A DNA stretch of 64,000 bases from Orbicella franksi (Eukaryota): NCBI GenBank assembly GCA_964199315.1, contig OZ116712.1, forward strand, positions 4,402,001 to 4,466,000, given 5' to 3'. How positions within the stretch are numbered: the first letter of the stretch is position 1; every line of letters begins with the position of its first letter. Under the pieces are notes generated by a model. It worked only from the letters and a program-made list of their open reading frames with translations. It was not told where the DNA came from and ran no database searches. The translations under genes were made by a program, and so were the position numbers. Below, one piece after another: positions 1 to 64,000 of the stretch.

Positions 1-1064
1 GTACCAACGTTTAAACCCAGTAGTAAACGCAATTCAATGCCCTCAGGTGATACTTCCCTACCAAGTCATGGCCAACTGGCTTGTACCTCACTGCCGGTGT
101 GTTCACTGCACCCCGCACATCCCATTTATTCCACAGCTGCAGCATATACCACAGCCCATATGGACAACCCAGTAATGAACACTCCTGAAGTCACAACTGA
201 TTACTCCGAGTATTAACCATGGACAAGCAGACCTGTTGCTCGCCTTCTGTGACTTAACTCATAAGCGAAATTTGTGTTGGATTTTCCCTCTAGTTACCAA
301 CTGTTAAAGACAAAACCTGCGGATAATGGAACTGCCACAATAAGTATTCAGTTTGAAACATGATGAGAACTGACGCTCCCTCCTAACCATTGTTCTTTTT
401 GGTTTTGTATTTCCTGTTATAATGTCGGGACGACATTTCTGTTGGATGGGAGTGTGTTACAAGTAGAACGTGAGTGACTGGGCCCAGCCCCAGGTTACTT
501 ATTATTATGGGATCGAAAATCCCACGCGTTGGCGAGAATGAAAACGAAACGAGGATCGATGAGAAAACGTGTTGTCATTGTAGTTTTGTAGTAGTTCCTG
601 TGCGAGATTGAGTAGAGTGTAACACACAGCAATGGGGAACTCTAAAATGTCAAATAACTTTTCCGTCAGGCAGTTCACGAAACAGAGGCCTTGATCGAAG
701 TTTCGGTTGTGTGCGCTTAATGGGAGTAGTTGCTTTAAATAATCTATATATGTGAAACATGCCTCTTTGGTCTACACTCATCGAATTGAAATTGTACCAT
801 ATCTATTCTCATTTTACCTAAATCGAAAAATCTGTGCTGTTAAAGGAGCCAGGAACAAAAATACCTTTAGGTTCAAAGAAACCTGAAAATAGCAGTTTAC
901 TAAGATAGCAAAAAAACACAAAGATAATGAATAAACCGTAAAGGAACAAGGATGGAGAAGATTAACGGGGCACGAACTTGAAAAATTTAGGCTAAACTTT
1001 TCAAGATGAGCAAACTGCGACGTTGCTCCTTTAAATCTGCGTTAAATCGCTAACTTTCTCAAAC

Positions 1065-1104
<40 letters not shown>

Positions 1105-1195
1105 CCGTGAAGGAGGTTTGGCTCCCCGGTCTTAATAAGCTTACATCTTGACGATTTTACTTCTCCGTTTACTCCTTAGTTTTTGTGTCGATTGA

Positions 1196-1352
1196 GAAGA
1201 TATATCAAACACTCGAGACAGTGTATCATCGCTTATCCAAACACCCCGAATTTCGTCAAAAATACTCCACTTAGCGTGGTATTTTCAACTCTCTTCTCCG
1301 TGTTCGGATATTCCGATGAAACACTGTCTGTCGTGTTCAATATATTACTTCA
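1196..1352. mobile_element. ~155-bp hairpin MITE-like repeat (paralogous copies at ~32019-32171 and ~54295-54447)
   Basis: The arms gatatatcaaacactcgagacagtg... and ...cactgtctgtcgtgttcaatatatt are inverted complements around a short spacer. Confidence 0.6.
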
Positions 1353-1705
1353 TAAAACATAATTATATGCATAGAACGAAAGTAATGTAAAAAGGCCATT
1401 AATGTCTCTGGCCCCCAGTTGAAAACACTACCTCGGTCTATTGTTGTCAATGGCCAGGGGTATTGTTATGACTTCTCATATATTGTTTTGAGAACCAAGG
1501 TAGCACCGCGAGAGAAAAATTCCTCGTTCAAAAGACATTGAATGCTGTAGGTTTTCCAAGCTGATTTAGATCCTTGGTTATTTCTAATTCCCACCCATTG
1601 TTTACAATTAAAAAGTATCTTGAAATGTATTTTAAGTTCTTTTTTCCATCATCTTAAAAAGTAGGTCTATCACATCACATATGAACGAGGTTACATGCGT
1701 GTCAC

Positions 1706-2752
1706 TACGGTGACCCACGACTGTCACGGCAAAACAAAAAGTCACGGCACTACACACTAAACTCACGGCAAGATAATGTTATCTGACGGCAAAACAAAAT
1801 TAACTCACGGCAGTACACCATTAATTCACGGCAAAACGAAATTAACTCACGGCAGAACACCATTAATTCACGGCAAAACGGAATTAACTCACGGCAGAAC
1901 ACCCCTAATGCACGGCCAAACAAAGTTAACTCACGGCAAAACAAAGAAAACGAGTTGGTCAGCGGTTTGTCAGCGGTTGTTATTTGCTTTTCAAATGGTA
2001 TGTCGTGTAACAGTAACACAATGCTCGCTCGGAAACCGGTGTTCCTTATCTCGAGCTCATGATGTTTTGCAGCTCTTGTGGTTCGTTAGTCGATCAAACT
2101 GCCAATTTTTGCAAAGACTGTGGTAAAGGTACGTTTCTTAATCTAAAGTATTTGTATTTGCATCTCTTTTAGTTCCGAATAACGATAGGCACGTGAGAAG
2201 ACACTGCTTACGTCATAGCACTCCGTGAACCCATTGCTGTGTTAGACGGTCAAAATCTAATATATTACTTGGATTACAGACCGAGCTTCTCACGTGCTTA
2301 TCGTTATTCGGAACTAAAAGAGATGCAAATACGAATACTTCAGATTAAGAAACGTACCTTTACCACAGTCTTTGCAAAAATTGGCAGTTTGATCGACTAA
2401 CGAACCACAAGCGCTGCAAAACATCATGAGCTCGAGATAAGGAACACTGTACTAAAAAGGGCGGTTTCCGAGCGAGCAGTGTGTTACTATTACACGACAT
2501 ACCATTTGAAAAGCAAATAACAACCGCTGACAAGCCGCTGACCAACTCGTTTTCTTTGTTTTGCCGTGAGTTAATTTCGTTTTGCCGTGAATTAATGGTG
2601 TTCTGCCGTGAGTTAATTTCGTTTTGCCGTGAATTAATGGTGTACTGCGGTGAGTTAATTTTGTTTTGCCGTCAGATAACATTATCTTGCCGTGGGTTTA
2701 GTTTGTAGTGCCGTGACTTCTTGTTTTGCCGTGACAGTTGTGGGCCACCGTA
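1706..2752. mobile_element. Foldback-type non-autonomous DNA transposon (~1.05 kb, almost fully palindromic)
   Basis: Arms 1706-2200 and 2286-2752 are inverted complements around an 85-bp spacer. Subterminal tandem units carry a CACGGCA core in 39-bp dimers. GTGTCAC is directly repeated at 1699-1705 and 2753-2759. The empty site (atgcgtgtcacaagac) is seen upstream of copy 5 (~32521-32536) and copy 8. Confidence 0.9.
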
Positions 2753-3270
2753 GTGTCACAAGACATATTATATAGTAACAGAGCTACTACGCGCGCTCTC
2801 ATTGGTCGATAGGTGTGTTTAGATGAGAGTATGTAAACACTATTGTGACGTTTTAGATTCGCGCGTATTTTTGAGAATTATTTTGTTAAAGCAATAGAGC
2901 ACTTTTTCCACGTTAACATAGCCTCAAGTTCTCGAGACTTAGAAAACCCGAGACGTTCGAATTCTCCCAGCCTTCCTCGTGTTTAGATTAGGCTATCTAA
3001 CCACGGAGAAAAAGCTCGAACCTTAGATTGGCCACCATGTTGTTCGCTTTTTCCCTTTTTACAACCGCTTCATGACACATCGTATTAAAAGTAACAACAT
3101 TTTTTGGGGCAAGGTTTGTCTGTTTGTTTTCTTTAATTTTGGGTAGATTGTGCGGTAAATGAAAACTACGACAAACATTTCCGATTTATTAATTACTTAG
3201 AGCCTCTTTACTGACCCCTGGCTGCATATCATCGATGCAAATCGCTCAAAAGGCCACCTAAGAATACTCT

Positions 3271-3330
3271 CAGACGTCAATAATTTCATGGCATTTGATT
3301 GCCTCCAAGCAGACAGTTATAACGTTAATT
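3271..3330 (+). promoter_or_regulatory. Degenerate copy of the conserved proximal promoter block of TRIM copy 1
   Basis: Same block as the other copies, but ATTGG is changed to ATTGC and TGACGT to TAACGT. Confidence 0.45.
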
Positions 3331-3411
3331 AATTCGCTTTTCTCGGAATCTAAAATAAAACCTTAATGCAGTTATCTTTCGCAAGCTTCACTAAACAAGC
3401 GACGCCTAGCG

Positions 3412-5258
3412 ATGGAGTCCCTTTTGAAAGACCTCAAGAAACATCTTGAATGCTCGATTTGTCTCGATACCTACAACCAACCCAAAACTATATCATGTCT
3501 ACACACATTTTGCTGTCAGTGTTTGGAGAATCATGCAAGAGCCAGCCACAGACAAGGAAAGTTCCGTTGTCCAGACTGCCAAGCGCAAATCGATCTGCCC
3601 GAAGGAAATCGTTTCCAAAGCTTGCCGGACAGTTTTTTTCACAATAGTTTGTTGAGTCTCCTTACCGTTCGACGGAGTGGCGACGGAAGTAACATGGCTT
3701 GTTCCCAATGTAGGAAAAACAACTCTCAGATGTACTATTGCTTTGACTGTGGACGGTTTATGTGCCCAGACTGTTACAACGCACACGAAATGCTAAGCGC
3801 ATCGTTCGAAGGACATAAAGTCACGTCAGTGAAGGAGTTTAAAGCAGAAGATTACGAAGCCTTGCTGAAGCGACAGCCATTTTGTTCACAGCAGTTCCAC
3901 GAGAAAGAAATCACGAGATTTTGCTGTTTTTCATGCCAAGCTTGTGTTTGCCAAATTTGCATAGTCACGGATCACCGAAATCACGACATCGTTTTACTCG
4001 ACAAAGCAGCTCATGACGAGAAACCCAACATCATGTCTGGCGCTGAAATGATCAACGAAAGGGTGAGCGAGCTTATTGAAGTGATTCGACAATTTGAAGA
4101 AACGGCTTCTAAGTTGGAAAACAATGTCACAACCGCTAAACGCGAAGTCTCGCAAGTTGCTGGGCAGATGATCGAAGTGATTCGAGAGCGCGAGCGTGAG
4201 TCCATTATATCACTCGAGACAACACGCGTGACGAGACTTGAGAGAATCAACTCCGCCATCAAGGAAGCTCAGTCTCTGCTCAAACAAATGAAGCAAGCAC
4301 TTGAGTTTGCTAGAAATCTGACAGAAAGAAGCTCAAGCTCAGATATCATGAGGAACAAGGACACTTTGAAACAACGATTTGAAGTATTGGGTGAAATTGA
4401 AGTTCCAAAACATGATGAGACCTCATTCGTGAAATTTACCGCTGCTTCCTCAAAGAACTTGAAATTAGGTTTTATTGAGACAATCCCAAAGGTAGACGCA
4501 AGTCGATCAACGCTTGAAGGACTGAAGCAAACTCTTCAGGCTGGTGTAGAAGCGGTGTTTACGTTATGCCCCCAAACATCTGAGGGGAAGACGAGTAACC
4601 AGCCTGACCTGAAAGATCAAGTTGAAGTTCTTATTGAACCCGCTAAAGATGTTACAAATGTGATTGTTGTTGAGAAAGAGGACGGTAATCTTCAGCTGAA
4701 ATTTATTCCCAAAGTACCAGGCGCCTACAGCATTGAAGTGAAGATCAATGGCGATAAACTTCCTACGTGTCCTTGTTATGTGCGGGTAAAAGAACGTGAA
4801 CTTGTGGTCGTTGGCATTGTTGTAACCGAGTGGGGCAATCATAGGATACAAGTGTTGTCACAAGAAGGAGAAACTATTTTGATATTTGGAGACAGAGGCC
4901 CAGAGAAACTTCACGAACCAACAAGCTGCAGTACTTACAAAAACATGTTTCTCGTAACTGATTGCGGCAATGACTGTATTAAAGTTTTCGATCAGTCAGG
5001 AACTTTCCTGTACAAGTTTGGAAAACAAGGGAATCAAGATGGACAATTTGACTGGCCGTATGGTATGCTTGTAGACAGCTCCAATAATCTTCTTGTATGT
5101 GATCGTTGCAATGACCGAGTTCAGCAGTTTTCTTTAGACGGTCGCTTTACAGGCAAGTTATCACTGATTTACCAGGTCCCGCTGGAATAGCAACAGCGTC
5201 AGGTGGACGTATTCTCGAGACTAGCTCTGAAGCTAACAAAGTATACACATTGAAGTAG
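3412..5258 (+). pseudogene. TRIM-NHL copy 1, probable pseudogene (592-aa ORF 3412-5190)
   Basis: RING, two B-boxes, coiled coil and filamin are intact. Junction at 4815/4816 (gtcgttggc|attgttgta) removes 360 bp relative to copy 2 (10579-10938). A net 1-bp deletion near 5155-5160 shifts the frame to a TAG at 5188-5190. The ancestral stop is at 5256-5258. Confidence 0.85.
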
Positions 5259-5565
5259 TCGTTTCAATATTCAGTAGTTCTCAGTGTGTACAGATACTGT
5301 GTTGAAATGCACGGTCTCTATGACGTCATGTTTATTTAGTGTTATGTCCAAATTAGCATTTGAACTAATCTAGTCAAGTGCTATGATGTAAAGAATTTAC
5401 ATTGAAAAGCCGAAATCATGAAGTAAGGTGTGTGACAAGCGAGTCTAAAAGATTTATCGTTTTCAGTAAAGTGTCAAAGAGACTGTATAGTTTTCTAGTA
5501 GTCGAGGAAGTTTGTGAGCAATAATTGAGGTTAATACTGTTTTCAGATACTGATTTGCTTTATAA

Positions 5566-5876
5566 AGACTGATTTTCACTACAACATAAGCACAAGCATA
5601 AACATTATGGTAGGGGGACGCCTACGACACGAGCATAAGTTCGTAAGCATGCGCAGAATGGATAATTAGCTTATTTTCGATTCCATACCTCCTCGCTACA
5701 GTAAAGCAAGATGGCGGACTTTTGATTATACTTAACCTTACAGCAGCGCGTTCTCACTTCACATAAGCACAAACACATAAAGGACAAAAATTTTTGTTCT
5801 GCTTGTGCTTGTGTTGTGCGCGTCCCCACTTCCGTTATGCTTGTGCTTGTTCTTATGTCGTAGTGAAAAGCAGGCT
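5566..5876. mobile_element. ~310-bp TIR MITE (paralogous copies ~35707-36019, ~57967-58279)
   Basis: Termini agactgattttcactacaacataagcacaagc... and ...gcttgttcttatgtcgtagtgaaaagcaggct are inverted complements, with internal gcacaagcataa/ttatgcttgtgc repeats. Confidence 0.7.
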
Positions 5877-8487
5877 TACAGGTTGTTTATTTGTACATTT
5901 CAGCTTTGTTTTGGTAAGAATTGTTTAACTAAGAACGTTGACCCCTTAAATTAGCCGCCAAATTCTAAGAACATAACATACTAAGAACCCACTCCAGGGT
6001 AATAGCGACTAGAAGAAGATTGTTTTGATGTCTTTTTGGAAAAGCCGTATGAGGTCTGGTGAAATATAACATTAAAATTTCAATTTATGTAAAGCGATAC
6101 ATTCCAATAACTTAATGCCGTTTAGGGAGATATTTGAACATAAGCGATAAGCTTGTCTTATTACCTGGTTCACTGTAAATCAAGTTGGCAGTATTTTTTG
6201 AGAACTATTGGAAGTCTCAACATAAACTTCTAAAAACGTAAACAATTGGAAATGGTATAACTTGTAAATGTATTTCTGATGTTATGTAATGAGGATGTAA
6301 ATGTAAAGCTTGCATGTAGTCCGAAGTTTAGCGAAATTTGTGACCAAATTCATCGTTCGTCTTTGAGACAGCCGCCCTTGTCGAAAGAAAAATTCGCAAT
6401 GTTGTCTCTCGGGAAGGGCGGCTGTAACACAGGCGAAATCTTTTTTTTTTTTGCAAATGCTCTTGTTGTCGAATGTTTATAGTTGTCGATGTGCTTAGCT
6501 ACAACTAGCAAGGTCTCAGGCGTACCACTTAAACTGAAAGAAAGAAACACTTCAAAATATGCAAATATGCAGCTTTAAACAGAGCTAAACATCCATTGTT
6601 GTCATTGTTCTGCTTTTAGTAGGAAACTTAGCGCTAATTTCAATAAAATTTTGGGCTACCAAAGTATTTTCCTGTAGTCCGTTTTGTCCTCATTTGAAGT
6701 TCGCAACATTGTGGGTGTGTTAGAATTCATGTACGCGAAATTACTTTCAATTTGCTTATTCCAGGTTGCATTTAATATGAGCTATGAGAACTGTTCATGA
6801 TATCTCTCTGTTACTAAGTACGCTGTGATTGGTCAATTTAGCGCGGCCTACTCTACTGTGCGGCTGGAATGGAGTGTTCCGCCAATCACTGGGTCGAGAG
6901 TATATGTGCGCAAGACCGTGCGCTAGTGTTCATGGTATTGCTCGCGGGCAACAGGGAATCTTCTGTGTTAAGGAAAAACGTTAACGTAGCATTGTGCTGG
7001 TTTGAATCACGCAGCCACTTTGTTTCTAAAAAAACCTTCTCTCCTGTCAGCTGAATTGGCGATTTAAAATTCGCCGCAATGGAGAACTTTAAAGTGTCTA
7101 ATGTTTTTCTCTGTTTTCCTCTCACGTAACAAAGGTTTTGAATCTTATTTTACGTTTCACACACTACCTCGTTTCTGATGTGTGAAACAGGTTCGTTAGG
7201 TCTGAAGTCAGTATTACGCGTTATCCCTCCAGACCAGTAGCATTAATATGCATATATCGAAAATCTGTAACCCAATGTGTGTCACGTTTAAACAAACAAA
7301 CAAACAAACAAACAAACTAGCAAACAAACCTTCCATGCCGGTTCCCTTTGATAAAGAAGAAAAGAAATGTAAAAGCCCATTAAGAAAATATTGCTCTGGA
7401 ACCTCTATTTTCATACACCGTTTGAAAGACTCTGTTGTTGCTTATCTATTGTTTTGAGAACTAATTAACTTCTGTTCAGATCGCAATGAATGTTATAGGT
7501 TGTTATACTGAGCCGAGCAAGGTCCATCTTTACATCAGTATTTGGAAAGGAAAAATATATCTTTTTTGTTTCATAAGAATCAGTGTTTTATAAGAATATT
7601 GAGGCTGAAATTGGCAACATTTTAAGAATGAGTTTAGAACACCAGTACAGAGACTTTCTTTAGAACAATTTTTTTGTTTTTGATGGAAAATAAAATACAT
7701 CAAATTAAAGTACATGGTGTTTTTAATGATATTTATGATATTTCTCTATTACTACGTGCGCTGTGATTGGTCAGTTTAGTTGGTTAAACAATAAGAATAT
7801 TCCGCCTGCGCATGAAAAATGTGAATTTTTAACTCTTACAAAGAATAAATAAATAAAAGAGTGCATTTGTTCTCCTTTCTTTACCTCGACCATGGCCTCG
7901 TTTCTCCTTACTCTCCCCCCCCCCCTCCCCCCGCCATTTTGTTACAATTGAGAAAAGTGTGGTCGATAGGTAATTCGTGTACTTTATCCTTCTTCGCAAA
8001 AAGAAGATTACAAAACGTTTTTTCAAAAACTTGGTTTATTAATACATATGTACTAGACTAGACGAATGATTTGTGCGTAACTACTTCCTGGGTATGAAAA
8101 ATATCTGTTCTTGCAAAAAAGAGTGTTCATCCTTTCTAAGTTTTTTGACAATCTCTGACAATCCCTAACAGTATGTTTTACTTTGTAGTGGTGCCCACAT
8201 TCATCAGTTCAAGCCTATATAAATGTCGGCTGGCAAGGAGCGTGATATTGGCTTGGGAAAATACAATGACTCACTTCGCTGTATGGGGCAACCCGCGCCG
8301 AACATTCAGGCCGATAAATGTTAGCTTGCGAAAGCGTACCAGCCCCTTGCAGCCTGCACTCACCACAAGCCAAGTCTTGATATGTTAACTTGCGTGAGCA
8401 TATATAGTAACTTCCGTTATGGACACCTGAATAATAATTTTTTTAAAGCTTAAACGAAATTAAGAAGCTGGATTTTAGCGATGAATG

Positions 8488-8780
8488 TAGCCTGCAGAGC
8501 AGGCGAGATTTTTTCGAGCGAGCGCTCACATCGTAAAAAGTTTAGCCGCCATCTTGAATTTTTCATGCAGTGGAAGACTGGGGAGAGAAAGAAAGTTTTA
8601 CCAAGGGGGTGAGTGATAGGCAAGAGGAAGGATAGGGGAGGGGTGGAGCGAAGAAAATCTCATTTTTCCCCTCCCCCATCCCCCACCGTCTAACATGGCG
8701 GTCTAACATGGCGGTCTAAAAAGGCGCTCGCAAGGTTGTAACGCTAACTCGCCCCAATAAGACGCCTGCACTGCAGGCTA
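8488..8780. mobile_element. 293-bp MITE with TAGCCTGCAG TIRs and a perfect 9-bp TSD (AcademH-like signature)
   Basis: cgatgaatg|tagcctgcag...ctgcaggcta|cgatgaatg. The empty site (ttttagcgatgaatgcaaac) is present upstream of copies 6 and 9. Confidence 0.9.
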
Positions 8781-9050
8781 CGATGAATGCAAACAAACAT
8801 GAAATTAAGCATAGCGTGTAAAGCGAAGCTAACACGAAAGGAGGCATAAAATCCACTCGAAAACCCAACTAAAGCCCAATCTTCCCATCTGTCGGATCTA
8901 AATAAGTGCCCAGTCAATTAGTAGAATTGATTGCGATCACTTGACTCTCGTAAACCGACAAACTTCTGATTAGCTGCCAACTTGTTGTGCGCTTCGCGCA
9001 CACAACAAACTCTAGCGCGATTTGCATTTAACCTAGACATAACTATTTTT

Positions 9051-9095
9051 GTGACATTTGATTGGCTCCAAACAGACAGTTATGACGTTAATTAT
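9051..9095 (+). promoter_or_regulatory. Conserved proximal promoter block (inverted CCAAT + CRE-like TGACGTTA), copy 2
   Basis: The block tttgattggctccaa.cagacagttatgacgttaatta lies ~80-130 bp upstream of every start, even where distal flanks are unrelated. Confidence 0.55.
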
Positions 9096-9174
9096 TTCGC
9101 TTTTCTCGAAAACTAAAGTAAAACCTTGCGGCAGGTGTGTTTCGCAAGCTTCCCTAAACAAGCGACGCCTAGCG

Positions 9175-11382
9175 ATGGAGTCCCTTTTGAAAGACCTCAA
9201 GAAACATCTTGAATGCTCGATTTGTCTCGATACCTTCAACGAACCCAAAACTTTATCATGTCTACACACGTTTTGCTGTCAGTGTTTGGAGAATCATGCA
9301 AGAGCCAGCCACAAACAAGGAAAGTTCCGTTGTCCAGAGTGTCAAGCGCAAATCGATCTACCCGAAGGAAATCGTTTCCAAAGTTTACCGAGCAGTTTTT
9401 TCCACAACAGTTTGTTGAGTCTCCTTGCCGTTCGTCGGAGTGGCGATGGAAGTAACATGGCTTGTTCCCAATGTAGGAAAAACAACTCTCAGATGTACTA
9501 TTGCTTTGACTGTGGACGGTTTATGTGCCCAGACTGTTACAACGCACACGAAATGCTAAGCGCATCGTTCGAAGGACATAAAGTCACGTCAGTGAAGGAG
9601 TTTAAAGCAGAAGATTACGAAGCCTTGCTGAAGCGACAGCCATTTTGTTCACAGCAGTTCCACGAAAAAGAAATAACGAGATTTTTCTGTATTTCGTGCC
9701 AAGCTTGTGTTTGCCAAATTTGCATAGTCACGGATCACCGAAATCACGACATCGTTTTACTCGACAAAGCAGCTCATGACGAGAAACCCAACATCATGTC
9801 TGGCGTTGAAACGATCAACGAAAGGGTGAGTGAGCTTATTGAAGTGATTCGACAATTCGAAGAAACGGCTTGTAAGTTGGAAAACAATATCGCAACCGCT
9901 AAACGCGAAGTCTCGCAAGCTGCTGGGCAGATGATCGAAGTGATTCGAGAGCGCGAGCGTGAGTCCATTATATCACTCGAGACAACACGCGTGACGAGAC
10001 TTGAGAGAATCAACTCAGCCATCAAGGAAGCTCAGTCTCTGCTCAAACAAATGAAGCAAGCGGTTGAGTTTGCTAAAAATCTGACAGAAAGAAGCTCAAG
10101 CTCAGATATCATGAGGAACAAGGAAACTTTGAAACAGCGATTTGAAGTATTGGGTGAAATTGAAGTTCCAAAACATGATGAGACCTCATTCGTCAAATTT
10201 ACCACTGCTTCTGCAAAGAACTTGAAATTAGGTTTTATTGAGACAATCCCAAAGGCAGACGCAAATCGATCAACGCTTGAAGGACTGAAGCAAACTCTTC
10301 AGGCAGGTGTAGAAGCAGTGTTTACGTTATGCCCCCAAACATCTGAAGGGACGATGATTAACCACCCTGACCTGAAAGATCAAGTTGAAGTTTTGATTGA
10401 ACCCGGCAAAGATGTTACAAATGTGATTCTTAGTGAGAAAGAGGACGGTAATCTTCAGCTGAAATTCACTCCAAAAGTACCGGGCGACTACAGTATTGAA
10501 ATGAAGATCAATGGCGATAAGCTTCCAACCTGTCCTTTCACAGTGCAGGTGAAAGAACGTGAACTCGTTGTCGTTGGCGAGTTGGACTTAAAATTCTTTC
10601 CAGGAGAGGAACCCGGATGGCTGAATGGAATCGCTGTTAACTCAGAAGGCAAGATAGTTGTGACAGATTACTCTGGCGACTATGTTCACGAGTTCGACAG
10701 AGATGGTAACTGTTTAACGAAACGTGGTAGCGAAGGAGCAAATCCCATAAAATTTGGCTATGCGTCTGGCGTTTCCTATGTAAACAAGAACGAGATTCTA
10801 GTTGCAGATCAAGGGAATTATAGAATACAACACATAAATATTCAGACAGGAACTGTTGTGAAAAGCTTTGGAAAATATGGCACAGGAAAAGGAGAGTTTA
10901 AGAATCCAGTTGACGTTTGTTTAGATAATGAAGGACGCATTGTTGTAACCGAGTACGGCAATCATAGGATACAAGTGTTGTCACAGGAAGGAAAAACTAT
11001 TTCCATACTTGGAGACAGAGGCCCAGAGAGACTCAACAACCCAACAAGCTGCATTCCTTACAAAAACATGTTTCTCGTATCTGAAAGCGGCAATCACTGT
11101 ATTAAGGTTTTCAATCTGTCAGGAACTTTCTTGTACAAGTTTGGAAACAAAGGGAATCAAGATGGACAATTTGACTGGCCATATGATATGCTTCTAGACA
11201 GCTCCAATAATCTTCTTGTATGTGATCGTGGTAATAATCGAGTTCAGCAGTTTTCTTTAGACGGTCGCTCCACAGGCAAAACTTTCACTGATTTACCAGG
11301 TCCTACTGGAATAGCAACAGCGCCAGATGGACGTATTCTCGTGACTAGCGATAAAACTGACAAAGTATACATATTGAAGTAG
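9175..11382 (+). CDS. TRIM-NHL E3 ubiquitin ligase (RING-B1-B2-CC-filamin-6xNHL; TRIM71/LIN-41-like architecture), copy 2, 735 aa, intronless
   Basis: C3HC4 RING (CSIC...CLHTFCCQC...CPEC), two B-boxes, coiled coil, filamin fold (FTPKVPGDYSIEMKING) and NHL repeats (P.GIAV...IVV.D..N.RIQ). The ATG at 9175 is homologous in all copies; the track's TTG start at 9058 is not used. Confidence 0.95.
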   Translation: MESLLKDLKKHLECSICLDTFNEPKTLSCLHTFCCQCLENHARASHKQGKFRCPECQAQIDLPEGNRFQSLPSSFFHNSLLSLLAVRRSGDGSNMACSQCRKNNSQMYYCFDCGRFMCPDCYNAHEMLSASFEGHKVTSVKEFKAEDYEALLKRQPFCSQQFHEKEITRFFCISCQACVCQICIVTDHRNHDIVLLDKAAHDEKPNIMSGVETINERVSELIEVIRQFEETACKLENNIATAKREVSQAAGQMIEVIRERERESIISLETTRVTRLERINSAIKEAQSLLKQMKQAVEFAKNLTERSSSSDIMRNKETLKQRFEVLGEIEVPKHDETSFVKFTTASAKNLKLGFIETIPKADANRSTLEGLKQTLQAGVEAVFTLCPQTSEGTMINHPDLKDQVEVLIEPGKDVTNVILSEKEDGNLQLKFTPKVPGDYSIEMKINGDKLPTCPFTVQVKERELVVVGELDLKFFPGEEPGWLNGIAVNSEGKIVVTDYSGDYVHEFDRDGNCLTKRGSEGANPIKFGYASGVSYVNKNEILVADQGNYRIQHINIQTGTVVKSFGKYGTGKGEFKNPVDVCLDNEGRIVVTEYGNHRIQVLSQEGKTISILGDRGPERLNNPTSCIPYKNMFLVSESGNHCIKVFNLSGTFLYKFGNKGNQDGQFDWPYDMLLDSSNNLLVCDRGNNRVQQFSLDGRSTGKTFTDLPGPTGIATAPDGRILVTSDKTDKVYILK

Positions 11383-11477
11383 ATGTTTCAATACATAAGA
11401 TTATATTCAGTTTTTGTCAGTTTGTACCGACCCTGTGTTGGACTGTACGGTCTCTGTGACGTTATGTTTATATAGCT

Positions 11478-11650
11478 CAGGGGCGGATCCCGGATTTTTC
11501 TTAGGACGGGTGCACCACTAAGGAATAGCGTAACTGACTGGTGAGGTAAACAAATTTTACAAGCGAATCCGAAAAAGAAGGCTTCATCTTGGGAAGGGGG
11601 GGAGGGGGACGGTGCGCACCCCCTGCACCCTCTCCCTAGATCCGCCCCTG
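11478..11650. mobile_element. 173-bp MITE with CAGGGGCGGATC TIRs in the 3' flank of copy 2
   Basis: caggggcggatcc...agatccgcccctg. It interrupts the 3'-flank motif that is continuous after the other copies. The TSD is imperfect. Confidence 0.8.
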
Positions 11651-11749
11651 AAAGCTTAATACCCAAATTGCCGTGTGAAGTAATCTAGTGAAGTATTATG
11701 ATGTAAAGACTTTAACATTGATAAGTGAAATGGTGACTTGGATAAAGTG

Positions 11750-11955
11750 AAATAAATGAAGAAGTGTTCTCAAGTCGAATTACTCAGAAAATAAATTTTC
11801 TGAGTTCCCCAAGGGAGGTAGTTTAAGACCTTGCTCGCCATGAGTTCTCCATAGCTCAGCGGTAAGAGCGTCCAACTTGTATTCTAGAAGGTCGTGGGTT
11901 CGACTCCCGTTTATTTTGTGAGTAATTCGACTTGAGAACGCTTCTTCATTTATTT
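11750..11955. mobile_element. ~205-bp element with ~45-bp TIRs enclosing a tRNA-derived sequence
   Basis: aaataaatgaagaagtgttctcaagtcgaattactcagaaaataa and ttattttgtgagtaattcgacttgagaacgcttcttcatttattt are inverted complements (2 mismatches). The interior has A-box TAGCTCAGCGGTAAGAGC and B-box GGTTCGACTCC. Confidence 0.75.
11842..11910 (+). ncRNA. tRNA-derived (SINE-like) Pol III cassette, not a functional tRNA
   Basis: A and B boxes are at tRNA spacing. The anticodon stem is mispaired (tccaa/tctag) and the acceptor stem is incomplete. Confidence 0.55.
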
Positions 11956-12335
11956 GACCTTTACATTTGTGTAGCAAATTGTGTAGCAAGCATGTCTAAA
12001 AGATGTAACGTTATCACTGTTTCAAAGAAACCTTACACTTTTGCAATAGTCGAGGGGGTTTAGGAGCAAAAAACTGTAAATTAAGATTAATGCTGTTTTC
12101 AAATATCTTGATTTGCTTTATAACACATATCTCCTTGTTAAAGAATCTTCTTTTGTAAGAACATTGACGCTTACATTAACCTTTAATGTTTTGGAACGTA
12201 ACATGCCAAGAACACAGTAGGTTGCGGATTGTTATAACAAATATGTGAAAGAAGATCAGAGTACTGATAGACTCTGGTAAAATTAAGACTTCAGCCTATA
12301 CAGTTCAATTACATTAGCAAATGTCTTGAGGGACT

Positions 12336-12500
12336 AACAACAACAACAACAACAACTTTTTTTATTATGACTGGCATATTTACAATTTTACAGAAATATA
12401 TACACATTAAGTTAAAAAACTTGACAATAGCAACAGCGCGAACCCGCAGGTAGCCTGGGCTAATCTAGGCGGGCCACATCTATATTTATATTAGACCATT
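12336..12500 (-). mobile_element. Probable 3' tail of a LINE/SINE, (TTG)n tail on the minus strand
   Basis: (CAA)n microsatellite followed by AT-rich UTR-like sequence and a GC-rich stem-loop-like segment. It is absent from paralogous modules. Confidence 0.4.
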
Positions 12501-12911
12501 AATACATAAATACGATTGTTATGCAACTACTTATAGCTAGAAGGATTTTTGTTGAGGCCCGCGCTCAACCCCCCTTTTTGCACAGTTGTTTCTCGCAGCC
12601 GACATCCGGGCATCGAGGCCTGTGAGAAAAAAAACACTATTGTTGTTAATTCCCGTGTGCATGCGGTCTAGTCAGTTTATACCTTTTGGAACCTTTTCTT
12701 TTCACCCTTGTCCGCCTCTGGATCCTTTTCACCAAACGTCGATAATCGGTAGGCTTTGCTGTTTTATCTTAGCATTTAGTTTTGTTTGATGCTGTTATTT
12801 TTAGTTGGTTCGTCGCTATGTTAGTAACTTTCGTTACCCTAGCCAGCAGCTTGTAATTTTAGCCATTAGTTAATTATTTTCAGAATAAAATGGGGACTTA
12901 AGTAAAGAACT

Positions 12912-13238
12912 GGGGTGCTTACCATTTGTCAGAATAAACCGGTTGGGATGACCGTTGTATAATGGTAAGGGTTTTTCCAAAATCAGCAAACCAACCGAAC
13001 GAGATGGCGCTTACCATTTGCAATTTGATTTCTCATAATTGCTTTCGGCTGATGAGAGACTGAAAACTGGAAAATTTACCAAATGGTAAGGAAAGTCCCG
13101 CCGTTCCGTTCCGAACGGAAAAAGAGGACTACCTCTGAAGGTAGTCTACAATTTCCGAACGGATTTTCCGGAAAATTACTGTTCCATTTGACTTTCAACC
13201 GTAATTTCTGGATTTTTTTGCTAAATGGTAAGCACCCC
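12912..13238. mobile_element. ~327-bp MITE with GGGGTGCTTACCATTT TIRs
   Basis: ggggtgcttaccatttg...taaatggtaagcacccc, with internal repeats of cttaccattt/aaatggtaag. Confidence 0.8.
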
Positions 13239-13958
13239 TGACCTCGTCACGTTCCTATCGGCTTTGGGATAAGCTTCACCAAGAACGCCTATTCAGACTT
13301 ATTTGAACATATTGAAAGACTAGGCTTGTGTCATTGCATGGTTCATTATACAATATCTTGGGTTATTCTAAAAGCTTTTTTAAAATCTTAAACGATAGGA
13401 GACTTTAACCTGTAACAAAAAAAGGACTGTAACTTGTAACATTTAAAAGTTGTAAATTTAATGTAAAACAAAGACCCTTCAGCCGCAGTCCGAAACGTAG
13501 CTAAATTTATGGCCAAATCACAGCCTTGTTTACAAACAGAGCAGACCATCGTAATAGTTCTTCTTTCAGATAGGAAACTTAGCGCCAATTTGAATGAAAT
13601 TTGTGGGTTGTAAAAGCACTATACCTGTAATTTTGTCTTTGCTTTGAAATTTGTAAAGTGGTGAGTGTGTTGCATGAAACTACTTGAGCACAGTTGGTCA
13701 AATTTGCATATTCCAGATTGAATTAATTTGATGCATCAGCTGTGCTCATTAGGATGCGTAGAATCAAGTTATTTTCAGATTAGCTTTCAGTCTTACTTTG
13801 CACGAAGCAGCAGCGGAAAAGACTGACTGTACTTGCCGGTTGACTGCATAGCATGGGGTGGTGGGCGACAGTTAATTAGCCCCACCATCCCAAGGTTCGT
13901 TTTCTTTGCTCTCCCTGCAACTTGCGTGCGGCCAGAGTGCGGAAAAAGCTTTAGCTAG

Positions 13959-14303
13959 TACAATACAATACAATAACTTTATTTATACAGGGAGTATATA
14001 CAAAGTTCTATATCGCTTTACAGTCATGAAAGTAAAACTAAATTAATAAATAATTTAAACTAAATTAAGTATAAACTTTAAGATAGAAATAACTATCGGA
14101 AAACAATTCTGAAAAGATGAGGTTTTAAACGCTATTTAAACACGGCGACCGATGGACTTAACTTAATTTCAAGAGGCAAATCATTCCATAGTTTGGGGGC
14201 GGCAACTGAGAAGGCTCAGTCTCCGTAAGTTTTTAGACGCACCCTAGGAACTTCCAAAACATATTTTCCAAAAGAGCTTAAACTCCTTGGTGGATTATAG
14301 AGA
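13959..14303 (-). mobile_element. 5'-truncated L2/CR1-group LINE fragment (ORF2 C-terminus + 3' UTR + (ATTGT)n tail)
   Basis: The minus strand reads LYNPPRSLSSFGKYVLEVPRVRLKTYGD*AFSVAAPKLWNDLPLEIKLSPSVAVFK*RLKPHLFRIVF. This is the typical G.RAFS.AAP.LWN.LP...FK..LK.HLF end of L2/CR1 ORF2, with two stops. The insertion is absent at the paralogous site ~19350-19380. Confidence 0.85.
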
Positions 14304-15185
14304 AAGCTTGCTACGCAGTTAAGAGGGGATAACCTGCTATTCTAGGTTTAATTTCACGACAGGGAGGGGTTAGGAATTTGTACTGCTCTGGATGACAGAT
14401 GGGAACTGCGCAGACTTAAGAAATACTGAATTTTGGGGACATAAGAAACCTTTTTCATTTTTCTAAGTCGTCGTTACCCTTATGACATCATGTTTACATA
14501 GTTTTATGCTCAAATTACGTCGTAAACTAATCTAGTTCATCTAGTTACAATGTCGCATAGAATTTTACATTTAAAACACGAAATCGAGCGAGTAGTAAGT
14601 CGAAATGAATCACGCGCGTTCTTTTTTAAGTGGCGTTTGTAAGAAACGTTACATTTTACTATGGTGGAGAAAGAGTATCAGCTATTACCCATTATCCTCG
14701 GTGTAAACTTTCTCGTAGGGGGAAGGGGGGAGAAAAGATGATGATTTATTACGATGAATACCGTAAACCATTAAGACGCCAAAACCTTACGTCACGTTCA
14801 CATATAAAAATAAATAAATAAAAAGCTGTGTTAACAAACGGAAGCATGGAAGAAAAACGATTTGAAAGACAAAACTAAGAATTATTAATCACAGTGTGGA
14901 CGAAGAAAGACAACCGACGATGACATCACAGTCAACGCTGCTGTCGTTGTTGTGTCTAGAAAGGGTCTTAAATGCGTTCAAGCAGATTTAAATAAGTACG
15001 AATTAGTTTTCTAGCTGGTTCGAGCGATTTGATTTTGAAAGACACTTGCGTGTAGCTTTTGTAACCAGCTGCGCAGGCTAAGGAGTGTTCCGCCCGTCTC
15101 TTTTTAATGAAGACTGGGTCGAGAGTGTGTACGCATGACCGCTCGAGCGCACCGCGCAGAGAATCTTCCGTGTCAGGTAAAAACG

Positions 15186-15264
15186 TAGGCTCGATTTCCG
15201 CCGCTTTCTCGAGTCCGGAGGAGTTGGGACTCCTTCCCCAACAGCGGCTGGTTAATCGAGCCTA
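15186..15264. mobile_element. 79-bp TAG-terminal mini-MITE with a degenerate 9-bp TSD
   Basis: gtaaaaacg|taggctcgatt...aatcgagccta|ggaaaaatg. The empty site ggaaaaacg is at ~6972. Confidence 0.7.
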
Positions 15265-16943
15265 GGAAAAATGTTGGCGTAGCACTAATTTGAATGTAAC
15301 GCAGCCATTTTGTCCATTCTGTCCTGTCAGCTGAATTAGTTACGATTAAAAATGCACAGCGATAGGGAACTCTAAAATGTCACGGAACAGGGGCCTGGAA
15401 TGGAATTTTTGGTTTCATAGGCATAGGGGCACCTTCGGACTTGAGGTGGGGCGGGGGCGATGACTTTCTTGCCCGAAAAAATGACGTAATGTTCGAATGC
15501 GTGAGTGTTGAAATTGGGATCTCAAACACACTCAAATTGCATAAAAAACGCAAACCTTCTCAATTCTCACATCTAATTAAACTGCTATAATTCCAAAAAA
15601 AAATATATCCAATATTAAGAGCTAGGTTAACTCAATGGCCTTCATCAACAGTCTCAATCTAGTCAAATCTAAAACTTATTAAAAGAAAAAGTTTTCCCTT
15701 CCATGGTGTTGTCCTAAAATGTTAATTATCTTGTCCATATTGTTCAAAGTGACTTTATTGCCATAGGAGCGCTCAATACGAACCTCAAGCATGTTAAAGC
15801 ATGGCTTGAGCCTAATTTGCATTTAATCCGAAAAACAGTAATTAGTCTGCCAGGATTTGGTTTAATCTTTGCAGAACTAACAGCCTGACCAATCTCGACG
15901 ACCTTAATATTGTAAGACCAATAAAATCTGATAAAATAAGTCACGTGACTATAATTAATTGTAATGTTGTTTGGAGAAACAACTTAAAATGGACCACCGA
16001 GATGACATACAATCACTTTCACATTTATTATTTTTATAATTGCGCTAATGGCCCCTGCGAGAATCTGTCCTGAATGGCCGACTAAAATATCCAGTTTAGA
16101 AGTTATTACGTAAAAGAGGTCACGTGACCCTCTGTAGTTCCATATATAACCTTAAGGGGGTACGATACCCTAAAATATGCCGATGTTCATGAAAAATTCA
16201 ATTTCTTGGAAATACAAGACTTAAGACCCTTGAGGAATTGTCAAAAACATTTTGAAACGATCTTGCCGAATTTCCTTCCAGATGAGTGTGAAAGTACACA
16301 GTGGTATAAGTTTTTTCACGTAGCAACGGCTATAGCAAGACTGTTTACTATAAGAACGTGACCAAAAATATAGATTATTTTTAACTTATATGAACGAAAC
16401 AATTTAGAAAAAAACTTTTAAGACATGCACAACTCGATTGGTATGATTATTTGTGAAAAGCTTTCCCTCAAATTGCCATCACAGGCTCATTCATTTCCCT
16501 TATGAAAAGGAACATTTCCCACAACTGCGGTAACTTTTTACAAAATAGAACGACCATTGCACCCCCTCCCCCGAGATACAATCTGCACCCCCCCGCCTCC
16601 CGCTATTTGTGGCTCGTTAAATGCTTAATACTTCGTGTAAAAAACTTAAAGTGCATTTTTCTCAAAAGTTTACTTTTGGACCGACTGACTTCGCGCCAAC
16701 ATTTCTACTTTGCAAGGTTTTTAAGTAGAATTCCCGAAACTTGGGCTCATCAAAGAACAATAGTGTCGTGATGTCATAAACCAAAACAATCAGTTGGCTC
16801 AGTACCCTAAAGAGTGCTTTAGAAGCTCTCGCTGTGGACCATCTGAGACTGAACTCTCTAAGATGAACGAAAACCGCGTTTTCAACCCCTAAAAGGTACG
16901 ACGGGCACCCCCGTCATTTTTATATGGGAGTTCCCGTTCCGGG

Positions 16944-17580
16944 GTACCGACCCTGTGTTGTAAAGCACGGTCTCTATGACGTCATGTTTATATGGGATTA
17001 TGCACAAATTACGTTGTGAACTTATCTAGTCAAGTATTATGCTGTACAGAATTTACATTGAAAAGTTGAAATCGTGTAGTAAGCGTGTCTAAGAGATTTA
17101 TCGTTTTCTGTGTAGGGTTCCAAGGGAACCTTACACTTTTCTAAAAGACGAGAGAGTTTGGGAGATATTGATTTGGCTTACATAATTTAAACCACATTAT
17201 CTATTTCTACATTCCGCGGGCTTTATTTCTGTAAGAATCTTTTTCATAATAGCGTTGAGGCCTAATTAAGTTAAGCCTCATTTTAAAATCATTACATACA
17301 CACACCAGGCTGAGAGTTACTAGAGGAGACATATTTAATTTGTCACCCGCGTGTGAAAGAGCAGTACTGTTAAAGTATGTTAAAATTATGACTTCAAGCT
17401 ACTGTAGGTTATACAGTTAGCTACAGAGTGAAAATTAGCAAAATAATGTCTTTTCGCCTTGTTTGAACATATTAAAACAATGAGCTTGTGTTATTGCATG
17501 ATTCATCGTACAACATCTTTTTTTAAACCTCAATCGACAGAAAATGGTAACTTATAACTCACTTAACTTAAGTTGTAAAT
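16944..17580 (+). repeat. Orphan TRIM 3'-flank module without a preceding gene (also 24692-25330 and 46649-47290)
   Basis: It begins with gtaccgaccctgtgttg...gtctctatgacgtcatg, which follows real genes 30 bp after the stop codon. Confidence 0.8.
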
Positions 17581-17581
17581 A

Positions 17582-17875
17582 CAATGAAACCTGTATTAAG
17601 CGGACACCCTCAGGACCTTCCCAAGTGTCCGCTTAATAGAGCGTGTCCGAAAGGTTTATAACAATTTCGCAATGTTTATTAATAATTAACATTCAACGGT
17701 TCCTCTGTACTGTAATAAAGTTCCAGGTTGTTAACGAAGCAATCCAGATTTCAAGTTCGTCAGCTTTCATTACCAACTTTAATTTGTTTGTGATAATGCC
17801 ATTTCCATACAGCAACGATAATACAGGTACGTTTAATCGACTGTTTCAAGGACGTAATCCAGAGCCATGCATTTC
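17582..17875. mobile_element. Truncated copy of the Tc1/mariner (pogo/Tigger-like) MITE, right part replaced
   Basis: The left TIR caatgaaacctgtattaagcggac after TA matches 25331. Homology is lost after gtaatccag, and the flank resumes at ~18834. Confidence 0.7.
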
Positions 17876-19239
17876 TCCGGTCAGTGGGTTTAATGATTCC
17901 TTTAAGGTTACTTTTAAAGCATCACATTTCGACTCAGAATGAAGGAAAAGACTTCTTATCTACTTCAATTTTTCAAAATTTTCTAAGGGGCTGGGGGCAT
18001 GCTGGGGGGCATATTGGGGGCATGCTTTCTAAGGGCTTGGGCATGCTTTCGAGCGCTGAAGTTGCTAACCTCCTAGGAGATGTGGGGGCATGCTCCCCCG
18101 GGAAATTTTGAAATTGAGACGCTTGGAATTGCTATTTTCAGCCATTTTTCAGTCAGTATTTGGACCTAAAGTACAATCGAACCTATGACTATTTTTACCA
18201 TGTTTATGTTTAACAACCGTTCTTTAACTCAAAATCTCAACGGCCTCAATCAGATAATCTCTCCTATCTATAATCTTCCTTTGAATTTGGCGTAACCCTT
18301 ACTTTCCGCTGAAGACGAGAAGACCTTGGCAGCTTTCCCCTGTCTCTCTTTTCCTTCCATAATGCCATTTGTTGATAATACAGCTTCATATTCTTTTACT
18401 GGTGACCCACTGATAAAAATATGAAGCAGACTTTCGAAGATCTCTTTCCTTTCTCCTTAAGCGTGTTTTTAGACGTTTTAGGCCACTGCTCTCTCAGCTG
18501 AGAGTGAGAAAAAATACTCAGCAATGACGGACTCGATTTATTCGACGCGGACGTTTTAGCATATATATAAGAAAGCCTGTGTTTCACGACCCGTCGACAT
18601 CGTGCGTGAGAGGAAAACACATTTAAAACTCTGGAAATACGTCTTCACTTCGACTCAGACGTTTAAAACAATCACTGCATCCTCAGTTCCGAAATTCGTT
18701 GTCGGTCTATCTGGCCATTGGTGTCGCTTTCTCTATTTCGCTGGAATAGTCTGTCGTTCGTCGCCAATTCATAGCTCTCATGTCGCCGTTTCAAGGCCAT
18801 GTCGCTTGTCGGAATTTACCCCTAACAAGGCGTCTGTATAATGTAAGAATAAGAACCTTCAGCCGCAGTCCGAATTTAGCATAAATTGCGATGAAATTCA
18901 TTGTTTACAAATGCATGGCTTTGAACAGATCGGGCTGAACCGAACTGATCGAAAGTGTTTCGCTTCCAAATAAAGAACTTAGTGCCAATTTGAATAAAAG
19001 TTTTGGGCTGCAAAAGTTCTATGGCTGTTGCCTTTGATTTTAAATTCGTAAAGTGGTGAGTGTGTTGCAAGAAACTACTTCAGCACAATTCGTCAAGTTT
19101 GCATATTTCGGGTTGAATTAATTTGATGCATCAGTTGTGCTCATCAGGATGCGATACGTTCTGAAGTAATTTTTAGTAGGGCTTTTTGTCTTACCTTGCA
19201 CGAAACAGCACCGGAAAAGACTGACTGTACTTGCCGCTT

Positions 19240-19385
19240 GACTGCATAGCATGGGCATGGGGTGGTGGGGCGACAGTTAGCCCCACCATCCCATACTTCG
19301 TTTTCTTTGCTCTCGCTCCAACTTGCGCGCGGCCCGGTTGCAGAAAAAGCTCTAGCTAGTACGGGAACACTTGCTACGCAGAGTC
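19240..19385. mobile_element. Old degenerate MITE (gactgcatagca...tgctacgcagagtc) shared by upstream modules (~13840, ~26210, ~48855)
   Basis: Imperfect inverted ends and an internal ggtggggc/gccccacc hairpin. Present in four paralogous modules. Confidence 0.45.
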
Positions 19386-20394
19386 GAGTACGTTTAGGAT
19401 GTGATAACCTGCTATTCTAGGTGTAAACTTTCACAAGGGGGAGAGTTGGAGTAGGAATTTGCACCGCTCTGAATGAACAAATGAGAAACGCGCAGACTTG
19501 AGAAAAACTGAAATTTTGAGACTTAAGAAACCTCCTTGTTTTTACGTTTTTCATTATTCTCTGACGTTGTTACTCCATGACATCATCTTTTTATAGTGTT
19601 ATGCCCAAATTACGATTTGAGCTAATCTAGTAGTTACTAAGGTGGTTAGATCGAGTTTTTGAGTAGCAATACCTAACAACTTAGAGGTCTTTCAGCGACC
19701 AGTGACAACTACAATGTTGTAAAGAATTTTAACATAAGATAGCACCGCGAGAGAAATATCCTTTGTTAAAAACGCTATGAATGCTTTAGGTTATCACAGC
19801 TGATTAAGATCCTCAAGGTTTCTTCTACTAAATTATTAGCCATTGTTTACAATTAAAAACTGTCGTGAAAATGTATATTGTACCTCTCCTCAAAGGAGCT
19901 ACTTCACGGTTTGTGCATCGTGAAAAGTCTCTTCGTTTGTAATCCGTGTCAATCTTCTCCATCCTTAACAATCCTTGTTCCTTTATGGTTTATTATTATT
20001 ATCTCTTTTGTGTTTCTCTATCTGACTAAAGACTATTTTCAAGTTTCCTTCAAATTAAAGTTAATTTTGTACTTAAGAATGATTTTCGCCTGCCTAAGAG
20101 TATATAGTCTGGGCATGAAAAATATAAATTCTTCCAAGCAGAGTGTGTATTGGCCAACATTTTACTACCACTTCATGACACTTCGGGTTAAAAGTGGCGA
20201 TATTTTCTGGGGGGAGGGTTTGTCTCTTTGTTTCTTTCTTTTGCGTAGACCGTCTGCGACGTGTATGAAAACACGACAAGCATTTCCGATTTATCAACTA
20301 CTTAGAGCCTCTTTACTGACCCCTGGCTTCATATAATTATCCATGCAAACGCTCAAAAGACCAACTAAGGCTTCACTCAGAGGTCAATAATTTT

Positions 20395-20442
20395 GTGACA
20401 TTTGATTGGCTCCAAGCAGACAGTTATGACGTTAATTAATTC
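20395..20442 (+). promoter_or_regulatory. Conserved proximal promoter block, copy 3
   Basis: gtgacatttgattggctccaagcagacagttatgacgttaattaattc. Confidence 0.55.
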
Positions 20443-20505
20443 GGTTTCTAGGAAAACTAAAAATAAAAGCTTATTGCAGTATCACTGAACAAGCGACGCC
20501 TAGCG

Positions 20506-22710
20506 ATGGAGTCCCTTTTGAAAGACCTCAAGAAACATCTTGAATGCTCCATTTGTCTCGAAACCTACAGCAAACCCAAAACCATATCATGTCTACACAC
20601 ATTTTGCTGTCAGTGTTTGGAGAATCATGCAAGAGCCAGCCACAGACAAGGAAAGTTCCGTTGTCCAGAATGTCAAGCCCAAATCGATCTGCCCGAAGGA
20701 AATCGTTTCCAAAGCTTACCGAGCAGTTTTTTCCACAACAGTTTATTGAGTCTTCTTGCCGTTCGACGGAGTGGCGATGGAGGTAACATGGCTTGTTCCC
20801 AATGTAGGAAAAACAACTCTCAGATGTACTATTGCTTTGATTGTGGACGGTTTATGTGCCCAGACTGTTACAACGCACACGAAATGTTAAGCGCATCGTT
20901 CGAAGGACACAAGGTCACGTCAGTGAAGGAGTTTAAAGCAGAAGATTACGAGGCCTTGCTGAAGCGACAGCCATTTTGTTCACAGCAGTTCCACGAGAGA
21001 GAAATCATGAGATTTTTCTGTTTTTCGTGCCAAGCTTGTGTTTGCCAAATTTGCATAGTCACGGATCACAGAAATCACGACATCGTTTTACTCGACAAAG
21101 CAGCTCATGACGAGAAACCCAACATCATGTCTGGCGCTCAAATGATCAACGAAAGGGTGTGCGAGCTTCGTGAAGTGATTCGACAATTTGAAGAAACGGC
21201 TTCTAAGTTGGAAAACAATATCGCAACCGCTAAACGCGAAGTCTCGCAAGCTGCTGGGCAGATGATCGAAGTGATTCGAGAGCGCGAGCGTGATGCGATT
21301 ATATCACTCGAGACAACACGCGTGACGAGGCTCGAGAGAATTAACTCCGCCATCCAGGAAGCTCAGTCTCTGCTCAAACAAATGAAGCAAGCGGTTGACT
21401 TTGCTAAAAATCTGACAGAAAGAAGCTCAAGCTCGGATATCATGAGGAACAAGGAAACTTTGAAACAGCGATTGGAAGTATTGCGTGAAATTGAAGTTCC
21501 AAAACATGATGAGACCTCATTCGTCAAATTTACCGCTGCTTCTACAAAGAACTTGAAATTAGGTTTTATTGAGACAATCCCAAAGGCAGACGCAAGGCGA
21601 TCAACGCTTAAAGGACTGAATCAAACTCTTCAGGCTGGTGTAGAAGCAGTGTTTACGTTATGCCCCCAAACATCTGAAGGGACGATGATTAACCAGCCTG
21701 ACCTGAAAGATCACGTTGAAGTTCTGATTGAACCCGCTAAAGATGTTACAAATGTGATTCTTAGCAAGAAAGAGGACGGTAATCTTCAGCTGAAATTTAC
21801 TCCAAAAGTACCGGGCGACTACAGTATTGAAATCAAGATCAATGGGGACAAGCTTCCAAGCTGTCCTTTCACAGTGCAAGTAAAAGAACGTGAACTCGTC
21901 GTTGGCGAGTTGGACTTAAAATTCTTTGCAGGAGATGAACCCGAATGGTTGGATGGAATCGCTGTTAGCTCAGAAGGCAAGATAGTTGTGACAGATGACT
22001 CTGGCGACTGTGTTTACGAGTTCGACAGAGATGGTAACTGTTTAACGAAACGTGGTAGCGAAGGAGCAAATCCCGGACAATTTAGCTCTGCGTCTGGTGT
22101 TTCCTATGTAAACAAGAACGAGATTCTAATTGCAGATCAATGGAATCATAGAATACAACACATAAATATTCAGACAGGAACTGTTGTGAAAAGCTTTGGA
22201 AAGCGTGGCTTAGGAAAAGGAGAGTTTATGGATCCAGTTGATGTTTGTTTAGATGATGAAGGACGCATTGTTGTAACCGAGTACGGCAATCATAGGATAC
22301 AAGTGTTGTCACAGAAAGGAAGAACTATTTCCATATTTGGAGACAGAGGCTCAGAGAAACTCAACAAACCAACAAGCTGCATTCCTTACAAAAACATGTT
22401 TTTCGTATCTGATACAGGCAATAACTGTATTAAGGTTTTCGATCAGTCAGGAACTTTCTTGTACAAGTTTGGAAAAAAAGGGAATCAAGATGGACAATTT
22501 GACTGGCCATATGATATGCTTCTAGACAGCTCCAATAATCTTCTTGTATGTGATAGTGACAATGACCGAGTTCAGCAGTTTTCTTTAGACGGTCACTTCA
22601 CAGGCAAAACTATCGCTCATTTACCACGTCCTTCAGGAATAGCAACAGCGCCAGATGGACGTATTCTCGTGACTAGCTTTGAAGCTAACAAACTATACAT
22701 ATTGAAGTAG
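20506..22710 (+). CDS. TRIM-NHL copy 3, 734 aa, intronless
   Basis: Complete ORF with the same domain order. One codon is deleted at the filamin/NHL linker (ELVVGEL). Confidence 0.95.
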   Translation: MESLLKDLKKHLECSICLETYSKPKTISCLHTFCCQCLENHARASHRQGKFRCPECQAQIDLPEGNRFQSLPSSFFHNSLLSLLAVRRSGDGGNMACSQCRKNNSQMYYCFDCGRFMCPDCYNAHEMLSASFEGHKVTSVKEFKAEDYEALLKRQPFCSQQFHEREIMRFFCFSCQACVCQICIVTDHRNHDIVLLDKAAHDEKPNIMSGAQMINERVCELREVIRQFEETASKLENNIATAKREVSQAAGQMIEVIRERERDAIISLETTRVTRLERINSAIQEAQSLLKQMKQAVDFAKNLTERSSSSDIMRNKETLKQRLEVLREIEVPKHDETSFVKFTAASTKNLKLGFIETIPKADARRSTLKGLNQTLQAGVEAVFTLCPQTSEGTMINQPDLKDHVEVLIEPAKDVTNVILSKKEDGNLQLKFTPKVPGDYSIEIKINGDKLPSCPFTVQVKERELVVGELDLKFFAGDEPEWLDGIAVSSEGKIVVTDDSGDCVYEFDRDGNCLTKRGSEGANPGQFSSASGVSYVNKNEILIADQWNHRIQHINIQTGTVVKSFGKRGLGKGEFMDPVDVCLDDEGRIVVTEYGNHRIQVLSQKGRTISIFGDRGSEKLNKPTSCIPYKNMFFVSDTGNNCIKVFDQSGTFLYKFGKKGNQDGQFDWPYDMLLDSSNNLLVCDSDNDRVQQFSLDGHFTGKTIAHLPRPSGIATAPDGRILVTSFEANKLYILK

Positions 22711-24371
22711 TTGTTTCAACAATCAGTAGTTGTCAGTTTGTACCGACCCTGTGTTGGAATGCACGGTCTCTCTGACGTCATGTTCATAAAGCGTTATTCG
22801 AAATTACCATGAACTAACCTAGTCAAGTATTATGATAGAGAGACTTAGCATTTCGAAGACGAAAATGCAAAGGAAGCATGTCTAAAATATGTCTCGTTTT
22901 CAGTGTAGTGTTTTGAGAAGCCTTACACTTTTCTAATAGTGGAGGAGGTTTAGTAGCAATAACCCAGGGTAATCATGCTTTCCCGGGGGATGTGGGGAAG
23001 GGGGAAAATGTGCACTGCTCTGGATGAACAAATGGCCGGAAATGCACAAACTTGGTGAGAATATCTGAAGTTTCAAAACGTAGCAAAAATCAAAACCAGA
23101 GTTGTCCCTATCATTTTGGTTAGTCTCGACGTAGAATAACGCTTCAAATTAGGGTTACATGTAATACTGTTTTCAAATATTGATTTGCGTTATAACCCAT
23201 TATACTTTGTAAATGTCGGCTTTGCTTTTGTGAACCCTGGGGTACTCTGAAAACTGAAACCTTTACCCTCTGCCTTTACCCTACACTAGAGCTTGATCAG
23301 CTTGATTTTGCAACCATTAATGCACCAGAAGCCCCTAATCGTAGTCCAATATACGCTAAGTAATATTTTACAAAGTCACTTAGGACTTTCAATTTCTATT
23401 ATAGAACCCCGGGTAAAGAACCCTGTTCTAGACTAAATTATGTATACACTAGCCACTTTCCCGGTAAATTATACCCTTTTCAAGACTGCCAAAACTGCCT
23501 GATTTCTGTAACCTATCCCAGACTAAATCGGCCTGAAAAGCATACTCTGCACATCGGCACATACCCATATAGCTTGTCTGATGGGAGTACCTACAGGGGG
23601 AAGAAGGAGGGCTAAGAACACACCCCAGGATTTAAGTCAGTGAAAGAAGATTGTTTTCTAAACTCGACTTATAAGAAGCTAGGAGCCTGACGTAAAGCTC
23701 CAGCACGGTCCGCGAGTATAAATAAAGGTTGTATGTGTTTTTGTAACTGTTTGAAAGAACACTACTAACGAATATTTGTAAAATGTAAACAACCGTTTAT
23801 ATAATTATTTAGTCTATCGAATCAATAATCAGATGTCTTAAGGGACATAACTGAATATAAACAAAATGATGAGCTATTCTTATTACATGGACAGATTGTA
23901 GGACAGTATTTAGTTGTTTTTGTTCGTTTCTTTTTTATTCAGAACTATTGGAAGTTAGGAGAGAAACTTCTGAAAACTTAAACAATTGGAAATGGTCTAT
24001 TAAACTTGTAAATGTAATTTTAATGTTGTGTAGTAAGGCGTGAAGAGAAATCATTGTTCGCAAATGTATGGCTTTGAATAGAGCTGAACATCAAGAGCGC
24101 TAATTTGAATAAAAACTTTGGGCCACCGATGCATTTTGCCAGTAATTTTTGTCTCTTTTTTGAAATTCGTAAACCGGTGGGATTCTTGGAATTCATGAAC
24201 GTGAAGCTACTTTTAATTTGCTCATTCCGGGTTACATTTGATATGAACTACCGTGAACTGCCGCTTATATAAAAGCCCCCCACCCCCGTTCCCGGTTATA
24301 GGCCCATGTACCTGTAAACTAGAAAACACATCCGGTTATAAGCCAAGTGACTAGCGGGAGAGCTAAGAAAG

Positions 24372-24691
24372 TGTGTGTGTGTGGGGGGGGGGGGGGATAC
24401 ACCTGTAAAAAAGGACAGGGTTGCTCGTCGGAAATTTTGAAAAGAACCCCGTAAGAAGTACCAACATCCTGTTTTGCGGGCGTGTCTTAAAATGTTTTAC
24501 GTACCAATTCTAAAACAACACATTTTCTCCTGTCGTTTGTTTCGGCTCAGTACCCTAAATAATGCTATGGCAGCTCCCGCTGTGGACCATCTGAGACTGA
24601 ACTCTCTAAGATGAACGAAAACCGTGTTTTCAACCCCTAAATGGTACGATGAGCACCCCCGTCATTTTTATATGGGAGTTCCCGTTCCGGG
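24372..24691. mobile_element. ~320-bp dispersed repeat with G-rich / gggagttccc ends (also ~46330-46648; 3' part at ~16795-16943)
   Basis: Near-identical copies abut each orphan 3' flank. Confidence 0.6.
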
Positions 24692-25330
24692 GTACCGACC
24701 CTGTGTTGTAAAGCACGGTCTCTATGACGTCATGTTTATTGATGGGATTATGCACAAATTACGATGTGAACTTATCTAGTCAAGTATTATGCTGTACAGA
24801 ATTTACATTGAAAAGTTGAAATCGTGTAGTAAGCGTGTCTAAGAGATTAATCGTTTTCCGTGTAGGGTTTCAAGGAAACCTTACACTTTTCTAAAAGACG
24901 AGAGAGTTTGGGAGATATTAATTTGACTTACATAATTTAAACCACATTATGATTTCTACGTTCCGCAGGCTTAATTTTTGTAACAGTCTTTTTCATAATA
25001 ACGTTGAGACCTAAAGTTAAGCCTCATTTTAAGATCATTACATACTAAGAACACACCCCAGGCTGAGAGTTACTAGAAGAGAGCTATTTTGTCACCCGTG
25101 TGTGAAAGAACAGTATTGTTAAAGTATGTTAAAATTATGACTTCAAGCTACTGCAGTTTATACAGGTAGCTACAGAGTGAAAATTAGCAAAATAATATCT
25201 TTTTTCCTTGTTTGAACATATTAAAACAATGAGCTTGTGTTATTGCATGGTTCATCGTACAACATCTTTTTTTAAACCTCATTCGACAGAAAATGGTAAC
25301 TTATAACTCACTTAACTTAAGTTGTAAATA

Positions 25331-25803
25331 CAGTGAAACCTGTATTAAGCGGACACCCTCGGGACCTTCCCAAGTGTTCGCTTAATAGAGCGTGTCCGAA
25401 AGGTTTATAACAATTTTGCCTTGTTTGTTAATAATTAACATTCAACGGTTCCTCTGTACTGTAATAAAGTTCCAGGTTGTTAACGAAGCTATCCAGATTT
25501 CAAGTTCGTCAGCTTTCATTACCAACTTTAATTTGTTTGTGATAATTCCCTTTCCATACAGCAACGATAATTCAGGTACATTTAATTGACTCTTTCAAGG
25601 ACGTAATCCAGTGCCACATTGTCAATTCAGTCCGGTGTCCGTTTAATAGAGGTTTTTAACAATATAAATTAGCAAAATACAATATATTTTAGCGGCGTCG
25701 TCCGCTTAATAGAGGTGTCTGCTGAACAGGGGTTCGTTATAAAGGGAAATATAACACGCGCGTTAATTTCGGGGTAAGTTTCCGCTTAGTAGAGGTCTCA
25801 CTG
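25331..25803. mobile_element. 473-bp Tc1/mariner (pogo/Tigger-like) MITE, complete
   Basis: TA|cagtgaaacctgtattaagcgga...tccgcttagtagaggtctcactg|TA. Confidence 0.85.
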
Positions 25804-27332
25804 TATAATGTAAAAATAAGAACCTTCAGCAGCAGTCCGAATTTAGCATAAATTGCGATCAAATTCATTGTTTACAAATGCATGGCTTTGAACAGATCGG
25901 GCTGAACTGGTCGAAAGTGTTCCGCTTCCAAATAAAGAACTTAGTGCCAATTTGAATAAAAGTTTTGGGCTACAAAAGCTCTATGACTGTAATTTTGCCT
26001 TTGATTTTAAATTCGTAAAGTTGTGAGTGCTGTTGCAAGGTGAACTACTTCAGCACAATTCGTCAAATTTGCATATTTCTGGTTGAATTAATTTCATGCA
26101 TCAGTTGTGCTCATCAGGATGCGATGCGTTCTGAAGTAGTTTTCAGTATGGCTTTTTGTCTTGTCTTGCACGAAACAGCACCGGAAAAGACTGACTGTAC
26201 TTCCCGCTTGACTGCATAGCATGGTGTGGTGGGGCGACAGTTAGCCCCACCATTCCATGCTTCGTTTTCTTTGCTCTCGCTCCAACTTGCGCGCGGCCCC
26301 GTTGCGGAAAAAGCTCTAGCTAGCCGGCGGGAACACTTGCTACGCAGAGTCGAGTACGTTTAGGATGTGATAACCTGCTATTCTAGGTGCAAACTTTCAC
26401 AAGGGGGAGAGTTGGAGTAGGAATTTGCACTGCTCTGAATGAACAAATGAGAAACGCGCAGACTTGAGAAAAACTGAAATTTTGAGACTTAAGAAACCTT
26501 GTTTTTTACGTTTTTCATTATTCTCTAACGTTGTTACTCCATGACATCATCTTTTTATGGTGTTATGACCAAATTACGATTTGAGCTAATCTAGTAGTTA
26601 CTAAGGTGGTTAGATCGAATTTTTGAGTCTTTCAGCGACCAGCGACAACTACAATGTTGTAAAGAATTTTAACATAAGATAGCACCGCGAGAGAAATATC
26701 CTTTGTTAAAAACGCTATGAATGCTTTAGGTTATCACAGCTGATTAAGATCCTCAAGGTTACTTCTACTGAATTATTAGCCATTGTTTACAATTAAAAAC
26801 TGTCGTGAAAATGTATATTGTACCTCTCCTCAAAGGAGCTACTTCACGGTTTGTGCATCGTGAAAAGTCTCTTCGTTTGTAATCCGTGTCAATCTTCTCA
26901 ATCCTTAACAATCCTTGTTCCTTTATGGTTTATTATTATCTCTTTTGTGTTTTTCTATCTGACTAAAGACTATTTTCAAGTTTCCTTCAAATTAAAGTTA
27001 ATTTTGTACTTAAGAATGATTTTCGCCTGCCTAAGAGTATATAGTGTGGGCATGAAAAATATAAATTCTTACAAGCAGAGTGTGTATTGGCCAACATTTT
27101 ACTACCACCTCATGACACTTCGGATTAAAAGTGGAGATATTTTCTGGGGGGAGGGTTTGTCTCTTTGTTTCTTTCTTTTGCGTAGACCGTCTGTGACGAA
27201 AATGAAAAATACGACAAGCATTTCCGATTTATCAACTACTTAGAACCTCTTTACTGACCCTTGGATTCACATAATTATCGATGCAAACGCTCAAAAGACC
27301 AACCAAGGCTTCACTCAGACATCAATAATTTT

Positions 27333-27380
27333 GTGACATTTGATTGGCTCCAAGCAGACAGTTATGACGTTAATTAATTC
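27333..27380 (+). promoter_or_regulatory. Conserved proximal promoter block, copy 4
   Basis: gtgacatttgattggctccaagcagacagttatgacgttaattaattc. Confidence 0.55.
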
Positions 27381-27460
27381 GGTTTTCTCGGAAACTAAAG
27401 TAAAACCTTGATGCACTGAGTTGTGTTTCGAGAGCTTCACTAAACAAGCGACGCCTAGCG

Positions 27461-29668
27461 GTGGAGTCCCTTTTGAAAGACCTCAAGAAACATCTTGAAT
27501 GCTCCATTTGTCTCGATACCTACAACCAACCCAAAACTATATCCTGTCTACACACATTTTGCTGTCAGTGTTTGGAGAATCATGCAAGAGCCAGCCACAG
27601 ACAAGGAAAGTTCCGCTGTCCAGAGTGTCAAACCCAAATCGATCTACCCGAAGGAAATCGTTTCCAAAGTTTACCGAGCAGTTTTTTCCACAACAGTTTG
27701 TTGAGTGTCCTTGCCGTTCGTCGGAGTGGCGATGGAAGTAACATCGCTTGTTCCCAATGTAGGAAAAACAACTCTCAGATGTACTATTGCTTTGACTGTG
27801 GAAAGTTCATGTGCCCAGACTGTTACAACGCACACGAAATGCTGAACGCATCGTTCGAAGGACACAAAGTCACGTCAGCGAAGGAGTTTAAAGCAAAAGA
27901 TTACGAAGCCTTGCTGAAGCGACAACCATTTTGTTCACAGCAGTTCCACGAGAGAGAAATCACGACATTTTTCTGTATTTCCTGCCAAGTTTGTGTTTGC
28001 CAAATTTGCATAGTCACGGATCACCGAAATCACGACATCGTTTTACTCGACAAAACAGCTCATGACGAGAAACCCAACATCATGTCTGGCGCTGAAATGA
28101 TCAACGAAAGGGTAAGCGAGCTTTGTGAATTGATACGACAATTTGAAGAAACGGCTTCTAAGTTGGAAAACAATATCGCAACCGCTAAACGCGAGGTCTC
28201 GCAAGCTGCTGGGCAGATGATCGAAGTGATTCGAGAGAGCGAGCGTGAGGCCATTATATCACTCGAGACAGCACGCGTAACGAGACTTGAGAGAATCAAC
28301 TCAGCCATCAAGGAAGCTCAGTCTCTGCTCAAACAAATGAAGCAAGCGGTTCAGTTTGCTAAAAATCTGACAGAAAGAAGCTCAAGCTCAGATATCATGA
28401 GGAACAAGGAAACTTTGAAACAGCGATTTGAAGTATTGGGTGAAATTGAAGTTCCAAAACATGATGAGACCTCATTCGTCAAATTTACCGCTGCTTCTGC
28501 AAAGAACTTGAAATTAGGTTTTATTGAGACAATCCCAAAGGCAGACGCAAATCGATCAACGCTTGAAGGACTGAAGCAAACTCTTCAGGCTGGTGTAGAA
28601 GCAGTGTTTACGTTATGCCCCCAAACATCTGAAGGGATGATGATTAACCAGCCTGACCTGAAAGATCAAGTTGAAGTTTTGATTGAACCCGCTAAAGATG
28701 TTACAAATGTGATTCTTAGTGAGAAAGGGGACGGTAATGTTCAGCTGAAATTTACTCCAAAAGTACCGGGCGACTACAGTATTGAAATGAAGATCAATGG
28801 CGATAAGCTTCCAAGCTGTCCTTTCACAGTGCAGGTGAAAGAACGTGAACTCGTTGTCGTTGGCGAGTTGGACTTAAAATTCTTTGCAGGAGATGAACCC
28901 GGATGGCTGGATGGAATCGCTGTTAGTTCAGAAGGCAAGATAGTTGTGACAGATTACTTTGGCGACTGTGTTTACGAGTTCGACAGAGATGGTAACTGTT
29001 TAACGAAACGTGGTAGGGAAGGAGCAAATCCCGGACAATTTAGCTATGCGTCTGGCGTTTCCTATCTAAACAAGAACGAGATTCTAATTGCAGATCAAGG
29101 GAATCATAGAATACAACACATAAATACTCAGACAGGAACTGTTGTTAAAAGCTTTGGAAAACATGGCTTAGGAAAAGGAGAGTTTAAGGATCCAGTTGAC
29201 GTTTGTTTAGATGATGAAGGACGCATTGTTGTAACCGAGTGCGGCAATAATAGGATTCAAGTGTTGTCACAGGAAGGAAAAACTATTTCCATACTTGGAG
29301 ACAGAGGCCCAGAGAAACTCAACAAACCAGCAAGTTGCATTCCTTACAAAAACATGTTTCTCGTATCTGATACAGACAATAACTGTATTAAGGTTTTCGA
29401 TCAGTCAGGAACTTTCTTGTACAAGTTTGGAAAAAAAGGGAAACGAGATGGACAATTTGACTGGCCGCATGATATGCTTCTAGACAGCTCCAATAATCTT
29501 CTTGTATGTGATCATTACAATAACCGAGTTCAGCAGTTTTCTTTAGACGGTCGCTTCACTGGCAAAACTATCACTGATTTACCACGTCCTATTCGAATAG
29601 CAACAGCGCCAGATGGACGAATTTTCGTGACTAGCGCCACAACTAACGAAGTATACATATTGAAGTAG
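27461..29668 (+). CDS. TRIM-NHL copy 4, 735-codon frame intact but start codon is GTG (start-loss or non-AUG initiation)
   Basis: cctagcgGTGgag versus cctagcgATGgag in all other copies. The first in-frame ATG is at 27779 (codon 107, inside B-box1). Confidence 0.8.
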   Translation: MESLLKDLKKHLECSICLDTYNQPKTISCLHTFCCQCLENHARASHRQGKFRCPECQTQIDLPEGNRFQSLPSSFFHNSLLSVLAVRRSGDGSNIACSQCRKNNSQMYYCFDCGKFMCPDCYNAHEMLNASFEGHKVTSAKEFKAKDYEALLKRQPFCSQQFHEREITTFFCISCQVCVCQICIVTDHRNHDIVLLDKTAHDEKPNIMSGAEMINERVSELCELIRQFEETASKLENNIATAKREVSQAAGQMIEVIRESEREAIISLETARVTRLERINSAIKEAQSLLKQMKQAVQFAKNLTERSSSSDIMRNKETLKQRFEVLGEIEVPKHDETSFVKFTAASAKNLKLGFIETIPKADANRSTLEGLKQTLQAGVEAVFTLCPQTSEGMMINQPDLKDQVEVLIEPAKDVTNVILSEKGDGNVQLKFTPKVPGDYSIEMKINGDKLPSCPFTVQVKERELVVVGELDLKFFAGDEPGWLDGIAVSSEGKIVVTDYFGDCVYEFDRDGNCLTKRGREGANPGQFSYASGVSYLNKNEILIADQGNHRIQHINTQTGTVVKSFGKHGLGKGEFKDPVDVCLDDEGRIVVTECGNNRIQVLSQEGKTISILGDRGPEKLNKPASCIPYKNMFLVSDTDNNCIKVFDQSGTFLYKFGKKGKRDGQFDWPHDMLLDSSNNLLVCDHYNNRVQQFSLDGRFTGKTITDLPRPIRIATAPDGRIFVTSATTNEVYILK

Positions 29669-32600
29669 TTGCTCCAATAATCAGTAGTTGTCAGTTTGTA
29701 CCGTCGGAACCTGTGTTGGAAAGCGCGGTCTCCCTGACGTCATGCTCATGCAGCGTTTTTCGAAATTACCAGTGAACTAATCTACTCAAGTATTATGACG
29801 GAAAGACTTTAACATCTCAAAGACGAAATTGCAAGGGGAGCAAGTCTTAAAGATCCCTCGTTTTCAGTGTAGTGTTTTAAAGAAGCTTAACACTTTTCTA
29901 ACATTCGAGGAGGTTTAGGAGCAAAACCAATCCATAATCATGCTTTCCCGGAGGAGGTGGGGAAGGGGGAAAATGTGCACTGCTCTGGATTGACAGGTGG
30001 GAAATGCGCAAAGTTGGCGTTAAAATCTGAACTTTCAAAACGTAGCAAAAACCAAAACCAGAGTTGCCCTGATCAATTTGGTTAGTCTAGACGTAGAATA
30101 ACGCTACAAATTAGGGTTACATGTAATACTGTTTTGAAACATTGATTTGCTTTATAACCCATTATACTTTGTACATTTCGGCTTTGTTTTTGTGAACCCT
30201 GGGGTCGTCTGAAAATCATTGGGTAGGGGTGTGCAGCTGGCACACCGAAACCTTTACCCTCTGCCTTTACCCTATACTAGAGCTTGATCAGTTTGATTTT
30301 GCAACGCATTAATGCACCAAAAGCCCCTAATCGTAGTCCAATACAGGATAAGTAATACCTTACAAAGTCACTTACGACTTTCAATTTCTATTATAGAACC
30401 CCGGGTAAAGAACCCTGTTCTAGACTAAATTATATATACACTATACTAGCCACTTTCCCGGGAAATTATAGCCTTTTCAAGACAACTGTCTGATTTCTAT
30501 GTTGAAAACAAAAGATATGACAGGCCAACACGGACTCCCTTCGTGAATTGCGATAGCGATGTATTTTAGCCTTCAATTAAATTTTCACTCTAACGAGCGT
30601 ATCTTTTAGAGATTTGCGTCTGTTATATGATATAATCGGAGGTTAAGTCTAGATGCTTTTCCGTTAGTATCATTTTGTTTGTCCTCCGCCGTGTGTTCTT
30701 CGGTGTCCGTTGGAGGACAGTAAGAAGGTGTTTTGGGAGCTCTGTAATCGACATCCTCGTCACCAGATGTACTTGGTCCGAGATATAGCAGTAATTTGTT
30801 GTCTGACATCATAGTTGCTTCAGCAGGACCGCTCGGTTTCCATTCTTCACGAATCTCTTTGTTTGAGGCGTGACAACTTTAAATTAAATGTTACCTAGGG
30901 AAAGTTAGAGACGTTTCTCAATTCCGTTCCCCCTCCAATAGTTGTTTGGTGATCTTTTTATATCAGGATAGTCTGGTGTTAGGATCGAAGTGTTAGCTTT
31001 CCCATTGGTCCTCTCCGAAGCGAGAGGGCCAATGAGGTGTAGGGGATTTTCGATCCGGTAGAGCGAGAAGCTAGAGTGTGTTTCTTTGTAAGGCTAAACT
31101 GCCTGAAAACCATACCCTTCACAGCGGCACATACCCATATAGCTTGTCTGATGGGAGTACCCCCTATGGGGAGGGGAGGGGGGGGGGGGGGGGCTAAGAA
31201 CACACCCCAAGCTTTAAGTCACTAAAAGAAGATTGTTTTCTAAACTCGACTTATTAGAAGCTAGGAGCCTAACTTGAAGCTCCAGCACGGCCCCCGAGTA
31301 TAAATAAAATTTGTATGTATTTATGTAACTGTTTGAAAGAACAGTACTAATGAAGACTGGTAAAATGTAAACAAGAGTTTATATAATTATTTACTCTATC
31401 GAATCACTGATCAAATATCTAATGTGACATAGTTGAATATAAATGATGAGCTCGTCTTATTGCATGGACAGATTGTAGGACGGTATTTAGTTGTTTTTTC
31501 TTTTCTTTTTTATGATTGGAAGTTAGAAGAGAAACTTCTGAAAACTTAAACAATTGGAAATGGTCTATTAAACTTATAAATGTAATTTCAATGTTGTGTA
31601 GTAAGCCGTAATTGTTCGCAAATGTATGGCTTTGAACAGAGCTGAACATATCAACAAGAGTGCTAGTTTGAATAAAATTTTGGGCCCTCAAAGCACTTTG
31701 CCTATAATTTTTATCTCTGTTTTGAAATTCGTAAACTGGTGGGATTCTTGCAATTCATAAACGTGAAGCTACTTTTAATTTGCTTGTTCCGGGTTGCATT
31801 TGATATGACCTACCGTAAACTGCCGCTTATAAGTCTCCCCCCCCCGCCCCCCCTTGGTTGTAGGCCTATCTACCTTTAAACCAGAAAATACACCCGGTTA
31901 TAAGCCCCCCCTGATATAAGCCCCCTAGCTTTCCTTGTGTTGAATTTGTTTTATTATGTTTTAACGCTTAATTACCAGTAAATGAAAAATCTATTTCCTT
32001 AGTTTTCGTTTCGATTAAGAAGATATATCAAACACTCGAGACAGTGTTTCATCGGCCAAACACCTCGAATTGCGTCAAAAATACTCCAGTGAGCGTGGTA
32101 TTTTCAACTCTCTTCTCGGTGTTCGGATATTCCGATGAAACACTGTCTCTCGTGTTTATATATATTACTTCATAAAATATCATTATATACATGGAACGAA
32201 AGTAATGTAGAAAGGCCGTTAATGTCTCTGGTCCCATGTTGAAAACACTACCTCGGTCTATTGTTGTTAAGGGCCAGGGGTATTGTTATGACTTCTCATC
32301 TATTGTTTCATATTGAGAACCAAGATAGCACCGCGAGAGAAATTTTCTTTGTTCAAAGCACAATGAATGCTGTAGGTTTCCAAAGCTGATTTAGATCCTT
32401 GATTATTTCTAATTCCCACCCATTGTTTACAATTAAAAAGGATTGTGAAAATGTATTTTAAGTTCTTTTTTCCATCATCTTAAAAAGTAGGTCTATTACA
32501 TCACGTATGAACGAGATTACATGCGTGTCACAAGACATATTATAAAATAACAGGGCTACTACGTGCGCTATCATTGGTCGATAGGTGTGTTTAGATGAGA

Positions 32601-33063
32601 ATATGTAAACACTGTTGTGACGTTTTAGATTCGCGCGTATTTTTTAAGAATAATTTTCTCAAATCAATAGCGCACTTTTTCCATGTTTACATAGCCTCAA
32701 ATTCTCCAAAGCTAGCAAAGCCGAGACGTTCGAATTCTCTCAACCCTCCTCGTGTTTAGATTAGGCTATGTAAACACGGAGAAAAAGCTCGAAACTTATA
32801 TTGGCCACCATGTTGTTTGCTTTTTCCCTTTTTACAACCGCTTCATGACACATCGTATTAAAAGTAACGACATTTTTGGGGGTAAGGTTTGTCTGTTTGT
32901 TTATTTCTTTAGTTTTGGGTAAACTGTGCGGTAAATGAAAACTACGACAAACGTTTCCGATTTATTAATTACTTAGAGCCTCTTTACTGACCCCTGGCTT
33001 CATATCATCGATGCAAATCGCTCAAAAGACCACCTGAGAACACTCTCAGACGTCAATAATTTT

Positions 33064-33111
33064 GTGGCATTTGATTGGCTCCAAGCAGACAGTTATGACG
33101 TTAATTAATTC
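33064..33111 (+). promoter_or_regulatory. Conserved proximal promoter block, copy 5
   Basis: tttgattggctccaagcagacagttatgacgttaattaattc. Confidence 0.55.
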
Positions 33112-33188
33112 GGTTTTCTCGGAATCTAAAATAAAACCTTGATGCAGTTGTCTTTCGCAAGTTTCACTGAAACAAGCGATGCCTAGCG

Positions 33189-35399
33189 ATGGAGTCCCTT
33201 TTGAAAGACCTCAAGAAACATCTTGAATGCTCGATTTGTCTCGATACCTACAACCAACCCAAAACTATATCATGTCTACACACATTTTGCTGTCAGTGTT
33301 TGGAGAATCATGCAAGAGCCAGCCACAGACAAGGAAAGTTCCGTTGTCCACAGTGCCAAGCCCAAATCGATCTGCCCGAAGGAAATCGTTTCAAAAGTTT
33401 ACCGAGCAGTTTTTTCCACAACAGTTTGTTAAGTCTCCTTACCGTTCGACGGAGTGGCGATGGAAGTAACATGGCTTGTTCCCAATGTAGGAAAAACAAC
33501 TCTCTGATGTACTATTGCTTTGACTGTGGACGGTTTATGTGCCCAGACTGTTACAACGCACACGAAATGTTACGCGCATCGTTCGAAGGACACAAAGTCA
33601 CGCCAGTGAAGGAGTTTAAAGCAGAAGATTACGAAGCCTTGCTGAAGCGGCAACCATTTTGTTCACAGCAGTTCCACGAGAAAGAAATCACGAGATTCTT
33701 CTGTTTTTCGTGCCAAGCTTGTGTTTGCCAAATTTGCATAGTCACGGATCACCGAAATCACGACATCGTTTTACTCGACAAAGCAGCTCATGACGAGAAA
33801 CCCAACATCATGTCTGGCGCTGAAATGATCAACGAAAGGGTGAGCGAGCTTATTGAAGTGATTCGACAATTTGAAGAAACGGCTTCTAAGTTGGAAAACA
33901 ATGTCGCAACCGCTAAACGCGATGTCTCGCAAGCTGCTGGGCAGATGATCGAAGTGATTCGAGAGCGCGAACGTGAGGCGGTTATATTACTCGAGACAAC
34001 ACGCGTGACCAGACTCGAAAGAATTAACTCCGCCATCCAGCAAGTTCAGTCTCTGGTGAAACAAATGAAGCAAGCGGTTGAGTTTGCTAAAAATCTGACT
34101 GAAAGAAGCTCAAGCTCAGATATCATGAGTAACAAGGAAACTATGAAACAGCGATTTGAAGTGTTGCGTGAAATTGAAGTTCCAAAACATGACGAGACCT
34201 CATTCGTGACATTTACCGCTGCTTTTGCAAAGGACTTGAAATTAGGTTTTATTGAGACAATCCCAAAGGTCGCAGACGCAAGTCGATCAACGCTTGAAGG
34301 ACTGATGCAAGCTCTTCAGGCTGGTGTAGAAGCAAAGTTTACGTTATGCCTCACAACTTCTGAAGGGAAGATGAGTGACCAGCCTGATCTGAAAGATCAA
34401 GTTGACGTCCTGATTAAACCTGTTAAAGATGTTACAAATGTGACTGTTGTTGAGAAAGAGGACGATAATCTTCAGCTGAAATTTACTCCCAAAGTACCGG
34501 GCGCCTACAGCATTGAAGTGAAGATCAATGGCGATAAACTTCCAACCTGTCCTTTTACAGTGCAGGTGAAAGAACGCGAGCTTGATGTCGTTGGCGAGTT
34601 GGACTTAAAATTCTTTCCAGGAGACGAACCCGAATGGCTGCATGGAATCGCTGTTAACACAGAAGGCAAGATAGTTGTGACAGATGCCAATGGTCACTGT
34701 GTTTATGTATTCGATAGAGATGGCAACTGTTTAAGGAAAATTGGTTGCGAAGGAGAAAATCCTGGACAATTTAGCTACCCTGTGGGCGTTTCCTATGTAA
34801 ACAACAGTGAGATTCTAATTGCAGATCAATGTAATAATAGAATACAACACATAAATATTCAGACAGGAACTGTTGTGAAAAGCTTTGGAAAATGTGGTGC
34901 AGGAAAAGGAGAGTTTAAGAATCCGCTTGGCGTTTGTTTAGATGATGAAGGACGCATTGTTGTAACCGAGTGGGACAATCATAGGATACAAGTGTTGTCA
35001 CAGGAAGGAGAAACTATTTCCATACTTGGAGACAGAGGCCCAGAGAAACTCAAGAATCCATCAAGCTGCATTCCTTACAAAAACCTGTTTCTCATAGCTG
35101 ATGACGGCAATGACTGCATTAAGGTTTTCGATCAGTCAGGAACTTTCCTGTACAAGTTTGGAAAACAAGGGAGTCAAGATGGACAATTTGACTGGCCGTA
35201 TGGTATGCTTCTAGACAGCTCCAATAATCTTCTTGTATGTGATGAGAAGAATAACCGAGTTCAGCAGTTTTCTTTAGACGGTCGCTTCACAGGCAAAACT
35301 ATCACTGATTTACCAAGTCCTGCTGGAATAGCAACAGCATCAGATGGACGTATTCTCGTGACTAGCTCTGAAGCTAACAAACTATACACATTGAAGTAG
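33189..35399 (+). CDS. TRIM-NHL copy 5, 736 aa, intronless
   Basis: Complete ORF. It shares a one-codon insertion (KVADAS) with copy 8. Confidence 0.95.
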   Translation: MESLLKDLKKHLECSICLDTYNQPKTISCLHTFCCQCLENHARASHRQGKFRCPQCQAQIDLPEGNRFKSLPSSFFHNSLLSLLTVRRSGDGSNMACSQCRKNNSLMYYCFDCGRFMCPDCYNAHEMLRASFEGHKVTPVKEFKAEDYEALLKRQPFCSQQFHEKEITRFFCFSCQACVCQICIVTDHRNHDIVLLDKAAHDEKPNIMSGAEMINERVSELIEVIRQFEETASKLENNVATAKRDVSQAAGQMIEVIREREREAVILLETTRVTRLERINSAIQQVQSLVKQMKQAVEFAKNLTERSSSSDIMSNKETMKQRFEVLREIEVPKHDETSFVTFTAAFAKDLKLGFIETIPKVADASRSTLEGLMQALQAGVEAKFTLCLTTSEGKMSDQPDLKDQVDVLIKPVKDVTNVTVVEKEDDNLQLKFTPKVPGAYSIEVKINGDKLPTCPFTVQVKERELDVVGELDLKFFPGDEPEWLHGIAVNTEGKIVVTDANGHCVYVFDRDGNCLRKIGCEGENPGQFSYPVGVSYVNNSEILIADQCNNRIQHINIQTGTVVKSFGKCGAGKGEFKNPLGVCLDDEGRIVVTEWDNHRIQVLSQEGETISILGDRGPEKLKNPSSCIPYKNLFLIADDGNDCIKVFDQSGTFLYKFGKQGSQDGQFDWPYGMLLDSSNNLLVCDEKNNRVQQFSLDGRFTGKTITDLPSPAGIATASDGRILVTSSEANKLYTLK

Positions 35400-37127
35400 T
35401 TGTTTCAATAATCAGTAGTTTTCAGTTTGTACCGATACTGTGTTGAAATGCACGGTCTTTATGACGTCATGTTTATATAGTGTTACGTCCAATTTAGGAC
35501 TTTAGCTAATCTAGTCAAGTATTATGATGTAACGAATTAACATTGTAAAGTCGAAACCATTAAGTAAGCGTGTGGGACAAGCGGGTCTAAAAGATTTTTC
35601 GTTTTCAGTGAAGTGTCAAAGAAACTGTATACTTTTCTAATAGTCGAGGAAGTTTGTGAGCAGTAATTGAGGTTAATACTGTTTTCAGATACTGATTTGT
35701 TTTATAAAGATTGATTTTCACTACGACATAAGCAGAAGCATAAACATAATGGTAGGGAGGACGTCCACAACACAAGCATAAGCTCGTAAGCATGCGCAGA
35801 AAGGATAATTAGCTTATTTTCGATTCCATACCTCCTCGGTACAGTAAAACAAGATGGCGGACTTTTGATTATACTCATCCTTACAGCAGTGCGTTCTCAC
35901 TTCACAGAAGCATAAACACATAAAGGACAAAAGTTTTTGTTCTGCTTGTGCTTGTGTTGTGCGTGTCCCCACTTCCGTTGTGCTTGTGCTTGTTCTTATG
36001 TCGTAGTGAAAACCACGCTTAACAGGTTGTTTTTTTGTACATGTCAGCTTTGTTTTTGTAAGAACTGTTTAAAATAAGAAGGTTAACCCCTTAAATTAGC
36101 CGCCAAATTCTAAGAACATTGCGTACTAAGAACACACTCCAGGGTAATAGTGATTAGAAGAAGATTGTCATTTTCATGACTTTTTGAAAAAGCCCTATGA
36201 GGTCTGGTAAAATATAACACTAAAATTTAAATTACGTAAAATGATGCTGCAATAACTAAGTGCCGTTTAGGGAGATATTTGAACAAAAACCATAAGCTTG
36301 ACTCATTACATGGTTCACTGTAAAACAAGTTGGTAGTATTTTTTTTAGAACTATTGGAAATTTTAACATAAACTTCTAAAAACGTAAACAATTGGACACG
36401 GTATAACTTGTAAATCTGTTTGTAATGTTATGTAATTAGGATGTAAACGTAAAGCTAAGAACGTTCAGTCGCATGCAGTCTGAAATTTAGCGAAATTTGT
36501 GACCAAATTCATTGTTCGTTTGTGAGATAGCCGCCCTTGTCGAAAGAAAAATTCGCAATGTTGTCTCTCGGGAAGGGCGGGTGTAACACAGGCAAAATAA
36601 ATTTTTTGCAAATGTTAATGTCGTTGTAGAATGTTTATAGTGGTCGATGCGCTTAGCTACAGCTACCAAGTTCTCAGGCATGCCACTTTTAAAACTGAAA
36701 AAAAGACCATGTCAAAATATGCAAATTTGCAGCTTTAAACAGAGCTAACCATCCAGAGTGTTGTCATTGTTCTGCTTTCAGCTGAACTTAGTGCCAATTT
36801 GAATAAAATTTTGGGCTACCAAAATATTTTCCTGTAGTTTTGTCCTCATTTGAAGTTCGCAAAGTTGTGGGTGTGGTAGAATACATGTACGTGAAATTGC
36901 TTTCAATTTGCTTATTCCAGGTTGCATTTAATATGAGCTATAAGAATTTTTTATGATATCTCTCTGTTACTAAGTACGCTGTGATTGGTCAATTTAGTGG
37001 GGCCTACTCTACTGTGCGACTGGAATGGAGTGGTCCGCCAGTCACCGGGTCAAGAGTATATGTGCGCAAGACCGTGCGTAAGTGTTCATGGTATTGCCTG
37101 CGGGCAACAGAGAATCTTCTGTGTTAA

Positions 37128-38914
37128 AGTGCACCTAACCCCAAAAATGTTTTTTTCGCTAGAACGAATCTACTTATTATTTGAAATAGTTCTGCGAAAA
37201 AATTTTTTGAATTCCGTTAAATCCTCGATTTTCTGTGCCACGACGAAATCTCGAAAATAGCTCCAAAACACCGCCATTTTGTTTCACGACCGAGTTTGAG
37301 GAGAATGGGTCCAGCGGCTCTTGTGACGTCTACCCAGGAAGGTTGGATATCTCATTTCCTCTCATTTCCTTCAGGATGGTGCAATACACATTCGAAAAGT
37401 GCGCAGAAACGCCTTCCAGAGGTGCTATCGGCTGTTGCAGCAATATTCCAGATTTAAAGAAAGATATACTGTACAATTTACTGACGATGATCGGCTAATG
37501 GTGCAATAAAGACGTAAACGATGGTTGATTTTGTCGAACCGAAACAAGCGAACTGAATCTGTGAGAACCATTGAAGAACTCTCACTGGAATTTGTTCCGC
37601 AGACTTTCGAGCGCTATTTTCATAAATTTTCGGCTTAAAGCTAACCAGAAATTTGTAGAAATACTACCTACAACCTATATCTTCCAATCCCGCAGTATTT
37701 ATAACATAACCGGCAAAGTTGTGTGATCCGGTCATGATCAAGAAGCGTTATACTGATATGTAAATAGATCGCAACTGTACGCCGCTAACCAACACTTATT
37801 TCTCTTTCGATTTAGATGAAAGTCGAAGATTAATCCTCTAGAATTACATGATAACAAAATTGTTAGACTCACAGAGTTTTTCGAAGGTTTGGAAATCAGC
37901 AGTGCGACAAAGATTCTGTGCAATAGCGTCGAAAATATGACCGCGTAACATTATCTGCGGACCGCTTAGGGAACACATCCTTTTCGCTTATCCGACGAAT
38001 TTCACTGCAAACTTTGAGAACAATTTACATTGGTTATTTGGAGTTACGATTTAAAACGTGTGACAATGTGAAATCGGTAATTGTATGAAATGTTTCCTTC
38101 CGCCTTGCTTCCCGCAGCTTCAAAAATACAGGTCCAAACAATACGATTTTCAATCGATCGAAGCCAATGTTTTGGAGGTCATCAAGTCTCGAAAACTGCA
38201 ACACGTACGTCGCTCTTATAAACATGAAGCATTCAACTGAAAGTAAAGCACAAACTGGATTTAACAGAACCTTGACAAAATACATTCTCGGTAAGGACAA
38301 ATGTAAACGGGCTATAAACACGCGTGGGAATCTTATGTTTAGTTGACGAAATTACCATCCAAAGCAGTCCTTGAGTTTTCTTTCCTGCTTTTCGTTTGCC
38401 TGCTCCTCCACTTCGTATCTAGCTTTCCATTCCTAATATACAAGCAGCTCGTCCGCAAAGACGTCTTCCCCGTCGTCGCTTGAAATGTTGTAAATTGCTC
38501 TCAAAGCTCTAAGCAGTGAGTTCACAGTTGTCGAACGTGCTCGATCGAAGTTTATTTCGGAGCCTTCCGAATCGAAACTTAACTCTGACTCCAGTGACGA
38601 AAAAGAAATGATTCTGAGACAAAACTTGGACGTTTTAGTCCCAAAATACATCGGAACGATTAGTTTTGCGTTCTATTTTCTCGAGCAAATACAGAGAGTT
38701 GACTGAGGCGCTATTGTGTTTGGTTCCTGGGTAGACGTCATCAGGTACCGCCGCCCCAGACTCCCTAAAACGCGGTCGTGAAACACTTAATCGCGACTTT
38801 AAAAGGGCATAGAAAATCGAGGATTCAACCAAATTCAAAAGTTTCTTCGCCCAAATGCTTCAAATAAAGTCTAGATTTGTTTTAGCGAAAAAAAACTTGG
38901 GGGTTAGGTGCACT
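37128..38914. mobile_element. Kolobok-like non-autonomous DNA transposon, 1787 bp
   Basis: TTAA|agtgcacctaacccc...ggggttaggtgcact|TTAA. A TTAA TSD with purine-purine termini is the Kolobok signature. The empty site (gtgttaaggaaaaacg) is at ~6965-6980. Confidence 0.85.
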
Positions 38915-40325
38915 TTAAGGAAAAACGTTAACGTAGCATTGTGCTGGTTTGAATATAACCCAGCCAAATTGGTTTCTAGAGTAAACTTCTGTCCTGTCAG
39001 CTAAATTGGCGATTTAAAATTCGCCGCAATGGAGAACTTTAAAGTGTCTAATGTTTTTCTCTGTTTTCTTTTCAGGTAACAAAGGTTTCCAATCTTATTT
39101 TACGTTTCGCGCACTACTTCGTTACTGATGTGTGAAACAGGTTCGTTAGGTCTGAAGTCAGTATTACGCGTTGTCCCTCCAGACCAGTGGCATTGATATG
39201 CATATATGGAAAATCTGTAACCCAATGTGTGTCACGTTTAAACAAACAAACAAACAAACGAACCAACAAACTAGCAAACAAACCTTCCATGCCGGCTCCC
39301 TTTGATAAAGAAGAAAAGAAATGTAAAAGCCCATTAAGAAAATATTGCTCTGGAACCTCTATTTTCATACACCGTTTGAAAGACTCTGTTGTTGCTTATC
39401 TATTGTTTTGAGAACTAATTAGCTTCTGTTTAGATCGCAATGAATGTTATAGGTTGTTATACTGAGCCGCGCAAGGTCCATCTTTACATCAGTATTTGGA
39501 AAGGAAAAATACATCTTTTTTGTTTCATAAGAATCAGTGTTTTATAAGAATATTGAGGCTAAAATTCGCAACATTTTAAGAATGAGTTTAGAATGCTAAT
39601 ACAGAGACTTTCTTTAGAACAATTTTTTTTGTTTTTGATGGAAAATAAAATACAACAAAATACATGGTGTTTTTAATGATATTCATCTATTACTACGTGC
39701 GCTGTGATTGGTCAATTTAGTCCGTTAAACAATAAGAATATTCTGCCTGGGCATGAAAAATGTGAATTCTTAACTCTTACAAAGAATAAATAAATAAAAG
39801 AGTGCATTTGTTCCCCTTTCTTTACCTCGACCCTGGCCTCGTTTCTCCTTACTCTCCCCCCCCCCCCTCCCCCCGCCATTTTTTTACAATTAAGAAAAGT
39901 GTGGTCGATAGGTAATTCGTGTACTTTTTCCTTCTTCGCAAAAAGAAAATTACGAAACGTTTTTTCAAAAACTTGGTTTATTAATACATATGTACTAGAC
40001 TAGGCGAATGATTTGTGTGTAACTACTTCCTGGGTATGAAAAATATCTGTTCTTACAAAAAAGAGTGTTCATCCTTTCTAAGTTTTTTGACAATCTCTGA
40101 CAATCCCTAACGGTATGTTTTACTTTGTAGTGGTGCCCATATTCATCCGTTCAAGCCGATATAAATGTTGGCTGGCAAGGAGCGGGATATTGGCTTGGGA
40201 AAATACAATGACTCATTTCGCTGTATGGGGCAACCCGCGCCGAACATTCAGGCCGATAAATATTAGCTTGCGAAAGCGTACCAGCCCCTGTGCAGCCTGC
40301 ACTAACCACAAGCCAAGTCTTGATA

Positions 40326-41960
40326 CAGTGGAACCTCGATTTAACGAAGTCGCTGGGGACCGGCCAAATTTGTTCGTTAAATCGAGGGTTCGTTATATCG
40401 AAAACCTCGATATAATGAATTTAAGGGGAAACGACCAAAATGTTCGTTATATCGAGGTCATAGTTAATGATTGATTTATAACACAGGTGACTTCTGTCAC
40501 GTATTTCAATGCAATTTTCGTCACCCAGAAGTGTCGCGTTTTGAGATGCAATTCATGGTGCATGGTTCATGCATGGTGGCTTTCAGTATCAAATATTTTC
40601 ACTTTTGAGCAGGCGCGCAGCTTTTTTTTACAAACGAACGACACTTTCAGAGTAGCGATTTAAAAATGTTGCAACATAGAGGTTATGCAGAAAATTGTCT
40701 ATGTAAACAAGGAAACATTGTAATTCGTTATATCGAGGTAGATTTTACGTTTGGGCTTCCGGATTATGTTCGTTATATCGCGTAGGGGCCAAACCACCCC
40801 CCTAATGTTTCATGAAGGCTATATTGGCTTGGTTATATATTTCTGAACCAAGTTTGGCAGATGAGTTTTCTTTATTCTCCAGTTTATTTTAATTTAGAAG
40901 TTGTGACAAAACGTCAGATTATGACGTCACAATTGATGACGTCACCAAAACGTGCTATAATTTTTTGTAAAATCTGATGTAAAGATTATGTCATTGGAAA
41001 GGCCTTGACTTGAGGAGTAAAATGGCGAAAACCGTTTTTTGCTATGATGATTATTTTTTGAGATATGGTAAGTTAAATATTTTTTTGCTGTCCCCCCCCG
41101 GAATTTGCTTAACCATACTGTCGTTCTTAAGTCAGTCTCTCTGGTTTATTTTTTTCAGTTTTTTTCTAGGAAGGCTAATAATCTAGAAAAATAGAAAGCT
41201 TGATGTTGTCAAAAATCGTATGGTTTTAGAAATTTGATCTTGGGCTTTGTTAGGATGGTATTAACAGTAAAAAAATGGGTGACGTCACAGGTTATGACGT
41301 AACAAAACTAATTTTAACGCAATAACACTAGAGGGATAAATTTTTATTCCGATTTTCTTCTTTATTTTTGCTTTAGTCATCTGGCACATCACATGTGCAA
41401 CATAACTGCATTTGCTGGAACAACATTACGGCTCCAATTTGGGGATTTTTCTCAAGGGGGGGACCCCATATTTTGCAGAGTTATTTTTCATATTTAAAAA
41501 TGCCATATTTCATTTAATTTTTGTGATATGGACAAAAATTTTTCAGGTTTTGGCTCCCCTTGATGTGCTCTTTCCAACACATTTTAAAAAATATGCATTT
41601 TAAAAACTTCAAAAGTGACAAGAAACATGACGTCATCGCTGTGACGTCACAACTTTGACATTTACTGACATTTTTCACGTAAATATAATTGGCAATAGGT
41701 CTCCTGCTCATCTGCCAAGTTTGATGTAGAAAGAGTCAATACTTTTTAAGTAATGCGAAATAATGTGAAATATCCAAGAACTGACGAAACATTTGGGGGG
41801 TGGTTTGGCCCCTACATGTCGAAGAATTCGTTATATAGAGGTTCGTTACATCGAGGTTCTATTCCATACATTTTACAGTAACTTTGGCCGGGACATAGAA
41901 TATCGTTCGTTATATCGAGGACTTCGTTAAATAGAGGTTCGTTAAATCGAGGTTCCACTG
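40326..41960. mobile_element. Tc1/mariner (Tigger-like) MITE, ~600 bp, interrupted by a nested element
   Basis: TA|cagtggaacctcgatttaacgaa...ttcgttaaatcgaggttccactg|TA with many ttcgttatatcgagg repeats. Empty sites (cttgatatgttaac) are upstream of copies 2 and 9. Confidence 0.9.
40783..41814. mobile_element. 1032-bp nested non-autonomous DNA transposon with TAGGGGCCAAACCACCCC TIRs
   Basis: taggggccaaaccacccccctaatgtttc...gaaacatttggggggtggtttggccccta. The flanks tatatcgcg and catgtcgaa may be a degraded 9-bp TSD. Confidence 0.8.
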
Positions 41961-42327
41961 TATGTTAACTTGCGTGAGCATATATAGTAACTTCCGTTAT
42001 CGACACCTGAATAATAACTTTTTAAAGCTTAAACGAAATTAAGAAGCTGGATTTTAGCGATGAATGCAAACAAACATGAAATTAAGCATAGCGTGTTAAG
42101 CGAAGCTAACACGAAAGGAGGCATAAAATCCACTCGAAAACCCAACTAAAGCCCAATCTTCCCATCTATCGGATCTAAACAAGTGCCCAGTCAATTAGTA
42201 GAATTGACTGCGATCACTTGACTCTCGTAAACCGACAAACTTCTGATTAGCTGCCAACTTGTTGTGCGCTTCGCGCACACAACAAACTCTAGCGCGATTT
42301 GCATTTAACCTAGACATAACTATTTTT

Positions 42328-42372
42328 GTGACATTTGATTAGCTCCAAACAGACAGTTATGACGTTAATTAT
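42328..42372 (+). promoter_or_regulatory. Proximal promoter block of copy 6 (CCAAT box mutated ATTGG to ATTAG)
   Basis: gtgacatttgattagctccaaacagacagttatgacgttaatta. Confidence 0.5.
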
Positions 42373-42451
42373 TTCGCTTTTCTCGAAAACTAAAGTAAAA
42401 CCTTGCGGCAGGTGTGTTTCGCAAGCTTCCCTAAACAGGCGACGCCTAGCG

Positions 42452-44659
42452 ATGGAGTCCCTTTTGAAAGACCTCAAGAAACATCTTGAATGTTCCATTT
42501 GTCTCGATACCTTCAACGAACCCAAAACTTTATCATGTCTACACACGTTTTGCTGTCAGTGTTTGGAGAATCATGCAAGAGCCAGCCACAAACAAGGAAA
42601 GTTCCGTTGTCCACAGTGCCAAGCGCAAATCGATCTACCCGAAGGAAATCGTTTCCAAAGTTTACCGAGCAGTTTTTTCCACAACAGTTTGTTGAGTCTC
42701 CTTGCCGTTCGTCGGGGTGGCGATGGAAGTAACATGGCTTGTTCCCAATGTAAGAAAAACAACTCTCAGATGTACTATTGCTTTGACTGTGGACGGTTTA
42801 TGTGCCCAGACTGTTACAACGCACACGAAATGCTGCGTGAGTTGTTTGAAGGACATAAAGTTACGTCAGTGAAGGAGTTTAAAGCAGAAGATTACGAAGC
42901 CTTGCTGAAGCGACAACCATTTTGTTCACAGCAGTTCCACGAGAGAGAAATCACGAGATTCTTCTGTTTTTCGTGCCAAGCTTGTGTTTGCCAAATTTGC
43001 ATAGTCACGGATCACAGAAATCACGACATCGTTTTACTCGACAAAACAGCTCATGACGAGAAACCCAACATCATGTCTGGCGCTGAAATGATCAACGAAA
43101 GGGTGAACGAGCTTATTGAAGTGATTCGGCAATTTGAAGAAACGGCTTCTAAGTTGGAAAACAATATCGCAACCGCTAAACGCGAAGTCTCGCAAGCTGC
43201 TGGGCAGATGATCGAAGTGATTCGAGAGCGCGAGCGTGATGCGATTTTATCACTCGAGACAACACGCGTGACGAGACTCGAGACAATTAACTCCGCCATC
43301 CAGGAAGCTCAGTCTCTGCTCAAACAAATGAAGCAAGCGGTTGAGTTTGCTAAAAATCTGACAGAAAGAAGCTCAAGCTCGGATATCATGAGGAACAAGG
43401 AAACTTTGAAACAGCGATTTGAAGTGTTGCGTGAAATTGAAGTTCCAAAACATGATGAGACCTCATTTGTCAAATTTACCGCTGCTTCTACAAAGAACTT
43501 GAAATTAGGTTCTATTGAGACAATCCCAAAGGCAGACGCAAAGCGATCAACGCTTGAAGGACTAAAGCAAACTCTTCAGGCTGGTGTAGAAGCAGTGTTT
43601 ACGTTATACCCCCAAACATCTGAAGGGACGATGATTAAGCAGCCTGACCTGAAAGATCACATTGAAGTTCTGATTGAACCCGCCAAAGATGTTACAAATG
43701 TGACTCTTAGTGAGAAAGAGGACGGTAATGTTCAGCTGAAATTTACTCCAAAAGTACCGGGCGACTACAGTATTGAAATGAAGATCAATGGCGATAGGCT
43801 TCCAACCTGTCCTTTCACAGTGCAAGTGAAAGAACGTGAACTCGTTGTCGTTGGCGAGTTGGACTTAAAATTCTTTCTAGGAGATGAACCCGAATGGCTG
43901 TATGGAATCGCTGTTAATTCAGAAGGCAAGATAGTTGTGACAGATGACTCTGGTGACTGTGTGTACGAGTTCGACAGAGATGGTAACTGTTTAACGAAAC
44001 GTGGTAGCGAAGGAGCAAATCCCGGACAATTTAGCTATGCGTCTGGCGTTTCCTATGTAAACAAGAACGAGATTCTAATTGCAGATCAAGGGAATCATAG
44101 AATACAACACATAAATATTCAGACAGGAACTGTTGTTAAAAGCTTTGGAAAACATGGCTTAGGAAAAGGAGAGTTTAAGGATCCAGTTGATGTTTGTTTA
44201 GATGATGAAGGACGCATTGTTGTAACCGAGTCCGGCAATCATAGGATACAAGTGTTGTCACAGAAAGGAAAAACTATTTCCATATTTGGAGACAGAGGCT
44301 CAGAGAAACTCAACAAACCAACAAGCTGCATTCCTTACAAAAACATGTTTCTCGTATCTGGCAGAGGCAATAACTGTATTAAGGTTTTCGATCAGTCAGG
44401 AACTTTCTTGTACAAGTTTGGAAAAGAAGGAAATCAAGATGGACAATTTGACTGTCCGGATGGTATGCTTCTAGACAGCTCCAATAATCTTCTTGTATGT
44501 GATAGTGACAATGACCGAGTTCAGCAGTTTTCTTTAGACGGTCACTTCACAGGCAAAACTATCGCTCATTTACCACGTCCTTCTGGAATAGCAACAGCGC
44601 CAGATGGACGTATTCTCGTGACTAGCTTTGAAGCTAACAAACTATACATATTGAAGTAG
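42452..44659 (+). CDS. TRIM-NHL copy 6, 735 aa, chimera (copy-2-type 5' end, copy-3-type 3' part)
   Basis: Complete ORF from the ATG at 42452. The 5' flank and RING match copy 2; the C-terminus and 3' flank are near-identical to copy 3. Confidence 0.95.
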   Translation: MESLLKDLKKHLECSICLDTFNEPKTLSCLHTFCCQCLENHARASHKQGKFRCPQCQAQIDLPEGNRFQSLPSSFFHNSLLSLLAVRRGGDGSNMACSQCKKNNSQMYYCFDCGRFMCPDCYNAHEMLRELFEGHKVTSVKEFKAEDYEALLKRQPFCSQQFHEREITRFFCFSCQACVCQICIVTDHRNHDIVLLDKTAHDEKPNIMSGAEMINERVNELIEVIRQFEETASKLENNIATAKREVSQAAGQMIEVIRERERDAILSLETTRVTRLETINSAIQEAQSLLKQMKQAVEFAKNLTERSSSSDIMRNKETLKQRFEVLREIEVPKHDETSFVKFTAASTKNLKLGSIETIPKADAKRSTLEGLKQTLQAGVEAVFTLYPQTSEGTMIKQPDLKDHIEVLIEPAKDVTNVTLSEKEDGNVQLKFTPKVPGDYSIEMKINGDRLPTCPFTVQVKERELVVVGELDLKFFLGDEPEWLYGIAVNSEGKIVVTDDSGDCVYEFDRDGNCLTKRGSEGANPGQFSYASGVSYVNKNEILIADQGNHRIQHINIQTGTVVKSFGKHGLGKGEFKDPVDVCLDDEGRIVVTESGNHRIQVLSQKGKTISIFGDRGSEKLNKPTSCIPYKNMFLVSGRGNNCIKVFDQSGTFLYKFGKEGNQDGQFDCPDGMLLDSSNNLLVCDSDNDRVQQFSLDGHFTGKTIAHLPRPSGIATAPDGRILVTSFEANKLYILK

Positions 44660-47291
44660 TTGTTTCAACAATCAGTAGTTGTCAGTTTGTACCGACCCTG
44701 TGTTGGAATGCACGGTCTCTCTGACGTCATGTTCATAAAGCGTTATTCGAAATTACCATGAACTAACCTAGTCAAGTATTATGATAGAGAGACTTAAGCA
44801 TTTCGAAGACGAAAATGCAAAGGAAGCATGTCTAAAATATGTCTCGTTTTCAGTGTAGTGTTTTAGAGAAGCCTTACACTTTAATTTTCTAATAGTGGAG
44901 GAGGTTTAGTAGCAATAACCCAGGGTAATCATGCTTTCCCGGGGGAGGTGGGGAAGGGGGAAAATGTGCACTGCTCTGGATGAACAAATGGCCGGAAATG
45001 CACAAACTTGGTGAGAATATCTGAAGTTTCAAAACGTAGCAAAAATCAAAACCAGAGTTGTCCCTATCATTTTGGTTAGTCTCGACGTAGAATAACGCTT
45101 CAAATTAGGTTACATGTAATACTGTTTTCAAATATTGATTTGCTTTATAACCCATTATACTTTGTAAATGTCGGCTTTGCTTTTGTGAACCCTGGGGTAC
45201 TCTGAAAACTGAAACCTTTACCCTCTGCCTTTACCCTATACTAGAGCTTGATCAGTTTGATTTTGCAACGCATTAATGCACCAAAAGCCCCTAATCGTAG
45301 TCCAATATACGCTAAGTAATATTTTACAAAGTCACTTACGACTTTCAATTTCTGTTATAGACCCCCGGGTAAAGAACCCTGTTCTAGACTAAATTATATA
45401 TACACTAGCCACTTTCCCGGTAAATTATACCCTTTTCAAGACTGCCAAAACTGCCTGATTTCTGTAACCTATCCCAGACTAAATCGGCCTGAAAAGCATA
45501 CTCTGCACATCGGCACATACCCATATAGCTTGTCTGATGGGAGTACCTACAGGGGGAAGAAGGAGGGCTAAGAACACACCCCAGGCTTTAAGTCAGTGAA
45601 AGAAGATTGTTTTCTAAACTCGACTTATAAGAAGCTAGGAGCCTGACGTAAAGCTCCAGCACGGTCCGCGAGTATAAATAAAGGTTGTGTGTGTTTTTGT
45701 AACTGTTTGAAAGAACACTACTAACGAATATTTGTAAAATGTAAACAACAGTTTATATAATTATTTAGTCTATCGAATCAATAATCAGATGTCTTAAGGG
45801 ACATAACTGAATATAAACAAAATGATGAGCTATTCTTATTACATGGACAGATTGTAGGACAGTATTTAGTTGTTTTTGTTCGTTTCTTTTTTATTCAGAA
45901 CTATTGGAAGTTAGGAGAGAAACTTCTGAAAACTTAAACAATTGGAAATGGTCTATTAAACTTGTAAATGTAATTTTAATGTTGTGTAGTAAGGCGTGAA
46001 GAGAAATCATTGTTCGCAAATGTATGGCTTTGAATAGAGCTGAACATCAAGAGCGCTAATTTGAATAAAAACTTTGGGCCACCGATGCATTTTGCCAGTA
46101 ATTTTTGTCTCTTTTTTGAAATTCGTAAACCGGTGGGATTCTTGGAATTCATGAACGTGAAGCTACTTTTAATTTGCTCATTCCGGGTTACATTTGATAT
46201 GAACTACCGTGAACTGCCGCTTATATAAAAGCCCCCCACCCCCGTTCCCGGTTATAGGCCCATGTACCTGTAAACTAGAAAACACATCCGGTTATAAGCC
46301 AAGTGACTAGCGGGAGAGCTAAGAAAGTGTGTGTGTGTGGGGGGGGGGGGGGGATACACCTGTAAAAAAGGACAGGGTTGCTCGTCGGAAATTTTGAAAA
46401 GAACCCCGTAAGAAGTACCAACATCCTGTTTTGCGGGCGTGTCTTAAAATGTTTTACGTACCAATTCTAAAACAACACATTTTCTCCTGTCGTTTGTTTC
46501 GGCTCAGTACCCTAAATAATGCTATGGCAGCTCCCGCTGTGGACCATCTGAGACTGAACTCTCTAAGATGAACGAAAACCGTGTTTTCAACCCCTAAATG
46601 GTACGATGAGCACCCCCGTCATTTTTATATGGGAGTTCCCGTTCCGGGGTACCGACCCTGTGTTGTAAAGCACGGTCTCTATGACGTCATGTTTATTGAT
46701 GGGATTATGCACAAATTACGATGTGAACTTATCTAGTCAAGTATTATGCTGTACAGAATTTACATTGAAAAGTTGAAATCGTGTAGTAAGCGTGTCTAAG
46801 AGATTAATCGTTTTCCGTATAGGGTTTCAAGGAAACCTTACACTTTTCTAAAAGAAGAGAGAGTTTGGGAGATATTGATTTGGCTTACATAATTTAAATT
46901 ACATTATGATTTCTACGTTCCGCAGGCTTTATTTCTGTAAGAATCTTTTTCATAATAACGTTGAGACCTAAAGTTAAGCCTCATTTTAAGATCCGTAGTT
47001 ACATACTAAGAACACACCCCAGGCTGAGAGTTGCTAGAAGAGAGCTATTTTGTCACCCGTGTGTGAAAGAACAGTATTGTTAAAGTAGGTTAAAATTATG
47101 ACTTCAAGCTACTGTAGTTTATACAGGTAGCTACAGAGTGAAAATTAGCAAAATAAAGTCTTTTTGCCTTGTTTGAACATATTAAACCAATGAGCTTGTG
47201 TTATTGCATGATTCATCGTACAACATCTTTTTTTAAACCTCAATCGACAGAAAATGGTAACTTATAACTCACTTAACTTAAGTTGTAAATA

Positions 47292-47571
47292 CAGGGAAAC
47301 CTGTATTAAGCGGACACCCTCGGGACCTTCCCAAGTGTTCGCTTAATAGATAGAGGGTGTCCGAAAGGTTTATAACAATTTTGCCTTGTTTGTTAATAAT
47401 TAACATTCAACGGTTCCTCTGTACTGTAATAAAGTTCCAGGTTGTTAACGAAGCTATCCAGATTTCAAGTTCGTCAGCTTTCATTACCAACTTTAATTTG
47501 TTTGTGATGATGCCCTTTCCATACAGCAACGATAATGCAGGTACATTTAATTGACTCTTTCAAGGACGTAA
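47292..47571. mobile_element. Truncated third copy of the Tigger-like MITE
   Basis: The left TIR and interior match 25331. Homology ends at caaggacgtaatc. Confidence 0.7.
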
Positions 47572-48738
47572 TCGCGGTATGAGTTCAAACTACGAAATCA
47601 CTGACAAAAAACAGGCAGTCAATGACGGTATGTGGCTACTGCTGTCATTATTTAGAACATTGCAGTAAAACAAATCATATTGCAATAAAACGAGCTAACT
47701 ACGAAAACGTTTTTGGACTCATAGCTCGTAAAAACATTCGACTTGTTTCTTGCACCGCGCAAAATATCTCGATCCCTAAAGTTGTAAAGACAGACTTTCG
47801 GTAACTTGAATCAAATGTCTTCTCCAAGTTTAGTTGGCTTTCTAGTAGGGTGCAGGAAAAAAAAATTAACGTGTGACTTTGGAGACAAATTGTGCGAGAA
47901 AATTAAACCTTCGATTGTGCGGGGAATTGTGCGGAATTATTGACGAACCAATGTCCTTGCCAAGTCCTCAGGAAAATTTGCATTGACGATAGTTTAGCCA
48001 GTTATTTCACTAGTAGTTCAAATATATTCAGAAGTCTTAGCAATCGCCAATTCTTTTAGAAAACTGTGTCTGAATAGCAAAACAGAATGCCGCATCTTCC
48101 CTTATAAATGAGTTCCTTTTTAAAAGTTCTCCTGCCTTGATTCAATAAAAATATGTAGCTTGAATATTTCTCATAAACTGCGATAAGGGTCGCAAATTCT
48201 CGGAAGTTATCCGCAAAAAACATAACTTGAATGTTTATGCAAATTAAGTGCAATGCAATTTGCGCCTTGTCCTAGGAGTGTTGTTTTCGCGAAGGAGCTT
48301 ATCTATTCGCCCTCCAAAGGAGACGAGACTCTTCAAAAGGGTTTAAGATCGCAACACGGCAAAGATGTTCAGCTGCACAATTCACTCGGATCGCCACGAC
48401 CAGTAAACGAACTTCGCACAATTTCTGCTAGCATGTTCAATGTAATCGCCACTGATAAGTTGTAAAAAGACCTGGAAAATTCTTTGCAAACAAGTTCTCC
48501 ATAAATGCGTAGACAGCTGTGCTTTCTTGAACCAAAGTGGTTTAAACTCAGAACTTGCGATTGGATTCATAGGAGGATACTCAACGAAACAACTTGAATA
48601 GTAAATATCTAAGCGGAACTCTTGTGCCAAAATATCCTGATTCTTTAATTTGTTTTTATTGTGTCCAATACGCGTTTTCGTACAGTACGATTTAATACTG
48701 CGGTACGAAGCCCGAGTAAACGCTCTTAGAACGTCTAG
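47572..48738 (+). mobile_element. Possible non-autonomous Helitron-like insertion (~1.17 kb)
   Basis: Unique block bounded by A|TC... and ...CTAG|T. The 3' hairpin is weak, and the flanks imply an associated deletion. Confidence 0.35.
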
Positions 48739-49923
48739 TTTAATGCATCAGTTGTGCTCATCAGGATTCGATGTGTTCTGAAGTAATTTTCAGTATAGCT
48801 TTTTGTCTTATCTGGCACGAAACGGCACCGGAAAAGACTGATTGTACTTGCCGCCTGACTGCATAGCAGAAGGTGGTGGGGCGACAGTTAGCCCCACCAT
48901 CCCAAGCTTCGTTTTCTTTGCTCTCGCTCCAACTTGCGCGCGGTCCAGTTGTGGAAAGAGCTCTAGCTAGTACGGGAACGTTTGCTACGCAGAGTCGAGT
49001 ACGTTTAGGATGTGATAACCTGCTTTTCTAGGTGTAAACTTTCACAAGGGGGAGAGTTGGGGTAGGAATTTGTACTGCTCTGAATGAACAAATGAGAAAC
49101 GCGTAGACTTGAGAAAAACTGAAATTTTGAGACTTAAGAAACCTCCTTGTTTTTTTACGTTTTTCATTATTCTCTGACGTTGTTACTCCATGACATCATC
49201 TTTATATAGTGTTATGCCCAAATTACGATTTGTAATCTAGTAGTTACTAAGGTGGTTAGATCGAGTTTTTGAGTAGCAAAACAACTTAGAGGTCTTTCAG
49301 CGACCAGCGATAACTACAATGTTGTAAAGAATTTTAACATAAGATAGCACCGCGAGAGAAAAATCCTTTGTTAAAAACGCAATAAACGCTTTGGGTTGTC
49401 ACGGCTGATTAAGATCCTCAAGGTTACTTCTACTTCTACTTCTTCCTCAAAGGAGCTACGTCACTTCGTTTGTAATCCGTGTCAATCTCCATCCTCAACC
49501 ATCCTTGTTCCTTTACGGTTTATTATTATCTCGTTGGTGTTTTTCTATCTTAGTACCGAACTATTTTCAAGTTTCCTTCAAATTAAAGTTAATGTTGTAC
49601 TTAAGAATGATTTTCGCCTGCCTTAGAGTATATAGTCTAGGCACGAAAAATATAAATTCTTACAAGTAAAGTGTGTATTGGCCAACATTTTACTACCACT
49701 TCATGACACTTCGGATTAAAAGTGGCGATATTTTCTGGGGGGAGGCTTTGTCTCTTTCTTTCTTTCTTTTGCGTAGACCGTCTGTGACGTAAATGAAAAA
49801 TACGACAAGCATTTCCGATTTATCAACTACTTAGAGCCTCTTTACTGACCCCTGGCTTCCTAAATTTATCGATGCAAACGCTCAAAAGACCAACTAAGGT
49901 TTCACTCAGACGTCAATAATTTT

Positions 49924-49970
49924 GTGACATTTGATTGGCTCCTTGCAGACAGTTATGACGTTAATTAATT
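49924..49970 (+). promoter_or_regulatory. Conserved proximal promoter block, copy 7
   Basis: gtgacatttgattggctccttgcagacagttatgacgttaattaatt. Confidence 0.55.
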
Positions 49971-50035
49971 AGGTTTTCTAGGAAAACTAAACATAAAAGC
50001 TTGGTGCAGTTTCACTGAACAAGCGACGCCTAGCG

Positions 50036-52242
50036 ATGGAGTCCCTTTTGAAAGACCTCAAGAAACATCTTGAATGCTCCATTTGTCTCCAAACCTACAG
50101 CAAACCCAAAACCATATCATGTCTACACACATTTTGCTGTCAGTGTTTGGAGAATCATGCAAGAGCCAGCCACAGACAAGGAAAGTTCCGTTGTCCAGAG
50201 TGTCAAGCGCAAATCGATCTGCCCGAAGGAAATCGTTTCAAGAGTTTACCGAGCAGTTTTTTCCACAACAGTTTGTTGAACCTTCTTGTCGTTCGACGGA
50301 GTGGCGATGGAAGTAACATGGCTTGTTCCCAATGTAGGAAAAACAACCCTCAGATGTACTATTGCTTTGACTGTGGACGGTTTATGTGCCCAGACTGTTA
50401 CAACGCACACGAAATGCTAAGCGCATCGTTCGAAGGACATAAACTCACGTCAGTGAAGGAGTTTAAAGCAGAAGATTACGAAGCCTTGCTGAAGCGACAA
50501 CCATTTTGTTCACAGCAGTTGCACGAGAGAGAAATCACCAGATTTTTCTGTTTTTCATGCCAAACTTGTGTTTGCCAAATTTGCATAGTCACGGATCACA
50601 GAAATCACGACATCGTTTTACTCGACAAAGCAGCTCATGACGAGAAACCCAACATCATGTGTGGCTTTCAAATGATCAACGAAAGGGTGAGCGAGCTTTG
50701 TGAAGTGATTCGGCAATTTGAAGAAACGGCTTCTAAGTTAGAAAACAATATCGCAACCGCTAAACGCGAAGTCTCGCAAGCTGCTGGGCAGATGATCGAA
50801 GTGATTCGAGAGCGCGAGCGTGATGCGATTATATCACTCGAGACAACACGCGTGACGAGACTCGAGACAATTAACTCCGCCATCCAGGAAGCTCAGTCTC
50901 TGCTCAAACAAATGAAGCAAGCGGTTGAGTTTGCTAAAAATCTGACAGAAAGAAGCTCAAGCTCGGATATCATGAGGAACAAGGAAACTTTGAAACAGCG
51001 ATTTGAAGTGTTGCGTGAAATTGAAGTTCCAAAACATGATGAGACCTCATTTGTCAAATTTACCGCTGCTTCTACAAAGAACTTGAAATTAGGTTTTATT
51101 GAGACAATCCCAAAGGCAGACGCAAAGCGATCAACGCTTGAAGGATAAAGCAAACTCTTCAGGCTGGTGTAGAAGCAGTGTTTACGTTATACCCCCAAAC
51201 ATCTGAAGGGACGATGATTAAGCAGCCTGACCTGAAAGATCACATTGAAGTTCTGATTGAACCCGCTAAAGATGTTACAAATGTGATTGTTGTTGAGAAA
51301 GAGGACGGTAATCTTCAGCTGAAATTTACTCCCAAAGTACCGGGCGACTACAGCATTAAAGTAAAGATAAATGGCGAAAAGCTTCCAACCTGTCCTTTCA
51401 CAGTGCAGGTGAAAGAACGTGAACTCGTTGTCGTTGGTGAGTTGGACTTAAAATTCTTTCCAGGAGATGAACCCGGATGGCTTGATGGAATCGCTGTTAA
51501 CTCAGAAGGGAAGATAGTTGTGACAGATGAGTTTGGCCACTGTGTTTACGAGTTCGACAGAGATGGTAACTGTTTAAGGAAACGTGGTAGCAAAGGAGCA
51601 AATCCCGGACAATTTAGCTATGCGTCTGGCGTTTCCTATGTAAACAAGAACGAGATTCTAGTTGCAGATCAAATGAATCATAGAATACAACACATAAATA
51701 TTCAGACAGGAACTGTTCTGAAAAGATTTGGAAAACATGGCTCAGGAAAAGGAGAGTTTGAGAATCCAGTTGACGTTTGTTTAGATGATGAAAGACGCAT
51801 TGTTGTAACCGAGTACGGCAATCATAAGATACAAGTGTTGTCACAGAAAGGAAAAACTATTTCCATACTTGGAGACAGAGGCCCAGAGAAACTCAACAAC
51901 CCAACTAGCTGCATTCCTTACAAAAACATGTTTCTCGTATCTCATAGGGGCAATAACTGTATTAAAGTTTTCAATCAGTCAGGAACTTTCTTGTACAAGT
52001 TTGGTAAAGAAGGAAATCAAGATGGACAATTTGACTGGCCATATGATATGCTTCTAGACAGCTCCAATAATCTTCTTGTATGTGATCATTACAATAACCG
52101 AGTTCAGCAGTTTTCTTTAGACGGTCGCTTCACAGGCAAAACTATCACTGATTTACCAGGTCCCTTTGGAATAGCAACAGCGCCAGATGGACGTATTCTC
52201 GTGACTAGCGCCACAACTAACAAAGTATACATATTGAAGTAG
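50036..52242 (+). pseudogene. TRIM-NHL copy 7, frameshifted (1-bp deletion at ~51146; ORFs 50036-51148 and 51178-52242)
   Basis: gaaggataaagc versus gaaggactaaagc in copy 6. The span is 2207 bp, one less than 2208. A sequencing error is not excluded. Confidence 0.8.
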
Positions 52243-55200
52243 TTGTTTCAATAATCAGTAGTTGTCAGTTTGTACCGTCGGAACCTGTGTTGGAATGCAC
52301 GGTCTCTCTGACGTCATGCTCAGGTAGCGTTTTTGGAAATTACCATGTGAACTAATCTACTCAAGTATTATGATGGAAAGACTTTAACATTTCAAAGACG
52401 AAATTGCAAGGGGAGCAAGTCTCAAAGATGTCTCGTTTTCAGTGTAGTGTTTTAAAGAAGCTTAACACTTTTCTAACATTCGAGGAGGTTTAGGAGCAAA
52501 ACCAATCCATAATCATGCTTTCCCGGGGGAGGTGGGGAAGGGGGAAAATGTGCACTGCTCTGGATTGACAGGTGGGAAATGCGCAAAGTTGGCGTTAAAA
52601 TCTGAACTTTCAAAACGTAACAAAAACCAAAACCAGAGTTGCCCTCATCAATTTGGTTAGTATAGACGTAGAATAACGCTACAAATTAGGGTTACATGTA
52701 ATACTGTTTTGAAACATTGATTTGCTTTATAACCCCTTATACTTTGTACATTTCGGCTTTGTTTTTGTGAACCCTGGAGTCGTCTGAAAATCATTGGGTA
52801 GGGGTGTGCAGCTGGGACACCGAAACCTTTACCCTCTGCCTTTACCCTATACTAGAGCTTGATCAGTTTGATTTTGCAACGCATTAATGCACCAAAAGCC
52901 CCTAATCGTAGTCCAATACAGGATAAGTAATATCTTACAAAGTCACTTACGACTTTCAATTTCTATTATAGAACCCCGGGTAAAGAACCCTGCTCTAGAC
53001 TAAATTATATATACAGTATACTAGCCACTTTCCCGGGAAATTATAGCCTTTTCAAGACAACTGTCTGATTTCTATGTTGAAAACAAAAGATATGACAGGC
53101 CAACACGGACTCCCCTCGTGAATTGCGATAGCGATGCATTTTAGCCTTCAATTAAATTTTCACTCTAACGAGCGTATCTTTTAGAGATTTGTCTCTCTTA
53201 TATGATATAATCGGAGGTTTAGTCTAGATGCTTTTCCGTTAGTATCGTTTTGTTTGTCCTCCGCCATGTGTTCTTCGGTGTCCGTTGGAGGACAGTAAGA
53301 AGGTGTTTTGGGGGCTCTGTAATCGACATCCTCGTCACCAGATGTACTTGGTCCGAGATATAGCAGTAATTCGTTGTCTGACATCATAGTTGCTTCAGCA
53401 GGACCGCTCGGTTTCGATTCTTCACGAATCTCTTTGTTTGAGGCGTGACAACTTTAAATTAAATGCTACTTAGGGAAAGTTAGAGACGTTTCTCAATTCC
53501 GTTCCCCCTCCAATAGTTGTTTGGTGATCTTTTTATATCAGGATAGTCTGGTGCTGGGATCGAAGTGTTAGCTTTCCCATTGGTCCTCCCCGAAGCGAGA
53601 GGGCCAATGAGGTGCAAGGGATTTTCGATCGGTAGAGCGAGAAGCTAGAGTGTGTTTCTTTGTAAGGCTAAACTGCCTGAAAACCATACCCTTCACAGCG
53701 GCACATACCCATATAGCTTGTCTGATGGGAGTACCCCCTATGGGGAGGGGAGGGGGGCTAAGAACACACCCGAAGCTTTAAGTCACTAAAAGAAGATTGT
53801 TTTCTAAACTCGACTTAAACTTAAACAATTGGAAATGGTCTATTAAACTTATAAATGTAATTTCAATGTTGTGTAGTAAGCCGTAATTGTTCGCAAATGT
53901 ATGGCTTTGAACAGAGCTGAACATATCAACAAGAGTGCTAGTTTGAATAAAATTTTGGGCCCTCAAAGCACTTTGCCTATAATTTTTATCTCTGTTTTGA
54001 AATTCGTAAACTGGTGGGATTCTTGCAATTCATAAACGTGAAGCTACTTTTAATTTGCTTGTTCCGGGTTGCATTTGATATGACCTACCGTAAACTGCCG
54101 CTTATAAGTCTCCCCCCCCCCGCCCCCCCTTGGTTGTAGGCCTATCTACCTTTAAACCAGAAAATACACCCGGTTATAAGCCCCCCCTGATATAAGCCCC
54201 CTAGCTTTCCTTGTGTTGAATTTGTTTTATTATGTTTTAACGCTTAATTACCAGTAAATGAAAAATCTATTTCCTTAGTTTTTGTTTCGATTAAGAAGAT
54301 ATATCAAACACTCGAGACAGTGTTTCATCGGCCAAACACCTCGAATTGCGTCAAAAATACTCCAGTGAGCGTGGTATTTTCAACTCTCTTCTCGGTGTTC
54401 GGATATCCCGATGAAACACTGTCTCTCGTGTTTATATATATTACTTCATAAAATATCATTATATACATGGAACGAAAGTAATGTAGAAAGGCCGTTAATG
54501 TCTCTGGTCCCATGTTGAAAACACTACCTCGGTCTATTGTTGTTAAGGGCCAGGGCTATTGTTATGACTTCTCATCTATTGTTTCATATTGAGAACCAAG
54601 ATAACACCGCGAGAGAAATTTTCTTTGTTCAAAGCACAATGAATGCTGTAGGTTTTCAAAGCTGATTTAGATCCTTGGTTATTTCTAATTCCCACCCATT
54701 GTTTACAATTAAAAAGGATCGTGAAAATGTATTTTAAGTTCTTTTTCCATCATCTTAAAAAGTAGGTCTATTACATCCCGTATGAACGAGATTACACGCG
54801 TGTCACAAGACATATTATAAAATAACAGGGCTACTACGTGCGCTATCATTGGTCGATAGGTGTGTTTAGATGAGAATATGTAAACACTGTTGTGACACGT
54901 ATTTTTTAAGAATAATTTTCTCAAATCAATACCGTACTTTTTCGATGTTTACATAGCCTCAAATTCTCCAAAGGTAGCAAACCCGAGACGTTCGAATTCT
55001 CTCAACCCCCCTCGTGTTAAATTAGGCTATGTAAACACTTAGAAAAAGCTCTAACCTTAGATTGGCCACCATGGTGTTTGCTTTTTCCCTTTTTACAACC
55101 GCTTCATGACACATCGTATTAAAAGTGGCCACATCTTTGGGGGGAGTGTTTGCCTGTTTGTTTGTTTCTTTAATTTTGGGTAGACTGTGCGGTAAATGAA

Positions 55201-55324
55201 AACTACGACAAACATTTCCGATTTTTTAATTCCTTAGAGCCTCTTTACTGACCCCTGGCTTCATATCATCGATGCAAATCGCTCAGAAGACCACCTGAGA
55301 ACACTCTCAGACGTCAATAATTTT

Positions 55325-55372
55325 GTGGCATTTGATTGGCTCCAAGCAGACAGTTATGACGTTAATTAATTC
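55325..55372 (+). promoter_or_regulatory. Conserved proximal promoter block, copy 8
   Basis: tttgattggctccaagcagacagttatgacgttaattaattc. Confidence 0.55.
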
Positions 55373-55448
55373 GCTTTTCTCGGAATCTAAAATAAAACCT
55401 TGATGCAGTTGTCTTTCGCAAGCTTCACTAAACAAGCGATGCCTAGCG

Positions 55449-57659
55449 ATGGAGTCCCTTTTGAAAGACCTCAAGAAACATCTGGAATGCTCGATTTGTC
55501 TCGATACCTACAACCAACCCAAAACTATATCATGTCTACACACATTTTGCTGTCAGTGTTTGGAGAATCATGCAAGAGCCAGCCACAGACAAGGAAAGTT
55601 CCGTTGTCCAGAGTGTCAAGCGCAAATCGATCTGCCCGAAGGAAATCGATTCAAAAGTTTACCGAGCAGTTTTTTCCACAACAGTTTGTTAAGTCTCCTT
55701 ACCGTTCGACGGACTGGCGACGGAAGTAACATGGCTTGTTCCCAATGTAGGAAAAACAACTCTCTGATGTACTATTGCTTTGACTGTGGACGGTTTATGT
55801 GCCCAGACTGTTACAACGCACACGAAATGTTACGCGCATCGTTCGAAGGACACAAAGTCACGCCAGTGAAGGAGTTTAAAGCAGAAGATTACGAAGCCTT
55901 GCTGAAGCGGCAACCATTTTGTTCACAGCAGTTCCACGAGAAAGAAATCACGAGATTCTTCTGTTTTTCGTGCCAAGCTTGTGTTTGCCAAATTTGCATA
56001 GTCACGGATCACCGAAATCACGACATCGTTTTACTCGACAAAGCAGCTCATGACGAGAAACCCAACATCATGTCTGGCGCTGAAATGATCAACGAAAGGG
56101 TGAACGAGCTTATTGAAGTGATTCGACAATTTGAAGAAACGGCTTCTAAGTTGGAAAACAATATCGCAACCGCTAAACGCGAGGTCTCTCAAGCTGCTGG
56201 GCAGATGATCGAAGTGATTCGAGAGCGCGAACGTGAGGCGGTTATATTACTCGAGACAACACGCGTGACCAGACTCAAAAGAATTAACTCCGCCATCCAG
56301 CAAGTTCAGTCTCTGGTGAAACAAATGAAGCAAGCGGTTGAGTTTGCTAAAAATCTGACCGAAAGAAGCTCAAGCTCAGATATCATGAGTAACAAGGAAA
56401 CTATGAAACAGCGATTTGAAGTGTTGCGTGAAATTGAAGTTCCAAAACATGATGAGACCTCATTCGTGAAATTTACCGCTGCTTTTGCAAAGGACTTGAA
56501 ATTAGGTTTTATTGAGACAATCCCGAAGGTCGCAGACGCAAGTCGATCAACTCTTGAAGGACTGATGCAAGCTCTTCAGGCTGGTGTAGAAGCAAAGTTT
56601 ACGTTATGCCTCAAAACTTCTGAAGAGAAGATGAGTAACCAGCCTGATCTGAAAGATCAAGTTGACGTTCTGATTGAACCCGTTAAAGATGTTACAAATG
56701 TGATTGTTGTTGAGAAAGAGGACGGTAATCTTCAGCTGAAATGTACTGCCAAGGTACCGGGCGCTTACAGTATTGAAGTGAAGATCAATGGCGATAAACT
56801 TCCTACCTGTCCTTTTTATGTGCAGGTAAAAGAACGTGAACTTGTTGTCGTTGGCGAGTTGGACTTAAAATTCTTCCCAGCAGACGTGCCTCAAGGGTTG
56901 TGTGGAATCGCTGTTAACACAGAAGGCAAGATAGTTGTGACAGATGAGAGTGGCCACTCTGTTTATGTATTCGATAGAGATGGCAACTGTTTAAGGAAAA
57001 TTGGTTGCGAAGGAGAAAATCCTGGACAATTTAGGAGCCCAGCGGGCGTTTCCTATGTAAACGACAACGAGATTCTAATTGCAGATCAAGAGAATCATAG
57101 AATACAACACATAAACATCCAGACAGGAACTGTTGTGAAAAGCTTTGGAAAACTTGGTGCAGGAAAAGGAGAGTTTAAGAATCCAGTTGACGTTTGCATA
57201 GATAATGAAGGACGCATTGTTGTAACCGAGTACGGCAATCATAGGATACAAGTGTTGTCACAGGAAGGAGAAACTATTTCGATATTTGGAGACAGAGACC
57301 CAGAGAAACTCAAGGAACCATCAAGCTGCATTCCTTACAAAAACCTGCTTCTCATAGCTGATGACGACAATGACTGCATTAAGGTTTTCGATCAGTCAGG
57401 AACTTTCCTGTTCAAGTTTGGAAAACAAGGGAATCAAGATGGACAACTTGACTGGCCGTATGGTATGCTTCTAGACAGCTCCAATAATCTTCTTGTATGT
57501 GATTATTACAATAACCGAGTTCAGCAGTTTTCTTTAGACGGTCGCTTCACAGGCAAAACTATCACTGATTTACCAAGTCCTACTGGAATAGCAACAGCGC
57601 CAGATGGACGTATTCTCGTGACTAGCTCTGAAGCTAACAAAGTATACACATTGAAGTAG
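55449..57659 (+). CDS. TRIM-NHL copy 8, 736 aa, intronless
   Basis: Complete ORF; sister of copy 5. Confidence 0.95.
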   Translation: MESLLKDLKKHLECSICLDTYNQPKTISCLHTFCCQCLENHARASHRQGKFRCPECQAQIDLPEGNRFKSLPSSFFHNSLLSLLTVRRTGDGSNMACSQCRKNNSLMYYCFDCGRFMCPDCYNAHEMLRASFEGHKVTPVKEFKAEDYEALLKRQPFCSQQFHEKEITRFFCFSCQACVCQICIVTDHRNHDIVLLDKAAHDEKPNIMSGAEMINERVNELIEVIRQFEETASKLENNIATAKREVSQAAGQMIEVIREREREAVILLETTRVTRLKRINSAIQQVQSLVKQMKQAVEFAKNLTERSSSSDIMSNKETMKQRFEVLREIEVPKHDETSFVKFTAAFAKDLKLGFIETIPKVADASRSTLEGLMQALQAGVEAKFTLCLKTSEEKMSNQPDLKDQVDVLIEPVKDVTNVIVVEKEDGNLQLKCTAKVPGAYSIEVKINGDKLPTCPFYVQVKERELVVVGELDLKFFPADVPQGLCGIAVNTEGKIVVTDESGHSVYVFDRDGNCLRKIGCEGENPGQFRSPAGVSYVNDNEILIADQENHRIQHINIQTGTVVKSFGKLGAGKGEFKNPVDVCIDNEGRIVVTEYGNHRIQVLSQEGETISIFGDRDPEKLKEPSSCIPYKNLLLIADDDNDCIKVFDQSGTFLFKFGKQGNQDGQLDWPYGMLLDSSNNLLVCDYYNNRVQQFSLDGRFTGKTITDLPSPTGIATAPDGRILVTSSEANKVYTLK

Positions 57660-59344
57660 TTGTTTCAATATTCAGTAGTTTTCAGTTTGTACCGATAGTG
57701 TGTTGAAATGCACGGTCTTTATGACGTCATGTTTATATAGTGTTATGTCTAATTTAGGACTTGAGCTAATCTAGTCAAGTATTATGAGGTAAAGAATTAA
57801 CATTGAAAAGTCGAAACCATGAAGTAAGCGTGTGGGACAAGCGGGTCTAAAAGATTTTTCGTTTTCAGTGAAGTGTCAAAGAAACTGTATACTTTTCTAA
57901 TAGTCGAGGAAGTTTGTGAGCAGTAATTGAGGTTAATACTGTTTTCAGATACTGATTTGTTTTATAAAGATTGATTTTCACTACGACATAAGCAGAAGCA
58001 TAAACATAATGGTAGGGAGGACGTCCACAGCACAAGCATAAGCTCGTAAGCACGCGCAGAAAGGATAATTAGCTTATTTTCGATTCCATACCTCCTCGGT
58101 ACAGTAAAACAAGATGGCGGACTTTTGATTATACTCATCCTTACAGCAGCGCGTTCTCACTTCACATAAGCATAAACACATAAAGGACAAAAGTTTTTGT
58201 TCTCCTTGTGCTTGTGTTGTGCGCGTCCCCACTTCCGTTATGCTTGTGCTTGTTCTTATGTCGTAGTGAAAACCACGCTTAACAGGTTGTTTTTTTGTAC
58301 ATGTCAGCTTTGTTTTTGTAAGATTGAACTGTTTAAAATAAGAAGGTTAACCCCAGGGTAATAGTGATTAGAAGAAGATTGTCATTTTCATGACTTTTTG
58401 AAAAAGCCCTATGAGGTCTGGTAAAATATAACACTAAAATTTAAATTACGTAAAATGATGCTGCAATAACTAAGTCCCGTTTAGGGAGATATTTGAACAA
58501 AAACCATAAGCTTGTCTTATTACATGGTTCACTGTAAAACAAGTTGGTAGTATTTTTTTTAGAACTATTGGAAGTTTTAACATAAACTTCTCAAAACGTA
58601 AACAATTGGACACGGTATAACTTGTAAATCTGTTTGTAATGTTATGTAATGAGGATGTAAACGTAAAGCTAAGAACGTTCAGTCGCATGCAGTCTGAAAT
58701 TTAGCGAAATTTGTGACCAAATTCATTGTTCGTCTGTGAGATAGCCGCCCTTGTCGAAAGAAAAATTCGCAATGTTGTCTCTCGGAAAGGGCGGCTGTAA
58801 CACAGGCAAAATAATTTTTTTTTGCAAATGTTAATGTCGTTGTAGAATGTTTATAGTGGTCGATGCGCTTAGCTACAGCTACCAAGTTCTCAGGCATGCC
58901 ACTTTTAAAAACTGAAAGAAAGAACATCTCAAAATATGCAAATATGCAGCTTTAAACAGAGCTAAACATCCAGAGTGTTGTCATTGTTCTGCTTTCAGCT
59001 GAACTTAGTGCCAATTTGAATAAAATTTTGGGCTACCAAAATATTTTCCTGTAGTTTTGTCCTCATTTGAAGTTCGCAAAGTTGTGGGTGTGGTAGAATA
59101 CATGTACGTGAAATTGCTTTCAATTTGCTTATTCCAGGTTGCATTTAATATGAGCTATAAGAATTTTTTATGATATCTCTCTGTTACTAAGTACGCTGTG
59201 ATTGGTCAATTTAGTGGGGCCTACTCTACTGTGCGACTGGAATGGAGTGGTCCGCCAGTCACCGGGTCAAGAGTATATGTGCGCAAGACCGTGCGTAAGT
59301 GTTCATGGTATTGCCTGCGGGCAACAGAGAATCTTCTGTGTTAA

Positions 59345-61011
59345 ACTGCACCTAACCCCAAAAATGTTTTTTTCGCTAGAACGAATCTACTTATTATTTG
59401 AAATAGTTCTGCGAAAAATTTTTTTGAATTCCGTTAAATCCTCGATTTTCTGTGCCACGACGAAATCTCGAAAATAGCTCCAAAACACCGCCATTTTGTT
59501 TCACGACCGAGTTTGAGGAGAATGGGTCCAGCGGCTCTTGTGAATTTAAAGAAAGATATACTGTACAATTTACTGACGATGATCGGCTAATGGTGCAATA
59601 AAGACGTACTGTAAACGATGGTTGATTTTGTCGAACCGAAACAAGCGAACTGAATCTGTGAGAACCATTGAAGAACTCTCACTGGAATTTGTTCCGCAGA
59701 CTTTCGAACGCTATTTTCATAAATTTTCGGCTTAAAGCTAACCAGCAATTTGTAGAAATACTACCTACAACCTATATCTTCCAATCCCGCAGTATTTATA
59801 ACATAACCGGCAAAGTTGTGTGATCCGGTCATGATCAAGAAGCGTTATACTGATATGTAAATAGATCGCAAATGTACGCCGCTAACCAACACTTATTTCT
59901 CTTTCGATTTAGATGAAAGTCGAAGATTAATCCTCTAGAATTACATGATAACAAAATTGTTAGACTCACAGAGTTTTTCGAAGGTTTGGAAATCAGCAGT
60001 GCGACAAAGATTCTGTGCAATAGCGTCGAAAATATGACCGCGTAACATTATCTGCGGACCGCTTAGGGAACACATCCTTTTCGCTTATCCGACGAATTTC
60101 ACTGCAAACTTTGAGAACAATTTACATTGGTTATTTGGAGTTACGATTTAAAACGTGTGACAATGTGAAATCGGTAATTGTATGAAATGTTTCCTTCCGC
60201 CTTGCTTCCCGCAGCTTCAAAAATACAGGTCCAAACAATACGATTTTCAATCGATCGAAGCCAATGTTTTGGAGGTCATCAAGTCTCGAAAACTGCAACA
60301 CGTACGTCGCTCTTATAAACATGAAGCATTCAACTGAAAGTAAAGCACAAACTGGATTTAACAGAACCTTGACAAAATACATTCTCGGTAAGGACAAATG
60401 TAAACGGGCTATAAACACGCGTGGGAATCTTATGTTTAGTTGACGAAATTACCATCCAAAGCAGTCCTTGAGTTTTCTTTCCTGCTTTTCGTTTGCCTGC
60501 TCCTCCACTTCGTATCTAGCTTTCCATTCCTAATATACAAGCAGCTCGTCCGCAAAGACGTCTTCCCCGTCGTCGCTTGAAATGTTGTAAATTGCTCTCA
60601 AAGCTCTAAGTAGTGAGTTCACAGTTGTCGAACGTGCTCGATCGAAGTTTATTTCGGAGCCTTCCGAATCGAAACTTAACTCTGACTCCAGTGACGAAAA
60701 AGAAATGATTCTGAGACAAAACTTGGACGTTTTAGTCCCAAAATACATCGGAACGATTAGTTTTGCGTTCTATTTTCTCGAGCAAATACAGAGAGTTGAC
60801 TGAGGCGCTATTGTGTTTGGTTCCTGGGTAGACGTCATCAGGTACCGCCGCCCCAGACTCCCTAAAACGCGGTCGTGAAACACTTAATCGCGACTTTAAA
60901 AGGGCATAGAAAATCGAGGATTCAACCAAATTCAAAAGTTTCTTCGCCCAAATGCTTCAAATAAAGTCTAGATTTGTTTTAGCGAAAAAAAACTTGGGGG
61001 TTAGGTGCACT
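59345..61011. mobile_element. Second copy of the Kolobok-like element (1667 bp; 125-bp internal deletion, 5-bp insertion)
   Basis: TTAA|actgcacctaacccc...ggggttaggtgcact|TTAA at the same site as 37128-38914, so it was inherited through the segmental duplication. Confidence 0.85.
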
Positions 61012-62775
61012 TTAAGGAAAAACGTTAACGTAGCATTGTGCTGGTTTGAATATAACCCAGCCAAATTGGTTTCTAGAGTAAACTTCTGTCCTGTCAGCTA
61101 AATTGGCGATTTAAAATTCGCCGCAATGGAGAACTTTAAAGTGTCTAATGTTTTTCTCTGTTTTCTTTTCAGGTAACAAAGGTTTCCAATCTTATTTTAC
61201 GTTTCGCGCACTACTTCGTTACTGATGTGTGAAACAGGTTCGTTAGGTCTGAAGTCAGTATTACGCGTTGTCCCTCCAGACCAGTGGCATTGATATGTAT
61301 ATATCGAAAATCTGTAACCCAATGTGTGTCACGTTTAAACAAACAAACAAACAAACGAACCAACAAACTAGCAAACAAACCTTCCATGCCGGCTCCCTTT
61401 GATAAAGAAGAAAAGAAATGTAAAAGCCCATTAAGAAAATATTGCTCTGGAACCTCTATTTTCATACACCGTTTGAAAGACTCTGTTGTTGCTTATCTAT
61501 TGTTTTGAGAACTAATTAGCTTCTGTTTAGATCGCAATGAATGTTATAGGTTGTTATACTGAGCCGCGCAAGGTCCATCTTTACATCAGTATTTGGAAAG
61601 GAAAAATACATCTTTTTTGTTTCATAAGAATCAGTGTTTTATAAGAATATTGAGGCTGAAATTGGCAACATTTTAAGAATGAGTTTAGAATGCCAATACA
61701 GAGACTTTCTTTAGAACAATTTTTTTTTGTTTTTGATGGAAAATAAAGTACAACAAAATACATGGTGTTTTTAATGATATTCATCTATTATTACGTGCGC
61801 TGTGATTGGTCAATTTAGTTGGTTAAACAATAAGAATATTCCGCCTGGGCATGAAAAATGTGAATTCTTAACTCTTACAAAGAATGAATAAATAAAAGAG
61901 TGCATTTGTTCCCCTTTCTTTACCTCGACCATGGCCTCGTTTCTCCTTACTCTCCCCCCCCCTCCCCCCGCCATTTTGTTACAATTGAGAAAAGTGTGGT
62001 CGATAGGTAATTCGTGTACTTTTCCTTCTTCGCAAAAAGAAAATTACAAAACGTTTTTTCAAAAACTTCATTTATTAATACCTATGTACTAGACTAGACG
62101 AATGATTTGTGTGTAACTACTTCCTGGGTATGAAAAATATCTGTTCTTACAAAAAAGAGTGTTCATCCTTTCTAAGTTTTTTGACAATCTCTGACAATCC
62201 CTAACGGTATGTTTTACTTTGTAGTGATGCTCATATTCATCAGTTCAAGCCGATATAAATGTTGGCTGGCAAGGAGCGAGATATTGGCTTGGGAAAATAC
62301 AATGACTCACTTCGCTGTATGGGGCAACCCGCGCCGAACATTCAGGCCGATAAATGTTAGCTTGCGAAAGCGTACCAGCCCCTTGCAGCGTGCACTAACC
62401 ACAAGCCAAGTCTTGATATGTTAACTTGCGTGAGCATATATAGTAACTTCCGTTATGGACACCTGAATAATAATTTTTTTAAAGCTTAAACGAAATTAAG
62501 AAGCTGGATTTTAGCGATGAATGCAAACAAACATGAAATTAAGCATAGCGTGTCAAACACGAAAGGAGGCATAAAATCCACTCGAAAACCCAACTAAAGC
62601 CCAATCTTCCCATCTATCGGATCTAAACAAGCGCCCAGTCAATTAGTAGAATTGATTGCGATCACTTGACTCTCGTAAACCGACAAACTTATGATTAGCT
62701 GCCAACTTGTTGTGCGCTTCGCGCACACAACAAACTCTAGCGCGATTTGCATTTAACCTAGACATAACTATTTTT

Positions 62776-62822
62776 GTGACATTTGATTGGCTCCAAACAG
62801 ACAGTTATGACGTCAATTATTT
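62776..62822 (+). promoter_or_regulatory. Conserved proximal promoter block, copy 9 (perfect TGACGTCA)
   Basis: gtgacatttgattggctccaaacagacagttatgacgtcaattatt. Confidence 0.55.
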
Positions 62823-62899
62823 CGCTTTTCTCGAAAACTAAAGTAAAACCTTGCGGCAGGTGTGTTTCGCAAGCTTCCCTAAACAAGCGACGCCTAGCG

Positions 62900-64000
62900 A
62901 TGGAGTCCCTTTTGAAAGACCCCAAGAAACGTCTTGAATGCACGATTTGTCTCGATACCTACAGCGAACCCAAAACTATATCATGTCTACACACATTTTG
63001 CTGTCAGTGTTTGGAAAATCATGCAAGAGCTAGCCACAGACAAGGAAAGTTCCGTTGTCCAGAGTGTCAAGCGCAAATCGATCTGCCCGAAGGAAATCGT
63101 TTCCAAAGCTTGCCGAGCAGTTTTTTCCACAACAGTTTGTTGAGTCTCCTTACCGTTCGACGGAGTGGCGATGGAAGTAATATGGCTTGTTCCCAATGTA
63201 GGAAAAACAACTCTCAGATGTACTATTGCTTTGACTGTGGACGGTTTATGTGCCCAGACTGTTACAACGCACACGAAATGCTGAGCGCATCGTTCGAAGG
63301 ACATAAAGTCACGCCAGTGAAGGAGTTTAAAGCAGAAGATTACGAAGCCTTGCTGAAGCGACAACCATTTTGTTCACAGCAGTTCCACGAGAAAGAAATC
63401 ACGAGATTTTTCTGTTTTTCATGCCAAGCTTGTGTTTGCCAAATTTGCATAGTCACTGATCACCGAAATCACGACATCGTTTTACTCGACAAAGCAGCTC
63501 ATGACGAGAAACCCAACATCATGTCTGGCGCTGAAATGATCAACGAAAGGGTGAGCGAGCTTATTGAAGTGATTCGACAATTTGAAGAAAAGGCTTCTAA
63601 GTTGGAAAACAATGTCACAACCGCTAAACGCGAAGTCTCGCAAGTTGCTGGGCAGATGATCGAAGTGATTCGAGAGCGCGAGCGTGAGTCCATTATATCA
63701 CTCGAGACAGCACGCGTGACGAGACTTGAGAGAATCAACTCCGCCATCAAGGAAGCTCAGTCTCTGCTCAAACAAATGAAGCAAGCAGTTGAGTTTGCTA
63801 GAAATCTGACAGAGAGAAGCTCAAGCTCGGATATCATGAGGAACAAGGACACTTTGAAACGACGATTTGAAGTATTGGGTGAAATTGAAGTTCCAAAACA
63901 TGATGAGACCTCATTCGTCAAATTTACCGCTGCTTCTTCAAAGAACTTGAAATTAGGTTTTATTGAGACAATCCCAAAGGTAGACGCAAAGAGATCAACG
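62900..64000 (+). CDS. TRIM-NHL copy 9, partial (RING to end of coiled coil; continues beyond the window)
   Basis: ATG at 62900 (MESLLKDPKKRLECTIC...), collinear with copy 1 with no net indel to the window end. It is absent from the ORF track because there is no stop in the window. Confidence 0.9.
   Translation, partial: MESLLKDPKKRLECTICLDTYSEPKTISCLHTFCCQCLENHARASHRQGKFRCPECQAQIDLPEGNRFQSLPSSFFHNSLLSLLTVRRSGDGSNMACSQCRKNNSQMYYCFDCGRFMCPDCYNAHEMLSASFEGHKVTPVKEFKAEDYEALLKRQPFCSQQFHEKEITRFFCFSCQACVCQICIVTDHRNHDIVLLDKAAHDEKPNIMSGAEMINERVSELIEVIRQFEEKASKLENNVTTAKREVSQVAGQMIEVIRERERESIISLETARVTRLERINSAIKEAQSLLKQMKQAVEFARNLTERSSSSDIMRNKDTLKRRFEVLGEIEVPKHDETSFVKFTAASSKNLKLGFIETIPKVDAKRST

Follow-up and report, generated by a model that had tools for sequence, protein, structure and literature searches.

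A tandem TRIM-NHL gene array of the coral Orbicella franksi with diversifying selection at the top face of the NHL propeller

In a tandem array of nine TRIM-NHL genes of Orbicella franksi, strong diversifying selection acts on about 14 codons in the BC and DA loops, which form the top face of the NHL propeller, the RING/B-box/coiled-coil module is under purifying selection, and the gene bodies are mosaics arising from frequent short-tract gene conversion among paralogs, which plays a dominant role. With selection acting at the ligand-binding face, the array has evolved in the manner expected of a receptor repertoire. TRIM-NHL proteins are textbook examples of conserved developmental regulators, and a large, fast-diversifying, receptor-like TRIM-NHL family would represent a new recognition scaffold for invertebrate immunity.

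Organization of the array

The window, i.e. the entire 64-kb stretch of DNA analysed, is free of N runs and gaps and contains nine homologous single-exon TRIM-NHL genes in tandem, all on the + strand, with starts at positions 3412, 9175, 20506, 27461, 33189, 42452, 50036, 55449 and 62900. Their coding sequences align over 2211 columns with indels limited to four short ones and a 360-nt deletion, and the NHL alignment of the full-length copies holds a single one-codon gap. Three of the nine copies are defective. Copy 1 (3412..5190) is a pseudogene or truncated copy, having lost NHL blades 1-3 through the 360-nt deletion and acquired an early stop from a 1-nt deletion at alignment nt 2107. Copy 4 (27461..29668) has a full-length ORF with GTG in place of the start ATG, probably a recent start loss, and copy 7 (50036..52242) is full length apart from one frameshift that separates its coiled-coil and filamin parts, where 1 nt is deleted near 51148 (alignment nt 1114). 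Intact genes are copy 2 (9175..11382, 735 codons, NHL at ~10567-11379), copy 3 (20506..22710, 734 codons, NHL at 21889-22707), copy 5 (33189..35399, 736 codons, NHL at 34584-35396), the mosaic copy 6 (42452..44659) and copy 8 (55449..57659, 736 codons), a recent duplicate of copy 5. Since copy 5 has no alignment gaps, its residue numbers equal alignment codon numbers. Copy 9 (62900..64000) is cut by the window end after its first 367 codons. A TTG-started ORF from 9058, overlapping copy 2, is an artefact of a bacterial ORF caller.

Approximately 140 nt immediately 5' of the ATG are kept in all nine copies, as exemplified by positions 33048..33188 (+ strand) ahead of copy 5. The block contains ATTGG (reverse CCAAT), TGACGT and the A/T-rich element TAAAATAAAA, and is a candidate core promoter with 5'UTR. 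Elsewhere in the window, intergenic ORFs of at least 110 aa gave no Pfam matches and ARAGORN found no tRNA; AATAAA or ATTAAA within 600 nt of the stop codon is absent for most copies, an uninformative absence.

Domain architecture and fold

Pfam matches, with the coiled coil placed by position, give the order RING, two B-boxes, coiled-coil region, filamin and six-bladed NHL. The RING (zf-C3HC4 and zf-RING_UBOX, residues 14-56) retains the zinc ligands C14, C17, C29, H31, C34, C37, C53 and C56 in nine of nine copies, and the two zf-B_box stretches (~95-140 and ~155-195) have invariant Cys/His columns. A region of ~150 residues (~200-345) occupies the candidate coiled-coil position between the B-boxes and the C-terminal domains, with Filamin matched at 361-456, followed by NHL repeats; there was no Pfam match to a SPRY (B30.2/PRY-SPRY) domain, the C-terminal domain being NHL. 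By this domain content (RING, B-boxes, filamin and NHL), the array genes are class-VII-type TRIM E3 ligases, and the intact RING together with purifying selection (dN/dS 0.26) suggests that they have E3 ubiquitin-ligase activity.

An AlphaFold2 model of the copy 3 NHL part (pLDDT 95.3) has 24 strands in 6 blades, with the N-terminal strand closing blade 6 in a Mei-P26-like manner. Its best Foldseek matches are TRIM71, Thin, LIN-41 and TRIM2/3 (TM 0.85-0.88, identity 28-32%), of which TRIM71/LIN-41 are the nearest solved structures (TM 0.88, 30-32% identity). Phmmer and profile alignments of the NHL part to TRIM71/LIN-41 and Brat PDB chains are local and blade-shifted.

Variable positions and selection on the NHL top face

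The initial annotation had proposed that substitutions in copies 2-8 cluster at short loop positions of each blade, and its loop residues are reproduced in the translated alignment: GWLNG/EWLDG/GWLDG/EWLHG/EWLYG/GWLDG/QGLCG and DYS/DDS/DYF/DAN/DDS/DEF/DES in blade 1, DQ-G/W/G/C/G/M/E in blade 2, TE-Y/Y/C/W/S/Y/Y in blade 3, SES/SDT/SDT/ADD/SGR/SHR/ADD in blade 4, DRG/DSD/DHY/DEK/DSD/DHY/DYY in blade 5, and GPT/RPS/RPI/SPA/RPS/GPF/SPT with SDK/SFE/SAT/SSE/SFE/SAT/SSE in blade 6. The clustering itself is borne out by at least three amino-acid states at 22 of 86 DA and BC sites as compared to 9 of 182 sites in the rest of the NHL (Fisher p 2.6e-6), and all 12 NHL sites with four or five states lie in top loops or top-side strand ends. 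That these loops constitute the ligand-binding top agrees with PMC4015489, where the bc and da loops are defined as the NHL propeller's top surface and ligand binding there is demonstrated. Variable residues are not scattered over the surface of the pLDDT-95 model, as all selected codons fall in BC/DA loops or top-side strand ends, with the faces assigned from DSSP strand order and loop topology rather than 3D distances. Tyr, Ser, Asp, Gly and Glu, and not Arg or Lys, are abundant at the selected positions, and the net charge of the top loops is -7 to 0 in each of seven copies, by a crude residue count and not a surface potential.

Along the gene, dS is flat (0.13, 0.14 and 0.11 in RBCC, filamin and NHL, respectively) and dN is 0.035, 0.075 and 0.093, with dN/dS climbing from 0.26 in the RING/B-box/coiled-coil part through 0.53 in filamin to 0.83 in NHL. 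Homogenisation of the 5' half by gene conversion is ruled out as the source of the dN gradient, as dS is equal across regions. The description of the RING/B-box/coiled-coil part as almost invariant was overstated given ~5% nucleotide difference, although the part is conserved down to its zinc-ligand columns. When NHL codons are divided into a-priori structural classes, dN/dS is 1.26-1.51 in top loops, as compared to 0.51 in bottom loops and 0.57 in strands.

The expectation that loop codons exceed a dN/dS of 1 once recombination is partitioned was indeed upheld, as site models favour positive selection in NHL only. On recombination segments, 2dlnL is 56.9 for M1a vs M2a and 57.7 for M7 vs M8, and full optimisation yields 58.1 (p 2.4e-13) with omega ~10 at 5.9% of sites; as controls, filamin gives an LRT of 0 and RBCC of 9. 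The 14 candidate codons from NEB posteriors are all on the top face, with at least one in each BC loop. These models used custom GY94-F3x4 maximum-likelihood code on seven sequences and five recombination segments, and over most of NHL omega under F3x4 exceeds that under NG86 (1.2 vs 0.83). As copies 6-8 arose recently from copies 3-5 by block duplication, the seven sequences cannot be counted as independent samples. Tree-free tests, which are free of recombination bias, agree with the site models: a hypervariable class defined from other corals has omega ~3.5 in the array with dN exceeding dS in 21 of 21 pairs, and for sites defined in the array, all 15 paralog pairs taken from four other coral assemblies give omega of 1.9-4.7. 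Measured against local dS, omega at selected sites is 3.0 (p 3e-11, 8 disjoint pairs). Codons adjoining the selected ones have synonymous divergence ~1.4-2x higher, and hence short-tract conversion or multinucleotide mutation contributes; part of the loop excess may be old variation that was shielded from being homogenised, and not frequent new substitution. Since local dS is raised only to this extent and omega relative to it is still ~3, hypermutation of loop codons is rejected as the sole cause.

Segmental duplication and gene conversion

A ~22-kb three-gene segmental duplication accounts for block A (20388..40325, + strand), with copies 3, 4 and 5 and their spacers, and its duplicate block B (42321..62418, + strand), with copies 6, 7 and 8. 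Intergenic DNA of the two blocks is 2.2% diverged overall (local range 0-2.6%, with many 300-nt windows at 0-0.7%), and gene bodies are 5.0% diverged. This excess of divergence in gene bodies within a young duplication supports gene conversion, for which evidence also comes from a change-point test, a mosaic copying model and alleles shared among copies. Homoplasy remains after the five-segment partition, indicating recombination finer than the segments used. Homology between the blocks begins within a gene, and copy 6 at the junction is chimeric, with an upstream region of copy-2/9 type, as is expected from unequal crossing-over. In its coding sequence, the 5' ~460 nt are copy-2-like, nt 666-1235 are 0.5% from copy 7 and the NHL part is nearest to copy 3. 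Between recent duplicates, 6-11 of the 14 selected codons have already diverged, with 11 differing between copies 5 and 8.

Related genes in other corals

Variability peaks at the same positions in 68 homologs from other corals, the 30 highest-entropy columns all lie on the top face, and as many as 18 residue types occur at the ~14 selected sites. Similarly spaced tandem arrays, broken copies included, are also found in other coral assemblies, where they lie among retrotransposon and THAP ORFs, and databases hold more than 1788 relatives at E <=1e-10. Earlier records include the expansion of NHL-repeat and B-box orthogroups in merulinids (PMC11639872), an NHL gene restricted to scleractinians whose Ka/Ks in Acropora is >1 and whose expression rises upon symbiont uptake (PMC7783167), and a TRIM71-like orthogroup with Ka/Ks ~1.1 (PMC9145168). 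The excerpts of these reports present gene counts or whole-gene Ka/Ks, and contain no top-face site pattern, conversion mosaicism or array structure; full-text searches of a limited literature library returned no account of hypervariability on an NHL face.

A proposed germline-encoded recognition repertoire

The array is a birth-and-death TRIM-NHL family with diversification of the top face. New variants arise by tandem and segmental duplication, short-tract conversion among paralogs reshuffles blade loops into mosaic genes, and favoured substitutions at loop codons add further variants, with copies lost alongside gains, three of the nine being defective. On balance, the array probably serves as a repertoire of intracellular recognition proteins encoded in the germline. 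The dimerising ubiquitin-ligase scaffold would stay constant, each paralog presenting a different binding surface, and the repertoire would be directed at diverse or fast-evolving ligands. Most plausibly, such ligands would be viral, other microbial or symbiont proteins that become marked by ubiquitination, which would imply a role in immunity or symbiosis. A bolder version, which we hold as tentative and somewhat short of an even chance, is that stony corals independently built a repertoire resembling those of TRIM5 and finTRIMs on the NHL propeller, with dozens to hundreds of germline paralogs sharing one ligase scaffold, six blade loops recombined like cassettes and honed by positive selection, and ubiquitin tagging of proteins from viruses, bacteria or Symbiodiniaceae. 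If true, this would add a branch not described before to the innate immunity or symbiont sorting of cnidarians.

As a receptor-like family, the array would provide concrete candidates for how coral cells discriminate viruses, pathogens or algal symbionts. As its seven near-identical proteins differ mainly at ~14 mapped surface residues, it lends itself readily to domain swaps and pull-downs. It also offers a clean natural case of gene conversion and selection jointly shaping the binding surface of a repeat fold.

Alternative explanations

The paralogs could instead have diversified in RNA specificity, with their top faces recognising different RNA motifs or hairpins, for example of viral, transposon or endogenous mRNA origin, as LIN-41/TRIM71, Brat and Mei-P26 do. 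The RNA-binding NHL domains of TRIM71/LIN-41 being the nearest solved structures, and the binding of RNA by Brat on the same top surface (PMC4015489), are in keeping with such a role; however, the top surface of RNA-binding TRIM-NHL proteins is electropositive (PMC4015489, PMC9070667), and the neutral-to-acidic coral loops, with selected positions poor in Arg and Lys and rich in Tyr, Ser, Asp and Gly, make RNA an unlikely ligand and incline us towards proteins.

TRIM-NHL proteins of model animals are known to act on endogenous targets, which lends some weight to subfunctionalised paralogs targeting co-duplicated or selfish, transposon-encoded host proteins, omega above 1 then reflecting intragenomic co-evolution or conflict. 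The retrotransposon and THAP ORFs around arrays of other corals would fit, and ligand identity is beyond the reach of selection tests. We nevertheless consider this rather improbable, as the continuous turnover at selected sites, with their many residue types and rapid divergence between duplicates, and the frequent gene loss would be more typical of a host-parasite arms race.

A different kind of objection is that blocks A and B represent two haplotypes of a single three-gene locus assembled in tandem, making the pairs 3/6, 4/7 and 5/8 highly polymorphic, MHC-like alleles. Their intergenic divergence is within the range generally known for within-species heterozygosity, but the gap-free window, the intragenic start of A/B homology with chimeric copy 6, and the similarly spaced arrays in other assemblies leave it a low probability, and the selection result stands whichever status the blocks have. 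Lastly, decaying copies under relaxed constraint, artefacts of gene conversion or alignment, or local loop-codon hypermutation could be invoked given the proportion of defective copies, the pervasive recombination and the somewhat higher dS beside selected codons, but such non-adaptive causes are hardly credible and already largely refuted, as relaxation is unable to give omega above 1 and the tree-free omega is 3-4, also against local dS, purifying selection holds in the remaining NHL and in the RBCC (0.26-0.57), the NHL alignment is nearly gapless, and four other assemblies show these sites again.

Comparison with known systems

The class VII TRIM-NHL proteins TRIM71/LIN-41, TRIM2 and TRIM3 share with the coral genes the domain order, the NHL fold and the ligand face made of bc and da loops. 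They are, however, conserved genes with one or few copies each, whereas the coral genes are single-exon, present in many tandem copies, under diversifying selection and without basic top loops. With nine copies in 64 kb, the large number of database relatives and positive selection in NHL, the array does not correspond to a conserved low-copy orthologue of TRIM71/LIN-41 type. Oculina relatives carry the NCBI name 'TRIM45-like', a best-hit label that does not denote orthology. Vertebrate TRIM45 is a class X protein with RBCC and filamin but no NHL, unlike the coral copies with their complete NHL propeller. TRIM45 has been placed in subfamily C, comprising classes VII and X (PMC3503706).

In evolutionary mode only, the array resembles MHC, KIR and plant NLR clusters, as generally known for their birth-and-death evolution, short-tract interparalog conversion, positive selection limited to residues that contact the ligand, and neutral diversity that is higher beside selected sites; these are unrelated protein families, whereas the coral genes are predicted to encode cytosolic E3 ligases. 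A further comparison is with primate TRIM5alpha/TRIM22 and teleost finTRIM/btr, well-known tandem multigene families with pseudogenes in which, as in the coral array, a constant RBCC is joined to hypervariable, positively selected C-terminal loops. The likeness is evolutionary; recognition by TRIM5alpha and finTRIMs resides in a B30.2 beta-sandwich and that of the coral proteins would reside in a six-bladed NHL propeller, whose variability, unlike theirs, is periodic, each blade loop contributing one or two residues. Fish TRIM repertoires are treated in PMC3137616. The pattern in the coral array is thus a TRIM5/finTRIM-like diversification built on the NHL propeller.

Organization of the TRIM-NHL gene array

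ORF listing and repeat finding over the whole window revealed nine homologous units on the + strand (copies 1-9, numbered 5' to 3'), whose ATGs lie at 3412, 9175, 20506, 27461, 33189, 42452, 50036, 55449 and 62900, the codon at 27461 (copy 4) being GTG. A unit consists of one unbroken ORF of about 735 codons with Pfam domains for a C3HC4 RING, two B-boxes, a filamin repeat and NHL repeats, a predicted layout that is that of class-VII TRIM-NHL proteins, and the nine CDSs align over 2211 columns nearly free of gaps. Three of the nine copies are defective: copy 1 by a 360-nt deletion (blades 1-3) together with a 1-nt deletion and a premature stop, copy 7 by a 1-nt deletion near 51148, both evident in the CDS alignment, and copy 4 by the GTG in place of its start ATG, while copy 9 is incomplete due to interruption by the window end. 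The ORFs at 9058 and 42335 begin at TTG only because bacterial start rules were applied, and their N-terminal extensions are spurious; among ORFs of 110 aa or longer in the spacers between copies, none matches a Pfam family. The closest database relatives are 84% identical, and only proteins of the stony coral Oculina patagonica, labelled 'TRIM45-like' and 76-77% identical, carry a name, which places the source of the DNA among the scleractinian corals.

About 140 nt located 5' of each ATG are kept in 9/9 copies (e.g. 33048-33188), and this block, which includes ATTGG, TGACGT and the A/T-rich box TAAAATAAAA, is a plausible candidate for a shared core promoter. Farther upstream, the copies split into three classes, (1, 5, 8), (3, 4, 7) and (2, 6, 9), which do not match the relationships of the coding regions. 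Just upstream of copy 1, inverted arrays of a 21/42-nt subrepeat (TCACGGCAAAACAAAATTAAC) at 1724-1945 and 2549-2734, about 600 nt apart, resemble a foldback-type element or long terminal inverted repeats with internal subrepeats; the window has 9 matches to the subrepeat (0 expected), none of them elsewhere. In the spacer between copies 2 and 3, a borderline Rfam tRNA match at 11851-11911 (+), with 29.2 bits against a gathering score of 29 and no ARAGORN call, is probably a tRNA-derived SINE fragment.

Arrays in other corals likewise mix intact and broken copies, with a spacing of 6-10 kb, and one contig carries family members separated by 160 kb, an LTR retrotransposon and a THAP ORF being interspersed between copies. 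Between TRIM-NHL copies, an intact-looking LTR-retrotransposon pol ORF of 1386 aa (RT, RNase H, integrase) was observed at L001:4072-8232 and a THAP-domain ORF at L004:16427-16948, L001 and L004 being stretches from other coral assemblies. In Oculina patagonica CM126645.1 (stretch L003), two public gene models, one at 10001-22439 and the other at 20196-32439, each cover two adjacent tandem copies; these models are chimeric with false introns, and plain ORFs give three complete single-exon copies.

Positive selection on the top face of the NHL propeller

The initial annotation had listed variable motifs blade by blade, all of which are found in the translated alignment, and had described the N-terminal RING/B-box/coiled-coil (RBCC) region as almost invariant. 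The latter holds for the zinc-ligand columns, which are all invariant, but with a nucleotide divergence of about 5% the region is conserved rather than invariant. The copy-3 NHL was modelled with AlphaFold2 (pLDDT 95.3, pTM 0.92) as six four-stranded blades (24 strands), blade 6 being closed by the N-terminal strand. From the DSSP of this model, residues were classed as strand, top loop (D-to-A, B-to-C) or bottom loop (A-to-B, C-to-D) independently of variability, with the top face assigned by strand/loop order; bc and da loops of NHL propellers form the top surface by definition, and in Brat the ligand is bound at this surface (PMC4015489). The proposed clustering of NHL changes at top loops was indeed recovered among copies 2-8, as sites with at least three residue types comprise 22 of 86 top-loop positions vs 9 of 182 elsewhere (p 2.6e-6), and the seven of these that carry the 'strand' label all sit at the top-side end of a strand, as its first or last residue.

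Nei-Gojobori estimates for the 21 pairs among copies 2-8 gave dS 0.13, dN 0.035 and dN/dS 0.26 for the RING/B-box/CC region, 0.14, 0.075 and 0.53 for filamin, and 0.11, 0.093 and 0.83 for NHL. Since dS is equal across the three regions, the excess in NHL is specifically nonsynonymous. Within NHL, dN/dS is 1.26 in top loops (1.51 vs the NHL-wide dS), with dN>dS in 19/21 pairs, 0.51 in bottom loops and 0.57 in strands, using the structure-defined classes. Recombination breakpoints were located at nt 317, 1235, 1552 and 2134 by a change-point search that scored all 945 topologies by parsimony (263 steps, compared with no fewer than 281 in any of 100 permutations of site order), and site models were fitted with our own GY94-F3x4 likelihood program using a separate tree per recombination segment. 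The positive selection anticipated earlier was obtained in NHL after this partitioning, with 2dlnL of 56.9 (M1a vs M2a), 57.7 (M7 vs M8) and 56.6 (M8a vs M8), and 58.1 for M1a vs M2a with all branch lengths re-optimised (p 2.4e-13; 5.9% of codons at omega ~10). In the controls, M1a vs M2a gave 2dlnL 0 for the filamin/linker and 9.0 for RBCC (p 0.011; about one site). By NEB posteriors, from a small sample, NHL codons 485, 500, 501, 548, 569, 595, 639, 686 and 687 exceed 0.95 and codons 482, 530, 571, 712 and 727 fall at 0.5-0.95, with alignment codons numbered identically to the residues of copy 5. When mapped on the model, 14/14 are BC/DA loop residues or first residues of A strands, as the initial annotation had predicted, and every BC loop holds at least one.

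Tests free of recombination bias led to the same result. The highest-entropy columns were defined in 68 homologs from other corals only, and the top 30 all lie on the top face (30/30), with up to 18 residue types per column. In the window copies, the top 20 of this external class have dN 0.44 vs a gene-wide dS of 0.125 (omega ~3.5), with dN>dS in 21/21 pairs and a lowest single-pair Fisher p of 3e-8. Reciprocally, the 14 window-defined sites were examined in 12 further copies from arrays of Oculina patagonica and three ENA coral assemblies, where their dN/dS is 1.9-4.7 in 15/15 within-assembly pairs (p<0.05 in 14/15), with bottom loops at 0.12-0.64 and strands at 0.35-0.55. At codons flanking the selected ones (+-2), pS is raised about 1.4-2x (36 pairs), and selected-codon dN is 3.0x the dS of these surrounding codons (eight disjoint pairs, p 3e-11). 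The external-site, reciprocal and local-rate tests agree on omega >1, and neither hypermutation of the loops nor a loss of constraint can therefore account for the pattern. Positive selection thus targets about 14 top-face codons, a pattern of diversification conserved across corals, with a variable propeller face on a constant putative ligase scaffold under purifying selection.

Segmental duplication and gene conversion

Self-comparison identified 20388-40325 (copies 3, 4 and 5) and 42321-62418 (copies 6, 7 and 8) as a 22-kb segmental duplication. This duplication could be a haplotype artefact, but copy 6, a junction chimera of the duplication, and the absence of gaps in the window (no N runs) speak against that. 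Intergenic DNA of the blocks is 2.2% diverged, with numerous 300-nt windows at 0-0.7%, whereas gene bodies are 5.0% diverged with dS of 0.04-0.15, far above the intergenic value. Point mutation after duplication cannot exceed intergenic divergence in this way; therefore, judging from these divergences, sequence from other paralogs must have replaced the coding regions through gene conversion. For about half of the differences between duplicate pairs, both alleles occur in other window copies; a copying model resolves each gene into 7-15 tracts of ~10-1200 nt; and the nearest neighbour of every copy shifts along the gene, all of which agree with such conversion. Copy 6 itself is a mosaic, resembling copy 2 at nt 1-463, differing by 0.5% from copy 7 at 666-1235, and resembling copies 3 and 4 in NHL. 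Within the blocks, otherwise 97-100% identical, 25454-26262 vs 47419-48900 is 15-50% diverged with many 35-144-nt indels; the segment is locally scrambled or replaced, and may be a repeat array or an insertion. The ~1.6 kb at 40326-41960, following the first block and without a counterpart between the second block and copy 9, is an insertion or deletion located where the duplication unit ends.

Blade loops are also exchanged: the BC4 motif SDT is common to adjacent genes 3 and 4 and BC4 is similar in adjacent genes 6 and 7 (SGR/SHR), while BC5 and BC6, unlike BC4, track the duplication pairs. Selected codons already differ in the young duplicates at 6/14 (3/6), 6/14 (4/7) and 11/14 (5/8), often by 2-3 nucleotides per codon. 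Between copies 3 and 6, differences bunch in adjacent codons (484/485, 568/569, 638/639, 660/661 and 669-672), often with a synonymous change paired with a nonsynonymous one. These clusters and the raised local synonymous divergence suggest that the loops undergo short-tract conversion or multinucleotide mutation. The slight synonymous excess beside selected codons fits short-tract conversion, and would also fit old variation shielded from homogenisation, as at MHC. Duplication and gene conversion generate variants, and the family evolves by birth and death.

Relation to known TRIM systems

The nearest structures to the copy-3 NHL model are those of TRIM71/LIN-41, Thin and TRIM2/3. In published RNA-binding TRIM-NHLs, the top surface is basic (PMC4015489, PMC9070667), whereas a crude residue count gives a top-loop charge of -7 to 0 in copies 2-8, and Tyr, Ser, Asp and Gly are frequent at the selected positions; these features lean weakly towards protein ligands. 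We infer that the paralogs bind different, non-self ligands and ubiquitinate them.

NHL and B-box expansions are reported in corals (PMC11639872), as are a whole-gene Ka/Ks >1 for a coral NHL gene whose expression is induced when symbionts are taken up (PMC7783167) and one of ~1.1 for a TRIM71-like orthogroup (PMC9145168). Within the literature covered, a full-text search found no description of site-specific NHL top-face diversification or conversion mosaicism. The coral genes have the architecture that defines class-VII TRIM-NHL, and are not orthologues of TRIM71 or TRIM45 in any useful sense. Their evolutionary logic is like that of TRIM5alpha and the fish finTRIMs, but they are not members of that group, because they lack a B30.2 domain.

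Follow-up and report, generated by a model that had tools for sequence, protein, structure and literature searches.

The TRIM-NHL genes c5 and c8 (copies 5 and 8), which lie in the 64,000-nucleotide window of Orbicella franksi DNA that was analysed here, are probably young tandem duplicates whose filamin-NHL halves were overwritten in patches from paralogs, with a family-wide selection on the propeller loops acting in addition. Judged from the alignments, gene conversion and unequal crossover appear to account for most of the raw excess of differences between the two copies.

Both genes are intact and lie on the plus strand. The intronless open reading frame of c5 (33189..35399) encodes 736 amino acids and consists of the RBCC region (33189-34268), the filamin domain with linker (34269-34598) and the NHL propeller (34599-35396). 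The sister gene c8 (55449..57659, 736 amino acids), delimited by its open reading frame and by ungapped comparison with c5, has the same parts at 55449-56528, 56529-56858 and 56859-57656. Pfam matches placed a RING at residues 14-56 (zf-RING_UBOX and zf-C3HC4), a B-box at 155-195 in addition to an ANCHR-like B-box at 97-137, and a filamin domain at 362-457 (E = 7e-12), before the NHL repeats. Over residues 14-340 the protein aligns with the RBCC of the TIF1-beta and TRIM25 chains, and it is through this alignment that the coiled coil is assigned. An AF2 model of the NHL domain is a six-bladed propeller with 24 strands (pLDDT 95.3). Its best Foldseek matches were the NHL domains of Thin, TRIM2, TRIM71 and Lin41 (E = 1e-24 to 1e-21), on which it superposes with TM 0.85-0.90 at 27-32% identity. 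By domain set, c5 and c8 are class VII TRIM (TRIM-NHL) proteins with a predicted E3 ligase function; RING, two B-boxes, coiled coil, filamin and six NHL repeats are likewise found in TRIM71/LIN-41, TRIM2, TRIM3, Thin (TRIM32) and Brat.

The gap-free alignment of c5 and c8 (2211 nt) contains 96 nucleotide and 52 amino-acid differences. At the protein level 7/360 positions differ in the RBCC, 10/110 in the filamin domain and linker and 35/266 in the NHL, exactly the numbers that the original prediction had counted by hand (about 7, 10 and 35). The N-to-C gradient that it described is real, as nucleotide divergence is 1.48% in the RBCC against 6.67% in the filamin part and 7.27% in the NHL after gap-free alignment. 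As a neutral yardstick we used the unique flanks of the two segmental duplicates, A carrying c5 (31542..40325, plus strand) and B carrying c8 (53817..62418, plus strand), which were defined by self-BLAST, sliding divergence and regional counts. These unique parts, which cover about 1 kb on the upstream side of the gene unit and about 4 kb on its downstream side, differ at 44/4945 sites (0.89%), equally on both sides, in agreement with the claim of near-identical flanks. Compared with this background the NHL is elevated 8.2-fold (P = 1e-32) and the filamin part 7.5-fold (P = 1e-12), the RBCC merely 1.7-fold (P = 0.04).

Non-coding patches that are homologous to other copies are raised as well, to 4.9 to 8.8 times background. 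An upstream patch (32601..32920, plus strand; counterpart at about 54876-55181) contains a dispersed repeat and is 7.8% diverged; c8 deviates here, and c5, c11 and c1 agree. A search of the assembly revealed no donor for the c8 version of this patch that was better than c5/c11 at 89%. The 3' proximal stretch directly after the stop codon (35400..35607, plus strand), also homologous to other copies, is 4.3% diverged, 4.9 times background. For a downstream patch at 39701-40020, comparison with a third copy polarised the changes, nothing more.

Synonymous divergence was then compared with non-synonymous divergence along the gene. By region dS is 0.042 in the RBCC, 0.157 in the filamin part and 0.085 in the NHL, all above the flank divergence of 0.009. 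Sliding NG86 windows located the core of highest synonymous divergence at 34449..34718 (plus strand; codons 421-510), covering the filamin end, the linker and NHL blade 1, with dS about 0.30. Over the last 136 codons (601-736) dS is about 0.02, which equals background, and dN about 0.055. Because dS is this heterogeneous, genealogical depth must be heterogeneous too, and within the 3' half alone the assumption that all parts of the gene diverged for the same time no longer holds. dS climbs along with dN, an outcome that the original prediction had itself named as favouring conversion or relaxed constraint over positive selection; it speaks for conversion and against pure positive selection. 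Since dS and non-coding divergence are both raised, the gradient is no clean signal of selection.

It is improbable that the pattern arose by positive selection on new NHL point mutations alone, after one clean duplication and without import. Such selection would account for an omega of 0.88 in the NHL versus 0.19 in the RBCC, for about 16 non-synonymous against 2 synonymous changes in codons 601-736, for the gathering of c5/c8 differences on upper-face loops and for about 15 derived states that are unique in the genome. It does not account for a dS of 0.106 over filamin and NHL, where 24.5 synonymous changes stand against about 2.5 expected at the flank rate, nor for the equally raised non-coding patches. 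Also against it are 12 codons that differ at two or three nucleotides (for 6/12, both codons occur in other paralogs), synonymous derived states shared with paralogs beyond chance, and an omega gradient that is family-wide and not specific to this pair. The raised dS and non-coding divergence thus appear to have largely refuted this explanation already, and selection on point mutations may have acted at codons 601-736.

Several tests point to import from paralogs. When changes were polarised by majority state, which is noisy, the derived base was found in another paralog at 79/96 sites versus 61.8 expected (p = 5e-5), and at synonymous sites alone at 22 versus 14.8 expected (p = 4.5e-4). A copying-mosaic model reached a log-likelihood of -905 versus -943 +/- 9 for the null (z = 4.2; reached by 0/150 simulations), in a final run that left out c1 and scored gaps as mismatches; a first Viterbi mosaic was discarded, as cheap gaps let the model exploit the deletion in c1. 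The PHI test gave p = 0.002 for the whole gene and equally for the RBCC, the NHL and the combined filamin and NHL part. Triplet scans revealed clusters in which c8 resembles L015/L017 (CDS nt 1371-1453) and c2 (1619-1787), and c5 resembles L013/L014 (1588-1756); codons in which c5 and c8 differ at three nucleotides recur in these copies, for example TGT at codon 548. The scans replaced a GENECONV-style pairwise fragment test, which was swamped by the higher conservation of the RBCC and was uninformative for short NHL tracts. No single donor accounts for most tracts, and donors are composite. A runs test on whether c5 or c8 carries the minority state was not significant (40 runs versus 40.7 expected; codon-collapsed p = 0.10). 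At nt 163-174 a candidate micro-conversion of c5 by c6 did not hold up, since c11 has only part of the tract. Because dS rises, non-coding patches are raised, synonymous states are shared with paralogs and the copying model outperforms the null, import is probably the main source of the c5/c8 excess. Of the two causes originally considered, selection or import, import is therefore supported as the main one; selection holds for the family as a whole and is not demonstrated by c5 and c8 by themselves.

We propose the following sequence of events. A tandem duplication within a large intronless coral TRIM-NHL array, recent enough that unique flanks are about 0.9% apart, was followed by non-allelic gene conversion or unequal recombination, which probably overwrote the filamin-NHL half and the gene-proximal non-coding DNA in short patches. 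Other copies of the family, including some that this assembly lacks, would have served as donors. In this way standing paralog variation was probably imported at synonymous, non-synonymous and non-coding sites alike, and divergence rose 5- to 9-fold in the filamin part, in the NHL and in non-coding patches with homology to other copies. The front half changed little, perhaps owing in part to greater similarity among paralogs in this region and in part to fewer exchanges arising or being retained. Family variation would in turn reflect diversifying selection on the D-A and B-C loops of the propeller, and the patches retained were probably those altering the upper face. Patch import and loop selection would together produce the N-to-C rise in divergence and in dN/dS.

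Exchange is also visible in a third sister, c11, located at C15:4477567 just beyond the window. In its 5' part c11 is nearer to c5 than c8 is. At 34642..34653 (plus strand; CDS nt 1454-1465) lies a breakpoint, before which c11 is near-identical to c5 and after which it is 10-14% different. This breakpoint falls at the filamin/NHL junction, where a very recent duplication that starts at 25223 and measures about 9.4 kb comes to its right-hand end (about 34650). By its sequence, c11 is a chimera. The idea of one duplication for c5 and c8 is too simple: the pair is a trio with c11, and the array, as read from its repeats, was pieced together by segmental duplications that differ in age.

These repeats are 88-99% identical, and at least 45 NHL matches exist in the genome. 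On the plus strand of the window, c1 (3412..5190) is the nearest relative of c5 and c8, has an internal NHL deletion and may be a donor or an outgroup; c1 and c7 are pseudogenes. The paralog c2 (9175..11382) is a candidate donor, which c8 resembles at CDS nt 1619-1815. Adjoining c5 is c6 (42452..44659), which shares 96.5% identity with the c3 unit across 5.2 kb. Adjoining c8 is c9 (62900..64000), which runs past the window end and is a candidate donor for c8 CDS nt 1592-1642. Near-identical RBCC regions with an NHL pS of 0.06-0.07 occur in the pairs L010-L012, c3-L010 and c3-L012, and the gradient is reversed in c6-c3 and L019-L020.

Pairs with identical RBCC and diverged NHL, together with the copying of an entire 5' module onto another NHL in c11, would also fit NHL halves that are old and were never sisters, if long conversion or crossover had recently made flanks and RBCC uniform while selection for diversity protected the NHL. 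We regard this history as unlikely. The equal 0.89% on both sides would require two separate long events bracketing the NHL. Furthermore, dense patches in the NHL are interrupted by stretches free of differences (nt 1455-1498 and 1512-1586), dS falls to background over the last 136 codons, and the closest NHL of c5 is still that of c8 and vice versa.

Selection was examined across the whole family, where omega is 0.28 in the RBCC, 0.49 in the filamin domain and 0.79 in the NHL. Because this gradient is family-wide, it is no evidence of selection specific to c5 and c8. In a non-circular test by structural classes, omega was 1.70 in B-C loops versus 0.45-0.55 in strands and bottom loops. A Poisson test that took the mean synonymous rate as its reference (parsimony and NG86, with one tree on a recombining alignment) identified 16 codons with dN above mean dS at FDR < 0.1; D-A/B-C loops hold 12 of these, the beginning of strand A holds 4 and bottom loops hold none. 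It took the place of a per-site binomial SLAC test, which was powerless as the neutral expectation is already mostly non-synonymous. Differences between c5 and c8 are enriched at these fast codons (OR 11) and concentrate at the D-A/B-C end, with 5/6 B-C loops differing. From topology rather than coordinates, we infer that this end is the upper face of the propeller, and the sequences suggest that diversifying selection on its loops is a family-wide property. As all 16 fast codons lie on this face and c5/c8 differences are enriched there, selection probably shapes the imports or what is kept of them.

Decay of one or both redundant copies under relaxed constraint, fastest in the NHL, is very unlikely. 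The NHL omega is near 1, residues that are normally conserved have changed in c8 (C504S, G617D, F634L, Y655F) and the array does contain pseudogenes. However, both reading frames are intact, and deviations at 131 conserved columns number 6 in c5 and 8 in c8 versus 6-10 in other window copies. Relaxation cannot raise dS or non-coding divergence, the changes cluster on upper-face loops with none in the C-D bottom loops, and polyA RNA-seq contigs contain c8-type sequence.

Brat binds RNA by the same propeller face as LIN-41. In LIN-41, the RNA ligand lies on the 'upper' face, on the side away from the filamin domain (PMC5908797). The known class VII members are conserved low-copy developmental regulators, whereas the coral genes form intronless tandem arrays with pseudogenes and have hypervariable upper-face loops; the coral copies may bind RNA or protein on that face. 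A parallel is offered by the TRIM5alpha/TRIM22 cluster reportedly present in mammals and the finTRIM/bloodthirsty arrays reportedly present in fish. There, a conserved RBCC effector is joined to a C-terminal recognition domain with surface loops under diversifying selection, and the tandem arrays undergo birth-and-death turnover and paralog exchange. The coral family has the same contrast between B-C loops (omega 1.70, face assigned from topology) and a conserved RBCC (0.28). The variable domain is B30.2/SPRY in TRIM5/finTRIM and filamin-NHL in the coral array, and the antiviral role of TRIM5 is established, whereas an immune role of the coral array would be hypothetical. Plant NLR clusters are said to contain chimeric 'type I' genes with frequent exchange that leads to mosaics. 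In these genes solvent-exposed residues of the repeat domain are hypervariable, the signalling module is conserved and pathogen recognition is experimentally known. Chimeras from unequal crossover occur there, as with c11, although the NLR proteins (NB-ARC-LRR) are unrelated to coral TRIM-NHL.

The c5/c8 pair would let the diversification of a coral multigene family be followed gene by gene, with a constant, predicted E3-ligase module and patch-edited propellers whose likely binding face evolves fastest. TRIM5/finTRIM and plant NLR genes follow this logic too, but in the cnidarian it is realised with an NHL propeller; a literature search for hypervariable TRIM-NHL arrays found no paper. Corals retain many tandem duplicates clustered in arrays, with immune-type families prominent, and gene conversion has been called 'very rare' in these arrays (Noel et al. 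2023, PMC10236652). The present array, with clear recombination or conversion, qualifies that view. A scleractinian NHL-domain gene with Ka/Ks > 1 is symbiont-induced (PMC7783167) and is the one lead towards a role in immunity or non-self recognition, if it belongs to the c5/c8 family at all. As a warning, dN/dS between 'sister' copies in such arrays is unreadable as selection before recombination partitioning.

The example tract of the original prediction, 27 nucleotides long, has a different version in each copy. The c5 version (34617..34643, plus strand) is family-typical and has 8 genome places within 3 mismatches. The c8 version (56877..56903, plus strand) carries 10 changes, 3 of them synonymous, and is unique in the assembly. 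Individual codons in it match the L013-L017 clade, but no one copy has all of them. Import of this tract from a donor paralog was not borne out, as no donor within 3 mismatches was found anywhere in the assembly; c5 codons 686-687 likewise have no counterpart there. Speculatively, and with rather low probability, the array might be a germline generator of recognition specificities, with B-C and D-A loops rewritten by very short templated exchanges from a large, partly haplotype-specific paralog pool or by locally targeted multi-nucleotide mutation. If true, this would explain these donorless replacements, the 5/6 differing B-C loops at 0.9% flank distance and the recurrent breakpoints at the filamin/NHL junction.

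We corroborated the c8 sequence with independent data. An RNA contig at 56847-57074 (228 nt, independent run) spans about 27 c5/c8-diagnostic sites with 0 mismatches, and DNA contigs at 56847-56932 and 56903-57062 from independent runs also match c8 with 0 mismatches. The tract is therefore real. False mosaics from paralog reads mixed into the consensus during assembly or polishing are highly improbable, even though the array repeats are so similar and scattered unique single-base differences in coding DNA of the c5/c11 duplicate reach about 8 times the flank rate; these contigs carry c8-specific haplotypes, and c5 NHL words occur in runs from 11 studies.

Separately, contigs with loose ends at 56903 connect a family-type tract to c8-type sequence. 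They may be graph chimeras, since the 44-nt stretch common to c5 and c8 exceeds the assembler word length (assumed to be about 31 nt).

The DNA under study (G000:C15:4402001–4466000, from a 497-Mb genome) carries nine intronless TRIM-NHL genes of ~735 codons each, all on one strand: c1 (3412–5190), c2 (start 9175), c3 (start 20506), c4 (start 27461), c5 (start 33189), c6 (start 42452), c7 (50036–52242), c8 (start 55449) and c9 (start 62900, running past the window end). The array extends beyond the window in both directions, from 4.33 to 4.50 Mb on C15, and more clusters are found at other places on C15 and also on C12. Copies with L-numbers below lie outside the window. The domain order per copy is RING, two B-boxes, coiled coil (together RBCC), filamin and six NHL repeats. 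Nearest named proteins are coral entries annotated as 'TRIM45-like' or 'TRIM71' (Oculina patagonica 77–79%, Pocillopora 66%), which places the host among the scleractinians.

In a gap-free alignment, c5 and c8 differed at 7 of 360 amino acids in the RBCC, 10 of 110 in the filamin part including the linker and 35 of 266 in the NHL propeller, exactly the counts of the original prediction. The nucleotide divergence was 1.48, 6.67 and 7.27%, respectively. The flanks were indeed near-identical: the unique parts of the segmental duplicates carrying c5 (31542–40325) and c8 (53817–62418) differed at 44 of 4945 sites (0.89%), with the same value upstream and downstream. Against this background, divergence was raised 1.7-fold in the RBCC (P = 0.04), 7.5-fold in filamin (P = 1e-12) and 8.2-fold in the NHL (P = 1e-32). 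The steep N-to-C gradient is genuine, and chance falls far short of explaining it.

The gradient had been ascribed to selection or to imported NHL tracts. Since synonymous divergence climbs too, it is no simple signal of selection. Nei–Gojobori estimates were dS 0.042 and dN 0.008 for the RBCC (omega 0.19), 0.157 and 0.046 for filamin (omega 0.29) and 0.085 and 0.074 for the NHL (omega 0.88). Filamin and NHL together hold 24.5 synonymous changes, where the flank rate would give only ~2.5. Non-coding DNA homologous to other copies was affected as well, with 7.8% divergence in an upstream patch (32601–32920) and 4.3% in the 208 nt 3' of the stop codon. Raised dS together with raised non-coding divergence goes beyond what selection on the protein can produce. 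The dS was also very uneven, ~0.30 at codons 421–510 and ~0.02 at codons 601–736. In the latter interval, ~16 non-synonymous stand against 2 synonymous changes; selection on point mutations may contribute here, and the counts fit an omega of 2 or the family value of ~0.8 alike. It is unlikely that the NHL halves are simply old and the flanks were homogenised recently. This would require two long events bracketing the NHL, the dS of the last 136 codons is at background and, contrary to expectation, identical and densely differing stretches alternate.

Nor did c5 and c8 simply arise in one duplication, as had been proposed. They belong to a trio with c11 (C15:4477567), a copy just outside the window, which hardly differs from c5 between a point 2.2 kb upstream and CDS nt 1464, over the front half, and is 10–14% different past this point. 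A very recent ~9.4-kb duplication of ~99.8% identity (25223–34650 versus G000:C15:4469600–4479027), in which the whole of c4 was copied too, has c11 at its right end. The edge of this duplication lies inside c5, at the filamin/NHL junction, so that c11 is chimeric and joins the front half of c5 to a different propeller. For the pairs L010–L012, c3–L010 and c3–L012, pS was 0.000–0.013 in RBCC plus filamin and 0.058–0.068 in the NHL, whereas c6–c3 and L019–L020 showed the opposite pattern. The chimera and these opposed gradients imply that parts of the gene have different genealogies; hence the assumption of equal divergence time along the gene fails. Inside the ~9.4-kb duplicate, the coding DNA of c5 and c11 (33221–34420) was ~1.0% different versus ~0.12% elsewhere, several of the changes being unique single bases. 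The gene bodies of c4 and its twin L008 differed at 2 of 2208 sites.

Import from paralogs was analyzed with 28 additional copies retrieved from the assembly, taking the minority base at each c5/c8 difference as derived. The derived base was found in another paralog at 79 of 96 differences, compared with 61.8 expected by random mutation at identical columns (p = 5e-5). For synonymous differences the numbers were 22 and 14.8 (p = 4.5e-4). With a Li–Stephens-type copying model, the fit to c5 and c8 exceeded that to 150 null sets, for which the derived bases had been randomised at unchanged positions (z = 4.2). In a triplet scan, c8 resembled L015/L017 at nt 1371–1453, c9 at nt 1593–1648 and c2 at nt 1619–1787, and c5 resembled L013/L014 at nt 1588–1756. 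Twelve codons differ between c5 and c8 at two or three nucleotides, and for six of them both codons occur in other copies. Codon 548 of c5 (TGT) is also present in L013/L014, and codons 686–687 of c8 (TAT TAC) in L026. The PHI test on the array copies was significant in every region (p = 0.002). The CDS interval nt 1844–2200 of both genes (35032–35388 and 57292–57648) was unusually similar to the otherwise distant L024–L030 clade at C15:5.5–5.67 Mb, which reflects either strong conservation or a trace of old exchange between clusters.

No donor emerged for the 27-mer of c8 at 56877–56903 (34617–34643 in c5), which had no other match with up to three mismatches anywhere in the assembly. This tract carries 10 changes, 3 of them synonymous, and its codons, taken singly, resemble the L013–L017 clade. 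Likewise, no donor was found in the assembly for codons 686–687 of c5 or for the c8 upstream patch. The simplest reading is that the missing donors have disappeared or reside solely on other haplotypes of an array that varies in copy number; such tracts may also have arisen by multi-nucleotide mutation acting locally. The divergent upstream patch of c8 contains (54860–55050) a dispersed repeat of ~100–190 nt with dozens of copies on many contigs (~76–79% identity, some inverted), which looks MITE-like.

That false mosaics were created by the assembly is very improbable. Independent public runs contain c8-specific haplotypes with 0 mismatches, and an RNA-seq contig over 56847–57074 covers the unusual c8 tract and ~27 diagnostic sites. 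Independent DNA contigs over 56847–56932 and 56903–57062 are c8-specific, and c5 NHL words are present in runs from 11 studies. At 56903, contigs of one DNA and one RNA run link a family-type version of the 27-mer to c8-type sequence downstream. Either some c8 allele lacks the unusual tract, or these contigs are de Bruijn-graph chimeras formed across 44 nt common to c5 and c8. The c5 NHL (34330–35500) and the c8 NHL (56500–57800) were best represented in different sets of public runs with different organism labels, which hints at presence/absence or copy-number variation among individuals or close species.

Omega across the array clade was 0.28 for the RBCC, 0.49 for filamin and 0.79 for the NHL, and the omega gradient of c5/c8 is a reflection of this family-wide one. 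The c5 NHL was modelled by AF2 as a confident six-bladed propeller (pLDDT 95.3), nearest to the NHL domains of Thin, TRIM2, TRIM71 and Lin41. With loops and strands classified by the AF2 strand map alone, pairwise omega among array copies was 1.70 for B–C loops, 0.89 for D–A loops, 0.51 for strands and 0.45–0.55 for bottom loops. In a counting test, dN exceeded the mean synonymous rate at 16 codons (FDR < 0.1); 12 lie in D–A or B–C loops, 4 lie at the start of strand A, and bottom loops contain none. These codons were enriched for c5/c8 amino acid differences (9 of 16, OR 11, p = 3e-5), and five of the six B–C loops differ between both copies. The strand right after the filamin linker is the outer strand closing blade 6, and Lin41 binds RNA on its 'upper' surface, on the side away from the filamin domain (PMC5908797). 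By this chain topology, D–A and B–C loops are predicted to lie on the upper face. Decay of redundant copies under relaxed constraint is a most unlikely cause. Both ORFs are intact, and at 131 coral-conserved columns c5 and c8 deviate 6 and 8 times, compared with 6–10 in neighbouring copies. Of the two proposed causes, import accounts for most of the excess and selection acts family-wide. We consider it likely that the divergence is mainly mosaic exchange among paralogs, with family-wide diversifying selection at the putative upper face setting the sites of amino acid change.

In sequence and fold, the array proteins are class VII TRIM-NHL. In contrast to TRIM71, TRIM2, TRIM3, Thin and Brat, the coral genes lack introns, have been duplicated massively and encode propellers with one hypervariable face. 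Their evolutionary logic matches that of TRIM5/finTRIM arrays and plant NLR clusters; a literature search found no paper on a comparable NHL-based family. Gene conversion in coral tandem arrays was stated to be very rare (PMC10236652), which the c5/c8 locus contradicts. Ka/Ks > 1 was reported for a symbiont-induced NHL-domain gene of a scleractinian (PMC7783167), which may or may not belong to the array family.

Several copies deviate from the common structure. An internal deletion in c1 removes roughly the first three NHL blades, and the reading frame stops early. The c7 gene has a premature stop (51146–51148), beyond which the 3' half is otherwise intact. Both are probable pseudogenes within the array. 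The first codon of c4 and L008 is GTG, compared with ATG in all other copies; these two may use a different start codon or not be translated. A 39-codon in-frame extension upstream from a TTG, common to c2 (9058–9174) and c6 (42335–42451), is probably an open 5' leader and not coding. Compared with the c8 unit, the c5 unit has an insertion of ~1.6 kb (40326–41960), where the high-identity duplicate stops. Past it, c6 and c9 are only ~92–95% identical. The c6 and c3 units share 96.5% identity across 5.2 kb.
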